A DNA stretch of 64,000 nt from an uncultured Anaerolineales bacterium (GTDB lineage: Bacteria > Chloroflexota > Anaerolineae > B4-G1), in assembly GCA_964653285.1 (NCBI GenBank), contig CAZZEX010000012.1, forward strand, positions 5,692 to 69,691. Direction: 5' to 3'. The notes beneath the pieces are model-generated. The model had not been told where the DNA came from and ran no database searches. It saw only the letters and a list, made by a program, of their open reading frames with translations. This document shows positions 1-64,000 of this stretch, one piece after another. The position numbers were made by a program, and so were the translations under genes. Each line of letters begins with the position of its first letter. Within the stretch, counting starts at the first letter, position 1.

Positions 1-2
1 AT

Positions 3-536
3 GTGGCGGCCGTGGAACGGGAGATTGTAAGTCAGGGGTTCTACGCCTACTCAGCGCGTAGTATGCTGCGGGAGATTAATACCGTCTTCCTGGTCATCCA
101 GGGCGTTTTCGGCGGCATCGGGGCCATTGCGCTCATCGTGGCCGCCTTCGGCATCGCCAACACGATGACGATGGCCATCTACGAGCGCACACGGGAGATC
201 GGATTGATGAAGGCAGTGGGGGCGACTAACCGGGACGTAATGTCCGTCTTCCTGGCCGAGGCTGGCGGCATCGGGCTTCTGGGCGGAATCGGCGGGGTAC
301 TGCTGGGAGTGAGCCTGGGGGCATTGATTGACCTGATCGCTGGCGCCTACCTGGCAGCGCAGGCGGTTCAGAGCGGGGCAGCCGCCTCGGACGTGAACAT
401 TTCCCTGATCTACACGCCTTTGTGGCTGCCAATCTTCGCACTCCTGTTCTCTGCGTTTGTGGGCGTGGCCTCGGGGATCTATCCAGCGGTACGGGCGGCG
501 TCCCTCAATCCCATCGCTGCGCTGAAGTACGAGTAG
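3..536 (+). CDS. ABC transporter permease, FtsX/MacB family, C-terminal part (5' end outside window)
   Basis: The frame is open from the window edge to TAG at 534-536. KAVGATNRDVMSVFLAEAGGIGLLGGIGGVLLG plus further hydrophobic helices is the conserved FtsX-type permease core. Confidence 0.8.
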   Translation: MAAVEREIVSQGFYAYSARSMLREINTVFLVIQGVFGGIGAIALIVAAFGIANTMTMAIYERTREIGLMKAVGATNRDVMSVFLAEAGGIGLLGGIGGVLLGVSLGALIDLIAGAYLAAQAVQSGAAASDVNISLIYTPLWLPIFALLFSAFVGVASGIYPAVRAASLNPIAALKYE

Positions 537-666
537 GGTGAATTGCAGATTGCAGGCGGATGGGGAACGGATTGGGGGGCTTGTCCGGTTATCCTGCTGT
601 CCCGAAGGCGATCAGCGGCACCGGGACGGTGTGTACCTGCGCCTGTGGCGACGCCATCAGCGAAAC

Positions 667-792
667 GGCAGGTAGGCCGCCCTCTCGTTTTCCCTAACAC
701 GACCCAGTGCTGACTATGGCCCATCGGTGTCCCACCGCCTCTGTCAAAGTCGCGGCCAACCTGCCCTACGAAATCGGGAAGTTATTCTTTTA
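667..792. repeat. partial copy of a MITE-like / structured repeat family (full copy at 40361-40572)
   Basis: Positions 751-792 match 40531-40572 at 40 of 42 nt (cgcggccaacctgccctac..aatcgggaagttattctttta). Positions 667-681 (cggcaggtaggccgc) are an imperfect complement of 752-766. Confidence 0.5.
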
Positions 793-876
793 TGAGCGCA
801 AAGTGACGGCTTGCGGGTCGTTCCCTGTGTGGATTAGTGTCTCCCTCACGTATCATACAGGCAGGTAGCGACTTTG

Positions 877-1776
877 TCAAGCGATGTTTTGTGCCTGTGC
901 TTCCAGCCGCCCCTCGCGCCAGCGAACTGGCCGCACTTCTATGCTTCCCTCAATGGAAGAGAGCAACCGTTCGATCACCGTGGTGAAGGCCACCACGTCC
1001 CCGCTGGTGTAAAACAGGTGACGCCCCACGCAGCCCCGGCTGGCCTCCAACCCTCGTCGGGCCAGCACGCGCCCCGTCTGGCGGGCAACGGCCGGGGCGG
1101 GATCAATCACCATCACGCTCGCTCCCACCACCCGCTCAATGGCCAGCCGGAGGAAGGGGTAGTGGGTGCAGCCGAGCACCAGTTGATCCACCCCGGCCTC
1201 GACCAGTGGCGTCAGGCACTCCCGCAGCAGCGCCTCGGTCTCAGGCGTGTCCAGCGCCCCGGCCTCCACCGCCTCCACCAGCCCCGGGCAGAACTGGGTG
1301 ATCACTCGCACGTCGTCCGCGTACCGCTCCACCAGGCTGGCGAAGAGTTCCCCCTGAAAAGTGGCCTGTGTGGCAATCACGCCTACGACGCCGTTGCAAG
1401 TCCGTTCAATGGCGGGCTTTACGGCCGGCTCCATCCCCACGAACGGGACACCGGGAAATGTACGCCGCAGGTAATGTAACGCGGCCGCGGAGGCGGTGTT
1501 GCAAGCAATGACGATGACCTTCGCGCCCCGAACCAACAGAAAGCGCGCGATGCCCTCGGAGAACTCCCGCACCTCGGTCAACCGGCGAGAGCCATAGGGC
1601 ACGTGGGCCTGGTCGGCCAGGTAGAAAGTGTCTTCGTGGGGGAGTTGGCGGATGATCTCACACCACACGCTCAGCCCACCCACGCCGGAGTCAAAGATGC
1701 CGATGAGTCCAGAGGCACTCGCGCTCTTCTGCGTATCGCGTGTTACGTGTTGCGTGTTGCGTGTTGCGTCGGTCAC
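877..1776 (-). CDS. murI: glutamate racemase
   Basis: 299 aa. IGIFDSGVGGLSV, ACNTASA and GCTHYP are the conserved glutamate racemase motifs around the two catalytic Cys. The GTG start overlaps the stop of the upstream gene (GTGA). Confidence 0.92.
   Translation of the reverse strand: MTDATRNTQHVTRDTQKSASASGLIGIFDSGVGGLSVWCEIIRQLPHEDTFYLADQAHVPYGSRRLTEVREFSEGIARFLLVRGAKVIVIACNTASAAALHYLRRTFPGVPFVGMEPAVKPAIERTCNGVVGVIATQATFQGELFASLVERYADDVRVITQFCPGLVEAVEAGALDTPETEALLRECLTPLVEAGVDQLVLGCTHYPFLRLAIERVVGASVMVIDPAPAVARQTGRVLARRGLEASRGCVGRHLFYTSGDVVAFTTVIERLLSSIEGSIEVRPVRWREGRLEAQAQNIA
1740..1767. repeat. heptanucleotide tandem repeat GTGTT(G/A)C x4 inside the first codons of murI
   Basis: Read directly: gtgttac gtgttgc gtgttgc gtgttgc at 1740-1767. 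It encodes TRNTQHVT in the murI N-terminal extension. Confidence 0.85.
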
Positions 1777-2966
1777 AGCGATTCGCTACTTCCACCTCGG
1801 TGCAGGGCCAGGTAGATGCCGAGGATGAGGACCATCCCTTGCAGCGCCGCGAGCAATGCCAGGGGTGCGTCAGGGCTGCTGGCCTCCTGGGGCGCTGCCG
1901 TCGGGAGCGGCGTCCAGGTGGGGAAAGGCGTAATGCCAGGGGCGAGGGGCAAGGGACGAGGGACGTAGGGAGTGGGCGTTGGCTCTACGGTTGGGGGCGG
2001 TTCGGGTGTGGAAGTGACGGTAGGAGCGAGCGTAGCAGTAGGCTCGGGGACAGGGATAGTAGTGGGCTCGGGGGTGGAGGTGGGCTCGGGGGTGGAGGTG
2101 GGCTCGGGGGTGGAGGTGGGCGGAACAGGTGTGGCGGTCGGCTCAGGAGTAGGACTGGGCGGAACGGGCGTCGGTGTGACGGGCGTTCCCCCACTGAGTA
2201 CGATTGTGCCCGGCGAAGCGGCGGTACGGCCGGCAGCGTCGCGAAACTGGACATAGACGGTATGTTCGCCCGGGCTGTCCGGCAAAGTCCAGGGAACGAG
2301 CGGTTGCCAGGACTGCCACGGCAGGTCGTCAAAATCCGGTTCGTTACTGATGCGAATCTCAATCGCCCGGCCCATAAAGGTCGCCCCCTCCCCTCCTGGG
2401 CGAGCCTCCTCATTAGTCAACCGGATCGCAACCTGGGGGTTATCGGTGCTGGTGGCTCCATCATTGATGAAGATGGGCAGTACGTTGGGACGTACACCGA
2501 AGTCGAGCACGTAGTAGTTACAGCCGGCGGGGTCGGTGGCGATGCCGATGCCGATCTCCCGATAAGTGGTGCTGAGGATATTGTCGCGATGGGGCGCATC
2601 CTCCAGGAAGAAGGCCATCGCATCCTCAATCGTGCCGTGGCCAGTCCAGAGATTCTCGCTGGCGATCAACTCCCCGCCATTCCAGGTCCAGGCAGCATAG
2701 CCGGCCTCCGCGATGCGTTGCTTGGGCGTGGAGCCGTCGGAGCCGGTGTGGGACGAGATTTGATGGGCTGCCAGGTCATCGGCGTGGCGCTGTGCCGCGG
2801 CGACCAGCAGGGTAGAGAAGTTATAAGGGGCCAGCCCCTCATCCAGACGGGCCTGGTTCACCAGAATTTGCCAGTTGACGACCTGGTCGGGCTCCTGGGC
2901 TGTGGCGGGGAGGGAAGCCAGGATGATGCCGGCGACAAGAATGAGGGCACGCAGTAAATTCCGCAT
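1773..2966 (-). CDS. secreted CAP/SCP (PR-1-like) domain protein with beta-sandwich middle domain, PT-rich linker and C-terminal TM anchor
   Basis: Signal-like N-terminus MRNLLRALILVAGIILASLPATAQE. The AAQRHADDLAAHQISSHTGSDGSTPKQRIAEAGY...ENL...HRDNIL pattern is typical of CAP/SCP domains. A long TPEPTSTPEP linker is followed by a terminal hydrophobic helix LALLAALQGMVLILGIYLAL. Confidence 0.75.
   Translation of the reverse strand: MRNLLRALILVAGIILASLPATAQEPDQVVNWQILVNQARLDEGLAPYNFSTLLVAAAQRHADDLAAHQISSHTGSDGSTPKQRIAEAGYAAWTWNGGELIASENLWTGHGTIEDAMAFFLEDAPHRDNILSTTYREIGIGIATDPAGCNYYVLDFGVRPNVLPIFINDGATSTDNPQVAIRLTNEEARPGGEGATFMGRAIEIRISNEPDFDDLPWQSWQPLVPWTLPDSPGEHTVYVQFRDAAGRTAASPGTIVLSGGTPVTPTPVPPSPTPEPTATPVPPTSTPEPTSTPEPTSTPEPTTIPVPEPTATLAPTVTSTPEPPPTVEPTPTPYVPRPLPLAPGITPFPTWTPLPTAAPQEASSPDAPLALLAALQGMVLILGIYLALHRGGSSESL
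2064..2117. repeat. 18-nt tandem repeat x3 within the PT-linker coding region
   Basis: gggctcgggggtggaggt is repeated three times head to tail and encodes TSTPEP x3 on the minus strand. Confidence 0.85.
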
Positions 2967-3092
2967 AGGCGGAATTTTAACACACAGTCAGGAGGATGCA
3001 AGAATGGCTGGAGATAAGAAAATGCCCCAGACCCCAGCCTTCATCCGGCTGAGGCCTGGAATGCTAGCCCAATACTGGCCTCTCGCGCGCCG

Positions 3093-4205
3093 CTATGGGA
3101 TGCAAAGCACCTGCCCGGCGCGGATGTAGTTCAGATTGAGGATGTGGTTAGCCTCGGCGATGGCCCACATACTGACCCCATAGTGCAGCGAGATGCGGTA
3201 CAGGTTCTCCCGTGGAGCGACGGTGTGATACCAGCGGCAGGCAGGAGGCGGTGTGCCGCCATCGAACTGGCGCGGGCAGATCCGGCCGGACGGCAATAGA
3301 CGGGGCGCGTTGGGGATCGCCAGGATATGTCCGGCGTGGATGATGTTGGGATTGAGAATTCCGTTCTGGGCAGCAATGGCGTAGGGATCCACACCGTAAG
3401 CCCGCCCGATGCAGAATAGCGTCTCCCCTGGCCGCACGGTGTGGTAGCCGAGGATGCCCCACGGTTGATATCCTGGAGGCGTCGGCGTGGGGCCGGACGT
3501 GGGCGTGAGAGTAGGCGTCGGTGTGGGACCGGGCGTGGGTGTGAGAGTAGACGTCGGCGTGGGGCCGGGCGTGGGCGTCAAAGTAGGCGTCGACGTGGGA
3601 CTGGGTGTGGGCGTGAGAGTAGGCGTCGGCGTGGGGGTGGGGGTTGGGGTCTCCGTCGGAGTCGGGGTCTCTCCACCGGTGACGGTGATACTCCCGCTCT
3701 GGGTGCCGGCGCTGATGGTGCCACCATTGCGGTCGGACAGGATGACGTTGACGAAGTTGACGATTGAAGTTCCGGCTGCTTTCCCCTGGAAGGTGACCGT
3801 GGCCAATACACCGCTGCCGCTGACTGGCTCTTTAGGCGACAACTGAGCGATGGTGAAGTCAATCTTCCCGGCAGCCTGATCAACAGTATTCTGCGCCGTG
3901 GCGTCTGGACTGAGAAACACGCCAGGCTGGATTTGCACGCCATCCGTGCCTGGGTCGGCATCTACCACCTCCACCAGTGCCGGGTCAAAGGTCAGGTGCA
4001 CCTCAGCGCCGTAGAGATTGGCCACTTCCTCAATACGGATGTTCACCGCCGTCGTGGCTCCCACGGCCACCTCACTGCTCGGTGGATCAATGACCACCGC
4101 TGTGCCCTGGGCCAGCCCGTAGCCCACAGGCGTGGAGAATAGTATAGCCAGCAGTAAAGCCAGGCCAACCCAGCAACGTGTCAACGTCGGAAACTGCTTT
4201 TTCAT
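3093..4205 (-). CDS. cell-wall-anchored cohesin-domain protein (signal peptide, cohesin module, PT linker, 2 x LysM)
   Basis: I chose ATG 4205 ([20 protein letters not shown], signal-like) over the upstream ORF extension. The cohesin-like module is [46 protein letters not shown]...[14 protein letters not shown]. The two LysM repeats are [30 protein letters not shown]...AGHILAIP and [30 protein letters not shown]...AGQVLCIP. Confidence 0.8.
3478..3648. repeat. 36-nt tandem repeat (about 4.7 copies) encoding the PT linker
   Basis: Units begin at 3505, 3541, 3577 and 3613 (gtgagagtaggcgtcgg.gtggg..cgggcgtggg.). They encode 12-aa [12 protein letters not shown]-type repeats. Confidence 0.8.
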
Positions 4206-4234
4206 CGTTCCTCTCCTTTCTGACAATGCACCAC

Positions 4235-4864
4235 CTAGCGCACCTTGACAGCGTTCCACACAACCACAATGGAGCCGGCTGCGACGGCAGCCGCAACCAG
4301 CCCGATCAACACCCAAACCGCCGGAGACGAACCAGGGCGACTGACAACAACCGCGCTGGAACCGGTTTCGACCGCGATGGGCTGCCCCCGCATATCGGCC
4401 AGGAGGGCACTGCGGACCTTGATCAGGGTTTCCCCCTCGGCCAGGGCCCGGAAGGTGACGCGAGCCAACACGCCACTACCAGTGACCGCCTTATCCGACG
4501 GCATGCAGGCGATGGCGTAATCCACCGCGCCGCTGGCCGGGTCAGTGGTATTCTGCGCGACGAAGTCAGGGCTCAGAAAGTCCCCGTGGGCAATCTGCGT
4601 CCCCTCCGTTGATGGATCAACATCCACCACCTCCAGCAGCGCCGGGTCGAAGGTCAGGTGCGCCTCGGCTCCTGCCAACTGGATGACATTCCCCACGCGG
4701 ATGTCCAGCGTCCCCACATCGCCAGGAGCCAGGTACAGCGTCGCAGGGTCGAGCCATATCTTCGTCCCCTGGGCAGCCGCAGAGCCCACGACCCAGACGA
4801 CGAGTCCCCAGCAGCCGAGCAGTATCAGCACCAAGTGGCGCAGTCTCAGGGACAGTTGCTGCAT
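4235..4864 (-). CDS. membrane-anchored cohesin-domain protein
   Basis: Signal-like N-terminus. Cohesin-like [49 protein letters not shown]...[14 protein letters not shown] is paralogous to 3093-4205. C-terminal TM helix [21 protein letters not shown]. Confidence 0.72.
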
Positions 4865-5025
4865 AGACCGAGGTTTCCAGCAGCCTGGGTCAGGTCAAGG
4901 ATGTTGACCTGACAATCACCGTTGACGTCGCACGGCGGCGCGGCGTTGGGAGGCGCAGAATCCAGTCCCACCCAGTCATAGTCCAGGTGTGTCTCGACGC
5001 GGTACAGATTCTCTGCAACGGTCAT
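4846..5025 (-). CDS. possible 59-aa mini-protein with a single dockerin-type Ca-binding repeat (or a gene remnant)
   Basis: ATG at 5025 is preceded by aaggga. DVNGDCQVNILDLTQAAGN resembles the dockerin repeat DINDDGTVNILDLTIAAGN at the end of 5208-6260. It has four Cys, no signal peptide, and overlaps the next gene by 19 nt. Confidence 0.3.
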   Translation of the reverse strand: MTVAENLYRVETHLDYDWVGLDSAPPNAAPPCDVNGDCQVNILDLTQAAGNLGLCSNCP

Positions 5026-5207
5026 TGTTGCGGTTCCCTTGCTAGCAATCACTTCTATTGTAGCCTGGCAGCGACCGGTTGTCAAGTCGTGCATGGGTGC
5101 GCGGGGTTTCCGAAGCAAATCAACATTCGGTGCTCAACAAGCCGGTAGCGGTGGTTGCGGGTGGTCAACCACCGCCACCGGCACGCGCCGCCCCGGAAAA
5201 GATGCTG

Positions 5208-6260
5208 CTACGGGACCCAGGCTGTCGGGCCACAGCGCGAGAAATTACCAGCGGCGATGGTCAGATCGAGGATGTTGACCGTGCCGTCGTCATTGATGTC
5301 CTGCGGATCGCTGGCATCCAATCCCGTCAGGCCAAAATCGCCGATGATGGACACAATGTCGAGGATGTTAATGCAACTGTCAGCGTTGACGTCGCCCCCT
5401 ACCAGTTTCGTCGAGCCGATGTCCACGGTAGTCCCCGCGACACAGACCGAGCTCTTGCTCGCGTGGAGATAGCCGGGGTAACCGGCACTGACGGTGTAGG
5501 TGCCGTCCAGCGGCACCTCCAGGGCGAAACTGCCGTCGCTGGCTGTCGTGGTCGTGGTTATCACCCCACCACCCACCGCGAGGGCGACGATCTCCGTGTC
5601 AGCATGATCGGTGCGCGCCCCCTGCCGCTCTACGATTCCCTCGATCGCGCCAGGAACCGTCACGGTGATGTCAGGCACGGAGGTATCGTTGATGGGAATG
5701 ATCTCACCATCCGGGTCGGAGAGAACAGACCCGGGCAGGGTGTTGATCTGTAAAATACCGAGGTCCGGCGAACCGACCTCCTGAGCGACCCAGGTAATGG
5801 TCGCCACTGGCCCTGTCCTGTTGGTCACCGGATCGCCGAAGTGGCTGACAGAGATATGGATGCACGCCCGCGTGTCGCACTCTGTGGGGTGGGCAATGGT
5901 GGGCGTGTCATAGAAGACCTCGTTGGCTACTGGAAACAGGGTGCCATCGAAAAAGCCGTTTTTGATCTCGACCTGGGTGCCATTGCTCGCATCACCGTCA
6001 AAGTCGTGCACGGTAACGACGGTCGGGTCAAAGCTCACCCAGATTTCGGCGCCCATCACTCCGACCCCGAGGGTGCCATTGGTGATTGAGACCTGGAGGT
6101 CGGTGGTGAAGTTTTTGCCGACGAGGGGGGCTCCCGACACAACATCTGTCACGCTGACAGAGGTTTCAGTGCCAGGAGATTGGGCCCCCGCGGAAGCGGG
6201 TACCAGGGCCGCGAGGGTGGCCACTATGACCAGGCTCAGGCTGAAAACTCGCACTCTCAT
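5208..6260 (-). CDS. secreted cohesin-like + CarboxypepD_reg-like + dockerin protein
   Basis: Signal peptide MRVRVFSLSLVIVATLAALVPASAGA. Cohesin-like LQVSITNGTLGVGVMGAEIWVSFDPTVVTVHDFD. Ig-like GAIEGIVE...DGSFALEVPLDGTYTVSAGYPGY. The C-terminal duplicated dockerin segment is GGDVNADSCINILDIVSIIG...DINDDGTVNILDLTIAAGN. Confidence 0.72.
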   Translation of the reverse strand: MRVRVFSLSLVIVATLAALVPASAGAQSPGTETSVSVTDVVSGAPLVGKNFTTDLQVSITNGTLGVGVMGAEIWVSFDPTVVTVHDFDGDASNGTQVEIKNGFFDGTLFPVANEVFYDTPTIAHPTECDTRACIHISVSHFGDPVTNRTGPVATITWVAQEVGSPDLGILQINTLPGSVLSDPDGEIIPINDTSVPDITVTVPGAIEGIVERQGARTDHADTEIVALAVGGGVITTTTTASDGSFALEVPLDGTYTVSAGYPGYLHASKSSVCVAGTTVDIGSTKLVGGDVNADSCINILDIVSIIGDFGLTGLDASDPQDINDDGTVNILDLTIAAGNFSRCGPTAWVP

Positions 6261-6416
6261 TGCTTATTTCTCCTTTCAAGAACGGTATTCTACTGGCGGA
6301 TCACCCAATGTGGAGCGCCGTATTTTCATTATAACATGCATTCCTGGCCAGTGCGTTACAGAAGCGTTACAATTTGCGCCCAACGCCCGCCAGCACTGTC
6401 AGTTGTCAGCGGGAAG

Positions 6417-6445
6417 TTGACAACCCTTTGCCCACGTGCTATACT
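6417..6445 (+). promoter_or_regulatory. sigma-70-type promoter (TTGACA-17-TGcTATACT) for the REC-TadZ-like gene
   Basis: TTGACA at 6417-6422, a 17-nt spacer ending in TGc, and TATACT at 6440-6445. The tRNA-Lys promoter has the same architecture and almost the same sequence (TTGACAACCC...). Confidence 0.55.
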
Positions 6446-6524
6446 TTTCACTGTGGGCTATTAGCCTGGCCTGGCAGAGATTGGCTTAATTATAACCTGC
6501 GTCCCATCTTAGGGAGTAACTACT

Positions 6525-7637
6525 GTGGCCAAGCAAAAGATTCTGGTGGTGGACGACGATCAGGGAGGGTTGCGTTTAGTGAAACTGAGCTTACGTCGGG
6601 CAGGGTATCAGGTCGTTACAGCGGTAACGGGCGAGGAAGGCGTGCAGAGAGTTCGCACGGAGAAGCCTGACCTGGTGCTGATGGATGTGATGATGCCGGG
6701 TATGGGCGGTTTTGAGGCCACTAAGCACATTCGTCGGCTGCCTGAGGGCCGTCGCATGCCCATCATCTTCCTCTCCGCCCTGGACCGAACGGAGGCGAAG
6801 GTAAAAGGCCTGCGTATAGGGGGGAACGACTACATCGCCAAGCCAGTGAAGATGGGCGAGTTGCTGGCTCGTGTCGAGGCCCACCTGCGGCTGGAAGCCC
6901 CCGCCCCGGGCCAGTTGATCACTATGTTCGGCAGCAAAGCCGGCGTGGGTACCACCACGCTGATGGTCAACCTGGCTCTGGCCCTGGGCAATGTTTCGCG
7001 GAAGAGCGTTCTGCTGGTGGACTGGCAGCGCCCACTCGGGGATGTCGCGCTCTTTCTGGGCCTGCCCAAGAAGCGCGTATTGGAATCCCTTCTTCCCCAC
7101 GCCAATGACCTGGACGAACAGGGGTTTAACACCGCGCTGAAGGAGTACCTGCCAGGCGTGTGGATTCTTCCTGGGGCAACAGACCCGGCCTCTGCCGATC
7201 AAATGAACCGGGAGGCCTTAAGCAAAGTATTGGAAATGGCCCTGATCAAGGCGGATTACGTCCTCGTGGACGGCGGTTCCTTCTTCTCCTGGGAAGCCCC
7301 GCCTCTGGTCGCCAAGGGGAAAGGGATCAACCTGAGTGTGTTGATGCCCGAACTCACGTCCATCGAGCGAGCCGCTGATGCCGTGGGGGCCGCCAACGTA
7401 ACGAATGATAATTTCTGGCTCCTCTTGAACCGACACGGCATGCCTGGGGGCATCCCGCGTAAGCAGATTGAGTCGCGCTTAAGGATCACTCTCAAGGGAT
7501 GCGTCCCGGACGCGGGCGCTCAGGTAACCCGCGCCTTGAACGAAGGACGTCCCTTGTACATAGCCGATCCGGGTTCGGGCTTCTCCCGCGCCATAGATGA
7601 TATTGCCACGCGCATACACGAAGCCCTGGCTCCGTGA
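6525..7637 (+). CDS. response-regulator receiver fused to a TadZ/CpaE-like ParA/MinD-family ATPase
   Basis: GTG start. The REC domain has all canonical residues (VVDDD, LMDVMMPGMGG, FLSA, YIAKP). The C-terminal ParA-like domain has the deviant Walker A GSKAGVGTTT, which lacks the GK[ST] lysine as in TadZ/CpaE. Confidence 0.8.
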   Translation: MAKQKILVVDDDQGGLRLVKLSLRRAGYQVVTAVTGEEGVQRVRTEKPDLVLMDVMMPGMGGFEATKHIRRLPEGRRMPIIFLSALDRTEAKVKGLRIGGNDYIAKPVKMGELLARVEAHLRLEAPAPGQLITMFGSKAGVGTTTLMVNLALALGNVSRKSVLLVDWQRPLGDVALFLGLPKKRVLESLLPHANDLDEQGFNTALKEYLPGVWILPGATDPASADQMNREALSKVLEMALIKADYVLVDGGSFFSWEAPPLVAKGKGINLSVLMPELTSIERAADAVGAANVTNDNFWLLLNRHGMPGGIPRKQIESRLRITLKGCVPDAGAQVTRALNEGRPLYIADPGSGFSRAIDDIATRIHEALAP

Positions 7638-7670
7638 GCATATCTGGACATTGGCAATTTTGCTCGTAGT

Positions 7671-7715
7671 AACGACTTTAGTCGTTCAAAGTGAGGCTAG
7701 AGCGACTGAAGTCGC
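7671..7715. promoter_or_regulatory. two related palindromes (AACGAC-TTTA-GTCGTT and GCGAC-TGAA-GTCGC), centres 30 bp apart
   Basis: Read directly at 7671-7686 and 7702-7715, in the intergenic region upstream of the OmpR-family regulator gene. Neither has a T-tract, so they are unlikely to be terminators. Confidence 0.35.
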
Positions 7716-7872
7716 CACTACGACCCCCATATCTTGCGGGTTCATCCGTTGCCACACCGTAAATGTGGGGGACTTCAAAATTTGCCAGACTCCAGCAGTG
7801 TAATAGCCGGGTGGAAAGTGACGGTGTAGCCAACCAGCAACCCTGATTGCGGACAGGGAGGCCAGAGGCGAT

Positions 7873-8700
7873 ATGACAGAAGTACCCGCCCTCCCACAGC
7901 CTGATCCAAGGGCCAGATTGCTCGTCGTGGACGACGAAGCCAATCTGCGTGCTGGGCTGCGGAATCTCCTCAGCCTGATGGGGTATCACGTCGAAGAAGC
8001 CGCTTCCGGTCACAGGGCGCTGAAGTTGCTGGAGAGCGCGCCCTACGACCTGATGGTGCTGGACATACGCATGCCGGGGATGGATGGGACCGAGGTGATG
8101 CATCGCGCTCGACAGATGCACCCCGACCTGTCTATCATCGTGCTGACAGCCCATGCCTCACTGGAGAGCGCCATCGCTGCCGTAAAATCAGGTGCGGCGG
8201 ACTACATGCTCAAGCCATTCAACGTAGAGGACCTCGCCGCCGCCATCTCCCAGACCCTGCAAAAGCGCGCTGAGCAGTTGCGCCGCCAGCAGTTGCTGAA
8301 TCTGATAGGCCATGCACTGGACACGCTGGACCAGGCGGAAAGGCCAGCAGCACCTCCACCCTCCCCCCCGACGCCCCCAGAGCGTTTCCTGCACACTGGT
8401 CCTCTAACGCTGGATCGCCAAAAGCGGCTGGCCGTGATGCAGGGTGATCCGCCTCGCACGGTTGAACTGACGGAGGGCGAAACGGCCATCCTGGCTGTTC
8501 TGATGGAGCACCCCAATCAGGTACTCTCCTGCAGCCAGTTGGTTCATGCTGCGATGGGCTACGACCTGGACGAACAAGAAACCCAAAATCAAGTACGTCT
8601 CTATGTTTTCCGTCTGCGCCGCAAGATCGAAACCGACCCCGGCAAACCCCATCTGATTCGCACGGTGCGCGGACGTGGTTACTTCTTAACCCCCGCTTGA
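7873..8700 (+). CDS. OmpR/PhoB-family response regulator (REC + long P-rich linker + winged-helix DNA-binding domain)
   Basis: Canonical REC residues (LVVDDE, VLDIRMPGMDG, VLTA, YMLKPF). The C-terminus LTEGETAILAVLMEHPNQVLSCSQLV...VRLYVFRLRRKIETDPGKPHLIRTVRGRGY is the Trans_reg_C pattern. Confidence 0.85.
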   Translation: MTEVPALPQPDPRARLLVVDDEANLRAGLRNLLSLMGYHVEEAASGHRALKLLESAPYDLMVLDIRMPGMDGTEVMHRARQMHPDLSIIVLTAHASLESAIAAVKSGAADYMLKPFNVEDLAAAISQTLQKRAEQLRRQQLLNLIGHALDTLDQAERPAAPPPSPPTPPERFLHTGPLTLDRQKRLAVMQGDPPRTVELTEGETAILAVLMEHPNQVLSCSQLVHAAMGYDLDEQETQNQVRLYVFRLRRKIETDPGKPHLIRTVRGRGYFLTPA

Positions 8701-8743
8701 CGATAGCCTCCATTCCTTCTATATCCTATACCTCTCATCTCCC

Positions 8744-8808
8744 TGAAAACTTTTGAAATGCTGTTGAAACTGAACTGAAAGCGCACAGGCGCGCTTTTAT
8801 GCTATACT
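8744..8808 (+). promoter_or_regulatory. archaellin promoter candidate: four helically phased TGAAA direct repeats followed by an extended -10 (TGcTATACT)
   Basis: TGAAA at 8744, 8754, 8765 and 8776 (spacing 10, 11, 11 nt). TGc+TATACT at 8800-8808. There is no good -35 hexamer, and the last repeat occupies the -35 position. A weaker alternative -10, TGgTATATT, lies at 8863-8871. Confidence 0.45.
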
Positions 8809-8997
8809 CGCCTATGAAAGTGTGACATGCTTCGTGAGTGTATCAATATTGCTCTGCATCAATGGTATATTCGGCAGATTCATCGGTGGGGGAAAGGAGA
8901 TGAAAAACAGAGACAAGAAAGACAAGAAACAAAGGAAAGAAACAGTGTATGTTCACCTGTCAATCGAATCTATAGTCAAATCCAAAGGAGACAAGAA

Positions 8998-9570
8998 ATG
9001 ACCAGCAAACTGAATAGGTTACTAAGAGATGAAAGTGGTATCACCGCTTTGGAGACGGCGATCATCTTGATTGCCTTCGTCGTGGTCGCAGCCGTCTTCG
9101 CCTTCACCATTCTCTCGGCCGGCACGTTCACGACCGAGCGAAGCAAGGAGGCGGTGTACGCCGGCCTTGAGGAGGTCAGGGGATCGCTGGAACTCAGGGG
9201 AAGCATCATCGCTAACGGCATTACCAGCACGAACTCCATCACCAACGTGGTCTTCACCGTCGCCAACGTTGCTGGTGGCCAGGCCGTCGACATGTCTACC
9301 ACGAGTAGGGTGGTGGTCGTCGAGTACCGCGACAGCAGCCAGCGCAAGGAGATCACCGACTGGTCAGTGAGTTGGCTGGGGTATAACGATGCAGACACCC
9401 TTCTCGAAGAGAGGGAACTGGCGGAGATCACCGTCCCCTTGAACAGCCTCAGCCCCACCCTGGGAGCCAACACGATTTTCGTCGTCGAGGTGAAACCTCC
9501 GCGGGGTGCCGTCCTCAATCTCCAGAGGACTACGCCAGCCGTTATTGACCTAGTGATGGATCTCAACTAG
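8998..9570 (+). CDS. arlB: archaellin-like filament protein 1 (class III signal peptide)
   Basis: I chose ATG 8998 (SD-like aaaggag upstream) over the 57-codon upstream ORF extension. [14 protein letters not shown] / [46 protein letters not shown] matches the archaeal flagellin N-terminal-like domain. About 190 aa, with a beta-rich C-terminal part. Confidence 0.78.
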
Positions 9571-9585
9571 AATGGGGGTAAGAAA

Positions 9586-10173
9586 ATGAATAAGAAAATA
9601 AAGATGAACAGACTGCTAAGGGATGAAAGTGGTATCACCGCGCTGGAGACAGCGATTATCTTGATTGCCTTCGTCGTGGTCGCAGCCGTCTTCGCCTTCA
9701 CCATTCTCTCGGCCGGCACGTTCACGACCGAGCGGAGCAAGGAGGCGGTGTACTCCGGCCTGGAGGAGGTCAGGGGATCGCTGGAACTCAAGGGAAGCGT
9801 CATTGCCAGGGGAGGATACATCAGCCCCACTGACGTTATCTCAGACGTGATCTTCACCGTCGCCAACGTTGCTGGCGGTCAGGCCGTCGACATGTCTACC
9901 ACGAGTAGGGTGGTGGTCATCGAGTACCGCGACAGCAGCCAGCGCAAAGAGATCACCAATTGGTCAGTGAATTGGCTGGGGTATAACGATGGGGATACCC
10001 TTCTTGAAGAGAGGGAACTGGTGGAGATAACTGTTCCCCTCACCAATACCCTTTCTCCTTACTTGGGAGCCAACACGATCTTTGTCGTCGAGGTGAAACC
10101 TCAGCGGGGTGCGGTCCTCAATCTCCAGAGGACTACGCCAGCCGTCATTGACCCAGTGATGGATCTCAACTAA
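9586..10173 (+). CDS. arlB: archaellin-like filament protein 2 (tandem paralogue)
   Basis: The N-terminal domain is the same as in 8998-9570, and a 77-nt stretch is identical (9064-9140 = 9658-9734). It diverges mainly in one internal patch. An alternative start is ATG 9604. Confidence 0.78.
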
Positions 10174-10218
10174 GGAAGGCTGGCGGATCGCCTTCGAGTT
10201 CGCGGGTCTCGACTGAGT

Positions 10219-10260
10219 GGTTCGGCTGGGTCATAGGGCCCAGTCGAACCGCTTATCTTA
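10219..10260 (+). terminator. possible attenuator/terminator hairpin after the archaellin genes
   Basis: ggttcggctggg (10219-10230) pairs with cccagtcgaacc (10239-10250) with one mismatch, followed by gcttatctta. The T-tract is weak. Confidence 0.35.
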
Positions 10261-10299
10261 AGCAGAGACCACCACCATAGCCAAAACGAGGAGGTTCTC

Positions 10300-10866
10300 G
10301 TGGAACTGGAACACAGAGTGGAGGAACTCGAACGTGAATTGGAAATCCTGAAGGAAACGATGCGAGAAACGCTGCTGGCTATTCAGAAGAGCCTGCCGGA
10401 GAAACCAGCCAGCCCTTCGCGATGGCAGAAGAAGGCCTGGATGTTGGCGCTGCTCAACACCCTCTTGGCCATCACCTTGTTCACCAACATCCGCTTCTAT
10501 ACATCGGACACCCCCCCCTTCGGGATCGGTTCCCTTCTGAGCCCCTGGCTACAGGCGTTTTGGGTGGCCTTGGCGTTCCTGTGGCTGCTCCTCCAGATGT
10601 ACCCCCTGGCGCTGCTCCTGGATCAGGAAGACGGGCGGGCGCGCAAGGTGACCTGGCGTAATTCGGTCGCGCTCTTCAGGTCCAACCCGGGGTTGACCCT
10701 CGCGCTGACGTCGTTGGTATTGATCTTGGCCACCATCAGCGCGCTGTTCCCATCGCTGTGGTTCGTGGTTATGGTGGCGCTGTTCGCCGGCGTGTGCGCC
10801 AACGCGGCGGGGCAACTGGTGCAGTCGTGTCGGCAGCGGGCACAGATAAGAGGGAAAGGAAAGTAG
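10300..10866 (+). CDS. membrane protein: N-terminal coiled coil plus four TM helices (archaellum accessory candidate)
   Basis: GTG start 8 nt after GGAGG. The N-terminus ELEHRVEELERELEILKETMRETLLAIQKSL is paralogous to the N-terminus of 11099-11359. Four hydrophobic helices follow. Confidence 0.6.
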   Translation: MELEHRVEELERELEILKETMRETLLAIQKSLPEKPASPSRWQKKAWMLALLNTLLAITLFTNIRFYTSDTPPFGIGSLLSPWLQAFWVALAFLWLLLQMYPLALLLDQEDGRARKVTWRNSVALFRSNPGLTLALTSLVLILATISALFPSLWFVVMVALFAGVCANAAGQLVQSCRQRAQIRGKGK

Positions 10867-11017
10867 AGAGGGGAAGGGAGGGAATGCACTCGAGGGCCTG
10901 TGATACCAGAGAGTGAAACTCTACTGTAACGAAATCGTAACCGAGGCCGGGTGAGGAGTGTAGTAAACTGTGTCATGGCAAGCATAAGGAGGGATCCTAT
11001 CTTTTCAATAAACCGGG

Positions 11018-11072
11018 GTAGGGGCAGGTCTTGTACCTGCCCAAGAGGGCGACCACGAGGGTTCGCCCCTAC
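11018..11072 (+). other. GC-rich double-hairpin element in the intergenic region
   Basis: gggcaggt/acctgccc form an 8-bp stem with a 5-nt loop at 11022-11042. gggcgacc/ggttcgccc form an 8-bp stem with one bulge at 11047-11068. The pair is flanked by gtagggg...cccctac. Confidence 0.35.
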
Positions 11073-11098
11073 ATATTGAGATGATACGAGGGGTCGTT

Positions 11099-11359
11099 AT
11101 GACAGTGGAACAGAAGGTCAAGATGCTCGAGTACGAAATGAAAATCCTGAAAAATGAAATACAGCGAACGCTCCTGGATATTCAGGAGCAACTTCTACTC
11201 CATTATTACCCTTCTCTCAGAACAGATGAGTCCTCGCCTCCGGAGAGCATCCTGCGTTCTATCGAAACCATCCAAAAGAAAAAGGCGGAGCGAGAGGAAG
11301 AAGAAGAGCAATCGCGTTACCTATCTGAGGAGAAGACAGACCAGACCTCCATAGTGTAG
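11099..11359 (+). CDS. small soluble coiled-coil protein (possible FlaC/ArlC-like module)
   Basis: ATG 11099 follows gaggggt (an alternative ATG is at 11081). VKMLEYEMKILKNEIQRTLLDIQEQL shares 13 of 26 residues with the N-terminus of 10300-10866. The C-terminal tail is acidic and lysine-rich. Confidence 0.55.
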   Translation: MTVEQKVKMLEYEMKILKNEIQRTLLDIQEQLLLHYYPSLRTDESSPPESILRSIETIQKKKAEREEEEEQSRYLSEEKTDQTSIV

Positions 11360-11436
11360 TTGTCGCAGCAAGTGAGCAATAGCGTGGGGAGAGGAGGCCC
11401 TCTCGCTCATAGAGAAGACAAACGAGGAGGCCAGCC

Positions 11437-11904
11437 TTGGATAAAACAATTGTGACGGCCATCATGATCATAGCGGGTGTGGTGTCCGCGGTATTTGTCT
11501 TTAACGCCCTCTACCCCGCGACCATCCAAGGCGGGGAGGCTATGATCAACATGGAGAGGAGGATAGGCGAGCGCCTCAAAAGTAAGATCGAGATCATTCA
11601 CGCCACCGGAAGCGGCAGCAATGCACTGGTATGGGTCAAGAATGTCGGATCCTTGTCCATCAAAGCAGTCGAGAGGTGCGACGTTTTCTTTGGGCCAGAG
11701 AGCGATTTCTCCCGCATCCCCCATAAAGACGAGGCCGGGGGGACCCCTTATTGGGAGTGGGAGGTGGAAAACGACACCGAGTGGAGACCCACGGCGACTT
11801 TGCAGATTACCATCACCTGTGGTGGTCCCGTCTTATCGGGGAGATACTTCGTGAAAGTGGTGACCCCCAACGGCCTCTCCGACGAGTACTACTTCAGCGA
11901 GTGA
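11437..11904 (+). CDS. ArlF/ArlG-family (FlaF/FlaG-like) archaellum stator-type protein
   Basis: TTG start 8 nt after GGAGG. N-terminal helix TIVTAIMIIAGVVSAVFVFNALYP, then IEIIHATGSGSNALVWVKNVGSLSI...CDVFFG, the beta-sandwich pattern typical of FlaF/FlaG. I cannot tell F from G by eye. Confidence 0.68.
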   Translation: MDKTIVTAIMIIAGVVSAVFVFNALYPATIQGGEAMINMERRIGERLKSKIEIIHATGSGSNALVWVKNVGSLSIKAVERCDVFFGPESDFSRIPHKDEAGGTPYWEWEVENDTEWRPTATLQITITCGGPVLSGRYFVKVVTPNGLSDEYYFSE

Positions 11905-11907
11905 CCT

Positions 11908-12408
11908 ATGGAGACGGCGATTACTGCACTCATAGTCATAGCCCTTCTGTTGTTGGTGGTACTTACTATCTCCGAGCGTTACTTCTCTGCACAGGAGGCT
12001 GTTGTGAAATCCTGGCAGGCGATGGAAGAACAAATGGAAGAGAGAGCCGGGACAAATCCCGCGCCCGTTGACGCGGGAACCATAGCCGGAGGCGCAATAG
12101 TGGAGGTAACCCTCAGGAACGAAGGAGACATCAAGTTGGCCGACTTTGACCGCTGGGACGTCATTATTCAGTATTATGATGATTTTGATGGGTACTACAT
12201 AAAATGGCTTCCGTATGCTCAGCCAGGAGACAGGTGGGTAGAGGTATTTCCCCCAGAAGCACAGGTTTTTGATCCGAACATCCTCAATCCAGGTGAGGAG
12301 ATGGTGATTCAGATATCGGTTTCGCCCTCGGTGAAGGAGGGATCCACCAAGTGGGTGACCATCGCCACCCCCAATGGCATCACCGCCTCGACGGTCTTTA
12401 CACGTTAG
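11908..12408 (+). CDS. ArlF/ArlG-family (FlaF/FlaG-like) protein, second member
   Basis: METAITALIVIALLLLVVLTI N-terminal helix, then IVEVTLRNEGDIKLADFDRWDVIIQY. The start lies 3 nt after the previous stop. Confidence 0.68.
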   Translation: METAITALIVIALLLLVVLTISERYFSAQEAVVKSWQAMEEQMEERAGTNPAPVDAGTIAGGAIVEVTLRNEGDIKLADFDRWDVIIQYYDDFDGYYIKWLPYAQPGDRWVEVFPPEAQVFDPNILNPGEEMVIQISVSPSVKEGSTKWVTIATPNGITASTVFTR

Positions 12409-12488
12409 ATCTCTCAAACATGTACTGTCTGGAGGGCAACGTTGGTATGAACGGCCAATCCAGGAGCGATTCACCGGGAGATGGGAAG

Positions 12489-12866
12489 ATGAAGATCTGT
12501 CTCATACACGCCAGGCGCGCGGCAGGGGAGGTGTTGGCTAGAGCCCTCTCCTGCAGGTTGAACGCTGAGGTTGATGTGTTTTCTTACTGTGAGAATGCCC
12601 TGGCAACTGCCTTGGACTACGACGTGTTCGTCGTGTACAACAACTTTCAGAAGAAAATGACCGGGTTTCAGGGAGTCAAGAAGATCAGAGCCCGGAAGCC
12701 GCAGGCCTTTATTGTTGGCGTAACTTCCAATCCCAATCTTACCAGGAAGTTCATTTCGGTCGGGGCGGACACCTTCCTTCTGAGGGCTGGAAATGAAATC
12801 GCGGAACTGGTCGGAATTGTTCGTCAGAGGGAAGGCGTCGCCGGGTCTACACTTGAGCGTGGTTGA
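12489..12866 (+). CDS. pseudo-receiver (degenerate CheY-like) domain protein
   Basis: MKICLIHARR...YDVFVVYNNFQKKMTGFQGVKKIR...AFIVGVTSNP...GADTFLLRAG follows the REC secondary-structure pattern. The acidic pocket (HA instead of DD), the phospho-Asp position (Y) and the conserved Lys (R) are all replaced. The start is uncertain (ATG 12447 or 12489). Confidence 0.5.
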   Translation: MKICLIHARRAAGEVLARALSCRLNAEVDVFSYCENALATALDYDVFVVYNNFQKKMTGFQGVKKIRARKPQAFIVGVTSNPNLTRKFISVGADTFLLRAGNEIAELVGIVRQREGVAGSTLERG

Positions 12867-12934
12867 GGGCTGGGTTGGACAAACAGATCGTGCCCGACGA
12901 CTGAAGTGGTCAAACCTGGGCTTGGAAATGGAGG

Positions 12935-12976
12935 GCCCTCTGTGTGTGAATCACTCCCGCAGAGGGCTTTTCTTTC
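12935..12976 (+). terminator. Rho-independent terminator
   Basis: gccctctg (12935-12942) pairs with cagagggc (12960-12967) and is followed by ttttctttc. Confidence 0.55.
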
Positions 12977-13160
12977 GCCCCTGGGCGGTTTAACGCCCGG
13001 CCGGGCGAGCAGAGCAGCACCAACATGCCAGGGGCAAACTGCCCCCTGTTGTGTCAACCCGCAACATTACTGTAACACAAGTGAAACCTCGAGAAAGCCG
13101 ATTCTGAGTTATACTGGCCTGTGAGCCTCCTATTCTGATGGCTGAGGTAGAGGAGTTGCA

Positions 13161-13652
13161 ATGAATGGTTTCGTATGCAAGCCAGTGGACCCCGACGAAC
13201 TCCACAGGGGCACTGAACCGTTCCTGCCTCGGACCCCAGATCTACGAGTACGAGAACGCCAGGTAGCGGAGAAACCACAGTTCACCCTGCCGGTGGATCT
13301 CGACGAGGCTCTGAGAGTGGTAGATGGGGACGATGATCTCTTGCGAGACGTGGTTGAAATGTTCTCAGAGGAATGCCCCAAACAGGTGGAGGCGTTGAGA
13401 GAGGCTCTGGCACGGCAAGACGCACCGGATGTCGAAAGTACGGCGCACAGGCTGAAGGACATCCTGGGCAACGTCGGAGGCCTGGCAGCGCGCGATCTGG
13501 CCCAGCGCATGGAGACTATGGGCGAGGAGGACAAACTCGATGGCGGATCGGCTGTGCTGGAAGAACTGGAAGTTGAGATAAGGCGCGTGGTGACATTCTT
13601 TTCGGAACTGGGATGGGAGCAAGGTGCCCTTGGACGTGAGGGAGGGCAGTGA
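13161..13652 (+). CDS. stand-alone histidine phosphotransfer (HPt) protein
   Basis: ATG follows GAGGAG. LDEALRVVDGDDDLLRDVVEMFSEECPKQVEALREAL...STAHRLKDILGNVGG is the HPt four-helix pattern with the AHxLK phospho-His motif. The N-terminal 45 aa are unrelated (see finding). Confidence 0.8.
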   Translation: MNGFVCKPVDPDELHRGTEPFLPRTPDLRVRERQVAEKPQFTLPVDLDEALRVVDGDDDLLRDVVEMFSEECPKQVEALREALARQDAPDVESTAHRLKDILGNVGGLAARDLAQRMETMGEEDKLDGGSAVLEELEVEIRRVVTFFSELGWEQGALGREGGQ

Positions 13653-14095
13653 TGGGTGCTAAGGCGCGTGTACTTGTCGTTGACAATAACCGTCGCACGG
13701 TGATAATCATCAAACATGCCTTGAAAAAGCAAGGCTGCGAAGTTCTTACCGCCTTCGACGGCAAAGAGGGGTTACGAAAGGCACGAGAGGAGAAGCCCGA
13801 CCTCGTCATCTTGGATGTCATGGTGCCCAGAATGAATGGGTACGAAGTCTGTTACCGCCTGAAAACCGATCCGGATACCGCTCACATAGCGGTGCTCATG
13901 CTCACCGCCGAGGGAGAAATTGATAATGACGCGAGGCATCAATTTACCGACCGTCTCGAAAACCAGTTACAGGGTCTCGAGATTGGGACCGTAGATTTCT
14001 TGACCAAGCCGATTAAAGCGAGAGACCTGCTGAGGCAAGTGAAGACATCGCTTTACCGGTTGTCCCAAAGACCGGTGGTGGAGTTTCGAGATTGA
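13652..14095 (+). CDS. single-domain CheY-like response regulator
   Basis: The ATG shares one nt with the HPt TGA stop. VLVVDNN, DLVILDVMVPRMNG, LMLTA and DFLTKP show that the phospho-Asp, Thr and Lys are all present. Confidence 0.85.
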   Translation: MGAKARVLVVDNNRRTVIIIKHALKKQGCEVLTAFDGKEGLRKAREEKPDLVILDVMVPRMNGYEVCYRLKTDPDTAHIAVLMLTAEGEIDNDARHQFTDRLENQLQGLEIGTVDFLTKPIKARDLLRQVKTSLYRLSQRPVVEFRD

Positions 14096-14108
14096 GGGAG
14101 ATGTCCAG

Positions 14109-15173
14109 ATGGCTAAAAAGATACTACTGATCGAGAACGATCTTCAAATCATGAATCTAATCAGGGAGCCCCTCGAGGATGAGGGCTACGTGGTGGTGAC
14201 GACCAGGGATGGTCCCGAAGGACTGAAACTGGCCAGGAGGGAGCAGCCCAATCTCGTAGTAGTGGACTTCAACCTGCCAAGTATGACGGGGAACATAGTC
14301 GCCCGCCGCCTGCGACATGATCCAGCCACGGATCACCAGGCGATCCTCATGATCTCCGGCGAGGATCAGTTAGAGGAAATAGAGATTGGTCCTAAAACAA
14401 GTGCCGACGACTTCCTCATCATGCCTTTCGATGTCGCGGAATTGTTGACCAAGGTCAGGCCCCTACTTATAGGTGCAGAGGATGAGAAAGGGACAGTGAT
14501 CTCGACGGGGAACAGCGAACTCGACGTCAAGATGGGAGGAGGAATACCCATGGGCTCCTTGACCCTGATCGAGGGCGATTCGGGGGCCGGCAAATCCGTG
14601 CTTTCCCAGCAGATGATGCGTGGGTGCCTGGACAATGGACATAGACTAACCCTCTTTAGTAGCGAGAACACAGTGAAGAGCCTGGTCACACAAATGCAGA
14701 GCCTGAATTTAGGCATCCTGGACTATCTCCTCTTGAGCAGGCTGAGGGTAATTCCTATCGAGACCTCGCGACTGGGCGGGGATGCTCCTTCCATCTTGAT
14801 GGAGGCCATGCAAAAGGAGGAGAAGGGGCACGAGATTACCATTGTGGATTCTCTTACCTCATCCATTCCCGGCTCCTCCGAAAAGGAGGTGCTCATCTTT
14901 TTCGAGGAGTGCAAGAGGCTGTGTGCGAATGGCACAAGTGTCATCATCGTCGTTCACTCTCACGGCCTGACCAGTGAACTCCTCGCCCGCATCCGGTCTC
15001 TTTGTGATGCCCACCTCCAGCTGCGCACTGAGGAGGTGGGACAGAAGATGGTCAAGGCTTTGGAAGTGACGAAGGTAAGGGGAGCAGATCAACACACAGG
15101 CAATATCATCAGCTTCGAGGTGGAGCCAGGATGGGGGATGAGGGTCATACCCATAAGCAAGGTCAGGGGATAG
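14109..15173 (+). CDS. arlH: receiver domain fused to ArlH (FlaH) KaiC/RecA-like ATPase
   Basis: N-terminal 120 aa are REC-like (ILLIEND, NLVVVDFNLPSMTG, LMISG, but DDFLIMPF with Met in place of the conserved Lys). The C-terminal 230 aa read ELDVKMGGGIPMGSLTLIEGDSGAGKSVLSQQM...ITIVDSLT, the FlaH Walker A/B pattern. Confidence 0.82.
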   Translation: MAKKILLIENDLQIMNLIREPLEDEGYVVVTTRDGPEGLKLARREQPNLVVVDFNLPSMTGNIVARRLRHDPATDHQAILMISGEDQLEEIEIGPKTSADDFLIMPFDVAELLTKVRPLLIGAEDEKGTVISTGNSELDVKMGGGIPMGSLTLIEGDSGAGKSVLSQQMMRGCLDNGHRLTLFSSENTVKSLVTQMQSLNLGILDYLLLSRLRVIPIETSRLGGDAPSILMEAMQKEEKGHEITIVDSLTSSIPGSSEKEVLIFFEECKRLCANGTSVIIVVHSHGLTSELLARIRSLCDAHLQLRTEEVGQKMVKALEVTKVRGADQHTGNIISFEVEPGWGMRVIPISKVRG

Positions 15174-15179
15174 AGTTTT

Positions 15180-16865
15180 GTGGCGCAGATGGAGTTGCCT
15201 TTTGCCTATGAGAAGAGCAATAGCGGACGCGCCCGCGACTCTAACCGCCGCCTCCACTCTCTACTCCCCAAGCCTCTACAGAAGGCCTGCGCGGAGAATA
15301 ATTTCCTCGACGATTACCTGCACTGGCTTCCAATTGATGAGATCGGTGTTCCCGACTACTATCCTAGACTCTCGAGGAACCTGAAGGACCTGGCGGTGCG
15401 TAACCTGATCTACCAGATTAAAGATGGTCTCTTCATCCACATTTACCCCGACCCGACGAGCGCAAGAGATATTTACATCCCCATAGAACCTCACATGACG
15501 GTGGATCTGGAGGATATCATGCCGGAGGTAGAGGCCAAACTCCTGGATTGGGCCGAGGAAATCGGCCTGGCGGAGACAGAGGAGGAGAAAAAGGAAGCGC
15601 TTGTGCGCGCGATAGACGAGATCGTCACCACCAACGCCGGAGTTGGGAAGACTCAGGTGACGCCCCGGCAACTGGAGGGGCTCCGGTACGTCATCACACG
15701 AGACAAGGCCGGCCTCAGTGTGCTGCAGCCGCTGCTCCTGGACCCCTACATTGAGGATATAAGTTGCAGCGGGGTGGGGTCTATCTTTATCGAACATAAG
15801 GTCTTCAAAAGCCTCCAGGCCGCCATCGTGTTCCCCACCCACGAGGACCTGGACGACTTCGTGGTCTGGATGGGCGAGTGGATTAAGAGACCCGTCACTA
15901 TACGCAACCCGATTGTGGACGCCACGCTTCCTGATGGGTCTCGTATAAATATCGTCTATGGAACCGACATCTCCAAGCGAGGGAGTAACTTCACAATCCG
16001 CAAGTTCAGCGAAACTCCTATCAGCATAATGGAACTCATCGAATTCGGAACTCTGGACTACATGATGGCTGCATATCTCTCCTTCATCCTTGAGGAGGGT
16101 ATGAATATGTTCGTCGCGGGCGCGACGGCGTCGGGCAAAACGACCACGCTTAATGCCATCACCACCTTCATCCTCCCTGACAAAAAGATCGTGAGCATAG
16201 AGGACACACCGGAACTCCAGGTCCCCCACAAGAACTGGATTCGAGAGGTGACCAGGGGAACAGGGCGAGAGAGCAAAGATAGCGCGGTGGGGATGTTCGA
16301 TCTCCTCAAAGCGGCCCTGAGGCAGCGCCCGGACAGGATCATCATTGGAGAGATCAGAGGAGAAGAAGGGGCTATTGCCTTCCAGGCGATGCAAACGGGG
16401 CACGGGGTGCTGTCCACCTTCCATGCTGCTTCTGTGGAGAAGCTCATCCAGCGCCTTACCGGAGAGCCCATTAACATACCCCGGGCTTACGTGGATAACC
16501 TCGACGTGGTGATTATTCAGGCTGCCGTGAGGGCACCCGGTGGGGGAGGAATGGTGCGGCGGATCCTCAGCATCAATGAGATCGTGGGGTACGATCCAAC
16601 TAGCAAGAGTTTCTCCTTCATCGAGGCCTTCCGCTGGAACCCGACAAGGGACACTTTTGACTTTCCAGGTTACATGAACAGCTATCTTCTGGAGGAAAAG
16701 ATAGCCATGAGGCGAGGCATCCCTCCTCACAAGAGAAGAGCGATCTACACAGAACTTAAGAAGAGAGCGAAGATCTTTGAGAAGCTCCATAGACAGAGAA
16801 AGGTGAGGGATTTCTATGACGTCTTCAAAATCACCGCAGAAGCGCACCGGCAAAATCTTCTCTGA
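15180..16865 (+). CDS. arlI: ArlI (FlaI) archaellum assembly/motor ATPase, type II/IV secretion NTPase superfamily
   Basis: 561 aa. FlaI-type N-terminus (NLIYQIKDGLFIHIYPD...YIPIEP). Walker A VAGATASGKTTTLNAI, plus EDTPEL and IIIGEIRGEE motifs. GTG 15180 start (alternative ATG 15189). Confidence 0.88.
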   Translation: MAQMELPFAYEKSNSGRARDSNRRLHSLLPKPLQKACAENNFLDDYLHWLPIDEIGVPDYYPRLSRNLKDLAVRNLIYQIKDGLFIHIYPDPTSARDIYIPIEPHMTVDLEDIMPEVEAKLLDWAEEIGLAETEEEKKEALVRAIDEIVTTNAGVGKTQVTPRQLEGLRYVITRDKAGLSVLQPLLLDPYIEDISCSGVGSIFIEHKVFKSLQAAIVFPTHEDLDDFVVWMGEWIKRPVTIRNPIVDATLPDGSRINIVYGTDISKRGSNFTIRKFSETPISIMELIEFGTLDYMMAAYLSFILEEGMNMFVAGATASGKTTTLNAITTFILPDKKIVSIEDTPELQVPHKNWIREVTRGTGRESKDSAVGMFDLLKAALRQRPDRIIIGEIRGEEGAIAFQAMQTGHGVLSTFHAASVEKLIQRLTGEPINIPRAYVDNLDVVIIQAAVRAPGGGGMVRRILSINEIVGYDPTSKSFSFIEAFRWNPTRDTFDFPGYMNSYLLEEKIAMRRGIPPHKRRAIYTELKKRAKIFEKLHRQRKVRDFYDVFKITAEAHRQNLL

Positions 16866-18306
16866 CCTCAGCAGAGGGATTTCGGGCTTCGATATCTTCT
16901 ATCAGCTCACGTACATGTCTGCCACGTCGGCGGCAGGGATCTCGAGGGACAGGGTTTTCGCGCTTGCCCGCCAGTTGCCCGCTCCTCCAGCCCAATGCTT
17001 CAGTGCGATCAATGACCTGGTCGCGAATTTGCGTTACAGTTACCCTGATGCCTGTCGCATGGTTGGCGAACGTGTGAAGTCGGATGAGATGAAGACCTTC
17101 CTGCTGCGGCTCTCTGACGCCCTCAGGTCAGGGGAGCCGCTGGCAGCCTTCTTGGCGCGGGAAGCCCGGGTGCAGGGGGAGAACTACTCGAATGAGTATG
17201 AGCGCAATCTGGAGAGTCTGAAGAAATGGAACGATGGCTATACAGCCGTTACCGTCTCGGTGGCGTTGATTGTGATCATTAACATGGTTTCATCTATGAT
17301 CTACGATCTGGGAACCGCCACGATGGTAGGGATGGTGGTAGTAGCTGCCATAATGGGCCTTATTATAGCCTGGATCTTATCCCGATCAGCGCCGCAGGAA
17401 ACCAAGCACGGCCCTCTGGCGGAAGGTGCCAAGGAACAGCACCTCAGCCTCAAACTCTTCCGCATCCTTTTCCCCATGGCAGGGGTCACAAGCCTGGCCC
17501 TCGCGTTGTTAGGAGTGAATTGGGGATGGACCATGATCGTGGCATCTCTCCTTATGGCCCCTATAGGGGTAGCCAGCCTGTTCGCTGACAGGAAAATCAC
17601 CAAGAAGGACGCGGAAATCAGCGCCTTCTTTCGCTCTCTGGGGGGGACGGCCACCTCAAGAGGAACCACGCTGACGGATGCTTTGACCAACATGAAGATA
17701 GATTCCTTTCCCACGCTAGAACCGGACATAAAGAGGCTTAGCCTGAGGCTCAGAGCCATTGGTAATCCTGAACTCTGCTGGCGGATGTTCGGAATTGAAA
17801 CAGGCAGCAAGCTGATAGACCAGACCACGGGCGTTTTCTATGGGGCGATACACCTGGGAGGGGACCCGGAGAGAGCGGGAGTTCTCTCCAGCCTATTCTC
17901 CATGAGGACCGCCATGCTGCGGGCTAAACGGGAAGGTGTTGCCGCCACCTTTACCTGGCTTTTAGTAGTGATGCACACTGTACTTGCAGCACTTATGGTC
18001 TTTCTCTTAGAGATCATTCGCCAATTCACAATCCTGTTAGAGGAGGCTATGGCGCCACTGGGACAAGGTGAGGAGGCAGTGCAATCGCCTGGAATGGACA
18101 TGGCTTTCTTCGGCACCCCCCGGATTCCATTCCTTGAGACGATAATGATAGGGATGATACTTACACTTGCCTTGACCAATGCATTCGCAGCCGTAGCCAG
18201 CGAGGGATCGCACTTACTTAAGATCTTTTTCTATTTGTCCATTTTGCTGCTCCTATCGGGGGTAAGTTTCCTCATCGTCCCCTCAATGGTACATCTGGTA
18301 ATGTGA
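16816..18306 (+). CDS. arlJ: ArlJ (FlaJ) polytopic membrane platform protein
   Basis: FDIFYQLTYMSATSAAGISRDRVF...FLLRLSDALRSGEPLAAFL...KKWNDGYTAV is the FlaJ/T2SSF pattern, duplicated, with multiple TM helices. It overlaps arlI by 50 nt. Confidence 0.82.
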   Translation: MTSSKSPQKRTGKIFSDLSRGISGFDIFYQLTYMSATSAAGISRDRVFALARQLPAPPAQCFSAINDLVANLRYSYPDACRMVGERVKSDEMKTFLLRLSDALRSGEPLAAFLAREARVQGENYSNEYERNLESLKKWNDGYTAVTVSVALIVIINMVSSMIYDLGTATMVGMVVVAAIMGLIIAWILSRSAPQETKHGPLAEGAKEQHLSLKLFRILFPMAGVTSLALALLGVNWGWTMIVASLLMAPIGVASLFADRKITKKDAEISAFFRSLGGTATSRGTTLTDALTNMKIDSFPTLEPDIKRLSLRLRAIGNPELCWRMFGIETGSKLIDQTTGVFYGAIHLGGDPERAGVLSSLFSMRTAMLRAKREGVAATFTWLLVVMHTVLAALMVFLLEIIRQFTILLEEAMAPLGQGEEAVQSPGMDMAFFGTPRIPFLETIMIGMILTLALTNAFAAVASEGSHLLKIFFYLSILLLLSGVSFLIVPSMVHLVM

Positions 18307-18313
18307 AAAGGCT

Positions 18314-19261
18314 ATGACGTTCACAGAGGAAAATCTGCAAGCCACATCAGGGCACCTCGAGGCCACCCTCAATGGATCTGACAATGTAGACAATCATGAG
18401 GCTGAGGCGGGGAAGTTGGCGGGTCTCAAGGACCTCGTAAGGGGATCTCGAGGCACCCTCCTCGGACTGGTCTTTCTGGCTGGGCTGCTCCTGGGTTGGG
18501 TGGTCATCGGTTGGTGGCTCTGGCCGGTGAAATGGACCAACTCCGAGCCCTGGCTCCTGCGTCCGGAGCACCAAAGGACGTTCGTCGGCCTGGTGGCGGA
18601 CGACTATTGGCATACCAGGGATGTATCCCGAGCCAGGCAGGCCCTGGCTGGCTGGGATGACGAAGCCCTGACCAACCTCATGGCCACGATGCAGTCTCAG
18701 GCATCCAGCCCTGAGGAGTGCCAGCACCTGGCAGCGCTGGCGGATGCGCTGGCACTGCCGAATCCAGAAGAGTCTTTATTAACCTCTCTCCTTAATCATA
18801 AGATCCTCATCTTGAGCGCTGTCTTGTCAGCAGCGCCGCTGGTGGCGGCGATTGCTCTTGCTGTTTCTCCCCTGATGCGGCGCGGAGTGAAGAAGCATAA
18901 AAGACTGCTGGGTCAAGGAGTAGAAGATCTGGAAGAAGAACTTGAACAACTGCTGGCTCAGGAAAAAGAACAACAGGCTCAAGAAGAAGAACAGGAGGCT
19001 GGAGAAGAGGAAGAAGAGAAGGAGTGGGAAGAAGGTGAAGAAGAAGAAGAAGGAAATGAATGGCTGGATGAAGAAATAGGGGAAGAAGACCAAACGATAC
19101 AGGGTATTCTGTCGGGCATCTTCGAGGAGGAAGATGAGACACTGGGCTATTATGCATCCATCTGCAAGAACTTGGAGGATATAGATATAGATGATCTGGT
19201 ACAAAAGAGCCAGGAGGTAATGGGGCAGATCGTGAGGAGTAACACGCTACGCCAGGCATAG
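18314..19261 (+). CDS. two-TM membrane protein with extremely acidic Glu-rich C-terminal tail, unknown function
   Basis: TM helices LLGLVFLAGLLLGWVVIGWWLW and ILILSAVLSAAPLVAAIALAV. The tail reads EDLEEELEQLLAQEKEQQAQEEEQEAGEEEEEKEWEEGEEEEEGNEWLDEE. The gene is tightly packed between arlJ and the peptidase gene. Confidence 0.6.
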   Translation: MTFTEENLQATSGHLEATLNGSDNVDNHEAEAGKLAGLKDLVRGSRGTLLGLVFLAGLLLGWVVIGWWLWPVKWTNSEPWLLRPEHQRTFVGLVADDYWHTRDVSRARQALAGWDDEALTNLMATMQSQASSPEECQHLAALADALALPNPEESLLTSLLNHKILILSAVLSAAPLVAAIALAVSPLMRRGVKKHKRLLGQGVEDLEEELEQLLAQEKEQQAQEEEQEAGEEEEEKEWEEGEEEEEGNEWLDEEIGEEDQTIQGILSGIFEEEDETLGYYASICKNLEDIDIDDLVQKSQEVMGQIVRSNTLRQA

Positions 19262-19300
19262 ATTCGTGGATAGCCCAGGATAGCAAGGATAGACTGAGCC

Positions 19301-20020
19301 ATGACTCTTCCGTGTGCATTGGTGGGACTGTTGGTGGGGAGCCTTCTCAACTGGGCCGGGGATTACCTGCCGCGCTTCGCCTCCAGCAGCGCGGCTTCTT
19401 CGTATGAACCCACTCCCCGGCCCAGGTCCGCCCTGTGGTATCTACTGACATCCTCCCTATTCCAGAGAAACTTGGTTCACCTCCAGAGATCGTCCTGGTT
19501 GGGTGTTGCAGTGGAGATTCTCACCGCCTTACTCCTCGCCTATCTCTGGGAACGTTTCGGGCCATCATGGAGACTGCTCTTGCTGGCTCTTACCGGCTTC
19601 TTTTTTTTGCTCATCGCCATCATTGACCTGCGATACCGGTTGGTTCTGAATGTGTTGATCTACCCTGCTGCTGTGGTGACATTGCTCATTCACTCTGTGC
19701 CCCCTGGAAAGGATACCCTCATCGCTCTCCTGGGTGGCGCAGTCGGACTTGCACCCTTCTTGTTGGTGGCCCTGCTTAAGCCAGGAGATATAGGCGGGGG
19801 CGACGTAAAACTGGCCGCCCTCATCGGGCTGATGGTCGGTTTTCCGCAGGTGCTGTGGGCTCTGTCGCTCGGCATCCTGGCAGGCGGGATCACGGCTCTT
19901 ATCCTTCTTTTCACCCGTCGTTGGGGGCCCAGGAACTACATTCCCTATGCTCCCTTCCTCTGCCTGGGGGCAGTGTTCTCCCTTGTCTACGACCCTTCCC
20001 CCCTGATATTCCCTCTTTGA
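19301..20020 (+). CDS. A24-family prepilin/prearchaellin signal peptidase (PibD/ArlK/FlaK-like)
   Basis: Polytopic. The two catalytic Asp contexts are LLIAIIDLRYRLV and GDIGGGDVKLAALIG. Confidence 0.85.
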   Translation: MTLPCALVGLLVGSLLNWAGDYLPRFASSSAASSYEPTPRPRSALWYLLTSSLFQRNLVHLQRSSWLGVAVEILTALLLAYLWERFGPSWRLLLLALTGFFFLLIAIIDLRYRLVLNVLIYPAAVVTLLIHSVPPGKDTLIALLGGAVGLAPFLLVALLKPGDIGGGDVKLAALIGLMVGFPQVLWALSLGILAGGITALILLFTRRWGPRNYIPYAPFLCLGAVFSLVYDPSPLIFPL

Positions 20021-20101
20021 ATAGGGTGAGGCATCTGCTTCAGTTTACAATTGCCAAACTACAATTTGCGGAAAGAGATGCTTTGTGGTAGGATAATTGA
20101 C

Positions 20102-21745
20102 ATGGCTTCACAAGACTCTCTTGACCTCAACGGCCCGCTGGAGCAACCCCAGCCACGCAGCCCACGCCGGGGTACGATAATCCTGTGGCTGGTAGCAATC
20201 AGTGGGGTCATCCTTCTCCTTCCTCTCTACCTCGTCTCCACCACCATCCGTGGCGATATCACCCGTTCGGAAGCCAATCTCCAATCTGCCCACGAGGCTC
20301 TGACAAGCGAAGGAACGCCAGAGCCCGAGGCCCAAGAGATTATGGACGACCTGGCCCAGGTACAGGGAACGGTTAACGAGATTGAGGGAGTATATTCCGC
20401 CCTGGCAGCCGGTCACGTCAATTGGCCGGCTGTAATGGCCGCCATTGGCAACTACGATCCGTCCCAACTCGCTCTCGATTCTGTCGCCCACTCCGGTAAC
20501 CAAATCACCCTCAACGGGCGAGCCATTGACGACTCCGCTGTGATGGTCTACAGTCGTGCCCTCGAAGAGTCGGACCTTTTCTCCCGCGTCGTCGTGCAGT
20601 CCGTGAGGCTGATCGCCACTCCCTTTGCATCACCGACGGGCACGGCGGTGGAACCATCAGGGACACCTCTGACGCCTACCGCGACTATTACACCCACGGC
20701 GACCCCCACTCCGACCCCCGACCCGACCGATGGATATGAGGTGGATGACTTCACACCCAAGGTCATCCTCCTGGGCCAGCCACAATCACACAACTTCTAT
20801 CCCGTCTACGACGTGGATAGGGTCAAGTTCCTCGCCAAAGCGGGGCGCTACTACCGAGTTTCCACCGCGGACCTGTCTCCAGGGGTGGATACTTTCCTGA
20901 CCATGATCCTGGGAGGAACCACCTACACCAACGATGATCGCGAACCAGGCTCTCTGAGTTCCGAGATCATGTTTCAAGCCGGGGCCGGCAGCGACGTGGA
21001 GGCGATCGTCAAAGTGACGAACCGGGGACAGTATGGTACTGACAGTTGGTACCAGATCACCGTTGAAGAGATTATCCCCACACCCACACCGACGCCCACA
21101 CCCACACCGACGCCCACGCCCCTGCCCACACCGACGCCCACGAGTCTCCCCCCTCCCACCGCCACACCGGCAGATACACCCACGCCTACTCCGGACCTGC
21201 GTGACGAGTATGAACCCGACGATACTAACCCCCAACCCATCGCTATGGGAGAGATGCAGAAACACAATTTCTATCCGGATAACGACACGGACAGGATGGA
21301 GTTCCTGGCCAAAGCAGGGCGCTACTACCGGGTCTCCACCTCAGGCCTGATGCCGGGGGTGGACACTTTCCTGACCGTGAGCCTGGGTGAAACCATCTAC
21401 ACCAACGATGATCGCGACGATAATCACGAACCAGGCGACCTGAGTTCCGAAATCGTCTTTCAAGTTGAGAGCGGTGACGTAAATGCTCTCGTCGAAGTGA
21501 CGAATCGGAGACAGTATGGCCCTGACAAGTGGTATCAGATCACCGTTGAAGAGATTGCCCCCACACCCACCCCTACATCCACAAGCACGCCCTTGCCCAC
21601 GGATACACCATCGTCTTCCTCAAGTTCCTCAAGGCTTCCTGGCGTAGCCTCGCTGGCCTGCGGGGGTGGGAGGCCTTCAGGTGTTTTCAGCCCCACGGCG
21701 GTTGAATTTGTGATTGCCTTGGAGTTAAAGACAGAATCGCCATGA
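20102..21745 (+). CDS. PilN-like bitopic protein with two extracellular PPC (pre-peptidase C-terminal) domains
   Basis: I chose ATG 20102. A short cytoplasmic N-terminus is followed by one TM helix (IILWLVAISGVILLLPLYLV), a coiled coil and a PilN-like fold (QITLNGRAIDDSAVMVYSRALEESDLFSRVVVQSV). Two ~115-aa repeats then follow (D.YE.DD...Q.HNFYP..D.D...F.AKAGRYYRVST..L.PGVDTFLT......YTNDD), separated by TPTP linkers. Confidence 0.68.
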   Translation: MASQDSLDLNGPLEQPQPRSPRRGTIILWLVAISGVILLLPLYLVSTTIRGDITRSEANLQSAHEALTSEGTPEPEAQEIMDDLAQVQGTVNEIEGVYSALAAGHVNWPAVMAAIGNYDPSQLALDSVAHSGNQITLNGRAIDDSAVMVYSRALEESDLFSRVVVQSVRLIATPFASPTGTAVEPSGTPLTPTATITPTATPTPTPDPTDGYEVDDFTPKVILLGQPQSHNFYPVYDVDRVKFLAKAGRYYRVSTADLSPGVDTFLTMILGGTTYTNDDREPGSLSSEIMFQAGAGSDVEAIVKVTNRGQYGTDSWYQITVEEIIPTPTPTPTPTPTPTPLPTPTPTSLPPPTATPADTPTPTPDLRDEYEPDDTNPQPIAMGEMQKHNFYPDNDTDRMEFLAKAGRYYRVSTSGLMPGVDTFLTVSLGETIYTNDDRDDNHEPGDLSSEIVFQVESGDVNALVEVTNRRQYGPDKWYQITVEEIAPTPTPTSTSTPLPTDTPSSSSSSSRLPGVASLACGGGRPSGVFSPTAVEFVIALELKTESP

Positions 21746-23109
21746 ACTTCTTGAGTAGATTGGGAGAGCGTATCCCGTCCGGGGAGCGCCTCTATTCCCT
21801 GCTGGCTATCGTTGTCATCATCGCGGCAGCGCTTGGCATCATTTTTTTCATCAGATTCTCCATCCTGCCACAATGGCAAACCAGAAGCGAACTGGCCTTC
21901 CAACTGGCTGCGGCGCAGCAACAACTGGTGGACACCGAAAGGGCCCAGGAGGAGAACCCCGACAAGTTAAGGGAGCAACTGGAAGCGGCGCAGGCCAAAC
22001 TGGACGAGGCATCTGGTCTCTTTTTCAGCGAGTCCCAGGCGGCTGAAGTGTTGAACAATCTGTACCAGTACGCCAACGAGAGTGGTGTGGAGATCACCAG
22101 TCTGCAAAACCAACCTGGTCCAGAGGAGGAAAAGAAGGACATCTACGACGTCAAGACGTTCCAACTGCAAGTCGCAGGCTCTGTTCCCAATTTGATTGCC
22201 TTCATGTCCCGGATCAAGGAAGCCACATCTGAGAGCTTCATAATCAGTAATGTGAACATCGTAGAAGGCGAGAAACTACATACCCTCACCATGGATATCA
22301 CTCTCTATACCTCCCCCTACTCCTCTGGAGCGGCTGACCAGGCAGAGCCTGGCATCATTCCCACGGTGACACCGATAAACCTGACTCAGTTAGAGAAAGA
22401 GCTGGCGACAGCCTGGGCGGCGGAAGATTGGGACCAGGCGATATTCCTCATCAACCAGATCCGGGCCATAGACCCAGATTACGATGACATGGCGGAGAGA
22501 CTTTACATGGCCTACGTCAATTATGGTTCCCAGCTCTTGACGGAGGGAAACAGCGGCGAGGCGATAGCGCAGTTCGACCTGGCTCTGGAGATCAAACCAG
22601 GCGGGGAGGAGGCTGTGGCGGGGCTCCAGCAGGCTTCCGTTACACCAACTCCAACCTTGAGCGTGGAGGAGCAACTGGAACAAGACCTGGACGATGCGTG
22701 GGAGGCGGGAAACTGGGAAGAGGCCATCAGCCTGATCGAGCAGATATTGGAGATCAACCCTGAATACGACGAGATGACCGAGAAGCTCTACGCAGCCCAC
22801 GTGAGCTATGGGTACCAGCTCGCTGCTGAGGGAAAACTTGAGGAAGCGAAGGGGGCATTCAGCCATGCCCTAGACATCAAACCTGACGGAGAGGAGGCCA
22901 AGGCTGGGCTGCAACAGTTGGCTGGTGGCACGCTGCCTTCAACGCCGACCCCAGAATCTCAGTACACTATCCACGTGGTTCAGCGAGGCGAGAACCTGTT
23001 TCGCATCGCGCTGCGCTACGGCACCACCGTGGAAGCGATCATGGCAGCCAACGGGCTGACCAACAATACTATTTACGTGGGCCAGCAGCTGCGCATCCCC
23101 ATCCGCTAG
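21742..23109 (+). CDS. PilO-like bitopic protein with TPR repeats and C-terminal LysM domain
   Basis: ATGA overlap with the previous gene. One TM helix, a coiled coil, then AEVLNNLYQYANESGVEITSLQ...FQLQVAGSVPNLIAFMSRI (PilO pattern). Two TPR-like repeats (W..A...I.QI..I.P.YD.M.E.LY.A.V.YG.QL...G....A...F..AL.IKP). LysM: YTIHVVQRGENLFRIALRYGTTVEAIMAANGL...VGQQLRIP. Confidence 0.68.
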   Translation: MNFLSRLGERIPSGERLYSLLAIVVIIAAALGIIFFIRFSILPQWQTRSELAFQLAAAQQQLVDTERAQEENPDKLREQLEAAQAKLDEASGLFFSESQAAEVLNNLYQYANESGVEITSLQNQPGPEEEKKDIYDVKTFQLQVAGSVPNLIAFMSRIKEATSESFIISNVNIVEGEKLHTLTMDITLYTSPYSSGAADQAEPGIIPTVTPINLTQLEKELATAWAAEDWDQAIFLINQIRAIDPDYDDMAERLYMAYVNYGSQLLTEGNSGEAIAQFDLALEIKPGGEEAVAGLQQASVTPTPTLSVEEQLEQDLDDAWEAGNWEEAISLIEQILEINPEYDEMTEKLYAAHVSYGYQLAAEGKLEEAKGAFSHALDIKPDGEEAKAGLQQLAGGTLPSTPTPESQYTIHVVQRGENLFRIALRYGTTVEAIMAANGLTNNTIYVGQQLRIPIR

Positions 23110-23160
23110 GAGCGAAGGGCGGATGGCCGCGAGAGGTGCAGGTCCTCTCGCACCCCTGGT

Positions 23161-23189
23161 TTGACAACCCCTCACCCGCGTGTTATACT
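23161..23189 (+). promoter_or_regulatory. sigma-70-type promoter of tRNA-Lys (TTGACA-17-TGtTATACT)
   Basis: TTGACA at 23161-23166 and TATACT at 23184-23189 with a 17-nt spacer. The tRNA 5' end lies 10 nt downstream of the -10 element. Confidence 0.65.
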
Positions 23190-23198
23190 TGCTACCGT

Positions 23199-23272
23199 GG
23201 GCCGTTAGCTCAGCCCGGTAGAGCAGGGGCCTTTTAAGCCTTTGGCCGCAGGTTCGAATCCTGCACGGCCCA
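23199..23272 (+). tRNA. tRNA-Lys (anticodon UUU)
   Basis: 74-nt cloverleaf folded by hand: acceptor GGGCCGT/ACGGCCC, D arm GCTC..GAGC, anticodon stem GGGGC/GCCTT with loop CTTTTAA, T arm GCAGG-TTCGAAT-CCTGC, discriminator A. CCA is not encoded. Confidence 0.9.
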
Positions 23273-23299
23273 CTGGGGGAAGCAGACAAGTAGACAAGC

Positions 23300-23340
23300 A
23301 CACAGGTAGGCAGGTACACAAGCGCCTCGTCTACCTGTGT
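23300..23340 (+). other. 10-bp perfect inverted repeat downstream of the tRNA (ACACAGGTAG ... CTACCTGTGT)
   Basis: Read directly. It has a 21-nt loop, and the flanks extend the pairing imperfectly (gtagaca.. / ..tgtctac). There is no T-tract. Confidence 0.3.
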
Positions 23341-23372
23341 CCCTGTCTGTCTACAATAGGGGACAAGCGACA

Positions 23373-23885
23373 ATGGTACTTCCGATGTGGGCGTTCTGGC
23401 TCGCGCTGGCGGCGATGGCCGTCGGGCTGATCGGCGTCATCCTGCCGGTTGTCCCCGGCGTCGGCTTCGTATGGCTCGTGGTGCTCGTCTACGCCGTCGC
23501 CGAGCGATTTGCCACCATTGACCTCATGACATTCGCCGTTCTCACCGTCCTGGGCGCGATTGGCCTCACTGCCGACCTATGGATGAGCCAGGCCGGGGCC
23601 AAGGTCGGCGGGGCCTCCGGTTGGTCACTGCTGGCCGGGCTGGTGCTGGGGGCGATTGGGGCCATCGTCGGCGCGATCTTCCTGGGGGTTGGCGCGGTGC
23701 CCGGCGCCATCGTCGGCACCATCGCTGGCGTCGTCCTGGCCGAGTGGTACAGGCGCAAAGATTGGCGCGAGGCGTTCAAAGCCGGCGGCGGGTGGCTGGT
23801 CGGCTGCACCCTCTCCGGCGGCGTGCAGTTCCTCATCGCCATCCTGATGATCCTCATCTTCGTCTGGCAGGCGCTGAGGGGATAG
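23373..23885 (+). CDS. DUF456-family membrane protein
   Basis: MVLPMWAFWLALAAMAVGLIGVILPVVPGVGFVWLVVLVYA... has four Gly/Ala-rich TM helices, a typical DUF456 layout. GC3 is very high. Confidence 0.65.
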   Translation: MVLPMWAFWLALAAMAVGLIGVILPVVPGVGFVWLVVLVYAVAERFATIDLMTFAVLTVLGAIGLTADLWMSQAGAKVGGASGWSLLAGLVLGAIGAIVGAIFLGVGAVPGAIVGTIAGVVLAEWYRRKDWREAFKAGGGWLVGCTLSGGVQFLIAILMILIFVWQALRG

Positions 23886-23889
23886 GTAG

Positions 23890-24102
23890 ATGGCACGGCG
23901 ACGCTCTTCCCGCCGACCCAGCCGCCGGGTGCTTATGACCCGCGCTCCGCGCCGGGGTACCCTGATCATTGCCTCCATCCTCTACATCATCGGCCTCTTC
24001 GGCGTGCTCGGCTTTTTCCCTGTCCCGGAGCCCTACGCCACCGCCGCGCTGGCTGTCGCCGGCGGCCTGCTCATCCTCGGCGCGCTCCTGCGCAACCTGT
24101 AG
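23890..24102 (+). CDS. small Arg-rich two-TM membrane protein (hypothetical)
   Basis: 70-aa ORF with host-like codon bias. A basic N-terminus is followed by LIIASILYIIGLFGVLGFF and AALAVAGGLLILGALL. Confidence 0.4.
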   Translation: MARRRSSRRPSRRVLMTRAPRRGTLIIASILYIIGLFGVLGFFPVPEPYATAALAVAGGLLILGALLRNL

Positions 24103-24173
24103 ACTCCGCCCGGTTGAACTTCGACCCCCTCACACTTGACATCTCTCCCCCCCTGCGCTATCATACCCCCACG

Positions 24174-25409
24174 ATGTTTGAACAACTCAGCCTCTTCGGC
24201 GGCTCGACCCTCTCCGAGCCTTACACCGTCAGTCAACTCACCGGCACCATTCGCCGTTCCATCGAGAGTGAGCCCAAACTGAGCGACGTGTGGGTCGAGG
24301 GGGAGGTCTCCAACTTCAGCCGCGCCTCCTCTGGCCATTACTACTTCACGCTCAAGGACACTGGCTCCCAGGTCAGTTGCGTAATGTGGCGCAACGTCGC
24401 CCAAGCGCAGGCCTACCTGCCCACAGGCGGCGACCTGGTGCTGGCTCACGGGCGGGTGTCCGTCTACGAGGCCGGTGGTCGCTACCAACTCTATGTGGAT
24501 CAACTCCGGCCGGCCGGCATAGGCGGCCTCTATCAGCAGTTCGAATCGCTCAAAGCGCGGCTGGAGGCCGAGGGGTTGTTCGCTCCGGAGCGCAAGCGGC
24601 CGCTGCCTCGCTTCCCCCGTCGTATCGGTGTCGTCACCTCTCCCTCTGCTGCCGCACTGCGCGACATCATTAACGTGCTGGGCCGCCGCTATCCGCTGGC
24701 GGAGGTGCTCCTCGCGCCTACGCCGGTGCAGGGAGACGCGGCCCCTCCACACATCGTCGCCGCGCTCAAGGCCCTCAACGAGCGCGAAGGTGTGGACGGC
24801 GTGGACGTCATCATCGTCGCCCGTGGTGGCGGCAGCCTGGAGGAACTGTGGGCCTTCAACGACGAGCAGGTGGCCCGCGCCGTCGCCGCATCCCGCATCC
24901 CGGTCATCTGCGGCGTGGGGCACGAGACCGACTCCTCGCTGGCCGACTTCGCCGCCGACGTGCGCGCTCCCACCCCCTCCGCCGCCGCCGAACTGGTCAC
25001 ACCCGACCGGGTAGAACTGAGCGCGCAGGTGGCAGGGCTGTCGGCGGCGCTGGTGGCGGCGCTGCAAGCGACTATTGAGGAACAGCGATGGAGATTGGCC
25101 GAGCAGGCGCGAGCGCTGAAGCACCTCTCGCCCGAGGCCCAATTGGTCCAGGTCCGCCAGCGCGTGGACGACCTGCTGGGCCACGCGGAGGCGGCGATGC
25201 GCCACAGCCTGACCTTGCACCGCGAGCGACTAGGTGGACTGATCGGGCGGCTGGCGGGGGTCAGCCCGCTGGGGACGCTGGAGCGGGGGTACGCCATCGT
25301 GCGCCACCGGGAGACGGGGGCCATCGTGCACTCGGTGGCCCAGGTCGCGCCGGGAGACGCGCTCGGCATTCGCGTCGTTGATGGAGAGCTTGAGGCAAAG
25401 GTAAAGTGA
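24174..25409 (+). CDS. xseA: exodeoxyribonuclease VII large subunit
   Basis: YTVSQLTGTIRRSIESEPKLSDVWVEGEVSNFSRASSGHYYFTLKD (OB-fold N-terminus), IGVVTSPSAAALRDI, RGGGSLEELWAFNDE and VGHETD motifs. I chose ATG 24174 over the TTG-initiated ORF extension. Confidence 0.9.
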   Translation: MFEQLSLFGGSTLSEPYTVSQLTGTIRRSIESEPKLSDVWVEGEVSNFSRASSGHYYFTLKDTGSQVSCVMWRNVAQAQAYLPTGGDLVLAHGRVSVYEAGGRYQLYVDQLRPAGIGGLYQQFESLKARLEAEGLFAPERKRPLPRFPRRIGVVTSPSAAALRDIINVLGRRYPLAEVLLAPTPVQGDAAPPHIVAALKALNEREGVDGVDVIIVARGGGSLEELWAFNDEQVARAVAASRIPVICGVGHETDSSLADFAADVRAPTPSAAAELVTPDRVELSAQVAGLSAALVAALQATIEEQRWRLAEQARALKHLSPEAQLVQVRQRVDDLLGHAEAAMRHSLTLHRERLGGLIGRLAGVSPLGTLERGYAIVRHRETGAIVHSVAQVAPGDALGIRVVDGELEAKVK

Positions 25410-25431
25410 CTATTGAACAAGGGAGGCTGCT

Positions 25432-26007
25432 ATGTCCGAAACCACCATCCAATCTGTATACTTCGACAGCCCCGGCCCGAAAAACACCGTCCGCACGCTG
25501 AAGGTCGCCAGGCAGCGGGCCGACGAACTGGGCATACACACCGTGCTGGTCGCCAGCACGCGGGGGGAGACGGGCGTCCAGGCCGCGCAACAGTTCCAGG
25601 GATACAAGGTCGTCGTCGTGACTCACTCCACCGGCTTTGCCGGCCCTGATACCCAGGAACTGATGGAGGAGAACCGCGCTGCCATCGAGGCCGTCGGTGC
25701 GGAGATCCTCACCTGCCAGCATGCCTTCGGCGGCATCAGCCGTGCCGTGCGCAAGAAGTGGGGCACCTACGCGATAGATGAAGTCGTGGCACAGACGCTG
25801 CGCATCTTCGGCGAGGGCATGAAAGTCTGCGTCGAGATCGCGCTGATGGCCGCCGACGCCGGGCTGGTGCGGGTGGGAGAGCCTTGCATTGCTATCGCCG
25901 GCACCGACCGGGGAGCCGACACCGCCGTCGTCCTCGTCCCCGCCCACGTGCAGCAGTTCTTCGACCTGCGCGTGATGGAAGTGCTGGCCAAGCCCCGGCT
26001 GGGCTAA
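25432..26007 (+). CDS. pyruvate kinase alpha/beta (PK_C-like) domain protein
   Basis: The 191-aa pattern YFDSPGPKNT..TL..A..RA.ELGI..VLVAS..GETG...VVVVTH..GF...LRIFGEGMKVCVEIALMAADAGL...GADTAVV matches my recollection of this small family. Confidence 0.65.
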   Translation: MSETTIQSVYFDSPGPKNTVRTLKVARQRADELGIHTVLVASTRGETGVQAAQQFQGYKVVVVTHSTGFAGPDTQELMEENRAAIEAVGAEILTCQHAFGGISRAVRKKWGTYAIDEVVAQTLRIFGEGMKVCVEIALMAADAGLVRVGEPCIAIAGTDRGADTAVVLVPAHVQQFFDLRVMEVLAKPRLG

Positions 26008-26181
26008 AGCTCAAATGGCTGCATGCCCACGCTGATGCGCAGGGCCTTGTCTACTCGCTCCATCAAGCCATCGGGTAACCGGCCCAACAACTGGCGCAAC
26101 CGTGACTTGTCCACCGTTCTGTGCCTCCTTCATACCGAATCATACCATGGCATGACCCAAGTGCCAATCAGCGAGGAGAAC

Positions 26182-26397
26182 ATGATGAACGAAATTGAAA
26201 ACCTGACCTTCGAGCAGGCTTTCGCCGAACTGGAAGAGACTGTCTGCAAACTGGAGGCGGGAGGACTGGCGCTGGAGGAGAGCCTGGCCCTCTTCGAGCG
26301 CGGGCAAGCGCTGGCCGCACGTTGCGGCACCCAACTGGACCAGGCCGAACTCAAAGTCCGCCAACTGTCGCCGGAAGGCATCGTCCCTTTCGAGTAA
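26182..26397 (+). CDS. xseB: exodeoxyribonuclease VII small subunit
   Basis: ATG 26182 follows GGAGA. LTFEQAFAELEETVCKLEAGGLALEESLALFERGQALAARCGTQLDQAE is the XseB helical hairpin signature. Confidence 0.88.
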   Translation: MMNEIENLTFEQAFAELEETVCKLEAGGLALEESLALFERGQALAARCGTQLDQAELKVRQLSPEGIVPFE

Positions 26398-26398
26398 G

Positions 26399-27136
26399 TC
26401 ATTCAGGTTTGGTGGCCAGGCAATAGATCAGCATCCCCATCCTGGATTTCCAACGCAGTTCGCTGATTACTAGCCAATCAGCCAACGCAGGGGAAACAAA
26501 TTGCACCAATGGGCTGAGAATATAGAAGGTGCATAAACTCGTGACCTCAAAACCGGCTAATCGAATCACTGTGGCCAGTCGCCGAGGCGTGAAACGATAA
26601 ATGTGTTGCTCATTGACCATCTTGGGGGTCAGGTTGAGCAAATCGAGCGTCCATTCCAATAGAGGCCACAGACTGTGATAGTTAGGCGTAGTGATAAGGA
26701 TCTCTCCTCCCGGTCTGAGCACCCGGTACAACTCTTTCAGGAAGTCTTGCGGGTCTTGCAGATGTTCAATCACTTCGACAAAGAGCAGCTTGTCTATTGA
26801 ATTATCGGCCAGGGATAAGGCATAGCCAGAGGCCTGCAGGAAAAGCGAGTTGTCGACTCCCTCGTTGCTGGACCGCTTTTGGCAGAAGCGCACAGCCTCC
26901 TGACTGATGTCAATGCCGATCACTGCCCTGGCCCCCTTGCCGATATGCAAGATCAAGTTCCCGGCCCCGCATCCGATCTCCGCAACACAGTCACGCAGCG
27001 TCACTTCGAGAACATGGTCTATTACCCGTAGCTTGTTCCGGTGCCAAAAACGCTGCAGTCGAGGCCCGCTTTGCATCACACGAAATTGGTAGTCACCGGG
27101 CACCGAATCATAGTCAAAACCGGGGTCACTCATCAT
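26399..27136 (-). CDS. class I SAM-dependent methyltransferase
   Basis: Motif I VAEIGCGAGNLILHIG and a post-I acidic residue IGIDIS. I chose ATG 27136 (MMSDPG), which overlaps the end of the upstream GT2 gene. Confidence 0.8.
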   Translation of the reverse strand: MMSDPGFDYDSVPGDYQFRVMQSGPRLQRFWHRNKLRVIDHVLEVTLRDCVAEIGCGAGNLILHIGKGARAVIGIDISQEAVRFCQKRSSNEGVDNSLFLQASGYALSLADNSIDKLLFVEVIEHLQDPQDFLKELYRVLRPGGEILITTPNYHSLWPLLEWTLDLLNLTPKMVNEQHIYRFTPRRLATVIRLAGFEVTSLCTFYILSPLVQFVSPALADWLVISELRWKSRMGMLIYCLATKPE

Positions 27137-28178
27137 GGGTCTCCTCGTCGAGATCACCAGGGGTTTGGTGATTGCGGCGTATAATGCCAGCCAGATCACC
27201 CTTATCCGCGCGAGCAAAGGCAGCCAGCAAGCTCTTGTTGAGTTCAACCAGCGCCCATACCACAAGCACCAGGCCAAAACCGATCATAATCCAGTCCCTA
27301 ACCTTGGTATCCACAAACCTAAGTGTGAGAACCCAGGCGAGCGTGGATAACTGGGAAGGAATAGGAATGTGTAACGTTAGCCAGTGTGCCATTCCCGTGC
27401 TCGCCATAATCAAACCCAGGACGAAAGCAACCATCAAGAATTTGACCCTGGGACTAGGTTCGAGCCACTTCCAGAAGCTGGCCCAGTAAAATACTTTTAG
27501 CGTGTCCACAAACATGTAGCCGATCGTCAGTGCACCGATTCGGCCACTATGAGTGCGTTGAAATGAAACCACAACGGGCGCCTCGACGATCTTGTATCCG
27601 AAGCGGCTGACAGCGACCATAAGCTCAAGGTCGAAAGCAAACCGTCGCACTTTCAGTCGCTGGGTGACGCGGCGCAGCACGTTGGCCCGGAAGAGCTTGA
27701 TCCCGGTCTGAGTGTCGCGTAAGTCCAGGCCAAATAAAAATCGAATGAGGAGAGAATAGACAACGCTCGTAATGCGCCTGAACCACGGATACCTCAATTC
27801 GGAACCGGGATGCATCTTGGACCCAATAACCACGTCAGCCCCCGTCTCGTGCATAATCTTGATGAAAGACAGTAACAGGCTTGGATGTAATTCCAGGTCC
27901 GCATCGAGGAAGGCTATGATCTCACCCGTGGCGTACTGAAAGCCGAGAAACACCGCTGCTCCCTTGCCTCGGTTGGGTGATTGACGCACTGGGCGGATAC
28001 GCGCGTTCTCGGCAGCAATGGCTATCATCTCTTGATACGTAGAATCCTGACTGCCATCGTCTACGACAATGATTTCGTAATCCAAGTCTTCCAGTACAAG
28101 CGCAATCTCATGTAGGCATACTCGGATACGGTCTGCTTCATTATAAGCTGGAACCACCACAGAGACTTGAGCCATCAT
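27126..28178 (-). CDS. GT2 glycosyltransferase with C-terminal TM helices (polyprenyl-phosphate sugar synthase-like)
   Basis: VSVVVPAYNEADRI...YEIIVVDDGSQDST...NRGKGAAV...AFLDADL is the DPM1/GtrB-like GT2 signature. Four C-terminal hydrophobic helices follow. Confidence 0.82.
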   Translation of the reverse strand: MMAQVSVVVPAYNEADRIRVCLHEIALVLEDLDYEIIVVDDGSQDSTYQEMIAIAAENARIRPVRQSPNRGKGAAVFLGFQYATGEIIAFLDADLELHPSLLLSFIKIMHETGADVVIGSKMHPGSELRYPWFRRITSVVYSLLIRFLFGLDLRDTQTGIKLFRANVLRRVTQRLKVRRFAFDLELMVAVSRFGYKIVEAPVVVSFQRTHSGRIGALTIGYMFVDTLKVFYWASFWKWLEPSPRVKFLMVAFVLGLIMASTGMAHWLTLHIPIPSQLSTLAWVLTLRFVDTKVRDWIMIGFGLVLVVWALVELNKSLLAAFARADKGDLAGIIRRNHQTPGDLDEETHDE

Positions 28179-28243
28179 CTGATCCTTCAAGTCAGGTTTC
28201 TCGAAGCACTATGTTGGCTTCCTGTCAATCCTGTTCACGCTTG

Positions 28244-29791
28244 TCAACGCCGGATCAACTCCCCCACTGCTCGCAGTTCCTCCACCCGCAGCAGCAATGC
28301 AACACCCAGATAGACCGCTGCGCCCAACACGATACCCCCGCCGCCGAGTACCAGCGATCCCGCGTTCGGTAGCACAGCCTGCCACCCCAGCAATACCACC
28401 CCCATTGCCAGCGATGCCAGCCCGCTCTTGGCGAAGGCAGTCAGCGTCCGCCGACCTTCCAGGCCGTCCATCCGCCGCCGGATCAACACCACCAGCACCA
28501 CCAGCTCCAGCAGTGTTGCGACCGAGTTGGCCAGCGCGAGCCCCGCGTGGGGTGGCCAACCCGCCAGCCCGAACACCCCCGGCAGCGTCAGGCTCAGCGC
28601 CACGTTGAGACCCATCGCCAGTCCGCCCACCCACACCGGCGTGAACGTGTCGTGCAGCGCGTAGAAGGCACGAGCGATGATCTCCAGCCCAGCGTGTCCC
28701 ACCAACCCCAGTGCGTAAAGGGCCAGCGCCCACGCCACCGCATCCGTCGATGCCGCCTCAAACGCCCCTCGCTCGAAAAGCAGCCCCACCAACGGCCGGC
28801 CCAGCACCAGCAACCCCACCGTGGCCGGGAGGCAGAGAGAGGAAACCGCCCGCAGTGTCGCGGCCAATGTGCTCCGCATCTCGGCCCGCTCCCCCCGAGC
28901 CGCCTGCGCGGCGAAGGTCGGGAAGGCAGCCGTCCCCACTGCCTGAGCGAAGACCCCCTGCGGCAGCGTCATCAGCATCCAGGCGTAGTTAATGGCGGAA
29001 ACCGCTCCCTCACCCATCCCCGAGGCCAGGCTATTGTTGACGACGAAGTTGAGTTGGGCGATGGCCGTGCCCAGCACGCGCGGGGCCATCAGCCGCCCCA
29101 CCTCGCGCACGCTGGGGTTATCCAGTCCCAACGTGGGGACGTAGCGCGCGCCGTAGCGCAACAGCCCCGGCACCTGTACCAGCAAGTGCAGCGCCGCCCC
29201 CACGACTACGCCGACCGCCATCCCCCGCACGCCCAGGTGTGGCCCCAGCAGCAGCGCCCCGCCGATGATGGAGAGGTTGTAGACCGAGGGAGCCAGTGCT
29301 GGCAGGAGGAAATGCTGATGGGCGTTCAACGCTCCCATCACAATGCCACTCACGCCGAAGATGACCGGGGAGATCAACATCAGCCGCAAGAGGCTGACCG
29401 TGAGCACCTGCTGAGGTAGGGCGAAGCCGGGGGCGATAACCGTCCGTACCAGTGCCGGCGCGAAGACCGCTGTCAGTCCCGCTGCGACGGTCAGCACAAT
29501 CAGTGCCAGGTTGACGACGGCCGAGGCCAACCGCCAGGCTCCGGCGTGGTCTTCCTTTGCCAGGTGGTCGGCGAAGGTGGGGATGAAAGCCGAGCCCAGC
29601 GCCCCACCCGCGACGACCAGGAAGACCGTCTCCGAGATGCGGGCCGCAACCAGGTAGGCGTCGAGATCGCTGCCGGTGCCAAACAGTGCGCTGATGACCA
29701 CCTGGCGCACCAGCCCCAGCACACGGCTCACGACGAAGAACGTCATCACCAGCGCCGCCGCTTTCGCAATCTGTCGCCCTCCTCTGTTCAT
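28244..29791 (-). CDS. murJ: lipid II flippase MurJ (MviN family, MOP superfamily)
   Basis: The N-terminus AALVMTFFVVSRVLGLVRQVVISALFGTGSDLDAYLVAARISE...GGALGSAFIPTF is typical of MurJ. 515 aa, about 14 TM helices, very high GC. Confidence 0.88.
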   Translation of the reverse strand: MNRGGRQIAKAAALVMTFFVVSRVLGLVRQVVISALFGTGSDLDAYLVAARISETVFLVVAGGALGSAFIPTFADHLAKEDHAGAWRLASAVVNLALIVLTVAAGLTAVFAPALVRTVIAPGFALPQQVLTVSLLRLMLISPVIFGVSGIVMGALNAHQHFLLPALAPSVYNLSIIGGALLLGPHLGVRGMAVGVVVGAALHLLVQVPGLLRYGARYVPTLGLDNPSVREVGRLMAPRVLGTAIAQLNFVVNNSLASGMGEGAVSAINYAWMLMTLPQGVFAQAVGTAAFPTFAAQAARGERAEMRSTLAATLRAVSSLCLPATVGLLVLGRPLVGLLFERGAFEAASTDAVAWALALYALGLVGHAGLEIIARAFYALHDTFTPVWVGGLAMGLNVALSLTLPGVFGLAGWPPHAGLALANSVATLLELVVLVVLIRRRMDGLEGRRTLTAFAKSGLASLAMGVVLLGWQAVLPNAGSLVLGGGGIVLGAAVYLGVALLLRVEELRAVGELIRR

Positions 29792-29952
29792 CCAACCCCC
29801 CGAGCAGGGCTCACGTCACCAGCCACAACTATCGTCATTCTGACCAGCCTATCGAATCAACTCGTCCCGCACGAACAGAGGGCCGCCAGACATAGTCTCG
29901 GTGGCCCCTGAACAACCAAAATCCGTGTCCAGGGTATCGGAGATCCCGGCCC

Positions 29953-31416
29953 TCAATTTCTCCCTGGCACTAACTTACCATCTCTATACCAAAAAACGAC
30001 ACCATTTGACTCTTCCCTAAGTTGATCTACATAGTCCTCCTGCTGTTGTGGTGATAATCCAACTAGCTCGGTATCCAGTATAGTCTCAATGTCAAAATCA
30101 TATCCTAGAATCTTGGTTGCTGAGGGAAAGGTATTTCTGAATGTGAATGCATACTCAATATGGTCAGGCAAGTTGATGAGCAAAATTTGAGTGCCAGTGG
30201 GTAAGTTTTCGATCTGGCTATCTAGTTGCATCAGAACGGATTTACTGACCTTTGCTGACCTGCCAAACCACACACTACGGTACCCCAAAACATGGGCATT
30301 TAGCCCAGCATATAGTATGATAACAATTGCCACCGCTCGTTTCATCCATTTGCCATGCTCTTTTGCAGTATCCCATGCACCGACAAATACAGTGGAAAAC
30401 ACCAACACAATGCCAACAGAGGATAAAAAAACTGACCGTTCTGAGACAATAAAGATAACAGGTGCCAACGCGACAACAATCCAAACAAAGGAAAACCATA
30501 ACGATTTCCTGTACTGCTCACCGGTCAGCCAAATCCGCTCTCGAAACCACATCCAACCGGTCATTATGATAATACTCGTGGAAGAAATGAGGGTCACAAT
30601 CGGCAATACAGGCCGTGCTTGCCACGAGGGTAAAGAGGCCCAAAAAGCGTAATTATTCGGGAGCGTAAACACGCCAATCAACATATAATATGCAAAGTTC
30701 ATAGCAAGACGAGGAATGTTAAACTCAACAGCGGAAGTGTAAGCACTACCCTGGGATATTCTAAACAATAGAAAGGCTAGCCACAGCAGGACTATGGGCA
30801 ACACGGGCGTAAAAAATCGCCAATCGAGCTTCTTATCCCTGGCTGGTTCAAACCAAAGCCCATCGTAGACCAACAACATAAGCGGCAACAACAAGGCAGT
30901 CTCTTTGGAAGCCAATCCCAACAAGCAATTAAGACCTGCAGCCACAAGCCACAAATTATCGCCCGTCCTTCGAAACAAGATAAAACTTATCGTACTGACC
31001 AGGATGAATAAACCTGCCAGCAACTCATTGGTTGCGGCAAACCACAAAACTGGCTCCGCATGAGTGGCGAACACAGAAAACAAAATGGTTGCCAAGGTCC
31101 CAATGCGCCCGTCGCGCGTGAGCAAATGCGCCAATACCCCAACATGGGCCGATATCAACGCGTATAAAACGACGCTCAACAGACGATAGCCAAGTGGATT
31201 TAACCCGAATAATTGCCAGCCCAGGGCAACAAATACATCATGCACCGGCCGATACGAGCCGCCTCGCAAGCCCGCAAACCAACTTAGTACGTCCTGCCAC
31301 GAAAACTGCATATTTCTCAGGATAACCGGCCAGTCATCACAACAAAAGTAGTTGTTTAGCCAGGGCAAAAAGACTAAAGCCAAGATAAAAGCCAAGCCAT
31401 AATATTTGAAATACAT
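29953..31416 (-). CDS. GT-C fold membrane glycosyltransferase, TMTC/PMT_2 (DUF1736)-like, lacking TPR domain
   Basis: NNYFCCDDWPVILRN (first-loop DD/DE motif), SYRPV, GLNPLGYRLLSVVLYAL and FATHAEPVLWFAATNELLAGLF follow the TMTC-type O-mannosyltransferase pattern. Base composition is conspicuously AT-richer than the flanks. Confidence 0.6.
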   Translation of the reverse strand: MYFKYYGLAFILALVFLPWLNNYFCCDDWPVILRNMQFSWQDVLSWFAGLRGGSYRPVHDVFVALGWQLFGLNPLGYRLLSVVLYALISAHVGVLAHLLTRDGRIGTLATILFSVFATHAEPVLWFAATNELLAGLFILVSTISFILFRRTGDNLWLVAAGLNCLLGLASKETALLLPLMLLVYDGLWFEPARDKKLDWRFFTPVLPIVLLWLAFLLFRISQGSAYTSAVEFNIPRLAMNFAYYMLIGVFTLPNNYAFWASLPSWQARPVLPIVTLISSTSIIIMTGWMWFRERIWLTGEQYRKSLWFSFVWIVVALAPVIFIVSERSVFLSSVGIVLVFSTVFVGAWDTAKEHGKWMKRAVAIVIILYAGLNAHVLGYRSVWFGRSAKVSKSVLMQLDSQIENLPTGTQILLINLPDHIEYAFTFRNTFPSATKILGYDFDIETILDTELVGLSPQQQEDYVDQLREESNGVVFWYRDGKLVPGRN

Positions 31417-31458
31417 ACCGAGCGGCTCCTATTTCAATGTTCACTGTGCCTTCTTCTT

Positions 31459-32562
31459 CTAAAGGACAAATCCACCACTCTCCAGTGAGGCCAGCAGACG
31501 TCGAGCTGTGCGCCTCCAGGTAAACTCCCGGGCTCGTTCGATGCCTGCTCGCCGCAAAAACCGTCGCAGAGACGTATCATCCAGTAATTGTACCATCGCG
31601 GCCGCGATTTCCTCCGCATTGGTTGGGTCTACCGTCAAGGCGGCCTCGCCAACCACTTCGGGCAGGCTGGTCGTATCGCTTGTGATAACCGGTGTACCGC
31701 AGGCCATTGCCTCAACAGGAGGCAATCCAAACCCTTCGTAAAGGGAAGGGTAGATCAGCATCTCAGCCTGCCGGTAGAAGGTGGGCAAGTCTTCCTGGGC
31801 AATAAAACCGGGCAAAACCACACCAGCGGAGCGGGCTCGCCCCACAAGCTCTCCGCTCTCCCAACGTTGTAATCCGCCCCAGACCATTGCCGGCACCGAC
31901 TCTCTCCTCGCCTTCAAAATCAAATAGGCATCAAGCAAGCGAGATAGGTTCTTTCGGGGGTGGATGTTACCCATCGCCAGAATATAGCCTGGGGCCACCC
32001 CATAAGCGCGCAATATCTTCCCGTCCTCAGGCCCTTGCTCAGGACGGAATATTCGGCCCAAACCTGGGTACACCACGACAGCTTTCTCGATCGCCGTCGG
32101 GTGAAAGCGCGCCAGTTCCCGACGTGTGAAATCAGAGAGTACGACGACACGCTCTGCTCGACGTATTGCCAGGCTGGTCAGAAGGCGCATGTAGAAAGCG
32201 ATGGTGGTGGGAAAATACTCTGGATGAGCACGAAAGGAAAAGTCGTGTACCAGCACCGCCCCCCGGCAAGGGGTTATAGGAGGCAAGAAGAAAGTCGAAA
32301 GATACCAATCCGCTTTCAACCGACGCAGGGCAATGGTCTGTTGCCAGAGAAAAAAGGGGAGGCGGCGATACAGCCCTAAGTTCACCTGTTGAAAGGCGGG
32401 CGGAAGATTCAGTGGCCTGCCCCAGTCACAGGTTAGCAGGCTCACCCGAATCGGGGGGTTGAGCACAGCCAGCCCTCCAACCAGCCCGGTTATGTAGGTC
32501 TCGTTCCCACCACGCCGCCGCCCAACCTCTGTTGCATTGATGACCAAATGCATCCCAGGCAT
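31459..32562 (-). CDS. GT4 (group 1) glycosyltransferase
   Basis: [38 protein letters not shown] is the GT4 E-x7-E region. Confidence 0.85.
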
Positions 32563-32692
32563 CCCTGCTCCCCATTCCCCAAGTCTTTTGACCGCACCAG
32601 TATTCTATGTTACAATTCGCCCCCAGTCAAACCGGCTGAATCAACAGGACCACCAAAAATCAGGTACCAGGTACCTGTGGGGCGTTCAACGC

Positions 32693-33655
32693 ATGGAACT
32701 GGCGATCATTATCCTGAACTGGAATGCGGCGGCTGATACAGTCCGCTGCGTTCGCAGCATCGCCTCCTGGAAACGTCTACAGCCGACGATTCTGGTGGTA
32801 GACAATGGTTCTACTGATGACAGCCCCGCCGTCATTTCGCGTGAATGTCCTGAAGTTCACCTGATAAGTAACTCAACCAACCTGGGTTTTGCTGGCGGAA
32901 ACAACCGGGGGATTGTGGAGGCACTCTCACTCCCTGTGGGAATGGGAGATGCGCCAATTCTCTTGCTAAATAATGATGCCTGGGTTGAGGAAAACGATGT
33001 CATCAGGCTTCTGGAAACCCTCCAGGCCAATGAACAAATAGGCTTAATTGGGCCGCTGCTCTTTGATGCTGAACAGACAGACAGGTTACTGGCAGCCGGG
33101 AGCAAGGATCCAGCCCGACACCACCACTCGCACATTGGTGAGAACTATGAATTGCCGACCAGCAGACCTGTTCAAATCGTCGAGTGTGTGCCGGGGACTG
33201 TAATCGTGGGGCGGGCCGAAGTCTTTCGCAAGGTTGGCCTCCTGGATGAAGACTATTTCTACGGCAGTGAGGTGGCTGACTTATGCCTGCGTGCCGGACA
33301 GCACGGCTACCTTAGCGCCATAGACACCCGCGCCCGAGCCTTCCACGACCTGGGGCGCTCGTCCAAATTTCGAGACACGCTCTATACCTACTACATCATT
33401 CGCAACCGCTTCCTGCTGATTCGCAAGTTTCATCAGAGGTGGAAAATTCTGTTCTATGGCTTCTGGACTCTTTACAGCCTGGCCCTAACGATGAAAATGC
33501 AATTGAACGGCAAACTATCCACAGCTCGAGCCGTCCGCCTGGGGCTTCTCGATGGCTTGCGAGGACGATTTGGCGGCCAGAACGAGCGCGTGCTGGCTAT
33601 CGCTTCTGGCGCAGTGGGACGATTTGACAGCCAGGCGGAGCCTCCCAGGCGATGA
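32693..33655 (+). CDS. GT2 glycosyltransferase
   Basis: ATG 32693. LAIIILNWNAAADTVRCVRSI...TILVVDNGSTDDS...NLGFAGGNN. Confidence 0.82.
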   Translation: MELAIIILNWNAAADTVRCVRSIASWKRLQPTILVVDNGSTDDSPAVISRECPEVHLISNSTNLGFAGGNNRGIVEALSLPVGMGDAPILLLNNDAWVEENDVIRLLETLQANEQIGLIGPLLFDAEQTDRLLAAGSKDPARHHHSHIGENYELPTSRPVQIVECVPGTVIVGRAEVFRKVGLLDEDYFYGSEVADLCLRAGQHGYLSAIDTRARAFHDLGRSSKFRDTLYTYYIIRNRFLLIRKFHQRWKILFYGFWTLYSLALTMKMQLNGKLSTARAVRLGLLDGLRGRFGGQNERVLAIASGAVGRFDSQAEPPRR

Positions 33656-34689
33656 ACATTCTCTATCATCTGGCTACCCTGCCCCCCAAGATGCCGCAAG
33701 CCGAGGCCATCTCGCAAGAAATCACCGCCCTGCGAGGATATTTTGGCGGTGATGTGATCCACATCAATCCGAACCCAGAATTCCCCCTTTACATCCCTCG
33801 GCTACTCTTTGGCTTCCACAAACTAAAAGAACTACGGAGCCGTGAAGCCAACCTGCACCTACACCACTTCTACAATCCTGATCCCTTCCCCTTTCCCTAC
33901 TTGCTCAAACTACGACGCCCGGTCATCTATTCCGTCACCTGCGGGGTCAGGGACAGGCGGCCCAACGTGGCTTTCTTCTCTTCCCTGGCCGCCATCGCCG
34001 TATCCGATGAACGCAGTTTGAAACGGCTCAAATCGTGGGGGCTGGAAAATGCGATCCTGGTCCGACCCGGGATTGATACCAGCCGTTTTACATGTGAAGC
34101 GACCTGCTCTCCCCTGCCGCTGCGGTCAGAAATCAGGTTGATGGTTGGGTCGGCCCCCTGGACGAAGGGCCAGTTCCGCACCAAAGGGGTGAAAGCACTG
34201 CTGTTGGCAGCCCAGCAAGCGCCCCACCTGCGGTTGGTTTTTCTGTGGCGCGGGGTACTGGCGGATGAAATGGAACGTCGGGTGCACCGGATGAATCTGG
34301 CAAAGCAGGTCGTGGTGCTAAACAAACAGGTAGATGTTAACAAAATACTGGCAGGCGTACATGCCAGCATCACACTGGCCACCGCCCCGGGCATCGTCAA
34401 ATCGTATCCCCATTCCCTGCTTGAGTCGTTGGCTGCTGGGAAGCCGGTTCTGGTCAGTCAAGCCATTCCTATGGCGGATTATGTGGAGGAAACAGGCTGC
34501 GGCGTAGTGGTGGACAACTCAACCCCCGAGGGTATACTTACTGCCATCGAAGCACTGGCAACCGAATACGAAGCGCTACAAAAGTCAGCTCAACAAGTGG
34601 GAAAACGGGATTTCTTACAACAGGCGATGATCGCTTCTTTTCGCAGGGTATATCAACACGTACTTGATCAAACCAAACAAAGGCGATGA
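33652..34689 (+). CDS. GT4 (group 1) glycosyltransferase
   Basis: ATGA overlap with the previous gene. SYPHSLLESLAAGKPVLVSQAIPMADYVEETGCGVVV is a GT4 C-terminal domain. Confidence 0.75.
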   Translation: MNILYHLATLPPKMPQAEAISQEITALRGYFGGDVIHINPNPEFPLYIPRLLFGFHKLKELRSREANLHLHHFYNPDPFPFPYLLKLRRPVIYSVTCGVRDRRPNVAFFSSLAAIAVSDERSLKRLKSWGLENAILVRPGIDTSRFTCEATCSPLPLRSEIRLMVGSAPWTKGQFRTKGVKALLLAAQQAPHLRLVFLWRGVLADEMERRVHRMNLAKQVVVLNKQVDVNKILAGVHASITLATAPGIVKSYPHSLLESLAAGKPVLVSQAIPMADYVEETGCGVVVDNSTPEGILTAIEALATEYEALQKSAQQVGKRDFLQQAMIASFRRVYQHVLDQTKQRR

Positions 34690-34696
34690 GTTCATT

Positions 34697-35509
34697 ATGA
34701 ATGAATCCCCAAAACCTTTCTTCAAGCCTGGTCCTCTGACCATTCTGAAAGACTTTATCAACCGCGCCATAAAGGGCGAGCTACACTTTCCCCCATGGTG
34801 GCTACGCGATGTGGGAGGTAGCGATTTTGGAGCCACCGGACAGGAATTTCTGAATCTGTTCATCCAAATAGGAAATTTACAGCCGGATGAACGAATTCTG
34901 GAAATAGGCTGCGGTAGCGGGCGTATGGCAATAACTCTAACCAGCCATCTAAGCCGTGCTGGATCTTACACGGGCGTAGACATTACCAGACAGTCAATCG
35001 TCTGGTGCCAGAGAAATATCTCACGCCGCCACTCCAATTTTTCTTTTTTGCACGCCGACCTATATAACAAGCGCTACAATCCCTACGGGCGTCATCTGGC
35101 TAAAGAGTACACGTTCCCCTTTGGAAATGAAAGTTTTGATTTCATCTTTCTCACCTCTGTCTTCACCCACCTTCTGCCGGAAGACACTGAAAACTATCTA
35201 TGTGAAATTGCCCGCCTGTTACGCCGGGACGGGCGTGGATTCTTCACCTTTTTCCTGCTCAATGGAATACAGCAATCGCTGGCAAAGCAAGGGCACAATG
35301 ACATCAATTTCAATTATGGTACAGGTCCCTGCCGCACGCGGGATGCAGCCATTCCGGAAAGCGCCGTAGCCTACGACGAAACGTGTCTGCTTCAACTTTT
35401 GTCAGAATGTAGGTTGGAGTTGCGCACGGTGCATTACGGGACCTGGAGCGGGCGCGAAGATGGCCTGTCGTACCAAGATGTTTTGCTGGTCCGGCGCAAA
35501 GAACATTAA
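34697..35509 (+). CDS. class I SAM-dependent methyltransferase
   Basis: ILEIGCGSGRMAITL motif I and FDFIFLTSVFTHL motif. I chose ATG 34697 over the TTG 34664 extension. Confidence 0.75.
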   Translation: MNESPKPFFKPGPLTILKDFINRAIKGELHFPPWWLRDVGGSDFGATGQEFLNLFIQIGNLQPDERILEIGCGSGRMAITLTSHLSRAGSYTGVDITRQSIVWCQRNISRRHSNFSFLHADLYNKRYNPYGRHLAKEYTFPFGNESFDFIFLTSVFTHLLPEDTENYLCEIARLLRRDGRGFFTFFLLNGIQQSLAKQGHNDINFNYGTGPCRTRDAAIPESAVAYDETCLLQLLSECRLELRTVHYGTWSGREDGLSYQDVLLVRRKEH

Positions 35510-35531
35510 ACATCCATAGCAAGGCATTAAT

Positions 35532-36530
35532 ATGAACACATCCGCCTCCTGGCCCAAGGTCACAGTCGTTATACCTAATTGGAATACCCGCCGATGGCTA
35601 GCCGGCTGCCTGGATGGCCTGAGAGCACAACACTACCGGGATTTCAAAGTGATCCTGGTTGATAATGGTTCCACCGATGGCTCGGTAGCCTTTGTCAAGC
35701 AACACTATCCTGAAGTTCAAGTTTTATCCTTCGCAGAGAACAGAGGATTTGCACCAGCGGTCAACGCAGGTATTCAACGAACACGTTCCGAATATATAGC
35801 CCTGCTTAACGTGGATACCGTGCCCAAGTCGAACTGGCTGCTCAGCCTGGTGGAAACGATGGAGCAGAGCCCGCCCGATGTGGGCTGTCTAGCCTCCAAA
35901 ATGCTCAAACTCGAAGATCCCAACACAATAGATGAGGCAGGCGACACCCTGAGCTGGTACGGGTCAGCCCGAAAACGTGGCGCGGGTGAGCCAGTCGAGG
36001 CTTACAACCAGGTTGAGGAAGTCTTCTCCGCTTGCGCTGGTGCGGTCCTCTACCAGCGCGACTTTCTGGAGGAAGTGGGGGACTTCGACGAATCTTTTAA
36101 CAGCTACCTGGAGGACATAGACCTGGGGCTGCGGGGGCGCCTGCTGGGCTACCGTTGCCTGTACGTTCCCACCGCCGAAATACTTCACCAAGGACACGGC
36201 TCTGGCCTTGCTCGCTCGCGCTACGTTTACTTGATGACCCGCAATCGCCTGGCGTTGTTGCTCAAGAATATCCCCCTGGCGCTGCTGTTAAAGCATAGTT
36301 GGACGCTGCTATATGGCCAGATTTACTTCTTCCTGGTCTACAAAAAGCCCTTTCACTCACTGGCAGGGACGATTATGTTCTTGTGCGCTTTACCTCGCAT
36401 CTTGCGTCAACGACGTGCCATCCAAAAGCGGAGGAGAACTTCAAATGAGGCCCTGGAGACTATGCTCTCGGACAACCTGGGGGAAATACCGCTGAGAGAG
36501 ATCCTCAAGAACAGGCTAAGAAGGAAATAG
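35532..36530 (+). CDS. GT2 glycosyltransferase (rhamnosyltransferase-like)
   Basis: VTVVIPNWNTRRWLAGCLDGL...KVILVDNGSTDGS...NRGFAPAVNAG...EDIDLGLR. Confidence 0.85.
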   Translation: MNTSASWPKVTVVIPNWNTRRWLAGCLDGLRAQHYRDFKVILVDNGSTDGSVAFVKQHYPEVQVLSFAENRGFAPAVNAGIQRTRSEYIALLNVDTVPKSNWLLSLVETMEQSPPDVGCLASKMLKLEDPNTIDEAGDTLSWYGSARKRGAGEPVEAYNQVEEVFSACAGAVLYQRDFLEEVGDFDESFNSYLEDIDLGLRGRLLGYRCLYVPTAEILHQGHGSGLARSRYVYLMTRNRLALLLKNIPLALLLKHSWTLLYGQIYFFLVYKKPFHSLAGTIMFLCALPRILRQRRAIQKRRRTSNEALETMLSDNLGEIPLREILKNRLRRK

Positions 36531-36591
36531 CAACTGGAGCGCTTTCCACATTCTCAAACCTGGACCTCAATCAGATATCCACTTCCTTTAC

Positions 36592-37995
36592 CTATCTCCT
36601 CATTTTCCAACGGATGTACTCCTTTCCTTGCCCCAGCACTCCCGACACTCCACCCAGCCGTAAGGCACGCCAACCCTTGAGCAAAAGCCGTCTCCACGCC
36701 CCCTGTTGCGTCGTATCACCCACAAGCCAATGCTGGCGCAGATAATCCTTGTCAGGGGCAAAGGAAGGGGAGGCGCAAAAATCTATCAATGGGCGCACTA
36801 CGACATCCCAGCGATAGTTAGCCGCTACTTCCCTAAAGCGCGCAGCGTGGTCTGCACGCCAGGTAGGGTTGTTTAACAGGTTCAGGATAGTTGTGGCGAC
36901 GCCCTCAACGTCACCAGGAGCAACCAGGCCAGCCAGCCCCTGGGCTGCCAAGGCTTCCCCCATCACATCACCGCCAGTGGCAACGATGGGCAGCCCCGCC
37001 CATAGATAGTCCAACAAGCGTGTTCTAAAGGCAAAACGAGTCTCCACATAATCCAGATGCAGACTGACGCCAACATCTGCTTCCAACAAGAAATTCTGCC
37101 GTTCATTGTATGGAACCCAATCATTGAAGAACACGTACCTGTCGTAAAGCCCCAACTCCTTACTGAGTGCCATAGCACGGTCAACGGCTTCCATCTTAAC
37201 CACACTTCGATTCGGCCGCTTAATCCCCATAAAGAAAAGTTTTACATCGTCACGCTGCTGGAGAATGTGAGGCATGGCCTTGATCAACGTGGGCGCGTCA
37301 AACCAATTCCAAATCCCTCCCCCCCATAGAATTACCTTATCGTTCGCAGCGATGGTTTTATAAACTCCTTTCAGAACAGCACGTGTACGTCGCGGCTGCT
37401 CCCTCGGTAAACCAAAGGGAACCACATCAATCAGACGGCGCAAAGTGGGATCCTGCTGGTAGGTATAGGGGTTCACACGCCCCATCGCTGAGAGCATCCC
37501 CAGCCAATAATCGCGCTGCCTCTCACCAGCGCACAAGAAAAAATCACCCGCACGCAGTTGGATACTGAGCGCCTCAAGACATTTTTCGTGCGCAGTGATC
37601 TGCTCTAAAACACCCGCTTCAGCCTCTCGCTGCAACCCGGCCAGCAAGAAGGGATCGTAGATATCAAGGACCAATGGTTTGCCCAACTCAACGAGAAACG
37701 GGTAAAAGGGCAAGACCACCCCCAGCGTAACGACAACGTCGCAATCGCTGAGCAGGCGGCGCAATTCCTGAGCGCTCTTGCAGACGCGGATGGAAACAGA
37801 AGGCATTCCCATAGAAAATGGAACGGCATCCATCGGCACAAAGGGGGGCACAGCCAGGGTGACGGCGAAGCGCTGGCCTAAAGTCCGTGCAAACTCCCAG
37901 TAGCGTATGCCGGGACCGGCCATGTTTTCGCCGACCACATCGTTGCAGATGAGCAACACACGCTGGCGTTCTAACCTGTTGCCGTCTGAATCCAT
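36592..37995 (-). CDS. GT4-like glycosyltransferase, paralogue A of a three-member family
   Basis: It shares long identical blocks with 42081-43469 and with the middle of 44826-47282: MAGPGIRYWEF, GDFFLCAGERQRDYWLGML, RLIDVVPFGLP, DKVILWGGGIWNWFD, FFNDWVPY..R.N.LLEADVGVSLH...ETRFAFRTRLLDYLWAGLP. I chose ATG 37995 over TTG 38028. Confidence 0.75.
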   Translation of the reverse strand: MDSDGNRLERQRVLLICNDVVGENMAGPGIRYWEFARTLGQRFAVTLAVPPFVPMDAVPFSMGMPSVSIRVCKSAQELRRLLSDCDVVVTLGVVLPFYPFLVELGKPLVLDIYDPFLLAGLQREAEAGVLEQITAHEKCLEALSIQLRAGDFFLCAGERQRDYWLGMLSAMGRVNPYTYQQDPTLRRLIDVVPFGLPREQPRRTRAVLKGVYKTIAANDKVILWGGGIWNWFDAPTLIKAMPHILQQRDDVKLFFMGIKRPNRSVVKMEAVDRAMALSKELGLYDRYVFFNDWVPYNERQNFLLEADVGVSLHLDYVETRFAFRTRLLDYLWAGLPIVATGGDVMGEALAAQGLAGLVAPGDVEGVATTILNLLNNPTWRADHAARFREVAANYRWDVVVRPLIDFCASPSFAPDKDYLRQHWLVGDTTQQGAWRRLLLKGWRALRLGGVSGVLGQGKEYIRWKMRR

Positions 37996-38024
37996 ATCCC
38001 CGGTCTGCTTTTCACCTGGCTTGG

Positions 38025-38144
38025 TCAATCATCGCTCAGAATGATGGGCACGTCGCTATACCAACGCGTCGTATTGTACCCCTCGGTGACCTCGGCCAGG
38101 ATACAGTAGCGGCCAGTCGGCACGCCGGCGGTGTCCCATTGTGC
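38025..38144 (-). pseudogene. orphan 3' gene fragment: a start-less high-GC copy of the C-terminal module of the 687-aa protein
   Basis: The minus-strand translation AQWDTAGVPTGRYCILAEVTEGYNTTRWYSDVPIILSDD* aligns with the end of 38159-40222 (VWDTTGVPVGTYYICIEAEDAYNTVYRCSDAPMILR*). It is in a different frame, is bounded upstream by TGA at 38145-38147, and has no start codon. Confidence 0.5.
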
Positions 38145-38158
38145 TCACGTCTGGCCCG

Positions 38159-40222
38159 TCAGCGCAAGATCATCGGCGCATCACTACAACGATAGACAGT
38201 GTTGTAGGCATCCTCGGCCTCGATGCAGATGTAATAAGTACCAACTGGCACACCAGTAGTGTCCCATACGTAGAAGTCACCCCCACAATAGACTCGCGTT
38301 ATGACGGGCAGATAGATCATATAGTCGTCTTCGTCTGAGGGACCAGCGCCAGATGGATTGGCACTGTTAACCACGTTGGCCGCCTGAAGTGATTGAATGG
38401 TCTCAGTGCCAATCACCGATCGCCCATTGGAGGGGTCTGTGTCTGTGTCATAGAAGAAGGCCAGCGAAACAGACCGTGCAGCAGTCACAGCATAGCGGAT
38501 AGGATAGGGTTGTCCACTATTCACTTCATCCGGGGCTGTCAGTTTGGCCCAATCTATGTGAAAACGATGGGCATTTGCTGCAGCACCTTCAGGAGTCGTC
38601 TCCAGCGGGTCAAAACGCAGATATTTTGCTCCTCCAAGCTGAGTCCAACCAATTTGAGCAGGAAAAGGGTTTTGCTCTTTCGGAGTAAGGATATTATCTG
38701 CCTGGTAAGAGTCCGAGACAGATGGGTCAGGCACTGCCCGTGCTAAATCCACCGTATATGTACGCCAGCCCTCGTAGTGGTTCCCATATTTTGTCTCTGA
38801 GCCATCAGATGAAATAGCGGTGTTCCACCAGACTACACGTCCCCCCCAGCCATTCTTGACCAGGAAGTTAATATCTTTATCCAATGGGCTGTCAACCTTC
38901 AGATGGACTGAGAAGTAGCGGTATTTGGTCGTAGCAATTGGATGATAGTTGGGGTCTGTATGCAACCAAATTTGGGAGTCTGATGAAGGCTGCCCAGGCA
39001 AAATCAAGGCCGTAGCGCTGAAAATGCCGTCGCTAAGATCTTTATCGGTCAAAGTCTCCGGGTAGGGTGAGCCCGGCGTTATTATATCCTCCCAGTCATT
39101 CATATCCCATGGGTTACCCAACTCAGTTGTCGCATAATCGGTGCCACTTAGCATGCTAGGCGACAGGATTTCCAATTCCGGCGCTGGCTTGATTGTCAGC
39201 GGCCCTGCCCAGGGAGTTGAGGCCTTAGTGACGCCACACCCGTTGCTCTCAACATCCATCAGGTGCAGCGAGAAGTAGTACTCCCCCGCTGGCAGGATGC
39301 TTGTTTTGAAAGTATACGATTGATTTCCCACAGGGATACCGCGCACCACAGGAGAGGCATCTGCACCAGCCTGGTTGTCCGCCACGTAAATATCCACCGT
39401 GTCTCCAGGACTCGTGTCTTGTGCAGTCCATTCCAGGTTGATGGTCGGCGATTTGCTCGGATCTGTCAGGCGTACCCAGTCCACTTTGATCTGTGTGCCG
39501 GCCGGTGCGCTTGCGCTAGGATCAATGCGCAACCCACGTACCAACGACTGATCTTGCCAGGTACCGGCACGGACAGCGTCTTCCCCATTAGGCTGAGCCA
39601 AATCAAAGTAATAAACATGCCAACCGGCCGGCCATAGTTTAAGCCCTGTGTAGCTGTAACAGCCATCATTTCCACCAAAACGGTGATCACCGGTAGGCCA
39701 CGTAACTGGCTTGGCGCCGGTCCACTGCACGTAATACTGGGAGCGTTGGCTCGTGTACATACGGAAAGATAACAGCGTGTATTTCGACGTGTCCACGGCA
39801 TATTGATCTCGACCACCAACTATGTTCCAATTCAGTTCCTGGCTCTGTTGGCCACCTACGAGCGTGCTAAAACCCTGAAACAGCGGGAAAAAGTACCCGG
39901 CAGTCGAAGCGCCACTGGCCTGGTCTACCCCGCTGAAGGTGCCCTGCCAGGTGCTATCGGAGACCGTCACGTTACTAAAGCCGATCTCATAACCTATGTC
40001 GCGTCGTTGATCCATATCCCACGGTTTACCTAACACTTGTATGGCGAAATCGTCGCCTTCGCCAACGGTAACCTGAATATTAGAAGGATTAACGAAACGG
40101 ATGGTTGCCTCCTGTGCAACATCCGGCCCAGGGGACGACGCCAAGCCACCAGGCAAACCGGTCATGACGGTCAGTCCTCCCAACAGGGTCAATAAACTCA
40201 ATCCACATCGAAGCCAGTTCAT
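38159..40222 (-). CDS. secreted 687-aa protein built from two ~300-aa homologous modules, unknown function
   Basis: Signal peptide MNWLRCGLSLLTLLGGLTVMTG. Each module begins LG(K/N)PWDM..(R/W).DI, contains (V/I)DW(V/A)(R/K)LT.P and ends in an Ig-like segment (AGEYYFSLHLMD / VGTYYICIEAED). Confidence 0.65.
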   Translation of the reverse strand: MNWLRCGLSLLTLLGGLTVMTGLPGGLASSPGPDVAQEATIRFVNPSNIQVTVGEGDDFAIQVLGKPWDMDQRRDIGYEIGFSNVTVSDSTWQGTFSGVDQASGASTAGYFFPLFQGFSTLVGGQQSQELNWNIVGGRDQYAVDTSKYTLLSFRMYTSQRSQYYVQWTGAKPVTWPTGDHRFGGNDGCYSYTGLKLWPAGWHVYYFDLAQPNGEDAVRAGTWQDQSLVRGLRIDPSASAPAGTQIKVDWVRLTDPSKSPTINLEWTAQDTSPGDTVDIYVADNQAGADASPVVRGIPVGNQSYTFKTSILPAGEYYFSLHLMDVESNGCGVTKASTPWAGPLTIKPAPELEILSPSMLSGTDYATTELGNPWDMNDWEDIITPGSPYPETLTDKDLSDGIFSATALILPGQPSSDSQIWLHTDPNYHPIATTKYRYFSVHLKVDSPLDKDINFLVKNGWGGRVVWWNTAISSDGSETKYGNHYEGWRTYTVDLARAVPDPSVSDSYQADNILTPKEQNPFPAQIGWTQLGGAKYLRFDPLETTPEGAAANAHRFHIDWAKLTAPDEVNSGQPYPIRYAVTAARSVSLAFFYDTDTDPSNGRSVIGTETIQSLQAANVVNSANPSGAGPSDEDDYMIYLPVITRVYCGGDFYVWDTTGVPVGTYYICIEAEDAYNTVYRCSDAPMILR

Positions 40223-40360
40223 TTTTTTATGCCTCCCTTTACCACATTAAAGTCCTACTCGCCTCAATTATACTGGATCGAGGGGTACTCGACAATGAGT
40301 AAATGGTACTAAGACGGAGGTACATGCGATAAAGGCCAGAGGCGCTTGCTTAGGGGCCAT

Positions 40361-40572
40361 TAAGAAATAACTTCCCGTTTTTGAAGCCATCGGCCACTGT
40401 AGGGCAGGTTGGCGGCGAGTCAGACAAGCAACCGCCTCGTACTGGTCACATTCGTCGCGGCCGCCTCCATCAAGCAAATCACCCAAGCCGCCTACCTGCC
40501 GTCCCACTGGTCCGCCACTCCCATCCAAGCCGCGGCCAACCTGCCCTACTGAATCGGGAAGTTATTCTTTTA
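40361..40572. mobile_element. MITE-like element or long structured RNA: ~212-bp imperfect inverted repeat
   Basis: The left arm 40361-40417 (taagaaataacttcccg...gtagggcaggttggcggcg) is complementary to the right arm 40531-40572 (cgcggccaacctgccctac tgaat cgggaagttattctttta). The inner block matches at 18/19 and the outer block at about 14/16. The right arm recurs at 751-792. Confidence 0.45.
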
Positions 40573-40680
40573 CAGGCCCTTAGCGTCAGGTGGGGGCTGG
40601 TCGTGGAGAGCTCAGATGTAACCGCAATCTCTTGGCGAACCGGGTGTTGCCTGGGGGTTCATCAAGAACGACACGCTCAC

Positions 40681-42039
40681 CTAGCGCGCTCTGGATATCC
40701 ACCGCCAATAAGCGCCAATCTCCCGCAACAGCGCTGCCGGTCCTTGGTTCCAAAAGATGTAAGCCGCTTTGTATGGCAACAAGTACCAGCGTGTTCCGCC
40801 TCCGGGCGGCGCGGCTTTAGAACGGGGGCGGAAAAGGTGCGCATGTTTACGCCGCACATCGGCCAATTTTTCCTGGGGCACGCGTGGCCAATCTGCTTGC
40901 TTTTGCGCGATCAGAGTGACGTACTCAATCTCCTGAGGAAATCGCTCGTTTAGGACGTTATACAGGACGTTGATTACATCTCGTGCAACACGAGTGGCTT
41001 CCATCGAACGCCCAGATTTGAAATAGTAGAGATCACCAAAGATATCCAGGAAAACATAACGAAACGCAATGTGCTCAATGTTGAGAGTGCGTTCGATAGA
41101 AAGTAAAATGTCTGCCTGCCCTCGATCCTCGTTGGCTGAGGCCCCCGCAGGCAGCGAGGAAGCCGGCGCTTCAGCCGTCGCGTAGGGAGGCAACACTTCT
41201 CGCTCAGCCCATTCCATTAAAGCCGCACGGAACATTGCTCCGTGGGCGCTGTCCTGAACGTGCTCGTCAATTGCCAGACACCCGCCAAGGCGCAGCCAGG
41301 CGCGGATTTCAGACACGCGCGCCTCCAGTTCCGGGATATGATGGAGGGAGTGAAAAGCGAACACCGTGTCGAAAGTTTCTGCATCAAAGCGAATGCTACC
41401 TGGTGCGGCGGCCACGTATTCCACAAAGATGCCTTGTTGCATGGCATAGGCCTTGGCCATCTTGACACATTCCAGGCTGGGGTCAATCGCCACAACGTCA
41501 AACCCACGACGAGCCATATAGAGCGATGTCCAGCCAGTTCCACACCCGATGTCCAACACACGTCGGCTATTACGGACCAGGGGATGATCAGCCAATATAT
41601 CGTGCATGCCGTGACGTTCGTCGCCATCCACAGGCACGGGCTCGGCTACCCGATAGGGGAGAAAGGGAGCGACCGGTTGCCGCAAATCGAAAAAGCCCAG
41701 ATTGCCCTGGTCGTAGAACCAACGATAGTACTTGCCCCAATATTCGCCGTCAGCACGGACATCCTTGGGCAGTAAGTCCACCAATGACAAGACATAGTCC
41801 TCCACTGGGAACTGCTGTCCGCACGCGGAACACACGACTCGACCAGCGCGAACCTCTTCAACTACCTGTTTACCATAAGTAATAGTCTGGGTCTGTGCAT
41901 CGCTCAGTGTCAAGCCGCCTCCACCACAACGTGGGCACAAAAGGACATCCAACAAGCTGGCTTTCAACTCTGCCTCCCTGCTACAGTTTAGATCTCGCGC
42001 ACCTTGCGCACATAAACGAATAAGTGGTCGCCGTACCAC
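40681..42039 (-). CDS. SAM-dependent methyltransferase with N-terminal Trm112-like zinc ribbon
   Basis: LLCPRCGGGGL...VCSACGQQFPVEDYVLSL (four-Cys ribbon), VLDIGCGTGWTSLYMARRGFDVVAIDPS motif I, and a ~170-aa C-terminal extension. GTG start. Confidence 0.72.
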   Translation of the reverse strand: MVRRPLIRLCAQGARDLNCSREAELKASLLDVLLCPRCGGGGLTLSDAQTQTITYGKQVVEEVRAGRVVCSACGQQFPVEDYVLSLVDLLPKDVRADGEYWGKYYRWFYDQGNLGFFDLRQPVAPFLPYRVAEPVPVDGDERHGMHDILADHPLVRNSRRVLDIGCGTGWTSLYMARRGFDVVAIDPSLECVKMAKAYAMQQGIFVEYVAAAPGSIRFDAETFDTVFAFHSLHHIPELEARVSEIRAWLRLGGCLAIDEHVQDSAHGAMFRAALMEWAEREVLPPYATAEAPASSLPAGASANEDRGQADILLSIERTLNIEHIAFRYVFLDIFGDLYYFKSGRSMEATRVARDVINVLYNVLNERFPQEIEYVTLIAQKQADWPRVPQEKLADVRRKHAHLFRPRSKAAPPGGGTRWYLLPYKAAYIFWNQGPAALLREIGAYWRWISRAR

Positions 42040-42080
42040 AGGCGCGATGCTATCTAACGACTCACGCGTCTCTCCTCACT

Positions 42081-43469
42081 TTAGCCGGCCGACATCCGCC
42101 AGCGGACATAGCCTTTCACCTCGGCCCACAGTGCGGGCAGGCCCTGGTCTCGCAACAGCCCCCAGCCCTTTGCCAGCCGCTCTCCCCACGAAGATTCAGC
42201 CACTCGTGGTGATGCGCCTGGTGAACCACTCAGTGGCGGAGCGTACAGCGACGTACCCTGCGGCGAGCGGTCGGGAGCCAGTCTCGGTGCACAGCAAAAT
42301 TCCACCAGCGGCCTCGCCATCGCCGGCCAGGTGAGTTGCGCGGCGACCGCCTGGAACTGCAAACACAGGTGATCCTTCAGGTCGGGCTGGGCCAGCATCT
42401 CCAGCAGCGCGTCGCGCACGCCAGCCGTATCCCCCGGCCTGACGATGCGCCCCAGGCCACTGTTGTGAATCACATCCGCCATCGCGTCCCCCTCGGTTGC
42501 CAGCGTTGGCAGTCCAGCCCACAGGTAATCCAGGATGCGTGTGCGAAACGAGAAGCGCGTCTCCAGGTGATCCAGGTGCAGGCTGACGCCGACGTCGGCT
42601 TCCAGCAAATAGTTCCCCCGGTCCTCGTAAGGAACCCAGTCGTTGAAGAACACTTGTTGGTTGTACAGGCCCAGTTCCTGGCTTAACGCAACAGCCTGCT
42701 CGATCATCTCGAAACCACGCACGTGAGGGTTGGGATGCCGGGTGCCCATGAAGAACAACTTCACGTCCGGCCGTGTCCGCACGATCTCGGCGACGGCGCG
42801 GACGAGCGTGAGCGGGTCGAACCAGTTGTAGATGCCCCCTCCCCACAAGATCACTTTGTCATCCGGGCCGATGCCTTCATAGGCCCCCTTGAGTACAGAG
42901 CGGGTGTGCTGCGGCGGGTTGGCCGGCACGCCGAATGGCACCACGTCAATCAACCGCCGCAATGTATTGTCCTCCATGTAGGTGAGTGGGTTGATGCGGT
43001 TGAGTGCTGAGAGCAGACCCAGCCAGTAGTCGCGCTGCTTCTCGCTGGCGCACAGGAAAAAGTCCGCGTGCACGAGCTGGTATGTGAGTAAGGCCAGCAC
43101 GTTGTTGTGATCAGCGGCGCGGAACGACGGCTTGCGGTAGCTCAGGAACTGCAAGTTCTCCAGGTTGAACGGGTCGTACACATCCAGCACGACGGGGATG
43201 CCCATCGTCGCCAGAAACGGGTACGAACTGAGTGTGAGGCCGGAAAGGACGAGCACGTCGCAACCCTCGGCCGCCTCGCGCACACCTTGTCCCTCATATT
43301 CGTACTTGCAGAAAGCCACGCCGTCGGGCGGCGGAAAGTCCGGTTGGTTGGGCGCGGCCAGCGTCACGTCGCAGTGCTCTCGCAGGACGCGGGCGAACTC
43401 CCAGCAGCGAATGGCTGGCCCGGCCATGCGCCTGCCAATCACGTCGTGGCTGGCAATGAGAACTTTCAT
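42081..43469 (-). CDS. GT4-like glycosyltransferase, paralogue B
   Basis: See 36592-37995. MAGPAIRCWEF, ADFFLCASEKQRDYWLGLL, DKVILWGGGIYNWFD, ETRFSFRTRILDYLWAGLP. Confidence 0.75.
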   Translation of the reverse strand: MKVLIASHDVIGRRMAGPAIRCWEFARVLREHCDVTLAAPNQPDFPPPDGVAFCKYEYEGQGVREAAEGCDVLVLSGLTLSSYPFLATMGIPVVLDVYDPFNLENLQFLSYRKPSFRAADHNNVLALLTYQLVHADFFLCASEKQRDYWLGLLSALNRINPLTYMEDNTLRRLIDVVPFGVPANPPQHTRSVLKGAYEGIGPDDKVILWGGGIYNWFDPLTLVRAVAEIVRTRPDVKLFFMGTRHPNPHVRGFEMIEQAVALSQELGLYNQQVFFNDWVPYEDRGNYLLEADVGVSLHLDHLETRFSFRTRILDYLWAGLPTLATEGDAMADVIHNSGLGRIVRPGDTAGVRDALLEMLAQPDLKDHLCLQFQAVAAQLTWPAMARPLVEFCCAPRLAPDRSPQGTSLYAPPLSGSPGASPRVAESSWGERLAKGWGLLRDQGLPALWAEVKGYVRWRMSAG

Positions 43470-44824
43470 GTGCCTTGTCCAAACATCCCGTCAATACCAA
43501 ACAACCGCACCAGGTGATGTTGTGCCGCTCCGTATTCGGCCGTAAAGTAACTGACTTCCAGTGGCAAGGCAAACAATTTGAACAGTTCCTCATCCGAACG
43601 ACGGCGATTCGTCTGGATAAAGCGGCGCTTCTCCAGCATCTTCCCGTACAGGGCAATCACGTCGTCAGCGGCCACCAGGTAACTCAGTGCCTGGCGGGGG
43701 ACGATTACCTCGGTATCCGACACATGCCGCGCCCGCGTCGGGAATAACATCTGGCGTGGCGAGCGATTGCCCATCCGGCGTTTCAGTTCAGCCCTGATTC
43801 TGTGGTAGAGCGCACCAGCGCCACCCTGGCGCAGCGTGCGCCAGGCCTCGCCTGCGTAGTAGTGGGCGTCGTAGTGGACAGCGGGTGGTCGGATGCCATC
43901 TGGCTCTGGCTCGGCTGGCGCAGGTGAAGGCAGACGTGGTTTCTCAGGGGCCGGACCAGCACGGAACGTCGCGTCGTCAATGCCTGCGCTCAGGTAAGCC
44001 CGCTCAGCCAACAACAGCAGCGCTACTGGCAGCACACGCTGCAAGTGGGCGTCTTCGTAGTTTTTGATCGTCGCCAGCATAGCATTGCGCTCGTACAGCA
44101 CACGTTTCTTCTCGCTAGCGACCTGGCCCCAGTAACCATGGTGCACGTGGTAAGCAATCGAGCGCGGGGCCACTACAATCTTGTAACCCAACACCCACAG
44201 CCGCCAACCCAGGTCGAGGTCTTCGTAGTAAGCGAAAAAGTCTTCGTCAAAACCACCGGCGACGAGGAACTCTGAGCGACGCACCAACATCGCCCCGCCA
44301 CATGGAAACAATACTGGCTCCACCTGGGTGTAACTCTCCACGTCCTCACGCCCCCAGCCGAGTTGGTAGCCAAAGCCATAAAAGTTCATCCCGCTGCCAA
44401 CAAAGTCAATCTTCTTGCCGTCCCGGGTCAGAATCTTGCTGCCAGTGGCAACGATGTGCGGGTCATCCAACAGAGGCCGGACCAGCTCGAGCAGCCAGTG
44501 TACGTCCACACGCATGTCGTTGTTTAGAAATGCTACGACCTCACCCCTGGCTTTCTCTGCGCCAATGTTGTTGCCCTTACTGAAGCCATAGTTGTCATCA
44601 TTACACACGACCGTCACCTGCGGAAAATGCCGGCGCACGAACTCCACAGACCCGTCAGTTGAACCGTTGTCCACAAGCATCAGTTCTAGCCGCTCAGTTG
44701 GGTACACAAGCCTCTGGAGAGAGCGGAAGCACGTCTCCAGGTGCTCTACCCCGTTGTAGTTGAGGACGACCACTGTAGCCGACGGCAGGCGTGCCTCCAA
44801 CGCTTTATCATTCGAACCTGGCAT
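43466..44824 (-). CDS. GT2 glycosyltransferase with long C-terminal extension
   Basis: ATVVVLNYNGVEHLETCFRSL...LMLVDNGSTDGS...NYGFSKGNN...YEDLDLGWR. The start is ATG 44824 (or GTG 44842). ATGA overlap at the 3' end with paralogue B. Confidence 0.85.
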   Translation of the reverse strand: MPGSNDKALEARLPSATVVVLNYNGVEHLETCFRSLQRLVYPTERLELMLVDNGSTDGSVEFVRRHFPQVTVVCNDDNYGFSKGNNIGAEKARGEVVAFLNNDMRVDVHWLLELVRPLLDDPHIVATGSKILTRDGKKIDFVGSGMNFYGFGYQLGWGREDVESYTQVEPVLFPCGGAMLVRRSEFLVAGGFDEDFFAYYEDLDLGWRLWVLGYKIVVAPRSIAYHVHHGYWGQVASEKKRVLYERNAMLATIKNYEDAHLQRVLPVALLLLAERAYLSAGIDDATFRAGPAPEKPRLPSPAPAEPEPDGIRPPAVHYDAHYYAGEAWRTLRQGGAGALYHRIRAELKRRMGNRSPRQMLFPTRARHVSDTEVIVPRQALSYLVAADDVIALYGKMLEKRRFIQTNRRRSDEELFKLFALPLEVSYFTAEYGAAQHHLVRLFGIDGMFGQGT

Positions 44825-44825
44825 T

Positions 44826-47282
44826 TTAATCTTCGTTTCCACGTATCCGGCGCAACCATTTCTGGGTACCAGTCATCAACCGCATCACGCGACCGTTCAT
44901 GATCTCATGGATGAATTGCTCTTTCTCATTAGCCAACGTCTCGAGTTCGCAGGCTCGCCCTTCAAGGTATGCAGAATGTGCGCGAGTTTTCTCCAGTGCG
45001 TCCAGCAGCATGTGCACGTCTCGCTCCAACTGATCGGCGCGAACGGCCTCCCGCAACAGCCTTTCCCAGTTAGATGATGACCAGCGCTGATAGACTTCTA
45101 GTTGCCGGTCGGCCGCGTGGTGTGGGTGGCGACAAAAGCGATCCAACGGCGTCACAGCGCTTTCCCAGGTAAACTGTGCTTTCACACGCGCAAAGGCGTC
45201 CCGGCGCGCCAGACGCGCATCTGGTTCATCCAGCAACGACGACATGGCCTCGCGCAATCCATCCACATCGCCGGGGCGCGCAGTACAGCCTAACCCTTCG
45301 CGCGTCACCAAATCACCCAGCACGTCACCGCTGCCCGCCAGGATAGGCAGGCCAGCCCAGAAATAATCCAGCAATCGCGTGCGAAAGCTAAAGCGTGTCT
45401 CGAGATGCTTATGATGGAAACTCACGCCAATGTCGGCCTCCAGCAAGTAATTCTCGCGATCGGCATACGGGGTCCATTGGTGAAAAATCGCGCTCTGATC
45501 TAACAGGCCCAGTTCACGACTGAGTTGCACGGCTTTCTCTTCCGTTGCGAAGGTAGGCTCACTCTCCCGCCGGCCACTGCAGAACACCAGGCGCGCATTT
45601 GGATGAGACGCGACGACTCCCGCAAACGCACGGATCACCGTGAGCGGATCAAGCCAGTCCCACAATCCGCCCCACCATAAGAGCACTTTGTCGGTAGGGG
45701 CAACTCTGGGATGTACACCCTTAAGCACCTGCTTACGATGAACGGGGGGGCGCGACGGTAGGCCGAACGGCACCACGTCTATCAGTTGGCGCAGCATGCG
45801 ATCCTCGTGATATTCGTGGGGATTGACGCGGTTGAGCGCGGTGAGCATACCCAGCCAGTAGTCACGTTGACGCTCGCTGGCGCAAATGAAGAAGTCGCCA
45901 ATTTTGATCTGCTCGCTCAACACACTCAGGTCTACCAGGTAATCACCCACGTCTGCATCCGACGCCCCCGCGCCACGAATCTCCAGCCCCTCCAGGGTGA
46001 GCGGGCCGTACAGGTCTACGACCAGGTAGTTACGGTACTGGCGCAGAAGTGGGAGCAAGTGTGGGTGGCGCAGTAGCGTGAAGCCTTGCAACAGGACGAC
46101 GGCGTGATCGGCAGCCAGCGCAGCGAACTGTTCGGGTTGGCGGTAGGTTTGCACAGCAAAGCGTTCGTCCGTCATGGCGACCTGGTTGGGCGCGGCCAGC
46201 GTGACGCGGTGCTCCTTGCTCAACGCCGAGGCGATCTCCCAATAACGGACGCTGGGCCCGCTCATCGCCTCACGGATGTCGTCAGGCGCAAGCACCAACA
46301 CGCCGTCTTCACAGCGCGGCAATTCCCCACAGACTGGTACAGGCACAGGTGCAGCCAAGGGCTGGCTCAAAGTGGCTTCCGCTCGTGGCAAACTTTCGGC
46401 CAATACTTGACGTATCTTCCGGAATTCGCTTTCCCGTTCGTTATCGAGGAGCGAAAGGATCGCCTGGCCGAAAGCCAACCCATCGTCACCTGCTACTTCC
46501 TCCGCGGGTTGATAGGCCTCACGCACACGCGCCAGCGGGGCCTCGCAACCGCGCTGTGCGATCACAAAGACATGCCGGTAGCCAGGCGCGCGCAAACTGG
46601 AGGCATAGAAGTTCTCATTAAAGTAGCGATCCACCAGCGTGTGCAAAGGCACCGGGTCAGGCAGCGTGAGTATGAAATGTTTCACCACCATCATGGGGAA
46701 CCAATGGTGGAAATAGCCGTGTGGAAAGTCCACGAAGGCCAGGCCACGCTCGGTCAACTGCTGGCAGACCAGATCACGATGGGGCAAACCGTAGGTGAGA
46801 TGCTCACGGAGTTGCGGCTGCTCAAAACCGAAGTGCCGCTTGACATACTCGAACAAGATTCGCTCTGCCGCAACGGAGCGCTCGTCGTAGAATGGCGCGG
46901 CTAAGATGGTGTAACTGCGCGACACACGCAGTAATTCATCCACGAAGCCCGTACGGCCAGAGGGCGGGATGTGTTCGAGCGTGTCGCAACTAACCACTAC
47001 GTCGAACACCCCTGAGGCAAAAGGTAGCGCCGTCCCGCTAGCCCGTATGTACTTATCCAACCGGCACTCTGTCAGGTCCACGACAGTAATGTCGGCATCG
47101 GCTATGAACAAGGTGGCAGGGAGTATATCTTCGCCAGTATGCGTCTTGAAATACCCGCCCAAGTCAAGTACACGGGGACGCGCTGATTCCAGGTAACTGC
47201 GCAGCAGGCCGATGACCTCGCTGGCCAGCCGGTAGCGTTGGTATTGATCAAATGGCATGTCCAAGGGGTCAAGATGCATCAA
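44826..47282 (-). CDS. 818-aa fusion: N-terminal SAM methyltransferase + GT4-like paralogue C + C-terminal coiled coil
   Basis: The N-terminus has VLDLGG...FDVVVSCDTLEHI. The middle has MSGPSVRYWEI, GDFFICASERQRDYWLGML and ETRFSFRTRLLDYFWAGLP. The last ~90 aa are heptad-like (LLREAVRADQLERDVHMLLDALEKTRAHSAYLEGRACELETLANEKEQFIHEI). Confidence 0.75.
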   Translation of the reverse strand: MMHLDPLDMPFDQYQRYRLASEVIGLLRSYLESARPRVLDLGGYFKTHTGEDILPATLFIADADITVVDLTECRLDKYIRASGTALPFASGVFDVVVSCDTLEHIPPSGRTGFVDELLRVSRSYTILAAPFYDERSVAAERILFEYVKRHFGFEQPQLREHLTYGLPHRDLVCQQLTERGLAFVDFPHGYFHHWFPMMVVKHFILTLPDPVPLHTLVDRYFNENFYASSLRAPGYRHVFVIAQRGCEAPLARVREAYQPAEEVAGDDGLAFGQAILSLLDNERESEFRKIRQVLAESLPRAEATLSQPLAAPVPVPVCGELPRCEDGVLVLAPDDIREAMSGPSVRYWEIASALSKEHRVTLAAPNQVAMTDERFAVQTYRQPEQFAALAADHAVVLLQGFTLLRHPHLLPLLRQYRNYLVVDLYGPLTLEGLEIRGAGASDADVGDYLVDLSVLSEQIKIGDFFICASERQRDYWLGMLTALNRVNPHEYHEDRMLRQLIDVVPFGLPSRPPVHRKQVLKGVHPRVAPTDKVLLWWGGLWDWLDPLTVIRAFAGVVASHPNARLVFCSGRRESEPTFATEEKAVQLSRELGLLDQSAIFHQWTPYADRENYLLEADIGVSFHHKHLETRFSFRTRLLDYFWAGLPILAGSGDVLGDLVTREGLGCTARPGDVDGLREAMSSLLDEPDARLARRDAFARVKAQFTWESAVTPLDRFCRHPHHAADRQLEVYQRWSSSNWERLLREAVRADQLERDVHMLLDALEKTRAHSAYLEGRACELETLANEKEQFIHEIMNGRVMRLMTGTQKWLRRIRGNED

Positions 47283-47323
47283 TCATTCTCCACTGTCGCA
47301 GAGATCTGAGATCATAATCTCTT

Positions 47324-48211
47324 TCATTTCACCTGTCGGCTTGATCCAGTTTGACCCCCATCTTCCCTCTCGCGCAGGTAGGCTGCGAGAGCCTCTGTCC
47401 AGGGCCGCATCTCGTCCAGCCCCAGGCGAGCCAGGGCCGCGTTCTCCAGTACGGAGTAAGCGGGCCGCTGGGCGGCTGCCCCCGACCGGTCAGTGGATTG
47501 GGGTATGAGCCCCGTTTCCAGGCCGGACAGTTTCAGGATTTCGGCAGTGAAGTCGTACCACGAGCAACTCCCGGCATTGGTGATGTGGTAGAGACCATAG
47601 TGTTCTGTCTGGATCAGACGGTGAATCTGATGGGCCAGGTCTAACGTGTAAGTCGGCGACAGCACCTGGTCGTTCACCATGCGGATGGTTTTTCCATCAC
47701 GGGCCTGCTTCAGTCGGCTCTCGACAAAGTTGCCCCCCTTGCCACTGCTGCCAGCCACGCCGTATAGGCCAGAAGTGCGCACAATGAAGTATTTGTCCAG
47801 CAGATAGCGCACAAAATGCTCTCCGGCCAGTTTAGACGCCCCATAGACGTTGATGGGATTGGGCAGGTCTGTCTCCACATACGGCGCGACTTTACGGCCG
47901 TCAAACACGTAATCGGTGCTTATGTGCACCAGAGCCGCTCCGACTTCACGGCAGGCCAGGGCCAGGTTGCGAACGCCGAAGGTATTGACTTGAAAGGACT
48001 TCTCCACGTTGGTCTCGCATTCGTCCACCCGGTGATAAGCGGCAGTGTTGATCACTATCTGGGGCTGATGCCGGGTGATGACCATCCGGGTGCCCCCGGC
48101 GTCGCAGATCTCGATGTCCCGATGGGTCAGCGGCACCAGACCCTCACCGGCCAGCACCCTGACCAGATCGCTGCCCAGTTGGCCGTTGGCTCCGATGAGC
48201 AGAATCCTCAT
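47324..48211 (-). CDS. rfbD: dTDP-4-dehydrorhamnose reductase
   Basis: MRILLIGANGQLGSDL, INTAAYHRVDECE, HISTDYVFDG and VYGASKLAGE are characteristic RmlD motifs. Confidence 0.88.
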   Translation of the reverse strand: MRILLIGANGQLGSDLVRVLAGEGLVPLTHRDIEICDAGGTRMVITRHQPQIVINTAAYHRVDECETNVEKSFQVNTFGVRNLALACREVGAALVHISTDYVFDGRKVAPYVETDLPNPINVYGASKLAGEHFVRYLLDKYFIVRTSGLYGVAGSSGKGGNFVESRLKQARDGKTIRMVNDQVLSPTYTLDLAHQIHRLIQTEHYGLYHITNAGSCSWYDFTAEILKLSGLETGLIPQSTDRSGAAAQRPAYSVLENAALARLGLDEMRPWTEALAAYLREREDGGQTGSSRQVK

Positions 48212-48218
48212 GTTCGTC

Positions 48219-49277
48219 CTAACCTCCTGCTGCTGGTGCGTCGAAGATGGTGCCCGTTACCTTAATAATCCGGTCCGCTTCCTCCAGCAGCCGCATCCAG
48301 CGGATGTTGTAGTACCTGGGGTTGTCGAAGTCGGTGTAGCCATAGGCCCGGATTTTTTCCACCATGTCCTTGACCGACTCCTCGATGGACACCACCGGGC
48401 GGAAGTTAAGTTCACGGCTGATCTTGGTTGCCGACACCCGATAGCTGCGCACGCCCCGATAGCCGTAATCAGCCCGAATATCAATGTCCACCCCAACTTC
48501 GCGCAGGGCCTCGCGCACCCGCAAGGCCAGTTCGGAGATGCGCATGTTGCGGTAGGACACGTTGAAGATCTGTCCCTTGACTATGTCCTCGGGGGCCTGG
48601 ACGCAGGCGATGTAGGCCCGGGCTGCATCTCGCACATCCACCAGGGGCCGCCACATCTCGCCGCCGTAATGAATGGTGATATAGCCCTTGGACAAGGCGT
48701 CCTTGACAAAGGTGTTCACCACCAGGTCATAGCGCATGCGGGGGGAGAAGCCATAGATGGTACCCTTGCGCAGGATGACTGGGCAGAAATTGTCGCCAGT
48801 CATGCCCAAAAGCAGTTTCTCCGCCTCCCGCTTGGAGCTGGAGTAGGCTGCTTTGGGCGCGACCAGGGTCTCCTCGTCTTGTAAGACGTCTTTTTCGTCG
48901 TTACCCACGCCGGCATCATAGATGGAACAGGACGAGGCGAAGATATAGCGGCTGACACCGGCTTCGAGGCACAAATCGGCCAAGGCCTTAGCCGCCAGAG
49001 TGTTCATCTCATAATTGGCCTTGGGATTGTATTCGGCAGTGGGATCGTTGGACAAGCCGCCGATATTGACCACCGCGTCCACATCCTGCAGCACGGCTTT
49101 GTCCAGCACCCGCATATCACTCGCGACTAGCTCCACCCGGTCGCGGATGTCTCGCAAGCCATCTTCCCCATAATACAAGCGGTCCAGAATTCGGACAGCA
49201 TAGCCACGCTCCAGTAACTCTTCGGCCAAGACGGCTCCCACATATCCTGCGCCGCCCACTAAAAGTATTTTGCGCAT
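48219..49277 (-). CDS. NAD-dependent sugar epimerase/dehydratase (extended SDR)
   Basis: ATG 49277. ILLVGGAGYVGAVLAEELLERGYAVRILD Rossmann motif and YSSSKREAE (YxxxK). Confidence 0.82.
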   Translation of the reverse strand: MRKILLVGGAGYVGAVLAEELLERGYAVRILDRLYYGEDGLRDIRDRVELVASDMRVLDKAVLQDVDAVVNIGGLSNDPTAEYNPKANYEMNTLAAKALADLCLEAGVSRYIFASSCSIYDAGVGNDEKDVLQDEETLVAPKAAYSSSKREAEKLLLGMTGDNFCPVILRKGTIYGFSPRMRYDLVVNTFVKDALSKGYITIHYGGEMWRPLVDVRDAARAYIACVQAPEDIVKGQIFNVSYRNMRISELALRVREALREVGVDIDIRADYGYRGVRSYRVSATKISRELNFRPVVSIEESVKDMVEKIRAYGYTDFDNPRYYNIRWMRLLEEADRIIKVTGTIFDAPAAGG

Positions 49278-49279
49278 AT

Positions 49280-49756
49280 CTACCTCCCTTTGACCGTCCA
49301 CACATCCCCAAAAGAATCCGGGGGAATGCGCACCTCGTCAGGATTTTCCTGGTTGTAGACCTCGCTGGCGGTGCTGACCATCAGAGTGTCATCCTCCAGC
49401 GACATCCAGCCGTGGTACACCCCTGGCGGCACGACGATGAGCCGGGACCGGCGGTCGCCGACGACGACCATCATCATCTCTCCGTAGGTGGGGCTATCGG
49501 GCCGGTCGTCCTTGAGCACGAACTTGGCCGTGCCGTGGACGATGCAGAACCAATCCCACAGCACCTCATGCTTGTGGAAGGCCCGCACCGTGCCGCGGAC
49601 CGGATCGCCTACTATGTACACCTGGCGGATATCGTGGGCCACGGAATATGGTAACTGCGGCTCGTTCCCCTGGGGCGTTCTGCGGATGATCTCACACAGG
49701 AATCCCCGATCATCCATGTGGACCGTCAGATCAATTACTTGCACTCCGTCTATCAT
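49280..49756 (-). CDS. RmlC-like cupin (dTDP-4-dehydrorhamnose 3,5-epimerase-related / sugar ketoisomerase-like)
   Basis: 158 aa. DDRGFL.E, RAFHKH and VPPGVYHGW are cupin sugar-epimerase motifs. Confidence 0.7.
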   Translation of the reverse strand: MIDGVQVIDLTVHMDDRGFLCEIIRRTPQGNEPQLPYSVAHDIRQVYIVGDPVRGTVRAFHKHEVLWDWFCIVHGTAKFVLKDDRPDSPTYGEMMMVVVGDRRSRLIVVPPGVYHGWMSLEDDTLMVSTASEVYNQENPDEVRIPPDSFGDVWTVKGR

Positions 49757-49867
49757 TTCAGAGAACTCCTTTCTCTACTCGAGTTTAGACAATGCACCAG
49801 ACGCTCGGCTCACGCCAGCGGCGGCTTGCACTTCGAGATTTGAAAATATCCATGGAAACACAAGATT

Positions 49868-50563
49868 CTACGTTAGTGGCGGCAATGCGTCACCTTCTGC
49901 AAATGCACGGATTGCTCTCTCTACCTCATCTACCGTAGGTTCGAAGGAGTCTGTTCCTTTCACCTCGTAGCGAGGCGCAAACCGATCAGTCGAAAAAGTC
50001 CGCCTGATCGGCGGCGAACTGGCAGACAGGTCAGTCAGCACGGTGATGTAAGAACCAAACTCTTCAGCAACATTGTGTAGATGCCGCAGGCCAAAATCCA
50101 GGCTGATGTTATGCCTTTTCAGATAACAGAGCGTCTCAGGCTTTATCACGTAATGAAATTCGCGCAAAATCCAGCGTTTATGAAAAACATCTGTCCAGAA
50201 ATCAATGTGCCATGCACATATATGCATGTAAAGGTCTTCCGCGAAGAAAAACTTGTGGCCTAAGACAAGTGCCGAGTTAGACCATGCGAAAGGAGTCCAC
50301 AGCTCAAGTTGTGCATTATCCGCGCACACTCGATTGATCTCAAGAAAAACACGGTCTGGATTTGACAGGTGCTCAAGAAAGTGAGATGAGTACACATGCT
50401 CGACGCTACCATCCTCGAAGGGCAAAGGCTGAGTTTCGATGTCAAGGACGTAGTCTACTTGCGGGAATGGTTGGATATCAATGCCAATAGTTCCTTCCCT
50501 TTTGTTTGCACCGCAACCCAAATCAATTCTTAACCCAGATTGTTTTTGCATCACTTTCACCAT
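49868..50563 (-). CDS. class I SAM-dependent methyltransferase (AT-richer gene)
   Basis: RIDLGCGANKREGTIGIDI motif I and FEDGSVEHVYSSHFLEHL. I chose ATG 50563 over TTG 50623. Confidence 0.72.
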   Translation of the reverse strand: MVKVMQKQSGLRIDLGCGANKREGTIGIDIQPFPQVDYVLDIETQPLPFEDGSVEHVYSSHFLEHLSNPDRVFLEINRVCADNAQLELWTPFAWSNSALVLGHKFFFAEDLYMHICAWHIDFWTDVFHKRWILREFHYVIKPETLCYLKRHNISLDFGLRHLHNVAEEFGSYITVLTDLSASSPPIRRTFSTDRFAPRYEVKGTDSFEPTVDEVERAIRAFAEGDALPPLT

Positions 50564-50649
50564 TGAATTTAGATTGAAGGTAGTGGCTTTGACCGCGTTT
50601 TCGAACTTTGGGCTCCGCCTCAACGAAACGCGGGAATTTGTAGTCCAGG

Positions 50650-51885
50650 CTACTCATGGCTCGCTCCATCGGATGCATGTTGCCACCAGGCTGGGATGAG
50701 AACCAAACCCAAGGTCTCTTTGACCGCCCCCGGTTGGACGCGCAGCGTGTAGAGTCGATCATGATGGTCGTAGGGACGCAGGAAATAGCGCTCACACACA
50801 GCCACAGATATCTGATAGGTCCCTCCTAACAATGGGAGGTGTTCAATCTCATAACAAACCTCCCCGTCACCTTCTACGTGATCAATGGGAAAATCAGCCG
50901 TTTGGGTGTTGGGACCGCTGATGAGCAGCCCATCGTTGCGGTGGATACCAATGCCGAACACCGGATGGTCAACGCGTTGATGAGCATGGTATCGCATCTT
51001 GATCGTGACCTTCTCACCCGTAGCAAAAACGTTGCGTTCGCGTCCTCGCGCATCTAGCAACTGTACGTCCACGATCTCTACCTCGCCACTGCCCCACCTT
51101 CGCTCGTCAACGGCAGTGGGGCTCTGTCGTTCCAGTTTAGCACTGTCCGTGTAAGCAATGTGGCGAACATAATCTCGCGTGACTCTGTCTGCGGGGCCCC
51201 ACCCCCTGAGCAGCCCGTGGTCGAGCCAGACGGCCTCGCTGCACAGATTCCGCACGGTCTCCACGCTGTGGGAAACAAGGAGAATCGTGACTCCCCGCCG
51301 TCTCAAGTCAACGATCTTGTCCAGACACTTGGCTTGAAAGGACTGATCCCCCACCGCCAGCACCTCGTCCACCAGCAGAACCTCCGGGTCGGTGTGGACC
51401 GCTACCGAGAACCCCAGCCGCACGTACATCCCCGACGAGTAGTGCTTAACCGGCACGTCTATAAAGCGCTCCAGTTCGGCAAATGAGATGATCTCGTCCA
51501 GTTTCCGCCGGATCTCGGCCCGGCTCAAACCCAAAATCGAACCGTTCAGGTAAATGTTCTCTAGCCCGGTCAGATCGGGGTGGAAGCCTGCCCCCAGTTC
51601 CAGCAGGGCCCCCACCCGTCCGCTGACCTCAATCCGCCCCGAGGTGGGCTCGATGATACGGGAGATGAGCTTGAGCGCCGTGCTCTTGCCTGCACCGTTG
51701 GGCCCGATGATGCCTACTGTTTCTCCCTGCTTCACGGTGAAACTGACGTCCCGCAAAGCCCAGAATTCCTCGCGGGAACTGTGATTGCGTTGGAACAGGC
51801 TGAGGGCCAATTCCTGAAAGGAACGTGCCCGCTCGCGGTGGAGGATGAATTTCTTTGACACACTGTCAAACTGGATGGCCGTCAT
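50650..51885 (-). CDS. polysaccharide-export ABC transporter ATP-binding protein (Wzt/TagH-like) with C-terminal Wzt_C-type glycan-binding domain
   Basis: I chose ATG 51885, which removes the overlap with 51914-53422. Walker A GPNGAGKST, signature YSSGM, Walker B LLVDEVLAVGD. A ~160-aa beta-rich extension follows (VEIVDVQLLD...KVTIKMRY...GTYQISVAV). Confidence 0.86.
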   Translation of the reverse strand: MTAIQFDSVSKKFILHRERARSFQELALSLFQRNHSSREEFWALRDVSFTVKQGETVGIIGPNGAGKSTALKLISRIIEPTSGRIEVSGRVGALLELGAGFHPDLTGLENIYLNGSILGLSRAEIRRKLDEIISFAELERFIDVPVKHYSSGMYVRLGFSVAVHTDPEVLLVDEVLAVGDQSFQAKCLDKIVDLRRRGVTILLVSHSVETVRNLCSEAVWLDHGLLRGWGPADRVTRDYVRHIAYTDSAKLERQSPTAVDERRWGSGEVEIVDVQLLDARGRERNVFATGEKVTIKMRYHAHQRVDHPVFGIGIHRNDGLLISGPNTQTADFPIDHVEGDGEVCYEIEHLPLLGGTYQISVAVCERYFLRPYDHHDRLYTLRVQPGAVKETLGLVLIPAWWQHASDGASHE

Positions 51886-51913
51886 CGTCACCTGACTGCC
51901 TATCTCCACCTCA

Positions 51914-53422
51914 TCATCTCGTACAGGCGACCAGAGGGAGGAAGACTTGTTCCTTCGCCACCAACACCACTCCACCAGCCTCGTTGTTGGCCTCGTTCCC
52001 TTCACTGACCTCATATCCCGGGTCCACCACCACTCGTACCGCGTGAGCACCGGGCGTCACATTTGACAAGATCAGCGTGGCTTCCTTCACCTCAGCGCCG
52101 CCCGCAATTGTATCACTGACAACCTGGTCGGCGCCGATCGGGTACTCTTCGCCATCCAGAAAGCGGATGGTAACCGGCTGGGTGATGGCGACGTTGCCGA
52201 CGTTGGAGACGCGCGCTCTCAGAGCGATGGTGACAGTATCCGTTGGGGAAAGGGGAGGGGGGCCTACCTGCCCCACATCCACGGCGAGGAGGTCTACAGT
52301 GGGTGATATAGCCCCCGTGTAAGCGCCAAAGGCAATACCCAGCAGTGTCGGATTTTGCGTGTATAGGTCAAACAGCGCGCCACCGTAGCCAGTATCGTCC
52401 AGGCTGTACCACAGCCAGCGCTGCACCAGCCGGTTCTCGTCGGCCGGGTAGCCAACGTCTGGATCGGTGGCCGTGAGCAGGAAATCGAAGGTGCCGTACA
52501 TAAAATCCCGCGCCCGTGCCTCGTTGAACACCACCCCCTCATGCTCGTAGACAAACTCATAGTATGGCAGTAGCGTCCCATATTCGGTGATGTATAGAGG
52601 CTTGTCGTGGTACCCGTGCTGGCTCATCCAGCCGCGGAAGGCCAGGATACGCGCTTGAAAGATATCCAGGCGGTCCGAGTCCCACCACTCGTATAGCTCC
52701 CCCTCGTCGGCGGAGATGCCCGGGGGAATATCACAGCCATAGTCATCGCGCTTCTCTCGCAGGATGTAGGTATGGATATTCCAGGCATCCGTCGGCAAGG
52801 GCTCGCCATAGAGTGAGGCATAGGCTTCCAGCACGATGTCCAGATATTGCATACGAATGGGTGTCGGTTGAACGATACCGCCCGCCGACACCCTGGCCGT
52901 GGGATCAAGTGCCTTAATAGCGATGTGGGCATCGTGATAAGCCTGGGCATAATCCTGGGGCAGCACGTTGTCCTGGTGGATGCAATCGGGCTCATTACCG
53001 ATCAACCACAAGGCTCCCGGGTTGGCGGCAACTCGCTCTGCCAGCGTGGTTCCGGAAGGCGAATACCCGCTGCCACTTACGTGCAACAACTGAACGTACT
53101 CGGCTCCTCCCGGTCGCGACGGGCTGGTTTGAGTTTTCCAATCCGCATACCAACCCACGTTGAGAGAAGAGACGTTGTAAGACATCACCGGGTGATACCG
53201 CTCTCCCACCCCGAAGCGAGCGTTGGGATAGTTACTGGCACCACTGAAGGTCTGCAGCGAAGCAGTAGCGCCGGCCGCGCCAGCGTCGTTGCCCAGGAAG
53301 ATAAGGGCCAGCGCCAGGACTCCCAGAGCCAGGAGACCGGCTAAAGCAAGGCGCGTAAGTCCGCTGTGGACCATCAGTGACAGAGTGTCTCTTGCTGACG
53401 AGCGCGGGCTGCACAGTTTCAT
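51914..53422 (-). CDS. secreted glycoside hydrolase catalytic-core (Glyco_hydro_cc-like) protein with C-terminal CARDB domain
   Basis: N-terminal TM/signal. GWYADWK, EYVQLLH, LIGNEPD and AWNIHTY follow the Glyco_hydro_cc pattern. C-terminal VTIALRARVSNVGNVAITQPVTIRF...EGNEANNE is CARDB-like. Confidence 0.6.
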   Translation of the reverse strand: MKLCSPRSSARDTLSLMVHSGLTRLALAGLLALGVLALALIFLGNDAGAAGATASLQTFSGASNYPNARFGVGERYHPVMSYNVSSLNVGWYADWKTQTSPSRPGGAEYVQLLHVSGSGYSPSGTTLAERVAANPGALWLIGNEPDCIHQDNVLPQDYAQAYHDAHIAIKALDPTARVSAGGIVQPTPIRMQYLDIVLEAYASLYGEPLPTDAWNIHTYILREKRDDYGCDIPPGISADEGELYEWWDSDRLDIFQARILAFRGWMSQHGYHDKPLYITEYGTLLPYYEFVYEHEGVVFNEARARDFMYGTFDFLLTATDPDVGYPADENRLVQRWLWYSLDDTGYGGALFDLYTQNPTLLGIAFGAYTGAISPTVDLLAVDVGQVGPPPLSPTDTVTIALRARVSNVGNVAITQPVTIRFLDGEEYPIGADQVVSDTIAGGAEVKEATLILSNVTPGAHAVRVVVDPGYEVSEGNEANNEAGGVVLVAKEQVFLPLVACTR

Positions 53423-53530
53423 TGATAATGCTCCTTACTTCCCTTTATAGTATTACCCGACAACATTTGCGTTGTCCGCGAGAATCATGACCTGCTACTT
53501 GCAAACTTGCAGACTTGCGGCTTTGTCGCG

Positions 53531-55021
53531 CTATGGGTTATACTCCAAATAGAAGGGGCTGCCGCCCACCTGGATAGTGATGCGACCGTCGGCCACGCCG
53601 TCGTCCCCATCGTTGTGCCACGCCTCATTCCCAAACTTGTCCACCACCCGCAACGTCTGGGCCGGCACGATCAACGGCAGTGAGGGATCATCGTCAGGAT
53701 TGTAGCGCGTGTCATCCTCCGTCCAGACCACATCCAGCCGCTGCCCACACACCTGGAACACATACCCTTCAATCTGCCCGGAACCGGTCTCCGCCAGCGT
53801 GAGCGGGCGCTGATAAGACGCCCTGGCCAACATAGCGGTCATTCTCTGGAAGGCCCAGTAGGAGGACTTGGGCTGCAGGTCGCTGTCCAGAAGGCCAGGC
53901 AGGATCGGATCGTTCCCGTCGCGCATTTCGTACCACACGATGACCTCCAGCCCCGCCGCCATGCCACGGACGTACCCTTTGACAACGTAGCGACTCTGCA
54001 ACTCGGCGCTGCCCCAGGCAGCGCCGCTGGCCCAGGTGGTCTCAGTGCACATAAGGGGCACGTCCGTGAAGCCGTACGCCGCCAGTCTCTGCCGCACGTA
54101 GTTGGCTTTACCAATGATATACCGGCCGCAGGATTCCCAATCGAGATATTGCTGAGGGTAGTAGTGAAAGTTCATCACATCGAAGCAATCCCGTCCCTGG
54201 CAGGCTGCCAGAACGTCATCGAGGAATTGACGGTCGAAGGGGCCGGGATACTCCTCATCATCGAACCAATCCAGGGCAAGCCCGCCGAAGACCAGATTGG
54301 CCTGGGGGCTGGCCGCCTTGACCACCGGGTACAGCGCCTGGAGCAACGCCGCGTACCCTGCCCCGTTGTGTCCCCAGTAGCCCCACCCCCCAAGCAAGGC
54401 ATGGCCGACGTCGGCGTTGTCCGGTTCGTTGTAGAGTTCGAAGTACCGCACCCAGGGCGAACCGGGAGCGTCGTCCACGCCGTCGCCGTCATACCGCTCC
54501 ACCAGAACCCCGACGAACTCAGCCAGGTCAGCCGTATCCGTCACCGGGCCCATCGGGTAGGCCGCTGCCCAGGATGGCTGGCCCCCGATGGTCAGGATCA
54601 ACTCGATATCTTCCTGCGCAGCGTTCGTCACCGACACGTCCAGACTGGACCAGTTGTAGTTCTCAGGAGTCGTGTTGGCTGGCTCGATGGATGCCCACGA
54701 GAGTGGCACCCGAATCCAGCGTACCCCGGCATCAACCGCTCGGGAGAGACCGTTGCCGGCGTTCAGCGCGTCGTAGAACTGGACGCTGAAAGGGGGGATA
54801 CGTGTGTCCCAGCAGCGGGACAAGAAAGGAAGGTAGACGGTGTAGGTCCCATTGGTTGGGGCCAGCACAGAGACTCGGAGCGTTTCCAGAGGGGGAGACG
54901 CAGGCAATGAATCCGCCTTCTGTGCCGAACCGGCAGACGACCTCAGGACAAGCACTGCCACCAACCCAATGACCACGGAAAAGATGACACGCCCAATCCT
55001 ATTTGCAGATGTGTTCTTCAC
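53531..55021 (-). CDS. secreted clan GH-A glycoside hydrolase (GH5/GH39-like)
   Basis: Signal-like N-terminus. RVPLSWASIEP, FELYNEPD (acid/base Glu) and MCTETTW (nucleophile Glu) are spaced as in a (beta/alpha)8 barrel. Confidence 0.62.
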   Translation of the reverse strand: MKNTSANRIGRVIFSVVIGLVAVLVLRSSAGSAQKADSLPASPPLETLRVSVLAPTNGTYTVYLPFLSRCWDTRIPPFSVQFYDALNAGNGLSRAVDAGVRWIRVPLSWASIEPANTTPENYNWSSLDVSVTNAAQEDIELILTIGGQPSWAAAYPMGPVTDTADLAEFVGVLVERYDGDGVDDAPGSPWVRYFELYNEPDNADVGHALLGGWGYWGHNGAGYAALLQALYPVVKAASPQANLVFGGLALDWFDDEEYPGPFDRQFLDDVLAACQGRDCFDVMNFHYYPQQYLDWESCGRYIIGKANYVRQRLAAYGFTDVPLMCTETTWASGAAWGSAELQSRYVVKGYVRGMAAGLEVIVWYEMRDGNDPILPGLLDSDLQPKSSYWAFQRMTAMLARASYQRPLTLAETGSGQIEGYVFQVCGQRLDVVWTEDDTRYNPDDDPSLPLIVPAQTLRVVDKFGNEAWHNDGDDGVADGRITIQVGGSPFYLEYNP

Positions 55022-55048
55022 TTACCTCCTCCTCCTCCTACTCCTCGT

Positions 55049-56170
55049 CTAATAAGACCGCATGGCGACCGGGAAATAGACGCGATAGGGCCTTGAGGCA
55101 AGCACCCATAAGTCTCCAGCGCTGTCCGTCGCAATGCCCGTGGGGGTCAGGCCCGCCAGCGGTAGTGGGTAATAGTCCCTCTGGGGATGGCCGCCGGGTA
55201 TCAAGCGTCCTATCTGGCCTGCCTGCCACTGGGTAAACCAAAGATAGTCGTTGGCATCCGCCACAAGACTGGTGGGCAGGCTACCAGACGGCGCAAGGTC
55301 GTACGGGATGACAATGGGGAATGTGCCGTATTCATAGTGGCTCACCCGGCTGCCGGCTCGCTCCGTGCCCCACACTCTACCGGAACCATCCAGCGCCAGT
55401 GCGTACGGCTCGTCTGGAATGTCGGGGGCAAAGCCATAGATTTGTATCCAACTGTCGGGCGGCGTAAAGCGGGTCACCAGGTCGTTAGCCGTCTGCGCGA
55501 AATAGACGCTCGTCCCAGCGGCCACGACGCCGTAAGGCCGGCCGCCGCTGAGAGAAGTGTGGAAATACTCCGTGACGGCGTAATCGGCGGTGGAGGTGAT
55601 CACCAGGCGAGCAATCTGGTCTGCCATCATCTCAGTGAACCAGATACTTCCGTCAGGGGCGTAATCCAGGTCGGCCGGATAACTGCCCGCCGGCACTGCA
55701 AATTCGTCAATCTGCCCCGTCGCCGGATCCAGCCGCCCGATGTAGTCTCCGCCTGCCGCCGTGAACCAGATGAAACCCCCGCCCGAAACCAGGTTCAAAG
55801 GCCGGCTACCCACTGTCAGAGTGTATTCGTGGAATGTGCAGTCGTTAGTGTCGGTATACGTTAGTCTGCCAATTCGGTCCACTCCCAATTCAGTAAACCA
55901 GACATCCAGATGACTCGTGCCAGCAACAACCGCCACATCCCAAGGATTGGCATTCTCGGTTGGGACGGTGAAGGTGAACACGAAAGATGAAGTGCCTGGA
56001 TCGAACCGATAGACGAAGGACTCACCCTCGGAATTGGTGATCAGAGGCATCGCTGCGCCAGCGCCTGCCGGCGCTTGACTTCCGAGGAGGAGCACAAGAG
56101 CGACAGACACAGTGATGACACCAACCGCTATGAGCACGCACCGCCAACCACCAGCAGCCATCACAATCAT
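55049..56170 (-). CDS. secreted beta-propeller protein with Vgb (virginiamycin B lyase)-type repeats
   Basis: The blade motif recurs: VWFTELGVDRIGRL, IWFTAAGGDYIGRLDP, IWFTEMMADQIARL, LWFTQWQAGQIGRL. Confidence 0.65.
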   Translation of the reverse strand: MIVMAAGGWRCVLIAVGVITVSVALVLLLGSQAPAGAGAAMPLITNSEGESFVYRFDPGTSSFVFTFTVPTENANPWDVAVVAGTSHLDVWFTELGVDRIGRLTYTDTNDCTFHEYTLTVGSRPLNLVSGGGFIWFTAAGGDYIGRLDPATGQIDEFAVPAGSYPADLDYAPDGSIWFTEMMADQIARLVITSTADYAVTEYFHTSLSGGRPYGVVAAGTSVYFAQTANDLVTRFTPPDSWIQIYGFAPDIPDEPYALALDGSGRVWGTERAGSRVSHYEYGTFPIVIPYDLAPSGSLPTSLVADANDYLWFTQWQAGQIGRLIPGGHPQRDYYPLPLAGLTPTGIATDSAGDLWVLASRPYRVYFPVAMRSY

Positions 56171-56300
56171 CCTCCTTGCTGCCGACCATCACCAGCACGC
56201 GCCATGGCATCCTGTGCGAGCCTGGCCGTCAACCCACCCTCACCGGTGCAAAGTTCTACATTCGACCGGAAGCAGGCTGGCCCAGAGCGGCAACTCCCTC

Positions 56301-56651
56301 CTACACACATCGTCGAACCACCACCAGGACGAGGAGACCGACTGCCACCAGCGCCACACCCAGGAGGAAGCGCATGCTCCATCCCCCAGTCTCCGGCAGC
56401 AACGGCTCCGCCGGCCCCCCGGCGGGGGTTGCCTCCACCGTGGCGGTGGGAGTGGGCGACGGTTGGTCCGGCGGTGGTTCTGTCGGCGGTGGTGGCGGCG
56501 GTGGCGGTTCCGTCGGTGGCGGCGGAGGAGTCCGCGTCGGCACCGTCTGCCGCGCCGGGCTCTGCCCCGGCGCGGCCCACAGGTCCGGCCCCACGGCTAA
56601 CCCCACCACCAGTATCCCCAACAGCACGAGCCAGAGCGCATTCCTTCTCAT
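56301..56651 (-). CDS. 116-aa proline-rich surface protein with LPXTG-type sorting signal
   Basis: Signal peptide, PPPPPTEPPPPPPPPTEPPP, then LPETGG + hydrophobic helix FLLGVALVAVGLLVLVVV + RR tail. Confidence 0.7.
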   Translation of the reverse strand: MRRNALWLVLLGILVVGLAVGPDLWAAPGQSPARQTVPTRTPPPPPTEPPPPPPPPTEPPPDQPSPTPTATVEATPAGGPAEPLLPETGGWSMRFLLGVALVAVGLLVLVVVRRCV

Positions 56652-56778
56652 GACTCCCTCCCTAAATGAAGCCTAGAACTCCCGTGGGCCACCTGGGTCG
56701 CCAGATGGACATTTTATCCGAATTTCAATTGTACCATGTCTGCCGAAAGTGTCCAGGTCGGTCGCGCGCCTGCGCACC

Positions 56779-58734
56779 CTATTCATAGGTCACCTCGACG
56801 ATGGTGTCGGTGTCGAGTTCCAGCGCGAACGTCAGAGACTCCCCGTCAATCACGCGCGGGGGCGGTGTGGCTGCCAACAGTTGTGCACCGGGCGGGAGGG
56901 CAATCGTAAGCGACACCGGTGTGCCATCTGTGCCCGGCTGCTTCTGAACCAAGAGCGCATAGCGCCACTGTCCCTCACTCGAGTGGGCAACGCGTGGCAA
57001 GTCGTAATAGAAGCGTGTCTCTAACGCCTGTCCTCGCTCGACGACGAAGAACTGTGCAAAAACAGCCTTGTCCCCTTCGACCGGCAGCACCTCGGCCTCA
57101 CCGGCAGCGGCCACTCCCCGGAGCAGATATTCGGCTGGCGTGGGATGACGAGACGCTATGTACAGATGACTGCCCTCCGGCACGTAGACACGGAGATAGT
57201 TCCAGTAGCAGCCCTCCATCAGGCTCTCGTAGGTCACCCTCTCCCCCTCAGTGTAAGTCGCGCGCTGGTGGCACACACTGCCGTTCCCTCGCCCAGTGTG
57301 TTGGTAGTCTACTGCCAGCACAGCCTGGGCACTGCCGTCCGCACGCAGTGCGACTTGATACTCCAGCGCCCGCTTGATGCGGGGGTTGACCTTGTTAAAG
57401 CCCAGACTGGCGTCAACCACCATGAGATAATCACCCTCAACCGGGCGCAAGGCACCGTCCCAACCCTGGGCATGCAGCCAGGAGGCCGCGGCTGGTTCCT
57501 GCAGGTAAATCAGCAGGTAGCGCTCCTCCAGTATTTGCCACAGCGCCTGCATCAGCCTGAACCAATCTACCGTCTCCGGCTGCTGTCTGATCCGCTCCAG
57601 CACCGTCTGCGCCAACTCATCCATAAAGTCCTTGTGCGTGTCCGCCCACTCAGAGCTCACCCCCTCATCGGAGGGATTCCAGGCCTGGCGCACCATCCTG
57701 GCAAAACTCTCACCCGTGACGGGCTCATCCCACCTCTCCACCACGACCGGCCCCAGTGCCTCTACCAGGCGGGCCGCCCCCTGCAGGTCGAAGGCGATCA
57801 CTCCATCCAATTCGACCCCCTGGCCGTAGGTGTATAGTTCGGCCGCTTTCTGGGCTGAGGTGGGAAAGTCGGGGGACCAGTTCGCATCCCGGAACACCCA
57901 CAGTTCCGCAAGCATGTACTTATACAAGGGGGCCGGAGGCTCATCATAGGGCTTGCTGAAATCGTCAACACAGTATGACTCGCGGAAAAAGAACTCGACG
58001 ATATCACCGGCATCCACAGTCACACGGCCGGCCCCGGTGATAAAACCACCTGTGGGTCGCAGTTCATCGCTGTTTTGAGCCAACAGCAGGTAGGTTCGAG
58101 GGCCAGAGGCTCCTAACAAGTCCGGTGCCAGCAGCGCCGCTTCGACCCCGGCCCGAGCCAGTGGCAACGCGCGGTCCAGCGTCTTCACCAGGCGCGCCAG
58201 ACGCGGGGAGAGTCGTGTCAAGTCCACTTCGGCCCGACGCTGCGCTGCACGCTCCACGAGCGCCTGGGCGGCCTCCAGTTGGGGCCGCGCATCCGCCAGC
58301 GTGTGCACAGCCAGAGGAAGTGGGTGCTCACCTTCCGCCACCGTGCCCGCGTCCACCAGGTTCAACAGCGGCGCGAGCCCCTCCATCGCTGTCTCGCCCG
58401 CGTCAGTTAGATCCACGGCGATATCGAGCAGCGGCGGCAACGCCTGCAGGTCCGGCCCGACCCCAGGCACCCAGCCCAGGCGGGAGGCCAGCGCCAGGAA
58501 GGGGCGTGCTTCATCGCGCAGCGTCGCCAACTCAGCGCGGGTGCCCTGCAACAGCGGCACCAACGTCGTTGGGCCCGCCAGGCCCGGATCGGCGGCCAGT
58601 GCCGGCACTGTGTCCATCCGCTCCAGCAAGGGCTGCGCGGCTCGCCAGACTCGCCACACACGATACCCGAGCATGGCCAGCGCCAGTGCCAGCCCGGCGA
58701 CCAGCAGCCAGGCCCCCACACGTCGGGGCGTCAC
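56779..58734 (-). CDS. DUF4012-domain membrane protein
   Basis: Basic N-terminus + TM helix. GPRTYLLLAQNSDELRPTGGFITGAG is the hallmark DUF4012 motif. GTG 58734 forms a GTGA overlap with the upstream gene stop. Confidence 0.75.
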   Translation of the reverse strand: MTPRRVGAWLLVAGLALALAMLGYRVWRVWRAAQPLLERMDTVPALAADPGLAGPTTLVPLLQGTRAELATLRDEARPFLALASRLGWVPGVGPDLQALPPLLDIAVDLTDAGETAMEGLAPLLNLVDAGTVAEGEHPLPLAVHTLADARPQLEAAQALVERAAQRRAEVDLTRLSPRLARLVKTLDRALPLARAGVEAALLAPDLLGASGPRTYLLLAQNSDELRPTGGFITGAGRVTVDAGDIVEFFFRESYCVDDFSKPYDEPPAPLYKYMLAELWVFRDANWSPDFPTSAQKAAELYTYGQGVELDGVIAFDLQGAARLVEALGPVVVERWDEPVTGESFARMVRQAWNPSDEGVSSEWADTHKDFMDELAQTVLERIRQQPETVDWFRLMQALWQILEERYLLIYLQEPAAASWLHAQGWDGALRPVEGDYLMVVDASLGFNKVNPRIKRALEYQVALRADGSAQAVLAVDYQHTGRGNGSVCHQRATYTEGERVTYESLMEGCYWNYLRVYVPEGSHLYIASRHPTPAEYLLRGVAAAGEAEVLPVEGDKAVFAQFFVVERGQALETRFYYDLPRVAHSSEGQWRYALLVQKQPGTDGTPVSLTIALPPGAQLLAATPPPRVIDGESLTFALELDTDTIVEVTYE

Positions 58735-60263
58735 TCGCTTTCTGCACACCTCAACCAACGGTCCTCCTCCCCAACGACCTCACAGACCGGCCGTGTAGAA
58801 TTCGCCCGGCCCAGTTCACCTACATCGTCCCCCGGCACAACCAGCCCCGGATAGGCGCACTGCAGACCGGCGCGGTACCAATCATACCCCAGGAGGCCCA
58901 TATCCACAACTGCCACGTCGGGGCGCTGCCCCAGCACGTGCTGGAAGTACCACAGCGTGAAAGTATGGGCATCCTGGGCGCTCAACAACACAGTCCGCTC
59001 GGGCGCAGCGGCCAATACCTCCTCTCCGAAGTCACGCGCCACTGTATCCCGGTGCACGTCCATTCCGCGGTAGTTCAGGAGCAGCGCGGACAGCGGCCCC
59101 ACGCAAGCCAGGCACACCCCGGCCGCCAGGCCCCAGCGTGGACCCAGGCGGCCGCGCAGCCAACTCAGGCTCTGCGCCAGCCCTTCACCCAGCCAGAAGG
59201 CAGAGATGACCAGAGCCGGGATCAGGTAGACATAAGAGTCAGCAGTGTCATAACCGATGGCGTAGGCCACGTACAGCAGCCAGCTCAGCCCGCTCGCCAG
59301 CAGCAACCCTCGTTGCCGACGCGCCAGCGAATCCACACCGATCACACCCAGTGCCACCCCTGTCGGCCCAAAGCCAGACGCCAGGTACCGCACCAGGACG
59401 AGCAGTCGGGCGGGCACGGCCCCTGGTGGCAGCGCGAAGACGTAGCCCCGGTAGAGCGCACCCGATACGAGCCACCACCACCCTGCCAGCGTCGTGGGGT
59501 CCCCCCAGGTGATGGCTCCCTGGCCGGCTCGCAGTGGCAGATAGACGTACGTGGAGAGGCCCACCACAGTGCCCAACAGCCAGGGAAGGGAGACTGAGGG
59601 GAACGAGCGCCCGCGCCGCCCAGCAGCGAGTGCCCACATCACGATCGGCAGCAAAGCCACGCCGGTCAGGTGTGTACCCAGGCTCAGCCCCCATGCCAGT
59701 CCCAGCGCCACAGGGGAGAAGTCCGAGCGCCGCACGTGAAATGCCAGCCACAATACCAACGCGACGAAGGCAGCGTTGACAGCATAGACCTCAGCGACGA
59801 GGGCCTGGGACCAGAGCACAGGGACAAGGGCCAACCCCCAGGCCGCGCCCAGCCCCGCTGCCACAGCGTCCTTACCCATCCCCTGCCTCCCCCGCCGCCA
59901 CTCCCACACCGCCGCGCCCAGCCCCAATGCAGCCAATGCAGCCCCCATCGCCGACATAAGGTTGAGCCGCCAGGCCACGTCCCGTAGCGGCAGATGCGCA
60001 AACAGCCAACCCAGCAGGCAGTAAGTGGGATAGCCTGGGGGATGAGGCACACCCAGCGTGTAGGCTGCCGTGATCAGATCGCCACCGTCGGCGCCGTCGT
60101 GGGCCCAGGTGATGGTGGGGGCCAGCGTCAGCAGATAGACCAGCAAGGGCGCCGCCAGCGCCGCCAATGCTGCCCAACGCCACCCCACCCCGGCAAACCT
60201 GGGGTCAGAATTATCAGCCACCACAGGTTTAACCCTGGGGCTGCCTTGTATGCAGCCCCTCAT
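58731..60263 (-). CDS. DUF2723 (TMEM260-like) GT-C fold membrane glycosyltransferase
   Basis: LLVYLLTLAPTITWAHDGADGGDLITAAYTLGVPHPPGYPTYCLLGWLF is the DUF2723 N-terminal signature. About 11 TM helices. The start is uncertain (ATG 60263, or GTG 60224/60221, which would avoid overlap with the GT4 gene). Confidence 0.7.
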   Translation of the reverse strand: MRGCIQGSPRVKPVVADNSDPRFAGVGWRWAALAALAAPLLVYLLTLAPTITWAHDGADGGDLITAAYTLGVPHPPGYPTYCLLGWLFAHLPLRDVAWRLNLMSAMGAALAALGLGAAVWEWRRGRQGMGKDAVAAGLGAAWGLALVPVLWSQALVAEVYAVNAAFVALVLWLAFHVRRSDFSPVALGLAWGLSLGTHLTGVALLPIVMWALAAGRRGRSFPSVSLPWLLGTVVGLSTYVYLPLRAGQGAITWGDPTTLAGWWWLVSGALYRGYVFALPPGAVPARLLVLVRYLASGFGPTGVALGVIGVDSLARRQRGLLLASGLSWLLYVAYAIGYDTADSYVYLIPALVISAFWLGEGLAQSLSWLRGRLGPRWGLAAGVCLACVGPLSALLLNYRGMDVHRDTVARDFGEEVLAAAPERTVLLSAQDAHTFTLWYFQHVLGQRPDVAVVDMGLLGYDWYRAGLQCAYPGLVVPGDDVGELGRANSTRPVCEVVGEEDRWLRCAESE

Positions 60264-61395
60264 ACAGCGCCTGGTGGCTATCCAGCATTCGTTCCAGGGA
60301 GAACTCAGCGACCACCTTTTGCCTCCCGGCGACCGCCAATCTATGAGCCCACCGCGGGTACTGTAACAGGGACAGGATGGCACCGGCCATAGGTGCAGGT
60401 GCATTCGCCGGTACGACCAGACCAGACACCTGGTCGTCAATGACGTCCCGGGTACCCACAACATCGGTCACGACCACGGGCAATGCCAGCGCCATCGCCT
60501 CCAGCAAGGCAAAGGACAACCCCTCGTACTGGGAAGCCAGTACAAAGACGTCAAACGCCCGCATAACCTCCCACACATCTTCACGGTGTCCCAGTAGACG
60601 CAGAGGAACGTACTCCACCCTGGCTCGGGCCTCAACTTCGGCCTGCAGCGGCCCCGACCCGGCCCACACAAACAGTGCCCCTGGCGCTTCGTCGGCCACC
60701 TGTCTGGCCGCCTGGACGAACACGAGAGGAGCCTTCTGTGGCACCAGTCGCCCCACGGCTCCCACCACATACCGATCAGGGTGAATGCCCAGACGCGACT
60801 TTGCCTCTGCCCTCGTCAACCCGGCCACTCTGTCAATGTGCGCGACGTCAACGCCATTGGGAATGACGCGGATACGGGGTGAGGCGACAATATGGTGGCG
60901 AATCAACACGTTTCGCTCACCAACCGAGACCGCGATCATGGCTGTGGTCAGATATCCTGCCAGCCGTTCCAGGTTGAGATAGAACTGGCGGCTTATCCCG
61001 GTTTTCTCCAGGAAGTACAGGCCATTCGGGGTATGAATAACCGGAGTACTGCAGCACCGCGCCGCCATTCTGCCCAAGAAGCCCCCTTTGGAACTGTGCG
61101 TATGCACCAGAGCGAAGCGCCCTCCTCGCAACAGCCGACAGAGAGCCACAAGAGCAATGGCATCCCGCAAGCCAATCCGGCGTTGCATAGGCAGCGGGTA
61201 AAATGGTACCCCTTGCCGCTTTAAGTTCTCAACAAAGGCCGTGTCTCCATAGTGCTCACATCGCTGCCAGGGAGCAGCCACAGCAACATCCATCCCTCTG
61301 GTACGCAAGCCCACGGTCAGGGCGGTGACGTAGCATCGCACACCGGCTGTGGTCGCCTCAACCACGTGAAGAATGCGCAGTGGGTCAGCACTCAT
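60229..61395 (-). CDS. GT4 (group 1) glycosyltransferase
   Basis: LRILHVVEATTAGVRCYV N-terminus and VFVLASQYEGLSFALLEAMALALPVVVTDVVGTRDVI E-x7-E region. Confidence 0.85.
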   Translation of the reverse strand: MSADPLRILHVVEATTAGVRCYVTALTVGLRTRGMDVAVAAPWQRCEHYGDTAFVENLKRQGVPFYPLPMQRRIGLRDAIALVALCRLLRGGRFALVHTHSSKGGFLGRMAARCCSTPVIHTPNGLYFLEKTGISRQFYLNLERLAGYLTTAMIAVSVGERNVLIRHHIVASPRIRVIPNGVDVAHIDRVAGLTRAEAKSRLGIHPDRYVVGAVGRLVPQKAPLVFVQAARQVADEAPGALFVWAGSGPLQAEVEARARVEYVPLRLLGHREDVWEVMRAFDVFVLASQYEGLSFALLEAMALALPVVVTDVVGTRDVIDDQVSGLVVPANAPAPMAGAILSLLQYPRWAHRLAVAGRQKVVAEFSLERMLDSHQALYEGLHTRQPQG

Positions 61396-62428
61396 CGGAG
61401 AATCTGGTTTTCAACTGGCTGCGCCACACCAGCCACACTGTCATTGCCACCGGGGGCAAGAAGTCAATAAGGTGCATCAGCACCCCGTAACTCAGCGCCG
61501 TGGCCCGATCAACGTTAAAAATACCCAACGCCAACACGACCGCGCCTTCATACACGCCGACGCTGGCCGGTAGAGAGGGCAGGGCAATGCCTACCCGCAG
61601 CGCTGCCGACACGGTCAATGCCATCGGCCAGGATGGAGGTAGGCCTAAAGCGAGGAACGTCGCCAGATTCGCAGCCGCTCCCCAGATCCACGCACCCACC
61701 GACAACGCAACAGCCCGCCAAAGCAAGTGGGAGCGTCTCAGGCCCTCAATGCCCTCGATCACGTGAGCCAGCCGTTCCTGCATCGTGGGCCACCATTGGA
61801 TATTGTGCCGATCAGCAATCCATCCCAACCGGCTCAAAAGAGGCTCTTGCCAGGCCAGACCAGCCCTCAGTCCGATGTACAAGAAAATCAGCGCAATCAC
61901 CACTCCCCACGTGGCCTGTGCCAGCCAGGACGGCCTGGCGGGGGCCCAGAATGGAACCAGGGATAACACCAGCACCAGTAGGGCCAGGTCCAGCACTTTT
62001 TCACCTGCCATAGTCCCCAGCGCGCGGGCCTTGCTTTGACCACCGCGTTCGCCCAGCCAGTAAATGCGAGGGATATCCCCGCTCCGAGCCGGCAGGAGAT
62101 AGTTCATCGTCTGGCCAATGAGCATGGCCGTCAGTGCGACCTCGAACGGTGGCACCGGTGGGGTGAAAAGCGCGCGCCAGCGGGCGGCACGCACAAGTGT
62201 ATGCGTAAGGATCATGGTAGCGGCCAAAGCGACCCAGCGATAGTCTATCTGATGCCATAACGCAGATAACCGCTGCCAGTCCAGTTTGTGAATGCTCAAG
62301 AACACGCAAGATAAACTTGTTATCAGGCCGATCCAAAAGGTTGGGGATTTGAGTTTAAGCGCAGCCAGTTTGCGCAGATTGGGCTTCACTGCTACTACTT
62401 TGGCACGGACCTGAGTCTCCTGGGGCAC
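61385..62428 (-). CDS. flippase-like (LPG_synthase_TM / UPF0104) membrane protein
   Basis: IGLITSLSCVFLSIHKLDW..L......IDYRWVALAATMILTHTLVRAARWRALF and eight TM helices. GTG start. Confidence 0.68.
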   Translation of the reverse strand: MPQETQVRAKVVAVKPNLRKLAALKLKSPTFWIGLITSLSCVFLSIHKLDWQRLSALWHQIDYRWVALAATMILTHTLVRAARWRALFTPPVPPFEVALTAMLIGQTMNYLLPARSGDIPRIYWLGERGGQSKARALGTMAGEKVLDLALLVLVLSLVPFWAPARPSWLAQATWGVVIALIFLYIGLRAGLAWQEPLLSRLGWIADRHNIQWWPTMQERLAHVIEGIEGLRRSHLLWRAVALSVGAWIWGAAANLATFLALGLPPSWPMALTVSAALRVGIALPSLPASVGVYEGAVVLALGIFNVDRATALSYGVLMHLIDFLPPVAMTVWLVWRSQLKTRFSDEC

Positions 62429-62431
62429 GCG

Positions 62432-63853
62432 TTAATATGCACCCTTACCCCGAATGACGGCGACGAAGGTCATCAGCAGAATCCGAACGTCAAGCCAGAT
62501 AGACCAGTTTCTGATGTAGTACAGATCATCCTCCACACGTAGCGCGTAGTTGGCGTTGTCACTGCGGCCGTTTACCTGCCACCAGCCCGTCATACCCTGG
62601 GGGACAGCGAAGCGCTTGCGATGCCACGGATCGTATCTTGCGACCAGCCAGGGTAGTTCGGGCCGTGGCCCTACCAGGCTCATATCACCCTTGAGCACAT
62701 TGAGCAGTTGCGGCAACTCATCAACGCTGAAACGGCGCAGCACACGACCCACCCGGGTGATGCGGGGGTCATCGGGCTGCTTGACGAAGGTGGGGGGGCC
62801 TTGGCCCGTTTCCTCCGCCAGTCGCTGTTCGTCCGCCTCGGCCCCTGCGTACATGGTGCGGAATTTGAGCATCTGGAAGGGCCGTCCCCCCTCGCCGATG
62901 CGCCGTTGGTGGAAGAGGATTGGACCGGGCGAATCAATCCACACCGCGAGTGCGGCCAGCAACGTCAACGGCGAGAGCACTACCAGCGCCAGACCACCTA
63001 CCACCAGATCGAAGAGACGCTTCACGACACGGTCGGGGCCTTCGATGGCCGGTTCGCGCAGGCCAATGAGCGGGATGCCAGCGAATTCCTCCACTGAGGC
63101 GCGGATGAAGACCAGGTCGAACACGTCGGGTACGACGCGCACATTGACCGGCAGTTCTTGCAGCGCCAGGATGACTTGCCTGGCTCGCTCCTGCGCGCGC
63201 GGCGGCAGGGCCAGGATGACCTCCTCAACAGCGTGCTGGGAGACGGCAGCGCCAACGTCCCCTAGCAACCCCAACACGGGATAGCCAGCGCAGGTTTTCC
63301 CTTGCTTGCCTGCGTCGTCGTCCACGTAGCCCACCAGTTCCAGGCCCGCCCAGCGATAGGCACGGATGGCCTGGCTGAGTGCCTGCCCCACCGCGCCGGC
63401 GCCGACGACGAGCACCCGGCGAGGCTCGCCCAGGCCGTGTCCCAGTCCCAGTCGGAGCAGCCATTGCAGAACCGCCCGCCAGCCCAGCAGGAAGACCAGG
63501 TCAAGGAGATAGAAATAAACGAACAGAAGTCGGGAGAACTCGCGGAAGAAGAAATAAGCCACTCCAGCAAAGACGAGGGTAGCCCAGGTGACGGCGCTCC
63601 ACACGGCCTGCACGTCGCCCAGGTAACGCAAGGCGCGCGCCGGGTCGTAGACGTGCAAGGCAAAAAAGGCCAGGGCCCATAAGGCAGGCACCAGCAGGTA
63701 GAACCAGGGACCGAAGGCCAATGGCCCTTTCAGGTAGACACCAAAGGGCAGCGTCAGCCGCAACACTTTGGCCAGGTACAGCGCCAGCGCCGTGAGTCCC
63801 ATGTCAGCCATCAGCAGGATCAGGCCCACACGGGTTCCCACACGTTTGAGCAT
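62432..63853 (-). CDS. polyprenyl glycosylphosphotransferase (WbaP/exopolysaccharide initiating sugar transferase)
   Basis: Four N-terminal TM helices, a Rossmann-like middle domain (VLVVGAGAVG), and C-terminal KRLFDLVVGGLALVVLSPL...PILFHQRRIG..G.PF.MLKFRTM...DELPQLLNVLKGDMSLVGPRP. Confidence 0.9.
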   Translation of the reverse strand: MLKRVGTRVGLILLMADMGLTALALYLAKVLRLTLPFGVYLKGPLAFGPWFYLLVPALWALAFFALHVYDPARALRYLGDVQAVWSAVTWATLVFAGVAYFFFREFSRLLFVYFYLLDLVFLLGWRAVLQWLLRLGLGHGLGEPRRVLVVGAGAVGQALSQAIRAYRWAGLELVGYVDDDAGKQGKTCAGYPVLGLLGDVGAAVSQHAVEEVILALPPRAQERARQVILALQELPVNVRVVPDVFDLVFIRASVEEFAGIPLIGLREPAIEGPDRVVKRLFDLVVGGLALVVLSPLTLLAALAVWIDSPGPILFHQRRIGEGGRPFQMLKFRTMYAGAEADEQRLAEETGQGPPTFVKQPDDPRITRVGRVLRRFSVDELPQLLNVLKGDMSLVGPRPELPWLVARYDPWHRKRFAVPQGMTGWWQVNGRSDNANYALRVEDDLYYIRNWSIWLDVRILLMTFVAVIRGKGAY

Positions 63854-64000
63854 AGATCGGTTTCTCCCTGGTAGAACACGGATTGCAGGACAACAACGGA
63901 TCAGGACGGGCTGACATACAGTCCGTCAGGGTGCTGCCCGGCCCTCCCTATCAACGAAAGCACGTTACAAGCAGGAGTGTGCACATTATAGCGCAGGCGG

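Follow-up and report, generated by a model that had tools for sequence, protein, structure and literature searches.

The closest described systems are the archaella of Chloroflexota, for which 244 gene clusters were reported by Sivabalasarma et al. (Nat Microbiol 2025; PMC12488501), together with swimming motility and a 2.7 Å filament structure for Litorilinea aerophila. The arl2 type of gene order and the roles of the metal-site and glycosylation residues of the L. aerophila archaellin are taken from that work, and the name arlCDE was given by the L. aerophila authors to FKZ61_RS14885. In archaea, chemotaxis is coupled via CheY-CheF-ArlCDE, and CheF was reported absent from Chloroflexota (PMC12488501). 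PilN/PilO-LysM accessory genes were treated in the same paper and in a 2026 follow-up (PMC13319060), where an anchor or scaffold role was proposed for PilO-LysM.

In the window (the whole 64-kb stretch of DNA analyzed), 19 genes, all on the + strand, make up a single co-directional block at 6525-23109, whose products include two archaellins, ArlG, ArlF, ArlH, ArlI, ArlJ and an A24 prepilin peptidase (Table 1). A promoter-like TTGACA-17-TATACT lies at 6417-6445, ahead of the first gene. The flanks are bacterial (MurI-type racemase, MurJ, XseA, XseB, LysM/cohesin proteins), and the host was assigned to Anaerolineae (Chloroflexota) from XseA, which shares 82-86% identity with proteins labelled Anaerolineae or Chloroflexi. 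G+C is 54.5-56% in the block vs. 60-67% immediately ahead of it and near 24-26 kb; the low-G+C stretch runs on past the block into a bacterial glycan cluster. A preliminary description had proposed an archaellum-type locus within a bacterial chromosome, and both the + strand ORFs, with family matches far beyond chance, and the murI, murJ, xseAB and LysM flanks were confirmed. It had also named an LPXTG protein, but no sorting signal was present in the 17 flanking ORFs checked.

Table 1. Features of the archaellum-type block, in window coordinates
Feature	Position	Strand	Supporting match or character
REC + MinD/ParA-like protein, first block gene	6525..7637	+	Response_reg E 1.6e-28, AAA_31 27.5 bits
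OmpR-family response regulator, REC + winged-helix DNA-binding domain	7873..8700	+	Response_reg E 7e-32, Trans_reg_C E 4e-20
arlB1, archaellin with class III signal peptide, cleavage before ITALE	8998..9570	+	Arch_flagellin 93.5 bits
arlB2, archaellin, 88% identical to arlB1	9586..10173	+	Arch_flagellin 91.8 bits
Coiled-coil + hydrophobic-region protein	10300..10866	+	Coil paralogous to ArlC-like coil of next gene
arlCDE-like gene, truncated, 92 aa	11081..11359	+	57% identical to Litorilinea ArlCDE residues 1-42
arlG, stator component	11437..11904	+	S. acidocaldarius FlaG PDB 5tug E 2.3e-11
arlF, stator component	11908..12408	+	FlaF_Ig-like E 1.9e-5, under gathering score
Degenerate (pseudo-)receiver protein	12489..12866	+	Response_reg E 1.8e-4, under gathering score
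Hpt phosphotransfer protein	13161..13652	+	Hpt E 4e-13
Single-domain receiver, CheY-like	13649..14095	+	Response_reg E 2.6e-23
REC::ArlH fusion	14109..15173	+	NF004723 FlaH 252.5 bits (cut-off 194); Response_reg E 1e-18
arlI, motor + assembly ATPase	15180..16865	+	NF058587 FlaI equivalog 652.6 bits (cut-off 550)
arlJ, single polytopic platform protein, 496 aa	16816..18306	+	NF004703 ArlJ E 8e-111
Conserved protein directly 3' of arlJ	18314..19261	+	Hydrophobic membrane-like stretches (by eye), acidic C-terminal tail
A24 prepilin (class III signal) peptidase, GGGDVK motif	19301..20020	+	Peptidase_A24 54 bits (cut-off 26.5)
PilN-like protein, 564 aa	20051..21745	+	PilN E 3.6e-7, 30.6 bits (cut-off 22.8)
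PilO-like + TPR + LysM protein	21742..23109	+	PilO 31.7 bits (cut-off 22), LysM E 7.5e-17, TPR

Comparison with Litorilinea was made via the locus of a Litorilinea sp. MAG (L085) and an L. aerophila-identical contig (L086). Phylum and class (Chloroflexota, Anaerolineae) are shared, as is the arl2 order arlB-arlCDE-arlG-arlF-(REC)-arlH-arlI-arlJ-unknown membrane protein; identities are 63% for ArlI, 62% for the ArlH ATPase domain, 59-68% for the archaellins, 54% for ArlG, 49% for ArlJ and 41% for ArlF. Synteny with the published arl cluster was borne out (core order shared, 41-63% identity). PilN and PilO-TPR-LysM genes (30% and 35% identical, the latter 72-77% in the LysM region) are linked to both loci, but lie 3' of arlJ with the A24 peptidase in the window and 5' of arlB in Litorilinea, where PilN has 208 aa and lacks the extra extracellular repeats. 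The peptidase is inside the window locus, whereas that of Litorilinea was reported outside its locus. ArlH is receiver-fused in the window and stand-alone in Litorilinea (242 aa, separate 129-aa receiver ahead), and arlCDE lacks the C-terminal domain found in Litorilinea. The REC-MinD-like, OmpR, pseudo-receiver, Hpt remnant and second coiled-coil proteins are extras of the window.

The arl2 operons of Methanotecta (Archaeoglobaceae, Methanosarcinales; L072, L056, L039) share the core set and order (arlB, arlC/D/E-like, arlG, arlF, arlH, arlI and arlJ compared), with 42-50% identity for ArlH and an N-terminal coiled-coil motif common to the ArlC/D/E-like proteins. In contrast to the window, these archaeal loci have a stand-alone ArlH and full-length ArlD/E-like domains (weak Arch_fla_DE matches in the C-terminal domain in L039 and L072), without PilN/PilO, LysM or OmpR genes or a phosphorelay embedded in the operon. 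In a midpoint-rooted neighbor joining tree, with Tad and Pil outgroups left out, ArlI falls in an Anaerolineae archaellum clade; its closest relatives are from Chloroflexota MAGs (60-74% identical, gene order shared), and archaeal ArlI (Methanosarcinales, Archaeoglobaceae; 51-54% identical) forms a separate group. Gene content, family membership, synteny and bacterial host are established here. As one joint claim, it is highly probable that an uncultured Anaerolineae (Chloroflexota) bacterium carries here, on its chromosome, a genuine archaellum operon of the arl2 type, and that this operon belongs to the lineage of clusters passed from Methanotecta-like euryarchaea to Chloroflexota.

Both filament proteins are far above the Pfam Arch_flagellin gathering score of 29.5 (E 2e-26 and 8e-26) and match the L. 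aerophila archaellin (PDB 9i5h; arlB1 E 1.8e-60, arlB2 E 1.4e-59) at 65% identity over the full length and about 68% over the mature chain, with a common signal-peptide cleavage site. Their earlier identification as archaellins therefore holds. In the residue-level alignment, arlB2 keeps the L. aerophila metal site (D121, D127, E131, E134) as well as the two threonines that are putatively O-glycosylated. Both ORFs are present as first described, but the arlB1 start was placed too far upstream: it is most likely the ATG at 8998, not 8827, because the former has an AAAGGAG ribosome-binding site. The A24 peptidase, presumed to process ArlB1 and ArlB2, is syntenic 3' of arlJ in many Anaerolineae-type loci; no NCBIfam match told PilD from PibD.

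For REC::ArlH, 18 fused and 6 stand-alone orthologues were aligned. The window protein consists of a receiver (residues 5-117) and a KaiC-like FlaH ATPase domain (residues 124-353; Walker A GDSGAGKS) whose best PDB match is FlaH 4yds (E 4e-32), in agreement with the FlaH assignment made beforehand. The fusion is clade-specific, stand-alone receiver and Hpt genes co-occur in the operon, and no description of a receiver-ArlH fusion was found in the literature searched. A stand-alone receiver gene lies 5' of arlH in 15 of the 18 fusion-bearing loci; here it has a canonical acidic pocket, Asp, Thr and Lys, and is 40% identical to the Litorilinea receiver between arlF and arlH. Neither an acidic pocket nor the conserved Lys can be recognized by eye in the pseudo-receiver; alignments with its orthologues (L001, L003, L009) begin at residues 46-48. 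The OmpR-family protein, whose orthologue adjoins arlB on the upstream side in L002, L010, L015 and L023, is the probable transcriptional regulator of the locus. The REC-MinD-like protein has a P-loop GVGTTT without the Walker-A lysine, and its C-terminal half gave archaeal and bacterial MinD structures as top matches (1g3q, E 2.5e-10); it is a candidate positioning or regulatory factor.

Among the accessory proteins, the 10300..10866 product (orthologues in L002 and L023 only) is 57% identical to Litorilinea ArlCDE over 30 N-terminal aa and has a hydrophobic region that by eye looks membrane-spanning; no Pfam or NCBIfam family was matched. Family searches with the 18314..19261 protein likewise gave no match, and similarity to the 330-aa Litorilinea protein at the same position was not detected. 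Its orthologue lies 3' of arlJ in 16/18 fusion loci vs. 3/52 others. PilN carries two extracellular repeat domains with PT linkers between them, the second a weak PPC match (E 0.008, under gathering score), and the PilO-TPR-LysM protein is a candidate peptidoglycan anchor or alignment scaffold.

Two parts of the locus look eroded, the arlCDE-like gene and a hybrid kinase. The arlCDE-like protein keeps its N-terminal coiled coil but has lost the C-terminal ArlD/E-like domain (92 aa vs. 199-211 aa in L002 and Litorilinea, the latter 211 aa), and tblastn against the whole window did not find this domain. The 'full conserved core' first claimed therefore stands for ArlB/F/G/H/I/J and the peptidase, but not for this lineage-typical gene. 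The Hpt gene appears, from sequence comparison, to be the 3' remnant of a REC-HisKA-HATPase-REC-Hpt kinase sited here in relatives: the end of the second receiver (MNGFVCKPVDPDEL) forms the start of its product, only the last ~160 aa of the relatives' 640-1105 aa kinases match the window (tblastn), and the ~295 bp ahead of it (12867-13160) are non-coding, with stops in all frames. In the ArlH-fused receiver, Asp53 is present and the conserved Lys is replaced by Met. Reduced or altered function could follow from these three changes, and they would suit a decaying relic, with core genes open but a machine whose assembly or regulation has been lost. This is unlikely, as all 19 ORFs are unbroken with Walker, His-box and GGGDVK motifs intact, the archaellin pair is held at 88% identity with its metal site kept, and an identical ArlI was recovered on five contigs, which stem from four or more independent sequencing runs. 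Furthermore, the Hpt remnant starts at an ATG served by its own GAGGAG ribosome-binding site, and as L010 and L015 likewise have Hpt genes that stand alone, a short form is not necessarily defective.

That the locus encodes a non-rotary adhesion pilus, either type IV of the archaeal kind or Tad-like, and not a swimming organelle, is largely refuted. The PilN/PilO homologues and A24 peptidase are pilus-associated parts, and the REC-MinD-like protein may resemble TadZ/CpaE in architecture. Two Anaerolineales have also been noted to have received archaeal pili in a separate transfer (PMC12488501). However, ArlI (Walker A GATASGKTT, Walker B/Glu IIIGEIRG and His box intact) passes the FlaI equivalog cut-off at 653 bits but is far under those of TadA (161 bits, cut-off 373), PilB (60, cut-off 676) and the bindosome ATPase; its PDB matches are FlaI 4ii7 (450 bits, E 9e-134) and, well behind, CpaF (151 bits, E 6e-43). 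The filament protein is closely homologous to a proven archaellin, and archaellum-specific ArlH, ArlF and ArlG, without Tad counterparts, are present in arl2-type order (arlG, then arlF). ArlG gave weak NCBIfam ArlF/ArlG matches, and ArlF gave weak matches only (PDB FlaF 4p94, E 0.03). Among solved structures, FlaG and FlaF are their respective closest relatives. ArlJ matched NF004703 over residues 25-495 (371 bits, short of the 570 equivalog cut-off) and T2SSF (E 3e-10), with ArlJ models alone and no Tad or Pil platform model among its NCBIfam matches, as expected of the single FlaJ-type platform first proposed; ArlJ, ArlH-equivalog, ArlF and ArlG scores are all under NCBI equivalog cut-offs. 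The bacterial Tad/Flp pilus, distant kin in the type IV filament superfamily that also uses an A24 peptidase, has a TadB + TadC pair and Flp subunits, where the window has one platform protein and archaellins. Profile searches found no Flp pilin or TadB/C pair, and the annotated window ORFs include no secretin, TadB/C pair or flagellar gene, so the initial choice of an archaellum over a Tad/Flp or type IVa pilus was sound.

Archaeal DNA joined to a bacterial contig by assembly artefact or contamination could account for the G+C step, but is refuted for practical purposes, given the bacterial-type genes interleaved in the block (OmpR, REC fusions, peptidoglycan-binding PilN/PilO-LysM), nearest relatives of every arl gene on Chloroflexota contigs of the same layout and not in archaea, REC::ArlH on six contigs (longest up to 73 kb), and low G+C reaching into the bacterial glycan cluster.

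For the archaellum operon, assembly, rotation, anchoring and signaling are predicted from homologous archaeal systems and from the L. aerophila archaellum. ArlB1 and ArlB2 would lose their short class III leader to the A24 peptidase at G|ITALE, and the ArlJ platform with hexameric ArlI, modulated by KaiC-like ArlH, would build the filament and then rotate it via ATP hydrolysis, with ArlF/ArlG as stator. PilN-like and PilO-TPR-LysM proteins, as bacterial additions, may tether the machine to peptidoglycan, which would take over from the S-layer of archaea. The OmpR-type regulator, REC-MinD-like protein, Hpt, CheY-like receiver and ArlH-fused receiver would provide an operon-built two-component control.

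Archaeal-to-bacterial transfer of the archaellum is real, but was already published and shown experimentally in 2025 (PMC12488501). The preliminary description was right that archaella in bacteria are not known from outside Chloroflexota, and as the host itself is a member of Chloroflexota, this is the published case, with no extension to a new phylum. The window locus is a further example of the published Chloroflexota archaellum, not a discovery.

From 6525 to 23109, 19 plus-strand ORFs ran in an unbroken series, with small gaps or overlaps between neighbors, and the genes proposed for this block in the preliminary description (two archaellins, FlaF/FlaG-, FlaH-, FlaI- and FlaJ-like proteins and an A24 peptidase) were all borne out by profile searches (see table). 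Catalytic motifs of the core genes, as read in the sequence, were intact. Class III signal-peptide archaellins were encoded by two genes, both above the cut-off of the TIGR02537 N-terminal domain; the start of arlB1 was corrected, most likely to ATG 8998, with an AAAGGAG site ahead of it. Compared with the Litorilinea aerophila archaellum filament (PDB 9i5h/9sie), ArlB1 and ArlB2 showed 65% identity over the full-length precursor and ~68% over the mature chain, the cleavage site (between G and ITALE) and the mature N-terminus were the same, and the four metal-binding residues were kept in both.

Features of the archaellum block and its surroundings (window positions) with the matches of their products
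Feature	Position	Strand	Match or content
Cohesin and LysM protein	3093-4316	-	cohesin domain, two LysM domains
Cohesin protein	4235-4864	-	cohesin domain
Dockerin-like protein	5208-6260	-	two C-terminal dockerin-like repeats
Promoter-like site	6417-6445		ahead of the block's first gene
ArlB1 (archaellin)	ORF 8827-9570	+	Pfam Arch_flagellin, 93.5 bits (gathering score 29.5)
ArlB2 (archaellin)	9586-10173	+	Pfam Arch_flagellin, 91.8 bits (gathering score 29.5)
Coiled-coil gene	10300-10866	+	coiled coil, then hydrophobic region
arlCDE-like gene	11081-11359	+	92 aa, N-terminal coiled coil only
ArlG	11437-11904	+	FlaG structure 5tug (S. acidocaldarius), E 2e-11
ArlF	11908-12408	+	FlaF_Ig-like and FlaF 4p94, weak; 41% identity to Litorilinea ArlF
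Hpt gene	within 12867-13652	+	last ~160 codons of a hybrid kinase
Receiver-ArlH	14109-15173	+	receiver and FlaH domain, NF004723, 252.5 bits (cut-off 194)
ArlI	15180-16865	+	NF058587 FlaI equivalog, 652.6 bits (cut-off 550)
ArlJ	16816-18306	+	ArlJ models sole matches, E 8e-111, residues 25-495 of 496
Gene after arlJ	18314-19261	+	
A24 peptidase	19301-20020	+	Peptidase_A24
tRNA-Lys(TTT)	23161-23273		tRNA directly after the block's last gene, with a promoter-like site ahead of it
Glycan biosynthesis cluster	26399-63853		~37 kb
TMEM260-like protein O-mannosyltransferase	58731-60464	-	in glycan cluster
Unassigned proteins (487, 687, 496 aa)	29953-31416, 38159-40222, 53531-55021	-	in glycan cluster; Pfam search (E 1e-3 to 1e-5) without match

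The stator pair ArlF and ArlG was present, ArlF being assigned from its weak direct matches, its identity to the Litorilinea protein and its conserved position; arlG precedes arlF, the arl2 arrangement described for Chloroflexota archaella (Sivabalasarma et al., 2025, PMC12488501). The KaiC-like ArlH lies beside arlI and carries a non-canonical N-terminal receiver fusion; it reached 204 bits on the ArlH equivalog model, slightly below the cut-off of 215, and its best PDB match was FlaH 4yds. A single polytopic ArlJ/FlaJ platform was found (371 bits, under the equivalog cut-off of 570; 49% identity to Litorilinea ArlJ), for which no solved structural relative was found in the PDB. For the coiled-coil gene, the arlCDE-like gene and the gene after arlJ, nothing significant was returned from Pfam/NCBIfam, even at E 1-10.

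No full ArlCDE (Euryarchaeota) or ArlX (Thermoproteota) scaffold or switch protein was found in the window, profile searches giving no ArlX-like match. The C-terminal ArlD/E-like domain, present in the Litorilinea protein, in a related locus (L002, 199 aa) and in archaeal loci, is missing here, and tblastn of the orthologues from L002 and a second related locus, L023, over the whole window recovered the N-terminal coil only. As the gap to arlG is just 78 bp, a frameshift was ruled out as the cause of the truncation. Apart from the window, L002 and L023 were the only loci with the paralogous coiled-coil gene that lies just upstream. The Hpt gene corresponds to the end of a REC-HisKA-HATPase-REC-Hpt hybrid kinase known in relatives (full length, 640-1105 aa, in loci L001-L003, L006 and L059), begins inside what is the end of the second receiver domain in those kinases (MNGFVCKPVDPDEL) and has its own GAGGAG RBS; a kinase remnant was sought in 12867-13160 (~295 bp) and rejected, with stops in all three frames. 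Both the arlCDE-like gene and the hybrid kinase thus look eroded in the window. Truncated components of this kind would fit a locus in decay, but no core ORF is broken and the archaellin pair shows conservation, and we consider decay of the locus improbable.

A non-rotary pilus was contradicted by the FlaI equivalog score of ArlI, by ArlH, ArlF and ArlG, and by the archaellins. On rival NCBIfam models ArlI reached 198 (BasE), 161 (TadA), 131 (VirB11) and 60 bits (PilB), the BasE, TadA and PilB scores being far under their cut-offs (373 for TadA, 676 for PilB), and against the PDB it reached 450 bits with FlaI, 302 with archaeal (A. fulgidus) GspE and 151 with CpaF; these model and PDB scores uphold its first assignment as FlaI-type and set it apart from TadA/CpaF, PilB and the ATPases of archaeal pili. 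A Tad/Flp pilus was rejected on the TadA score, with no Flp and no TadB/TadC match, and a type IVa pilus on the PilB score, with only PilN-like and PilO-like domains found. Secretin, a TadB/C pair and flagellar genes were, as first described, absent among the window's annotated ORFs, as were PilM, PilP, PilQ and a type IV pilin.

Mis-assembly was contradicted by independent contigs and by a layout common to dozens of Chloroflexota contigs: identical ArlI occurred on five Logan metagenome contigs from at least 4 sequencing runs (SRR8556697, SRR8556772, SRR8557033, SRR9694931), and the window's receiver-ArlH protein on six contigs, the longest of 73 kb. Given these independent contigs and the interleaved bacterial genes, contamination and chimerism were excluded for practical purposes.

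The bacterial character first ascribed to the flanks was confirmed for MurJ, XseA, XseB, a glutamate-racemase-type protein and LysM proteins, and not for an LPXTG protein, as no sorting signal was found in the 17 flanking ORFs checked. The flanks also encode an FtsX-type permease, a CAP protein, cohesin/LysM proteins and tRNA-Lys, and the peptidoglycan genes MurI and MurJ of the host lie inside the window. The nearest named relatives of XseA were Anaerolineae and 'Chloroflexi' MAGs (82-86% identity), and the host was therefore taken as a Chloroflexota of class Anaerolineae. G+C was 54.5-56% in the block vs 60-67% in neighboring housekeeping stretches. The tRNA, the only one returned by RNA family search in 64 kb, stands behind a near-consensus promoter-like TTGACA-17-TATACT with TG, and a promoter-like site of equal quality precedes the block. 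Three secreted proteins (3093-6260, minus strand) form an apparent cohesin-dockerin set, the dockerin-like repeats (DVNADSCINILD..., DINDDGTVNILD) being read by eye. Just downstream of the block, the glycan cluster holds many GT2/GT4 glycosyltransferases, methyltransferases, RmlD, epimerases, a Wzt-type ABC transporter and a Bac_transf initiating transferase. The L. aerophila archaellin was reported O-glycosylated at T66 and T145 (PMC12488501); both of these putative sites are kept in ArlB2, and from sequence it is conceivable that the cluster is linked to archaellin O-glycosylation.

Related loci came from scanning a single genome for each species, which gave 394 ArlI relatives, the best 80 being used for locus comparison. 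ArlI identity was 60-74% in the best relatives, Chloroflexota MAGs (74% in the top species-representative genome), 50-58% in Dehalococcoidia, and 51-54% in Methanosarcinales, Archaeoglobaceae and 'Ca. Methanoxibalbensis'; the top 38 genome matches bore Chloroflexota names, except one contig binned as Pleurocapsa. A midpoint-rooted Neighbor Joining tree was built from 81 ArlI sequences, with the model-specific bit scores used alongside. Eight archaeal ArlI formed one group, and the window fell within an Anaerolineae-type clade, beside L001. The tree agrees with the published phylogeny, in which Chloroflexota are nested in archaeal archaella, sister to Methanotecta (PMC12488501); host, arl2 order and ArlI grouping together place the locus in the Chloroflexota 'bacterial archaellum' clade. 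Archaellum genes were also seen on contigs binned as 'Pleurocapsa sp.' (L022, 41.8 kb, ArlI 63%) and 'Terracidiphilus sp.' (L061, 3 kb), and a receiver-ArlH protein (P0066) was named 'Deltaproteobacteria bacterium'; all three are most likely mis-binned Chloroflexota contigs.

In a Litorilinea sp. MAG the locus order was pilN, pilO-LysM, arlB, arlCDE (211 aa), arlG, arlF, a receiver (129 aa), arlH (242 aa), arlI, arlJ and an uncharacterized 330-aa protein, and its proteins were 41-63% identical to those of the window; a further contig (L086) carried an archaellin 100% identical to that of L. aerophila. ArlH is stand-alone in the experimentally studied Litorilinea, where a receiver fusion was looked for and rejected, whereas it is receiver-fused in the window. 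Unlike the Litorilinea locus, the window block starts with a REC-MinD-like gene (P-loop without the Walker-A lysine) followed by an OmpR-type regulator, and its A24 peptidase, PilN and PilO-TPR-LysM genes come after arlJ, whereas pilN/pilO-LysM stand ahead of arlB in Litorilinea. The A24-PilN-PilO order downstream of arlJ recurs in many Anaerolineae-type loci. PilN/PilO were found in 24 of 70 related loci from the best 80, and were lacking from every archaeal or Dehalococcoidia-labelled locus in the scan; in the Dehalococcoidia/archaeal part of the tree, an A24 gene lay downstream of arlI on one contig only (L053, titled only Chloroflexota). Among the species-representative loci compared, PilO-like ORFs including the LysM part were noted downstream of arlJ in L001, L012 and L059, while L003, L005 and L008 had separate LysM-matching ORFs there. 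A 2026 paper (PMC13319060) proposed PilN/PilO as an alignment scaffold through peptidoglycan and found PilO-LysM adjoining the arl cluster in just 3 of 244 genomes; because more loci were found here than that, published counts of this arrangement may be too low.

The receiver-ArlH fusion was present in 18 of 70 related loci with ArlH (from the best 80), all 18 in the window's region of the tree, and archaeal and Dehalococcoidia ArlH among these loci were stand-alone throughout; at least 120 metagenome protein clusters share the ~355-aa architecture. Fusion loci had an upstream stand-alone receiver gene in 15/18 cases (vs 2/43 others), Hpt in 8/18 (vs 0/43) and a gene like that after arlJ in the window in 16/18 (vs 3/52); Fisher tests on these counts ignore shared ancestry and describe co-occurrence only. 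The phospho-acceptor Asp was present in 14 of 19 fusions, including the window's, in which the conserved Lys is replaced by Met. With degenerate residues in several fusions, the window's included, signalling may be by phosphorylation or by protein contacts only. In one Chloroflexota MAG (L013, 8171-9991) the fusion gene and a stand-alone arlH stand in tandem directly upstream of arlI, possibly an intermediate or a duplication bearing on the origin of the fusion.

Speculatively, the ArlH-fused receiver would act with Hpt and the CheY-like receiver as a phosphorelay that feeds into the motor. We read the parts in one Anaerolineae sub-clade, to which the window belongs, as a REC-HisKA-HATPase-REC-Hpt kinase or a stand-alone Hpt, with a CheY-like receiver, inherited with the fusion, as is the conserved membrane protein encoded after arlJ. 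As CheF was reported absent from Chloroflexota (PMC12488501), such a two-component relay wired into the ArlH-ArlI motor might have replaced the CheY-CheF-ArlCDE route, a suggestion we make tentatively and hold to be rather doubtful. A 2026 preprint called the 'CheY' between arlF and arlH into question. The window's relay looks partly eroded, with the kinase, the receiver Lys (now Met) and the ArlD/E domain lost, and would then be a natural reduced variant.

From what is established for archaella, L. aerophila included, the A24 peptidase would cleave ArlB1 and ArlB2, ArlJ and ArlI would assemble and then rotate the filament, ArlH would tune ArlI, ArlF and ArlG would serve as stator, and PilN and PilO-LysM would give the machine its anchorage or alignment in the peptidoglycan. 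A rotating filament driving swimming is thus predicted by homology for the window's host; it was demonstrated only for L. aerophila (PMC12488501). The same study counted 244 complete archaellum clusters among 3,780 Chloroflexota genomes and described swimming of L. aerophila, a 2.7 A filament structure and linked pilN and pilO-LysM genes. The archaellum interpretation first proposed is therefore supported as correct and, being already published, carries no novelty: that a bacterium can have a complete and presumably working archaellum has been established since 2025, and the window adds one more case from an uncultured member of the Anaerolineae.

The window is of value for comparison. Set beside 80 related loci, it shows a bacterial add-on module (A24, PilN, PilO with or without LysM) syntenic with arlJ in much of the Anaerolineae-type clade, and one sub-clade that fused a receiver to ArlH and put a putative phosphorelay into the operon. 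Transfer, function and the PilN/PilO accessories are published; the receiver-ArlH phosphorelay is the point for which no description was found in the literature searched, the fusion being absent from PMC12488501, PMC13319060, a 2026 F1-chemosensory preprint and full-text literature searches. The 2025-2026 papers leave the signalling input to bacterial archaella explicitly open (no CheF, doubtful CheY). If the relay controls the motor, it would be an example of a horizontally acquired archaeal machine re-wired to bacterial signalling.

What the first reader, a model, noticed from the sequence alone, without database searches (positions are those of the whole stretch)
12489..15173. Phosphorelay parts wired into the motor: pseudo-receiver, HPt, CheY-like protein and a REC-ArlH fusion
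Four signalling genes lie between the stator-like genes and arlI. They encode a degenerate receiver that has lost DD, the phospho-Asp and the Lys. Next come a stand-alone HPt protein with an AHRLK site and a canonical CheY-like receiver whose start overlaps the HPt stop by 1 nt. Last is ArlH carrying an N-terminal receiver domain that keeps the phospho-Asp (VVVDFNLP) but has Met instead of the conserved Lys. In Euryarchaeota, CheY reaches the motor through CheF and ArlCDE. I recognise no CheF or clear ArlCDE here. A receiver fused directly to ArlH, the KaiC-like regulator of ArlI, would be a different and shorter route for coupling phosphorylation to archaellum rotation or assembly. The window contains no histidine kinase, CheA or MCP.
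Basis: partly seen in the sequence, partly recalled or inferred. Interest (0 to 1): 0.8.

Follow-up and report, generated by a model that had tools for sequence, protein, structure and literature searches.

The report
Receiver-tagged ArlH and leftover phosphorelay
In this bacterial (Chloroflexota) copy of the archaeal swimming motor, the motor regulator ArlH carries a built-in two-component receiver domain and sits beside the leftovers of a dedicated kinase relay; this wiring of signals to the motor is not described in the papers I could search, and in this genome the relay is partly eroded.

Summary
All four genes exist as described: a pseudo-receiver (12489-12866), an HPt protein (13161-13652), a CheY-like receiver (13652-14095) and REC-ArlH (14109-15173). 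They lie inside a Chloroflexota archaellum cluster.

REC-ArlH is not a one-off. At least 120 protein clusters that are 66% or more identical share the fusion, as do 21 of 80 GTDB species loci, all Anaerolineae-type. Archaeal, Dehalococcoidales and Litorilinea loci have unfused ArlH.

In 13 of those 21 loci a hybrid kinase (REC-HisKA-HATPase-REC-HPt) plus the CheY-like gene sits directly upstream of REC-ArlH. Eight also carry MCP/CheA/CheB.

The window's "stand-alone HPt" is the last ~160 codons of that kinase.

The CheY-like protein keeps every catalytic residue in 26 of 26 orthologues; the window alone has D13N. The receiver on ArlH lacks the phospho-Asp in 27% of relatives, including 7 of 13 loci with the kinase next door. 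In the window it has lost the Lys.

The likely flow is therefore HPt to CheY-like protein, with the ArlH receiver acting mainly as a motor-side docking or regulatory domain.

I found no description of the fusion in the searched papers. It is a new variant of a known kind, and a candidate answer to how signals reach the archaellum without CheF.

The parts
12489..12866 (+). Pseudo-receiver (125 aa). It has a receiver fold with H7/A8/Y50/T79/R99 at the D12/D13/D57/T87/K109 positions, and belongs to a small conserved family.
   Evidence: Pfam REC at 23.3 bits, below threshold. AF2 pLDDT 89.7 with (beta-alpha)5 topology. Foldseek TM ~0.8 to receiver domains. 47 homologous clusters, all 49% or more identical, with Y50 invariant and N51, N52 and F53 nearly so, and with G101-N102-E103 invariant. 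Found in L001/L004, L003, L007, L011, L022 and L087. dN/dS 0.23 against L087.
12867..13160 (+). Conserved non-coding spacer. It holds a hairpin plus T-run (about 12929-12977, terminator-like) and conserved blocks up to a TATACT box (about 13061-13115).
   Evidence: DNA alignment with L087 and L085 shows long near-identical blocks. One block is also present in L084. The RNA fold has z = -3.67. No Rfam match.
13161..13652 (+). HPt protein (163 aa), the 3' remnant of a hybrid histidine kinase. Residues 1-15 are beta5/alpha5 of the lost receiver. The HPt domain carries its His in AHRLKD.
   Evidence: Pfam Hpt at 49.7 bits. It aligns end to end with residues 510-660 of the 662-aa REC-HisKA-HATPase-REC-HPt protein of L001, at 47% identity. 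The truncation series is shown. NCBIfam matches fall on the C-terminal ends of BarA and ArcB. dN/dS 0.36 against L085.
13652..14095 (+). CheY-like single-domain receiver (147 aa) with a 12-15 residue insertion in the alpha4 region. Catalytic set is D11/N12/D55/T85/K119.
   Evidence: Pfam REC at 82.7 bits. Orthologues 47-57% identical lie directly after the hybrid kinase in related loci. 26 of 26 orthologues have DD-D-T/S-K; only the window has D-N. The start overlaps the HPt stop by 1 nt.
14109..14480 (+). Receiver domain of REC-ArlH (residues 1-124), with E9/N10/D11, D53, S83 and M105.
   Evidence: Pfam REC at 67.8 bits. AF2 pLDDT is about 90 over this domain. Site statistics come from 120 homologues and from the loci.
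14481..15173 (+). ArlH (FlaH, KaiC-like) domain of REC-ArlH. It keeps Walker A K162, catalytic E186 and Walker B D247.
   Evidence: NCBIfam FlaH at 252.5 bits against a cut-off of 194. 4YDS at E = 1.7e-32, with the residues equivalent to SaArlH K33, E57 and D122 aligned (the roles of these residues come from bioRxiv 10.1101/2021.03.19.436134).
15180..16865 (+). ArlI, the motor ATPase.
   Evidence: Pfam T2SSE at 143 bits. Conserved synteny in all related loci.
16816..18306 (+). ArlJ, the membrane platform protein.
   Evidence: Pfam T2SSF at 40.7 bits. Conserved synteny.
11437..12408 (+). Two ArlF/ArlG-type stator genes (11437-11904 and 11908-12408).
   Evidence: Weak matches only: Pfam Arch_flagellin and FlaF_Ig-like and NCBIfam ArlF/ArlG. 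Conserved order in related loci.
11081..11359 (+). Truncated ArlDE-like gene (92 aa). Only the N-terminal coiled coil is present.
   Evidence: It aligns with the first ~60 residues of 180-330-aa proteins in the same position in 27 related loci. That position is labelled ArlDE in L. aerophila. An HMM of their C-terminal domain finds nothing in the window and 62 ORFs in other loci.
7873..8700 (+). OmpR-type response regulator just upstream of arlB. It is a likely transcriptional input (context only).
   Evidence: Pfam REC at 110 bits plus Trans_reg_C at 72 bits. The same gene precedes arlB in L003, L015, L016, L019, L021, L030 and L085.

Best explanation
The four genes are a cut-down version of a signalling module carried by a large clade of Anaerolineae-type Chloroflexota, inserted between the stator genes and arlI.

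The full module consists of:
- a tripartite hybrid kinase (REC-HisKA-HATPase-REC-HPt);
- a translationally coupled single-domain CheY-like receiver;
- often a pseudo-receiver;
- ArlH with an N-terminal receiver-like domain;
- frequently an MCP/CheA/CheB operon upstream.

Shown:
- the domain identities;
- the clade-wide fusion;
- the conserved neighbourhood;
- that the window's HPt ORF is the last ~160 codons of the hybrid kinase;
- that the ArlH domain keeps its ATP-binding and catalytic residues.

Inferred:
- Phosphoryl groups reach HPt, in this genome from a kinase encoded elsewhere, and pass to the CheY-like protein. That protein is the conserved true acceptor.
- The receiver-like domain on ArlH, perhaps together with the pseudo-receiver, is the motor-side partner. 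Through its conserved alpha4-beta5 face it senses the state of the CheY-like protein, or in Asp-bearing members its own phosphorylation.
- This changes ArlH oligomerisation and the ArlH-ArlI interaction. The domain would thereby stand in for the CheF/ArlCDE route of Euryarchaeota.
- In this window the pathway is eroding. The kinase is deleted, the CheY-like protein has D13N, the ArlH receiver has Lys replaced by Met, and the ArlDE C-domain is lost. Signalling is probably weakened, or depends on a remote kinase.
For: Domain calls.

Spread of the fusion:
- All of the best 120 clusters are full-length REC+KaiC proteins at 66% identity or more.
- 52 of the 150 best 50%-identity representatives of the ArlH domain carry an N-terminal REC.
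- Every representative that carries a name is from Chloroflexota.
- The nearest unfused ArlH proteins come from Anaerolineae and Methanosarcina.

Neighbourhoods:
- 13 of 21 fused GTDB loci have the hybrid kinase immediately upstream.
- 18 of 21 have a stand-alone REC immediately upstream.
- 8 of 21 have CheA within 10 kb.

HPt as a kinase remnant. The same 'MNGFV' truncated form occurs in a homologue that is 72% identical (P0381), with the His kept. This points to retention under selection (dN/dS 0.24-0.36).

The CheY-like protein is strictly canonical in 26 of 26 orthologues. The fused receiver lacks the Asp in 32 of 120 homologues, and in 7 of 13 loci that have the kinase next door.

Invariant residues of the fused receiver cluster in alpha4-beta5 (E85, I93, G94, D100, D101, I104, P106, F107). 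D53 is not invariant.

Litorilinea-type loci keep a separate REC directly upstream of an unfused arlH. That REC is nearer to the CheY-like family. A stand-alone receiver next to arlH is thus the conserved theme.

Published work shows that ArlH nucleotide state and phosphorylation control its oligomerisation and its binding to ArlI. It also states that CheF is absent from Chloroflexota and that another coupling component is expected.
Against: - No binding or phosphotransfer data exist. The docking role is inferred only from conservation patterns.
- 73% of fused receivers do keep the Asp and 90% keep the Lys, so direct phosphorylation may matter in many members.
- I could not run a multimer model.
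- The window's own CheY-like protein has D13N, and dN/dS is highest for the CheY-like protein and HPt (0.36). The pathway may already be non-functional here.
- Close relatives differ in which parts they keep: L085 has no CheY-like gene, L087 has no HPt, and L015 has neither. No accessory gene is indispensable.
- The rest of the genome is unseen, so a feeding kinase is only assumed.
Confidence: 0.45

Rival explanations
1. The HPt protein phosphorylates Asp53 of the receiver fused to ArlH, with the CheY-like protein as a second target or a phosphate sink. Phosphorylation acts directly on ArlH and ArlI.
For: The window keeps D53 and a Ser at the T87 position. 88 of 120 homologues keep the Asp and 108 of 120 keep the Lys. 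HPt and kinase genes lie next to REC-ArlH in most fused loci. Basal fused members (L023, L024) and the non-archaellar SAR202/Dehalococcoidia REC-KaiC-like proteins have canonical DD-D-T/x-K sets.
Against: The window's receiver has Met at K109 and Asn at D13. Its 82%-identical orthologue also has Gly at the phospho-site. The Asp is absent in 7 of 13 loci that retain the kinase. The D13 position is never acidic and T87 is Ala in 95% of homologues.
Confidence: 0.25
2. Vestige model. In this genome the relay is dead or dying. HPt, the CheY-like protein and the pseudo-receiver are leftovers. The receiver on ArlH has become a purely structural or scaffolding domain, for example compensating for the missing ArlDE C-domain or ArlX ring, with no signal input.
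For: - The kinase is deleted down to HPt.
- There is no kinase, CheA or MCP in the 64 kb.
- The CheY-like D13N change is unique among 27 orthologues.
- Lys to Met in the ArlH receiver occurs only in the window and its two closest relatives.
- The nearest relative has lost HPt altogether.
- The ArlDE C-domain is lost.
- dN/dS is highest for HPt and the CheY-like protein.
Against: All four ORFs are intact and have Shine-Dalgarno-like sequences. dN/dS of 0.17-0.36 is far below 1. The same truncated HPt form persists at 72% identity with its His intact. The pseudo-receiver family is strongly conserved.
Confidence: 0.2
3. Assembly or expression control. The module does not control rotation or switching. 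It gates archaellum assembly or gene expression, for example during the change from filament to short motile cells, through ArlH's role in early assembly and the OmpR-type regulator upstream of arlB.
For: ArlH phosphorylation is proposed to act in early assembly. Archaellation in L. aerophila is conditional, on motility plates. An OmpR-type regulator is conserved directly upstream of arlB. A conserved terminator- and promoter-like spacer precedes the HPt-cheY-arlHIJ unit.
Against: MCP/CheA/CheB operons directly upstream in 8 of 21 loci point to fast behavioural control rather than developmental control. Directional switching was observed in L. aerophila.
Confidence: 0.1

Closest known systems
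Archaeal ArlH/FlaH (S. acidocaldarius 4YDS, M. jannaschii 4WIA)
   Same: The C-terminal 230 residues form the same RecA/KaiC-like domain. Walker A Lys, catalytic Glu and Walker B Asp are all conserved. The gene sits directly upstream of arlI-arlJ. It passes the NCBIfam FlaH cut-off.
   Different: Archaeal ArlH is a single-domain protein of about 230-245 aa. Here a ~120-aa receiver and a short low-confidence linker are fused to its N-terminus. All archaeal loci sampled (Archaeoglobi, Methanosarcina) are unfused.
Litorilinea aerophila archaellum locus (Sivabalasarma et al. 2025, PMC12488501)
   Same: [quoted passage not shown] A related Litorilinea sp. locus (L028) shows the same order.
   Different: In Litorilinea the receiver ('CheY') is a separate gene and ArlH is unfused. 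The window has a fused receiver plus a CheY-like gene, an HPt remnant and a pseudo-receiver, and it lacks the ArlDE C-domain. The window is not L. aerophila: the best genome match to its REC-ArlH is 69-71% identical.
Euryarchaeal CheY-CheF-ArlCDE coupling
   Same: It serves the same functional need, which is to pass a phosphorylation-dependent signal to the archaellum motor. Related loci carry MCP/CheA/CheB next to the motor genes.
   Different: CheF is reported absent from Chloroflexota. The window also lacks the ArlD/E-like C-terminal domain. The candidate motor-side receptor is a receiver domain on ArlH itself.
Tripartite hybrid kinases with a C-terminal HPt (BarA, ArcB, TorS) and stand-alone HPt proteins
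   Same: The window's HPt matches the REC-end plus HPt region of BarA and ArcB and of the clade's own REC-HisKA-HATPase-REC-HPt kinases. The His-containing helix is conserved.
   Different: Only the last ~160 residues remain. The start codon is the Met of the receiver's GMDG motif. The protein became stand-alone by truncation and does not belong to an ancestral free-HPt family.
Pseudo-receivers that act by binding rather than phosphorylation (FrzS; KaiA and CikA pseudo-receiver domains in the KaiC clock). This comparison rests on my own knowledge.
   Same: They have a receiver fold without a phosphorylatable Asp, and they work in a motility or KaiC-type ATPase context. FrzS appears among the sequence matches of the ArlH receiver.
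   Different: There is no detectable specific homology. The comparison is an analogy for mechanism only.

Membership tests
ArlH/FlaH (archaellum KaiC-like protein) | Sequence membership: reaches the curated family cut-off over the full model length. | tested here: met
   NCBIfam NF004723 FlaH at 252.5 bits (cut-off 194), residues 124-353 against model positions 9-242 of 243. The ArlH equivalog NF052589 scores 204.2, just under its cut-off of 215. 4YDS at E = 4e-32.
ArlH/FlaH (archaellum KaiC-like protein) | Walker A Lys, catalytic Glu and RecA-type Walker B Asp (SaArlH K33, E57, D122). | tested here: met
   K162, E186 and D247 align with these residues. All three are invariant in A2 or A4.
ArlH/FlaH (archaellum KaiC-like protein) | Gene directly next to arlI and arlJ in an archaellum locus. 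| tested here: met
   14109-15173 is followed by ArlI (15180-16865) and ArlJ (16816-18306).
ArlH/FlaH (archaellum KaiC-like protein) | Single-domain protein of about 230-250 aa. | tested here: not met
   354 aa with an N-terminal receiver. This is the point of difference, making it a variant architecture.
ArlH/FlaH (archaellum KaiC-like protein) | ATP-dependent binding to the ArlI hexamer and autophosphorylation. | not testable with these tools
   Needs biochemistry.
Phosphorylatable receiver (REC) domain - the N-domain of ArlH | (beta-alpha)5 receiver fold. | tested here: met
   Pfam at 67.8 bits. The AF2 secondary structure shows five beta-alpha units with pLDDT about 90.
Phosphorylatable receiver (REC) domain - the N-domain of ArlH | Complete catalytic quintet: acidic pair, phospho-Asp, Thr/Ser and Lys. 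| tested here: not met
   E9/N10, D53, S83, M105. The D13 and K109 positions are lost. Across the family the Asp is present in only 73% and the T87 position is Ala in 95%.
Phosphorylatable receiver (REC) domain - the CheY-like protein | Complete catalytic quintet. | tested here: inconclusive
   The window has D11/N12/D55/T85/K119, so only D13 is changed, to Asn. 26 of 26 orthologues have the full set. Whether D13N abolishes phosphorylation here cannot be judged from sequence.
CheY proper (chemotaxis response regulator) | Encoded within, or fed by, a CheA/CheW/MCP chemosensory system. | tested here: not met
   There is no CheA or MCP in the window. In relatives the orthologue follows the hybrid kinase, not CheA, although che operons lie further upstream in 8 of 21 loci.
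Pseudo-receiver | Receiver fold lacking the phospho-acceptor Asp and the acid pocket. | tested here: met
   Fold. H7/A8/Y50/R99 occupy the D12/D13/D57/K109 positions. Y50 is invariant in 29 family members.
HPt domain | Pfam Hpt above the gathering score, with the conserved phospho-His helix. | tested here: met
   49.7 bits against 24.6. The His of AHRLK is conserved in all aligned homologues.
Hybrid (tripartite) histidine kinase | HisKA and HATPase_c catalytic core present. | tested here: not met
   Only the last 15 residues of the receiver plus the HPt remain. No kinase-core HMM hit anywhere in the window.
Euryarchaeal CheF/ArlCDE switch route | ArlD/E-type C-terminal domain present in the locus. 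| tested here: not met
   An HMM of the C-terminal domain of 27 homologues finds nothing in the window (best E = 2.3) and 62 ORFs in other loci. Only the N-terminal coiled coil remains, at 11081-11359.
Euryarchaeal CheF/ArlCDE switch route | CheF adaptor present. | not tested
   I ran no CheF profile over the window. Two papers report its absence from Chloroflexota.

The most novel reading that the evidence does not exclude
In Anaerolineae-type Chloroflexota the horizontally acquired archaellum was re-wired after transfer. A receiver-like domain fused to ArlH, helped by a dedicated pseudo-receiver, forms a new switch input that replaces the archaeal CheF/ArlCDE adaptor. It reads the phosphorylation state of a cluster-encoded CheY-like protein, fed by a dedicated hybrid kinase/HPt relay and often by CheA. 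It converts that state directly into changes in the ArlH-ArlI ATPase complex. This would be the first known case of a two-component signal acting on the regulatory ring of a type-IV-filament-family rotary ATPase.
Probability: 0.35. Interest if true: 0.8.

Novelty: new variant of a known kind. Interest (0 to 1): 0.6.

Why it matters
The two papers on bacterial archaella leave one question explicitly open: how does a sensory signal reach the motor when CheF is absent? One of them even doubts that the locus-encoded 'CheY' of L. aerophila has anything to do with the motor.

The comparative picture here offers concrete, testable candidates:
- a receiver domain physically fused to ArlH in a large clade;
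- a conserved CheY-like gene that always sits beside arlH;
- a dedicated hybrid kinase/HPt;
- a conserved pseudo-receiver.

If confirmed, this would show how a machine transferred between domains of life was plugged into bacterial two-component signalling. It would also give a handle on the poorly understood regulatory role of ArlH.

For this window alone the message is more modest. It holds a partly eroded version of the module and documents stepwise reduction of a hybrid kinase to a free HPt protein.

Tried and rejected
- **Window = L. aerophila?** Rejected. The best genome match to REC-ArlH is 69-71% identical. Litorilinea-type loci have an unfused ArlH.
- **Remnants of the lost kinase in the spacer (12867-13160).** I translated all six frames and found nothing recognisable. 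The spacer turned out to be a conserved non-coding element.
- **Does loss of the phospho-Asp in the ArlH receiver track loss of the neighbouring kinase?** It does not. 7 of 13 kinase-bearing loci lack the Asp. This finding turned me away from the direct-phosphorylation model.
- **Is the Litorilinea stand-alone REC the unfused counterpart of the ArlH receiver?** BLAST places it nearer the CheY-like family, and no fused REC is among its top 15 hits.
- **Pfam support for ArlC/D/E in X92, X188 and their longer homologues.** Only 1 of 28 gave a weak Arch_fla_DE hit, at 20.2 bits against a gathering score of 21. The ArlDE label rests on position and on the published structure-based naming.
- **Rfam on the spacer and on the whole window.** Only tRNA-Lys was found.
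- **Taxonomy of ten more distant REC-ArlH-like representatives.** None carried a name. 'All Chloroflexota' therefore holds only for the named ones and for the GTDB loci.
- **SAR202/Dehalococcoidia REC-KaiC-like proteins (L036, L055, L056).** They are not next to arlI/J within 10 kb, so I did not count them as archaellar REC-ArlH.
- **A loose pattern search for the spacer motifs.** It was too permissive for the two short motifs. Only the 30-nt motif A result is used.

Full report
**What is in the window.**
Region 6.5-23 kb is a Chloroflexota archaellum cluster of the type described for Litorilinea aerophila (PMC12488501). In order it holds:
- REC-ParA/MinD-like (6525-7637)
- an OmpR-type regulator (7873-8700)
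- two archaellins (8827-10173)
- a coiled-coil membrane protein (10300-10866)
- a 92-aa coiled-coil ORF (11081-11359)
- two ArlF/G-type genes (11437-12408)
- the four genes of the finding

The window is not L. aerophila itself. The best GTDB genome match to its REC-ArlH is 69-71% identical.

**Checking the observation.**
Pfam confirms Hpt (49.7 bits), a receiver in 13652-14095 (82.7 bits), and a receiver plus KaiC-type ATPase in 14109-15173 (67.8 bits each).

The ATPase domain passes the NCBIfam FlaH cut-off (252.5 against 194). It aligns with S. acidocaldarius FlaH 4YDS (E = 1.7e-32). The Walker A Lys, catalytic Glu and Walker B Asp are all conserved (residue roles).

The first gene scores below Pfam's threshold (23.3 bits). 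Its AlphaFold2 model nevertheless has pLDDT 89.7 and five beta-alpha units, and it matches receiver domains at TM ~0.8.

- Pseudo-receiver: H7/A8/Y50/T79/R99 at the CheY D12/D13/D57/T87/K109 positions.
- ArlH receiver: E9/N10/D53/S83/M105.

Two additions are needed. The CheY-like protein has Asn at the D13 position, so it is not fully canonical. The ArlH receiver also lacks an acidic residue at D13.

The 1-nt overlap of the HPt stop and the CheY-like start is real. HMMs built from the kinase cores, CheA cores and MCPs of related loci find nothing in the 64 kb.

**The fusion is a clade-wide feature.**
- A search of 5.8 billion proteins returned 2461 relatives. The best 120 clusters are all full-length REC+KaiC proteins at 66% identity or more.
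- An exhaustive search with the ArlH domain alone against 50%-identity representatives found an N-terminal receiver in 52 of the best 150.
- Where names exist these are from Anaerolineae, Dehalococcoidia, SAR202 or Chloroflexota.
- The closest unfused proteins are from Anaerolineae and Methanosarcina.

In 80 GTDB species loci I annotated neighbourhoods with phmmer and HMMs:
- 21 loci (L004-L024: Anaerolineae, Ardenticatenaceae, Promineifilaceae, Ca. Aquidulcis) have REC-ArlH directly before arlI-arlJ.
- Dehalococcoidales, Caldilineaceae and all Archaeoglobi loci have a plain ~240-aa ArlH.
- Litorilinea-type loci (L025, L028) have a separate 135-143-aa receiver followed by an unfused ArlH. This matches the 'cheY' drawn between arlF and arlH for L. 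aerophila.
- The more distant REC-KaiC-like proteins of SAR202 and Dehalococcoidia (L036, L055, L056) sit beside kinases and not beside arlI/J. I do not count them as archaellar.

**What normally stands upstream.**
In 13 of the 21 fused loci the gene pair directly upstream is:
- a hybrid kinase, REC-HisKA-HATPase-REC-HPt (630-1370 aa), and
- an overlapping ~142-aa receiver that is 47-57% identical to the window's CheY-like protein and shares its alpha4 insertion.

Eight loci also have MCP, CheA-REC and CheB further upstream. The pseudo-receiver recurs in L001/L004, L003, L007, L011, L022 and L087. It forms a small family of 47 clusters. Y50 and G101-N102-E103 are invariant, and N51, N52 and F53 nearly so.

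This neighbourhood is strong contextual evidence that the clade wires a phosphorelay to the arlHIJ motor genes.

**The 'stand-alone HPt' is a kinase stump.**
The 163-aa protein aligns end to end with residues 510-660 of the 662-aa hybrid kinase of L001, at 47% identity. Its first residues, MNGFVCKPVDPDEL, are beta5/alpha5 of the kinase's internal receiver. The start codon is the Met of the GMDG motif. NCBIfam likewise matches the C-terminal ends of BarA and ArcB from residue 1.

Relatives show a reduction series:

| State | Length | Example |
|---|---|---|
| Full hybrid kinase | 662 aa | L001 |
| REC-HPt | 282 / 269 aa | L084, P0383 |
| Last third of REC + HPt | 183 / 169 aa | L085, P0382 |
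| The window's form | 163 aa | also P0381 (72% identical, same MNGFV start) |
| Clean HPt | 135-136 aa | L019, L021, P0384 |
| Internal REC deletion | 190 aa | P0385 |
| No HPt, faint residual match in the spacer | - | L087, the closest relative (82%) |

The HPt part stays well conserved with its His. dN/dS is 0.24-0.36. HPt therefore seems to be retained by selection while the kinase part is dispensable, and it is sometimes lost altogether.

**Which receiver takes the phosphate?**
The CheY-like protein has DD-D-T/S-K in 26 of 26 orthologues. Only the window has D-N.

The receiver fused to ArlH is different. In 120 close homologues:
- position 9 is Glu in 97%;
- position 10 (CheY D13) is never acidic;
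- the phospho-Asp is present in only 73% (Gly 14, Ser 7, Ala 7, Glu 3, Asn 1);
- the T87 position is Ala in 95%;
- the Lys is present in 90%, with Met only in the window and its two closest relatives.

In the ungapped locus alignment 9 of 21 fused GTDB loci lack the Asp. These include 7 of the 13 with the hybrid kinase next door. Loss of the Asp therefore does not follow loss of the kinase.

The invariant residues of this domain cluster in alpha4-beta5: E85, I93, G94, D100, D101, I104, P106 and F107. This is the surface receivers commonly use for partner contacts (my own knowledge).

I therefore favour this model:
1. HPt passes phosphate to the CheY-like protein.
2. The ArlH receiver acts mainly as a motor-side docking or regulatory domain.
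3. Direct phosphorylation is possible in Asp-bearing members, but it is not the common mechanism.

Published biochemistry shows that ArlH's nucleotide and phosphorylation state governs its oligomerisation and its binding to ArlI. That gives an obvious output.

The Litorilinea-type separate receiver is nearer the CheY-like family than the fused receivers. A free receiver beside arlH is thus the older theme, and the fused domain is an addition of the Anaerolineae-type clade.

**State of this particular genome.**
Everything points to reduction:
- the kinase is deleted;
- no kinase, CheA or MCP lies within 64 kb;
- the CheY-like protein has D13N;
- the ArlH receiver has Lys replaced by Met;
- the ArlDE-like gene is cut to its N-terminal coiled coil (92 aa against 180-330 aa elsewhere), and its C-terminal domain is absent from the window.

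Yet all ORFs are intact and have Shine-Dalgarno-like sequences. dN/dS against the 82% relative is 0.17 for the ArlH receiver, 0.23 for the pseudo-receiver and 0.36 for the CheY-like protein, compared with 0.09-0.26 for the other genes of the cluster. These Nei-Gojobori values are rough and average over the whole divergence.

I cannot decide between a weakened but working relay fed from elsewhere and a relay on its way out.

**Literature.**
The Nature Microbiology paper mentions a cheY homologue in the locus, notes that CheF is absent, and suggests that another component must link chemotaxis to the motor. A 2026 preprint disputes the CheY label and does not mention ArlH.

I searched for ArlH or FlaH together with receiver, response regulator or KaiC-like terms, and searched the paper's supplements. 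None of these turned up a description of a receiver-ArlH fusion, the hybrid kinase module or the pseudo-receiver. The library is incomplete, so this is absence of evidence only. Databases already label such proteins 'response regulator' or 'FlaH'.

**Verdict.**
This is a new variant of a known system: an archaellum motor with a receiver-tagged ArlH and a dedicated phosphorelay, seen here in eroded form. Its interest lies in the clade-wide pattern, which supplies testable candidates for the missing chemotaxis-to-archaellum link in bacteria.

Noticed in passing
window 12867-13160 (also L087 3146-3458, L085 9053-9401, L084 about 900-1190): The spacer upstream of HPt is a conserved non-coding element. 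It holds long near-identical blocks, a strong hairpin with a T-run (about 12929-12977, terminator-like), a 30-nt block GCAACATTACTGTAACACAAGTGAAACCTC, and a TATACT box. It appears more conserved than synonymous sites of the flanking genes. The RNA fold has z = -3.67 and there is no Rfam match. It may be a terminator plus promoter or leader of the HPt-cheY-arlHIJ unit, or a structured leader RNA.
   Followed up: partly
L017 and L018 (about 10001-11800): Two GTDB loci carry both a REC-ArlH (whose receiver lacks the Asp and the Lys) and a plain 245-aa ArlH, side by side before arlI. This hints that the fused form may have begun as, or can act as, a regulatory paralogue.
   Followed up: no
window 11081-11359 and 10300-10866: Two ORFs share an ArlC/DE-like N-terminal coiled coil (EQRVK.LE.E.KILKNEIQ.TLLDIQEQ). 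One (188 aa) continues into a multi-pass membrane domain and is conserved in several loci. The other (92 aa) is a truncated form of the 180-330-aa 'ArlDE' proteins of relatives.
   Followed up: partly
window 6525-7637: A receiver fused to a ParA/MinD-type ATPase (370 aa, CpaE/TadZ-like architecture). It is conserved near the archaellum genes in L001/L004 as well. It may position the machinery at the pole, in line with the MinD-like proteins noted for L. aerophila.
   Followed up: no
window 7873-8700: An OmpR-type response regulator directly upstream of arlB. It is conserved in that position in L003, L015, L016, L019, L021, L030 and L085, and is a likely transcriptional regulator of the archaellin genes.
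   Followed up: no
window about 26000-64000, minus strand: A long run of surface-glycan genes: MurJ-type flippase, several glycosyltransferases and methyltransferases, Wzt-type ABC transporter, DUF4012, and a TMEM260-like protein O-mannosyltransferase (58731-60464). It may be linked to the O-glycosylation reported on the L. aerophila archaellin.
   Followed up: no
L036, L055, L056: SAR202 and Dehalococcoidia encode REC-KaiC-like proteins with a fully canonical receiver (DD/ED-D-T-K). They are 33-39% identical to the window protein. They lie beside histidine kinases but not beside arlI/arlJ within 10 kb. This looks like a separate, non-archaellar response-regulator family with an ArlH-like output.
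   Followed up: partly
L014 2442-2705: An 87-aa ORF upstream of REC-ArlH whose C-terminal end matches the end of the CheY-like protein. This is another sign of piecemeal decay of the module in some lineages.
   Followed up: no
window 23199-23273: tRNA-Lys (anticodon TTT) just after the PilO-LysM gene. It is the only RNA gene detected in the window.
   Followed up: yes

Follow-up and report, generated by a model that had tools for sequence, protein, structure and literature searches.

PilN- and PilO-like proteins with PPC-like, TPR and LysM ectodomains close a chloroflexotal archaellum cluster and probably fit its motor into the bacterial wall

A pilN gene and a pilO-LysM gene near archaellum genes have been described in Litorilinea aerophila, and a peptidoglycan anchor or an alternative alignment scaffold for the archaellum has already been proposed for this species (Sivabalasarma et al. 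2025, PMC12488501; Front Microbiol 2026, PMC13319060). The anchoring interpretation is not new; it was in print, as a proposal, in 2025 and 2026. L. aerophila was reported to lack pilM, pilP and pilQ and to make Tad-like pili, and one tomogram revealed extra density at the base of its archaellum (PMC13319060). The published survey placed pilO-LysM near arl genes in only 3 genomes, and pilN/pilO were found in only 34 of 235 archaellated Chloroflexota having peptidoglycan genes (PMC13319060), so the pair is not generally required for a bacterial archaellum.

Comparison of the window, which is the whole 64-kb stretch of DNA analysed, with the type IVa PilM-PilN-PilO subcomplex (P. aeruginosa, M. 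xanthus, T. thermophilus; 2rjz, 3jc8) revealed shared features of PilN and PilO: both are bitopic, with a short N-terminus in the cytoplasm followed by a transmembrane (TM) helix, a coiled coil and then the two-fold alpha-beta-beta core, and are encoded by adjacent genes, N then O. The window departs from that subcomplex in having no PilM, PilP or PilQ, in a degraded INLLP-type motif, in large ectodomains that are missing from canonical PilN and PilO, and in the embedding of both genes in an archaellum operon. In archaea, the archaellum stator ArlF/ArlG is anchored to the S-layer. The stator and the window pair are unrelated in sequence and fold; what they share is a proposed role as a static link that holds a rotating archaellum motor to the rigid envelope of the cell. 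Since the window retains ArlF/G-like genes, PilN/PilO would supplement the stator rather than take its place; the first-pass annotation had argued that a walled bacterium needs an anchor other than ArlF/G, and no need for a replacement could be shown. TsaP (Siewering et al. 2014, cited in PMC13319060) is described as a LysM protein through which the secretin of type IVa pili is tied to peptidoglycan. According to that description, TsaP resembles the window PilO in its use of LysM for fixing a type IV filament machine to murein, a role that is proposed for the window, and differs in being a separate protein on the PilQ secretin of diderm bacteria, whereas in the window LysM forms part of PilO itself and a secretin is missing.

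The pair forms the end of an arlB…arlH-arlI-arlJ archaellum cluster of an Anaerolineae (Chloroflexota) bacterium (Table 1). Like L. aerophila, this member of the Chloroflexota combines a complete arl cluster with nearby PilN/PilO and a C-terminal LysM on PilO. In the window, however, PilD-PilN-PilO follow straight after arlJ in one co-oriented block, whereas in the 2025 paper PilD is not part of the archaellum locus and PilN/PilO are, according to the Discussion, encoded upstream of that locus (PMC12488501). Further differences are the two PPC-like domains inserted in PilN and the two TPR modules before the PilO LysM; PPC and TPR are mentioned in neither L. aerophila paper (PMC12488501; PMC13319060). 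L. aerophila is listed under Caldilineales, whereas the closest genomic relatives of the window are MAGs labelled Anaerolineae or Anaerolineales. The present analysis adds a synteny survey, a PilM-linked sister clade, the loss of the PilM motif and of the PilD CxxC pairs, and the predicted PPC insertion in the PilN fold, and the metagenome contigs contribute at least 9 further dereplicated lineages with pilO-LysM and arl genes.

Table 1. Features of the archaellum locus and its PilN/PilO pair (positions in the window)
Feature	Position	Strand	Basis or remark
Archaellins	8827-9570; 9586-10173	+	Pfam Arch_flagellin 93.5, 91.8 bits
Two conserved unknown genes	within 8827-12408, the block shared with archaellins and ArlF/G-like genes	+	
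ArlF/G-like genes	11437-11904; 11908-12408	+	weak Pfam FlaF_Ig-like, Arch_flagellin matches
Archaellum motor core (REC-ArlH, ArlI, ArlJ)	14109-18306	+	
REC-ArlH fusion	14109-15173	+	Pfam Response_reg and KaiC-type ATPase
ArlI	15180-16865	+	Pfam T2SSE
ArlJ	16816-18306	+	Pfam T2SSF
Two-TM membrane protein, acidic tail	18314-19261	+	conserved; between arlJ and pilD
PilD-type prepilin/prearchaellin peptidase	19301-20020	+	Pfam Peptidase_A24
PilN-like gene, 547 aa	20102-21745	+	bitopic; core interrupted by two PPC-like domains
Cytoplasmic N-terminal peptide DSLDLNGPLEQP	20114-20149	+	degraded PilM-binding (INLLP-type) motif
PilN-like TM helix, aa 24-46	20171-20239	+	sequence
PilN core, first three strands (alpha-beta-beta-alpha-beta, aa 108-171)	20423-20614	+	model
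PPC-like beta-sandwich domain 1, aa 228-324	20783-21073	+	model strands; Pro/Thr linkers either side
PPC-like beta-sandwich domain 2, aa 386-485	21257-21556	+	sub-threshold Pfam PPC; fold match
C-terminal strand (VEFVIALELK region, aa 533-542)	21698-21727	+	predicted fourth PilN strand
PilO-like gene, 455 aa	21742-23109	+	start overlaps PilN stop (ATGA)
PilO core (alpha-beta-beta-alpha-beta-beta, aa 97-190)	22030-22311	+	DSSP of model
Two TPR-like helical modules, aa 214-394	22381-22923	+	Pfam and model
C-terminal LysM domain, aa 411-453	22972-23100	+	Pfam and model
tRNA-Lys(UUU)	23199-23273	+	ARAGORN; 3' boundary of cluster

Both window proteins are bitopic homologues of PilN and PilO, in agreement with the first-pass annotation, which had read their membrane-proximal parts in this way. 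The Pfam PilN domain (PF05137) matched aa 111-169 at 30.6 bits (cut-off 22.8), and the best PDB match of a PilN-family profile built from 12 members was M. xanthus PilN (3jc8_Na, E=8.6e-4). The sequence PRSPRRG precedes the TM helix and fits an N-in topology. The AlphaFold model contained an unbroken helix over aa 23-68 and a core (DSSP: H108-115, E123-131, E134-141, H144-156, E160-171) with pLDDT >90 over aa 111-170, in line with the PilN-type topology of TM helix, coiled coil and two-fold alpha-beta-beta core.

Two PPC domains had also been claimed for this protein. Foldseek analysis of the whole model revealed the tandem collagen-binding domain s3a-s3b of ColG (5iku, E=3.6e-8) as the best PDB match; the collagen-binding domains of this collagenase are PPC family members. 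The modelled sandwiches had pLDDT values of 70-90. Against the Pfam PPC (PF04151) cut-off of 25.9 bits, domain 2 reached 15.7-17.7 bits, and domain 1 scanned alone gave no Pfam match. The claim could thus be upheld as a predicted fold (5iku), whereas its Pfam part fell short (17.7 against 25.9 bits), and the two domains are called PPC-like in this sense. The C-terminal strand was kept in all homologues of 200-820 aa and was modelled with a pLDDT of about 86, and long family members aligned to the short-form profile in 2-3 pieces. Because this strand is the predicted fourth PilN strand, the PPC tandem is predicted to interrupt the beta3-beta4 loop, ahead of the final strand of the PilN fold.

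For the PilO-like protein, Pfam PilO (PF04350) scored 31.7 bits against a cut-off of 22, with aa 58-193 spanning positions 10-143 of the 145-position model. Foldseek matched the AlphaFold model to M. xanthus PilO (3jc8_Oa, E=4.2e-5) and P. aeruginosa PilO (2rjz_A, E=3.4e-4, TM 0.63 on the target, 139 columns), while a profile search of PDB sequences returned no PilO and coiled-coil noise only. The modelled core (H97-114, E117-124, E135-146, H148-162, E167-174, E180-190) had a low pLDDT of 55-80. The TPR and LysM domains named in the first-pass annotation were both recovered above Pfam cut-offs: TPR_2 scored 45.8 (cut-off 27) and TPR_14 43.6 (cut-off 23.5), TPR_19, TPR_1 and TPR_8 also passed, and LysM (PF01476) scored 61.4 bits (cut-off 20.9, E=7.5e-17). 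The model showed ten helices over aa 214-394 and a beta-alpha-alpha-beta LysM fold (E407-412, H419-426, H430-437, E449-454), and TPR proteins dominated the Foldseek list.

The PilN-like reading frame runs from 20051 or 20102 to 21745, and homologue alignment favoured the ATG at 20102. As previously noted, the two genes close the archaellum cluster just downstream of the peptidase: the shared ATGA of the PilN stop and PilO start could be read directly at 21742-21745, 81 nt separate PilN from the PilD-type gene, and a promoter scan of this gap gave no promoter-like site. Upstream, 7 nt lie between arlJ and the two-TM membrane protein and 39 nt between that protein and PilD, so that the arlJ-(membrane protein)-PilD-PilN-PilO arrangement is operon-like. 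The membrane protein had no Pfam match, belongs to no known family and is not PilM; related arl loci encode homologues of it at the equivalent place. The cluster ends after PilO, where a tRNA-Lys(UUU) gene with a promoter-like site of its own (23161-23189, promoter scan) comes next. By Pfam, arlB, arlF/G, arlH, arlI and arlJ all lie in this one locus, and the same set is present in related loci.

Features specific to pili were found to be lost together, and only at arl-type loci. No PilM or PilT homologue could be detected in the 64-kb window by tBLASTN, confirming the earlier statement that PilM is missing, and PilM is absent from arl-linked loci. The window PilD gave no A24_N_bact match (Pfam) and contains no CxxC, the N-terminal CxxC…CxxC region being missing; the PilD proteins of PilM-linked loci carry two CxxC pairs, whereas those of arl-type loci have neither pair nor an A24_N_bact match. 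The PilM-binding motif was present at none of about 30 arl-type loci and at all 14-15 PilM-type loci. In PilM-linked relatives, F[IV]D[VI]NILPE aligned to the window SLDLNGPLEQ, and SLDLNGPLEQP is therefore a degraded relic of this motif and no unrelated new peptide; the first-pass annotation had suggested that it may dock to something other than PilM.

The PilM-linked relatives form PilN-(peptidase)-PilO-PilM-PilD-PilT clusters in related Anaerolineae (L005, L007-L010, L042, L048, L049, L057). They belong to the same subfamily as the window (PilO 52-56% identical, PilN core 43-49%) and share its architecture, with a PPC-type insert in PilN and TPR and LysM on PilO. Unlike the window, they have PilM, an intact VNILP motif, the CxxC pairs in PilD and one or two PilT-size ATPases, and PilD lies downstream of PilO instead of upstream of PilN. 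This clade also has a giant C1 peptidase encoded between PilN and PilO and, as observed in L008, an extra BACON domain in PilN. Since the same architecture sits with PilM, canonical PilD and PilT here, the PPC/TPR/LysM ectodomains are not archaellum-specific, contrary to the first-pass view of them as an archaellum add-on, and this pilus context of a sister clade with identical ectodomains counts against an archaellum role of the window pair.

These clusters bring up the reading that the window pair works as a normal alignment module of a type IV pilus encoded elsewhere, adjoining arl through a shared PilD with which PilN/PilO travel. Pilus alignment is what defines PilN and PilO, the sister loci join the same ectodomain types to a canonical PilM-binding motif in a pilus cluster, and in two lineages of this clade, L047 and L049, pil and arl genes are neighbours, only about 5.5 kb apart and on opposite strands, without loss of pilus features. 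Against this stands the combined loss of PilM, docking motif and PilD CxxC pairs at arl-type loci, and we know of no pilus alignment complex that works without PilM docking. The exact block order is kept down to 33-39% identity, selection on PilN/PilO equals that on ArlJ, and pilM, pilP and pilQ are reported to be missing from L. aerophila (PMC13319060). We regard a pilus module as rather unlikely.

At 17 of 46 dereplicated related loci, the pair either comes straight after arlJ-(membrane protein)-PilD or adjoins arl genes. Where 6 kb or more of upstream DNA is visible, arl genes precede the pair in 14 of 19 dereplicated lineages, so that the proposed co-occurrence with arl clusters was recovered. 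The order arlH-arlI-arlJ-(membrane protein)-PilD-PilN-PilO is found in L003, L023, L024, L026-L032, L044, L045, L050, L051 and L054. An FHA-GAF histidine kinase is inserted in the same arl-PilD-PilN-PilO order in L014-L016 and L020, the short contigs L065-L067 contain the kinase-PilD-PilN(-PilO) part only, and L018, L019 and L052 have ArlH-(membrane protein)-PilN. The arl-linked relatives include 33-39% identical ones from another order, Aggregatilineales (L016, GCA_033763755.1). The archaellum linkage of the pair is conserved across lineages, in a sample reaching down to about 35% identity, which is the gene-neighbourhood pattern of an accessory component.

Both genes are under purifying selection. 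Comparison of L044 with L051 gave dN/dS values of 0.07 for PilN, 0.10 for PilO, 0.06 for ArlJ and 0.05 for ArlI, and the amino-acid identity between the window and L003/L024 was 77-81% for PilD/N/O, at least equal to that of ArlH/I/J. These values bear on the notion that the pair consists of decaying leftovers of a lost pilus system, hitch-hiking with pilD and without present function. The loss of PilM, the eroded N-terminal motif and the low expression in L. aerophila (PMC12488501) would fit such decay, but dozens of lineages keep intact reading frames, dN/dS equals that of core arl genes, the core, C-terminal strand and LysM are strongly conserved, and the family comprises at least 224 representative clusters at E<1e-30. 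Already disfavoured, this explanation is very improbable.

A further alternative is a general wall-associated scaffold outside the motor, which might position or stabilise PilD or a wall-remodelling activity at the pole; filaments of any kind, e.g. the archaellum or a Tad pilus, could then cross the peptidoglycan, and the scaffold itself would bear no torque. In arl-type loci, the gene immediately upstream of the pair is always PilD, the TPR modules of PilO and of an L,D-transpeptidase encoded beside PilN in PilM-type loci share ~33% identity, C-terminal ectodomains are freely swapped (LysM; TPR and LysM; other beta domains), and L. aerophila has Tad-like pili (PMC13319060). The window operon encodes neither a hydrolase nor a transpeptidase (Pfam), however, and the tight linkage is to arlJ, not to wall-synthesis genes. 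This scaffold also overlaps with the alignment-scaffold version of the archaellum reading, and sequence hardly separates the two. We consider it unlikely.

The explanation to which we lean, with confidence somewhat above even, is that a PilN/PilO pair from the type IVa pilus alignment subcomplex, uncoupled from PilM, sits 3' in the archaellum operon and forms a wall-linking collar; the pair probably fits the archaellum motor into the bacterial wall. The archaellum operon may have been acquired horizontally, with the pair and a stripped-down PilD joined on at its 3' side. Contacts between the coiled coils and between the ferredoxin-like cores would hold the two proteins together, as in pilus PilN and PilO, and a ring may form; the ATGA overlap (translational coupling) and the strict co-occurrence of the two proteins lend indirect support to a heterodimer. 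A membrane-anchored collar could then surround the archaellum platform of ArlJ and its partners, in presumed physical contact with archaellum parts, while its ectodomains connect or guide the machine through the zone of the bacterial wall. LysM would bind peptidoglycan, the TPR modules may make protein contacts and the PPC-like sandwiches, on long Pro/Thr linkers, may reach to outer layers. Such a collar might act as a torque-resisting anchor or as a passage and alignment scaffold. Counting against the collar are the distant arl-linked PilO-like proteins, in which no LysM could be detected and other C-terminal domains occur instead; the retained arlF/G genes; and the members with no arl gene within 8-10 kb (L001, L012, L053, L057, L059).

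A MurJ gene is present in the window, which suggests peptidoglycan synthesis by the organism. The tRNA-Lys(UUU) gene also lies 3' of PilO in L024, L026, L028, L029, L031 and L039.

The bacterial archaellum cluster could be located on the forward strand between 8.8 and 23.1 kb of the window, and its genes are collected in the table together with features of the flanks and of related loci (L numbers). The cluster ends with the PilN-like and PilO-like genes, as the first-pass annotation had stated, since a promoter-like site and a tRNA gene come next; the ATGA overlap of the two genes could be read directly in the sequence. The same tRNA follows PilO in L024, L026, L028, L029, L031, and L039. The G+C content of the arl region (8–20 kb) was 54.5–55.8%, against 58–67% in the nearest flanks.

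Features of the archaellum cluster, its flanks, and related loci (positions refer to the window unless a locus is named)
Feature	Position	Strand	Remarks
Cohesin and double-LysM protein	3093-4316	-	
Receiver fused to ParA/MinD-like ATPase	6525-7637	+	immediately 5' of the arl cluster
Archaellin gene 1	8827-9570	+	Pfam Arch_flagellin, 93.5 bits
Archaellin gene 2	9586-10173	+	Pfam Arch_flagellin, 91.8 bits
Two small conserved genes	after archaellin genes	+	no assigned family
92-aa gene	11081-11359	+	between archaellins and arlF/G; no known family
ArlF/G-like genes	11437-11904, 11908-12408	+	
Hpt protein; CheY-like receiver	13161-13652, 13649-14095	+	
REC-ArlH fusion	14109-15173	+	Response_reg, aa 5-117; KaiC-type ATPase, aa 132-349
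ArlI	15180-16865	+	
ArlJ	16816-18306	+	
315-aa membrane protein	18314-19261	+	
Peptidase_A24 (PilD)	19301-20020	+	
PilN-like, PilO-like	20102-21745, 21742-23109	+	
Promoter-like site	23161-23189		strong; before tRNA-Lys(UUU)
tRNA-Lys(UUU)	23199-23273	+	90 nt 3' of the PilO stop
MurJ; glycosyltransferase/methyltransferase run	26399-47282		downstream of the cluster
Distant PilO-like genes	L014:10672-11898, L016:10617-11717, L020:4475-5602, L021:827-2254		other C-terminal domains
L,D-transpeptidase (YkuD)	L008:1523-2959		
C1 peptidase	L008:5609-9802		
arl clusters near pilus-type PilN	L047:1-4444, L049:1288-4521		arlB, 92-aa gene, arlF/G; L047 also arlH, arlI

Both proposed protein identities could be confirmed by Pfam scores above the cut-offs and by matches to 3jc8 or 2rjz. 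The PilN-like protein (547 aa) matched Pfam PilN with 30.6 bits (curated cut-off 22.8), and the profile of its subfamily returned M. xanthus PilN (3jc8) as the top match among PDB sequences (E = 8.6e-4). The PilO-like protein (455 aa) matched Pfam PilO with 31.7 bits (cut-off 22), several TPR families, and LysM with 61.4 bits. As the profile of the PilO-like core produced only coiled-coil noise against PDB sequences, its link to PilO was drawn from Pfam and Foldseek, in which the model matched M. xanthus PilO (3jc8_Oa; rank 2, E = 4.2e-5) and the crystal structure of P. aeruginosa PilO (2rjz_A; E = 3.4e-4, TM 0.63). In the model, an alpha-beta-beta-alpha-beta-beta core is followed by two TPR-like modules of helices and by a LysM unit, in agreement with the TPR and LysM domains originally assigned.

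The AlphaFold model of the PilN-like protein (mean pLDDT 67, core above 90) revealed a long transmembrane/coiled-coil helix, an alpha-beta-beta-alpha-beta unit (aa 108–171), a pair of beta sandwiches whose Pro/Thr linkers are of low confidence, and a confident C-terminal strand (aa 533–542). In a Foldseek search of the PDB with the whole model, the top match was 5iku, a tandem collagen-binding domain from ColG (E = 3.6e-8). Such collagenase domains represent the PPC family structurally, and the two PPC domains claimed earlier are therefore right at the level of the fold; at the family level they remain unproven, the Pfam PPC score being 17.7 bits against a cut-off of 25.9. The last strand was common to all homologues of 200–820 aa (consensus VEFVILVELK, VEFVIALELK in the window). 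In the short forms it comes after the third core strand through a Pro/Thr loop of variable length, and in the window both beta sandwiches lie inside that loop; likewise, the short-form profile aligns to long family members as two or three separate segments. From sequence and model we infer a canonical two-fold alpha-beta-beta PilN core, whose fourth strand would be supplied by the C-terminus and into which the PPC tandem would be inserted. Against the PDB, the short-form profile gave no better than E = 0.05 for M. xanthus PilN, with an alignment that ends before the C-terminal strand, so the proposed insertion is supported by the conserved sequence and the AlphaFold model and not by a solved structure. 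The alignment behind the model (A6) misplaces the short-form C-terminal strand onto the first PPC domain, and this strand is consequently modelled at no alignment depth. With the short-form profile, the number of representative clusters (50% identity level) was 224 at E < 1e-30 and rose to 1154 at E < 1e-3; members were mostly 200–225 aa long, and about a quarter were long forms with a split match.

Word-based protein searches yielded few relatives. Eleven loci, all in Anaerolineae MAGs, came from a scan of species-representative genomes; the GTDB representative L003 was the closest among them (PilO-like core 74% identical), and a scan of metagenome contigs gave 43 further loci; L001, L002, L014–L021, and L065–L068 were added from encoding contigs. 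The loci were classified by tBLASTN with three query sets (window proteins, L008 pilus proteins, and L014 arl proteins), and dereplication at 90% PilN-core identity left 46 clusters. Genes for arl proteins were present in the same locus in 17 clusters, PilD directly upstream and then the contig end in 6, PilM and/or PilT with no arl gene seen in 5, and neither context, mostly with less than 4 kb visible upstream, in 18. Where at least 6 kb upstream of PilN was visible, 14 of 19 clusters carried arl genes. The order arlH-arlI-arlJ-(membrane protein)-PilD-PilN-PilO recurred in the window, L003/L023, L024, L026–L032, L044/L045, L050, L051, and L054, and, with an inserted FHA-GAF histidine kinase, in the far more distant L014–L016 and L020, in which the PilO-like protein is 33–39% identical and the PilN-like protein is the short form of 200–225 aa. 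The short contigs L065–L067 held only the kinase-PilD-PilN(-PilO) part, and an ArlH-(membrane protein)-PilN arrangement was found in L018, L019, and L052. These counts and the recurring order thus demonstrate that the pair co-occurs with arl clusters in relatives.

Some features varied among these loci. In the distant PilO-like proteins of L014, L016, L020, and L021 (core 33–39% identical), other C-terminal domains replace TPR-LysM: the part is Cys-containing and beta-rich in L016 and L020, and weak matches were seen to CE2_N in L014 and to PPC in L021. An SH3b-like domain was suspected in L016 and L020, where Pfam matched no known domain. Synonymous divergence from L003/L024 was approximately 0.37–0.48 for PilD, PilN, and PilO (19301–23109) versus 0.73–0.91 for ArlH, ArlI, and ArlJ (14109–18306), which suggests that the two blocks differ in history or that the composition of the Pro/Thr linkers has an effect.

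The protein encoded after arlJ contains two TM segments and a Glu-rich, acidic cytoplasmic tail, and no Pfam match was obtained even at E values up to 10. A divergent PilM was ruled out as its identity by these segments, the acidic tail, the lack of a Pfam match, and the lack of similarity to the PilM of L008. Homologues with 53–65% identity directly follow arlJ in L003, L023, L024, L026–L028, L030, and L031, while the L018 homologue (52% identity) lies after ArlH; short versions (166–183 aa) in L014 and L020 have only the C-terminal motif ILSxxFxxEE… in common (E about 1e-5). The protein is a candidate lineage-specific archaellum component.

The same PilN/PilO subfamily also occurs in a different, pilus-linked cluster (L005, L007–L010, L042, L048, L049, and L057). 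In L008, Pfam revealed the order TPR-L,D-transpeptidase, PilN with BACON, C1 peptidase (1397 aa with PPC-type repeats), PilO-TPR-LysM, PilM_2, PilD with A24_N_bact, and two PilT-size ATPases. PilO of this sister clade is 52–56% identical to that of the window and likewise carries TPR and LysM. As both domains are present, in either context, in almost every close homologue that is complete, the ectodomains are not specific to archaellum-linked genes, and the tempting inference that they are must be corrected for PPC, TPR, and LysM alike. In PilM-linked loci (L008, also L005 and L010), the L,D-transpeptidase gene lies immediately upstream of PilN, and its TPR module is approximately 33% identical to that of PilO; the C1 peptidase gene lies between PilN and PilO, and its product has a lectin domain and PPC-type repeats 33–48% identical to those of PilN. 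In two lineages of this sister clade, L047 and L049, an arl cluster is found approximately 5.5 kb upstream of a pilus-type PilN, on the opposite strand and divergently oriented; L049 also has PilO and PilM, and L047 ends after PilN. Since L005 and L049 share at least 90% identity in the PilN core, at least part of the sister clade is archaellated too. PilB and PilC could not be detected in any pilus-type locus. A neighbor-joining tree of PilN cores gave 100% support to the PilM-linked clade and only 45–53% on the backbone, and does not show which of the two states, arl-linked or PilM-linked, came first in the subfamily.

Three pilus-specific features varied together between the two contexts. 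PilM was present in pilus-type loci only, and tBLASTN found none within the 64-kb window, in accordance with the earlier observation. The cytoplasmic N-terminus of pilus-type PilN reads F[IV]D[VI]NILPE, an INLLP-type PilM-binding motif, in all 14–15 loci, whereas 0 of approximately 30 arl-type loci have it; a partial relic, [FS]DL[DNSG][NDSG]LPEQ, persists in the subclade of the window (SLDLNGPLEQ in the window itself), and only acidic residues are left in more distant arl-type proteins. The N-terminus SLDLNGPLEQP, for which docking elsewhere had been suggested, is therefore a degraded PilM-binding motif and not a wholly new peptide. In arl-type loci, the PilD upstream of PilN shows neither a CxxC pair nor a match to A24_N_bact, while pilus-type PilD keeps both CxxC pairs; the CxxC-less PilD may be a specialisation for archaellins. 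The main rival explanation, a pilus module that merely shares PilD with the archaellum, is weakened by this joint loss of PilM, docking motif, and PilD zinc motif, and still stands to the extent that only 64 kb of the genome is seen. Between L044 and L051 (dS about 0.7), dN/dS was 0.07 for PilN, 0.10 for PilO, 0.06 for ArlJ, and 0.05 for ArlI; the PilN/PilO genes are not decaying, and purifying selection on them matches that on the arl genes.

PilN/PilO heterodimers are known to form a ring around the platform protein, and LysM to bind peptidoglycan; from these two properties we infer the mode of action of the pair. The simplest reading would be that a pilus alignment pair with pre-existing wall-directed ectodomains was kept and specialised beside a horizontally acquired archaellum, and that the remaining pilus apparatus was dropped from the locus. 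Between torque resistance and guidance of the filament through the wall, sequence cannot decide; arlF/G-like genes are still in the window. In a more specific form, which we consider possible though rather unlikely, the post-arlJ PilN/PilO subfamily of Anaerolineae would be a dedicated, PilM-independent envelope adaptor of the archaellum. As an anchoring collar it would take over or reinforce the stator anchorage of the archaeal rotary motor in a peptidoglycan wall, with interchangeable wall-binding ectodomains (LysM, TPR-LysM, or other beta domains). Its remodelled N-terminal peptide ([FS]DLxxLPEQ in the subclade) would dock to a cytoplasmic archaellum part, for which the REC-ArlH fusion, ArlI, and the acidic tail of the post-arlJ membrane protein are candidates, and the reduced PilD would be an archaellin peptidase that has adapted along with it. 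If true, these changes together would show how a motor acquired horizontally exapted pilus parts step by step.

Anchoring of the archaellum in the wall, as proposed by the first-pass annotation, is a reasonable interpretation that needed the two corrections on ectodomains and N-terminus and is already in print. The only host in culture is Litorilinea aerophila. In studies of this bacterium, PilN/PilO genes were suggested to help anchor the archaellum in the peptidoglycan wall (PMC12488501, Sivabalasarma et al. 2025) and were proposed as an alternative alignment scaffold (PMC13319060, 2026); both papers call the function speculative, and neither mentions PPC or TPR domains. According to PMC13319060, L. 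aerophila is without pilM, pilP, and pilQ, peptidoglycan biosynthesis genes occur in 235 of 244 archaellated Chloroflexota, pilO and pilN in 34 of the 235, and pilO-LysM next to arl genes in 3 genomes only. Its tables list GCA_033763755.1 (L016) as positive in two pil columns, taken as pilO/pilN, with no pilO-LysM near archaellum genes. As the concept is published, the gain is incremental; the additions are a synteny that extends further and is tighter than previously described, the joint loss of pilus features, and the insertion topology of the PPC tandem. The discovery of bacterial archaella in 2025 raised the question of how an archaeal motor that evolved with an S-layer works inside a peptidoglycan wall. 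The present locus is one of the tightest cases in which an archaellum operon is fused with genes for pilus alignment, with testable signs of co-option in PilM loss, the eroded docking motif, PilD zinc-motif loss, and arl-like purifying selection.

Further observations concern the remaining genes of the window. The Hpt protein and CheY-like receiver precede the REC-ArlH fusion and could, together with it, form a phosphorelay that feeds directly into the motor; the phylum is reported to be without CheF. ArlH matches of approximately 350 aa (63–70% identity) in L003, L024, L029, L032, L044, L050, L051, and L054 are consistent with the same REC fusion; the distant clusters L014 and L016 have a plain ArlH, and L018 a separate REC-Hpt protein. 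Even between strongly diverged arl clusters (L014, L016, L018, L047, and L049), the 92-aa product keeps 55–77% identity. A cohesin and double-LysM protein and a receiver fused to a ParA/MinD-like ATPase are encoded on the 5' side of the cluster. On the other side, MurJ fits a peptidoglycan wall, and the long run of glycosyltransferase/methyltransferase genes could be linked to glycosylation of the archaellins or to a surface polysaccharide.
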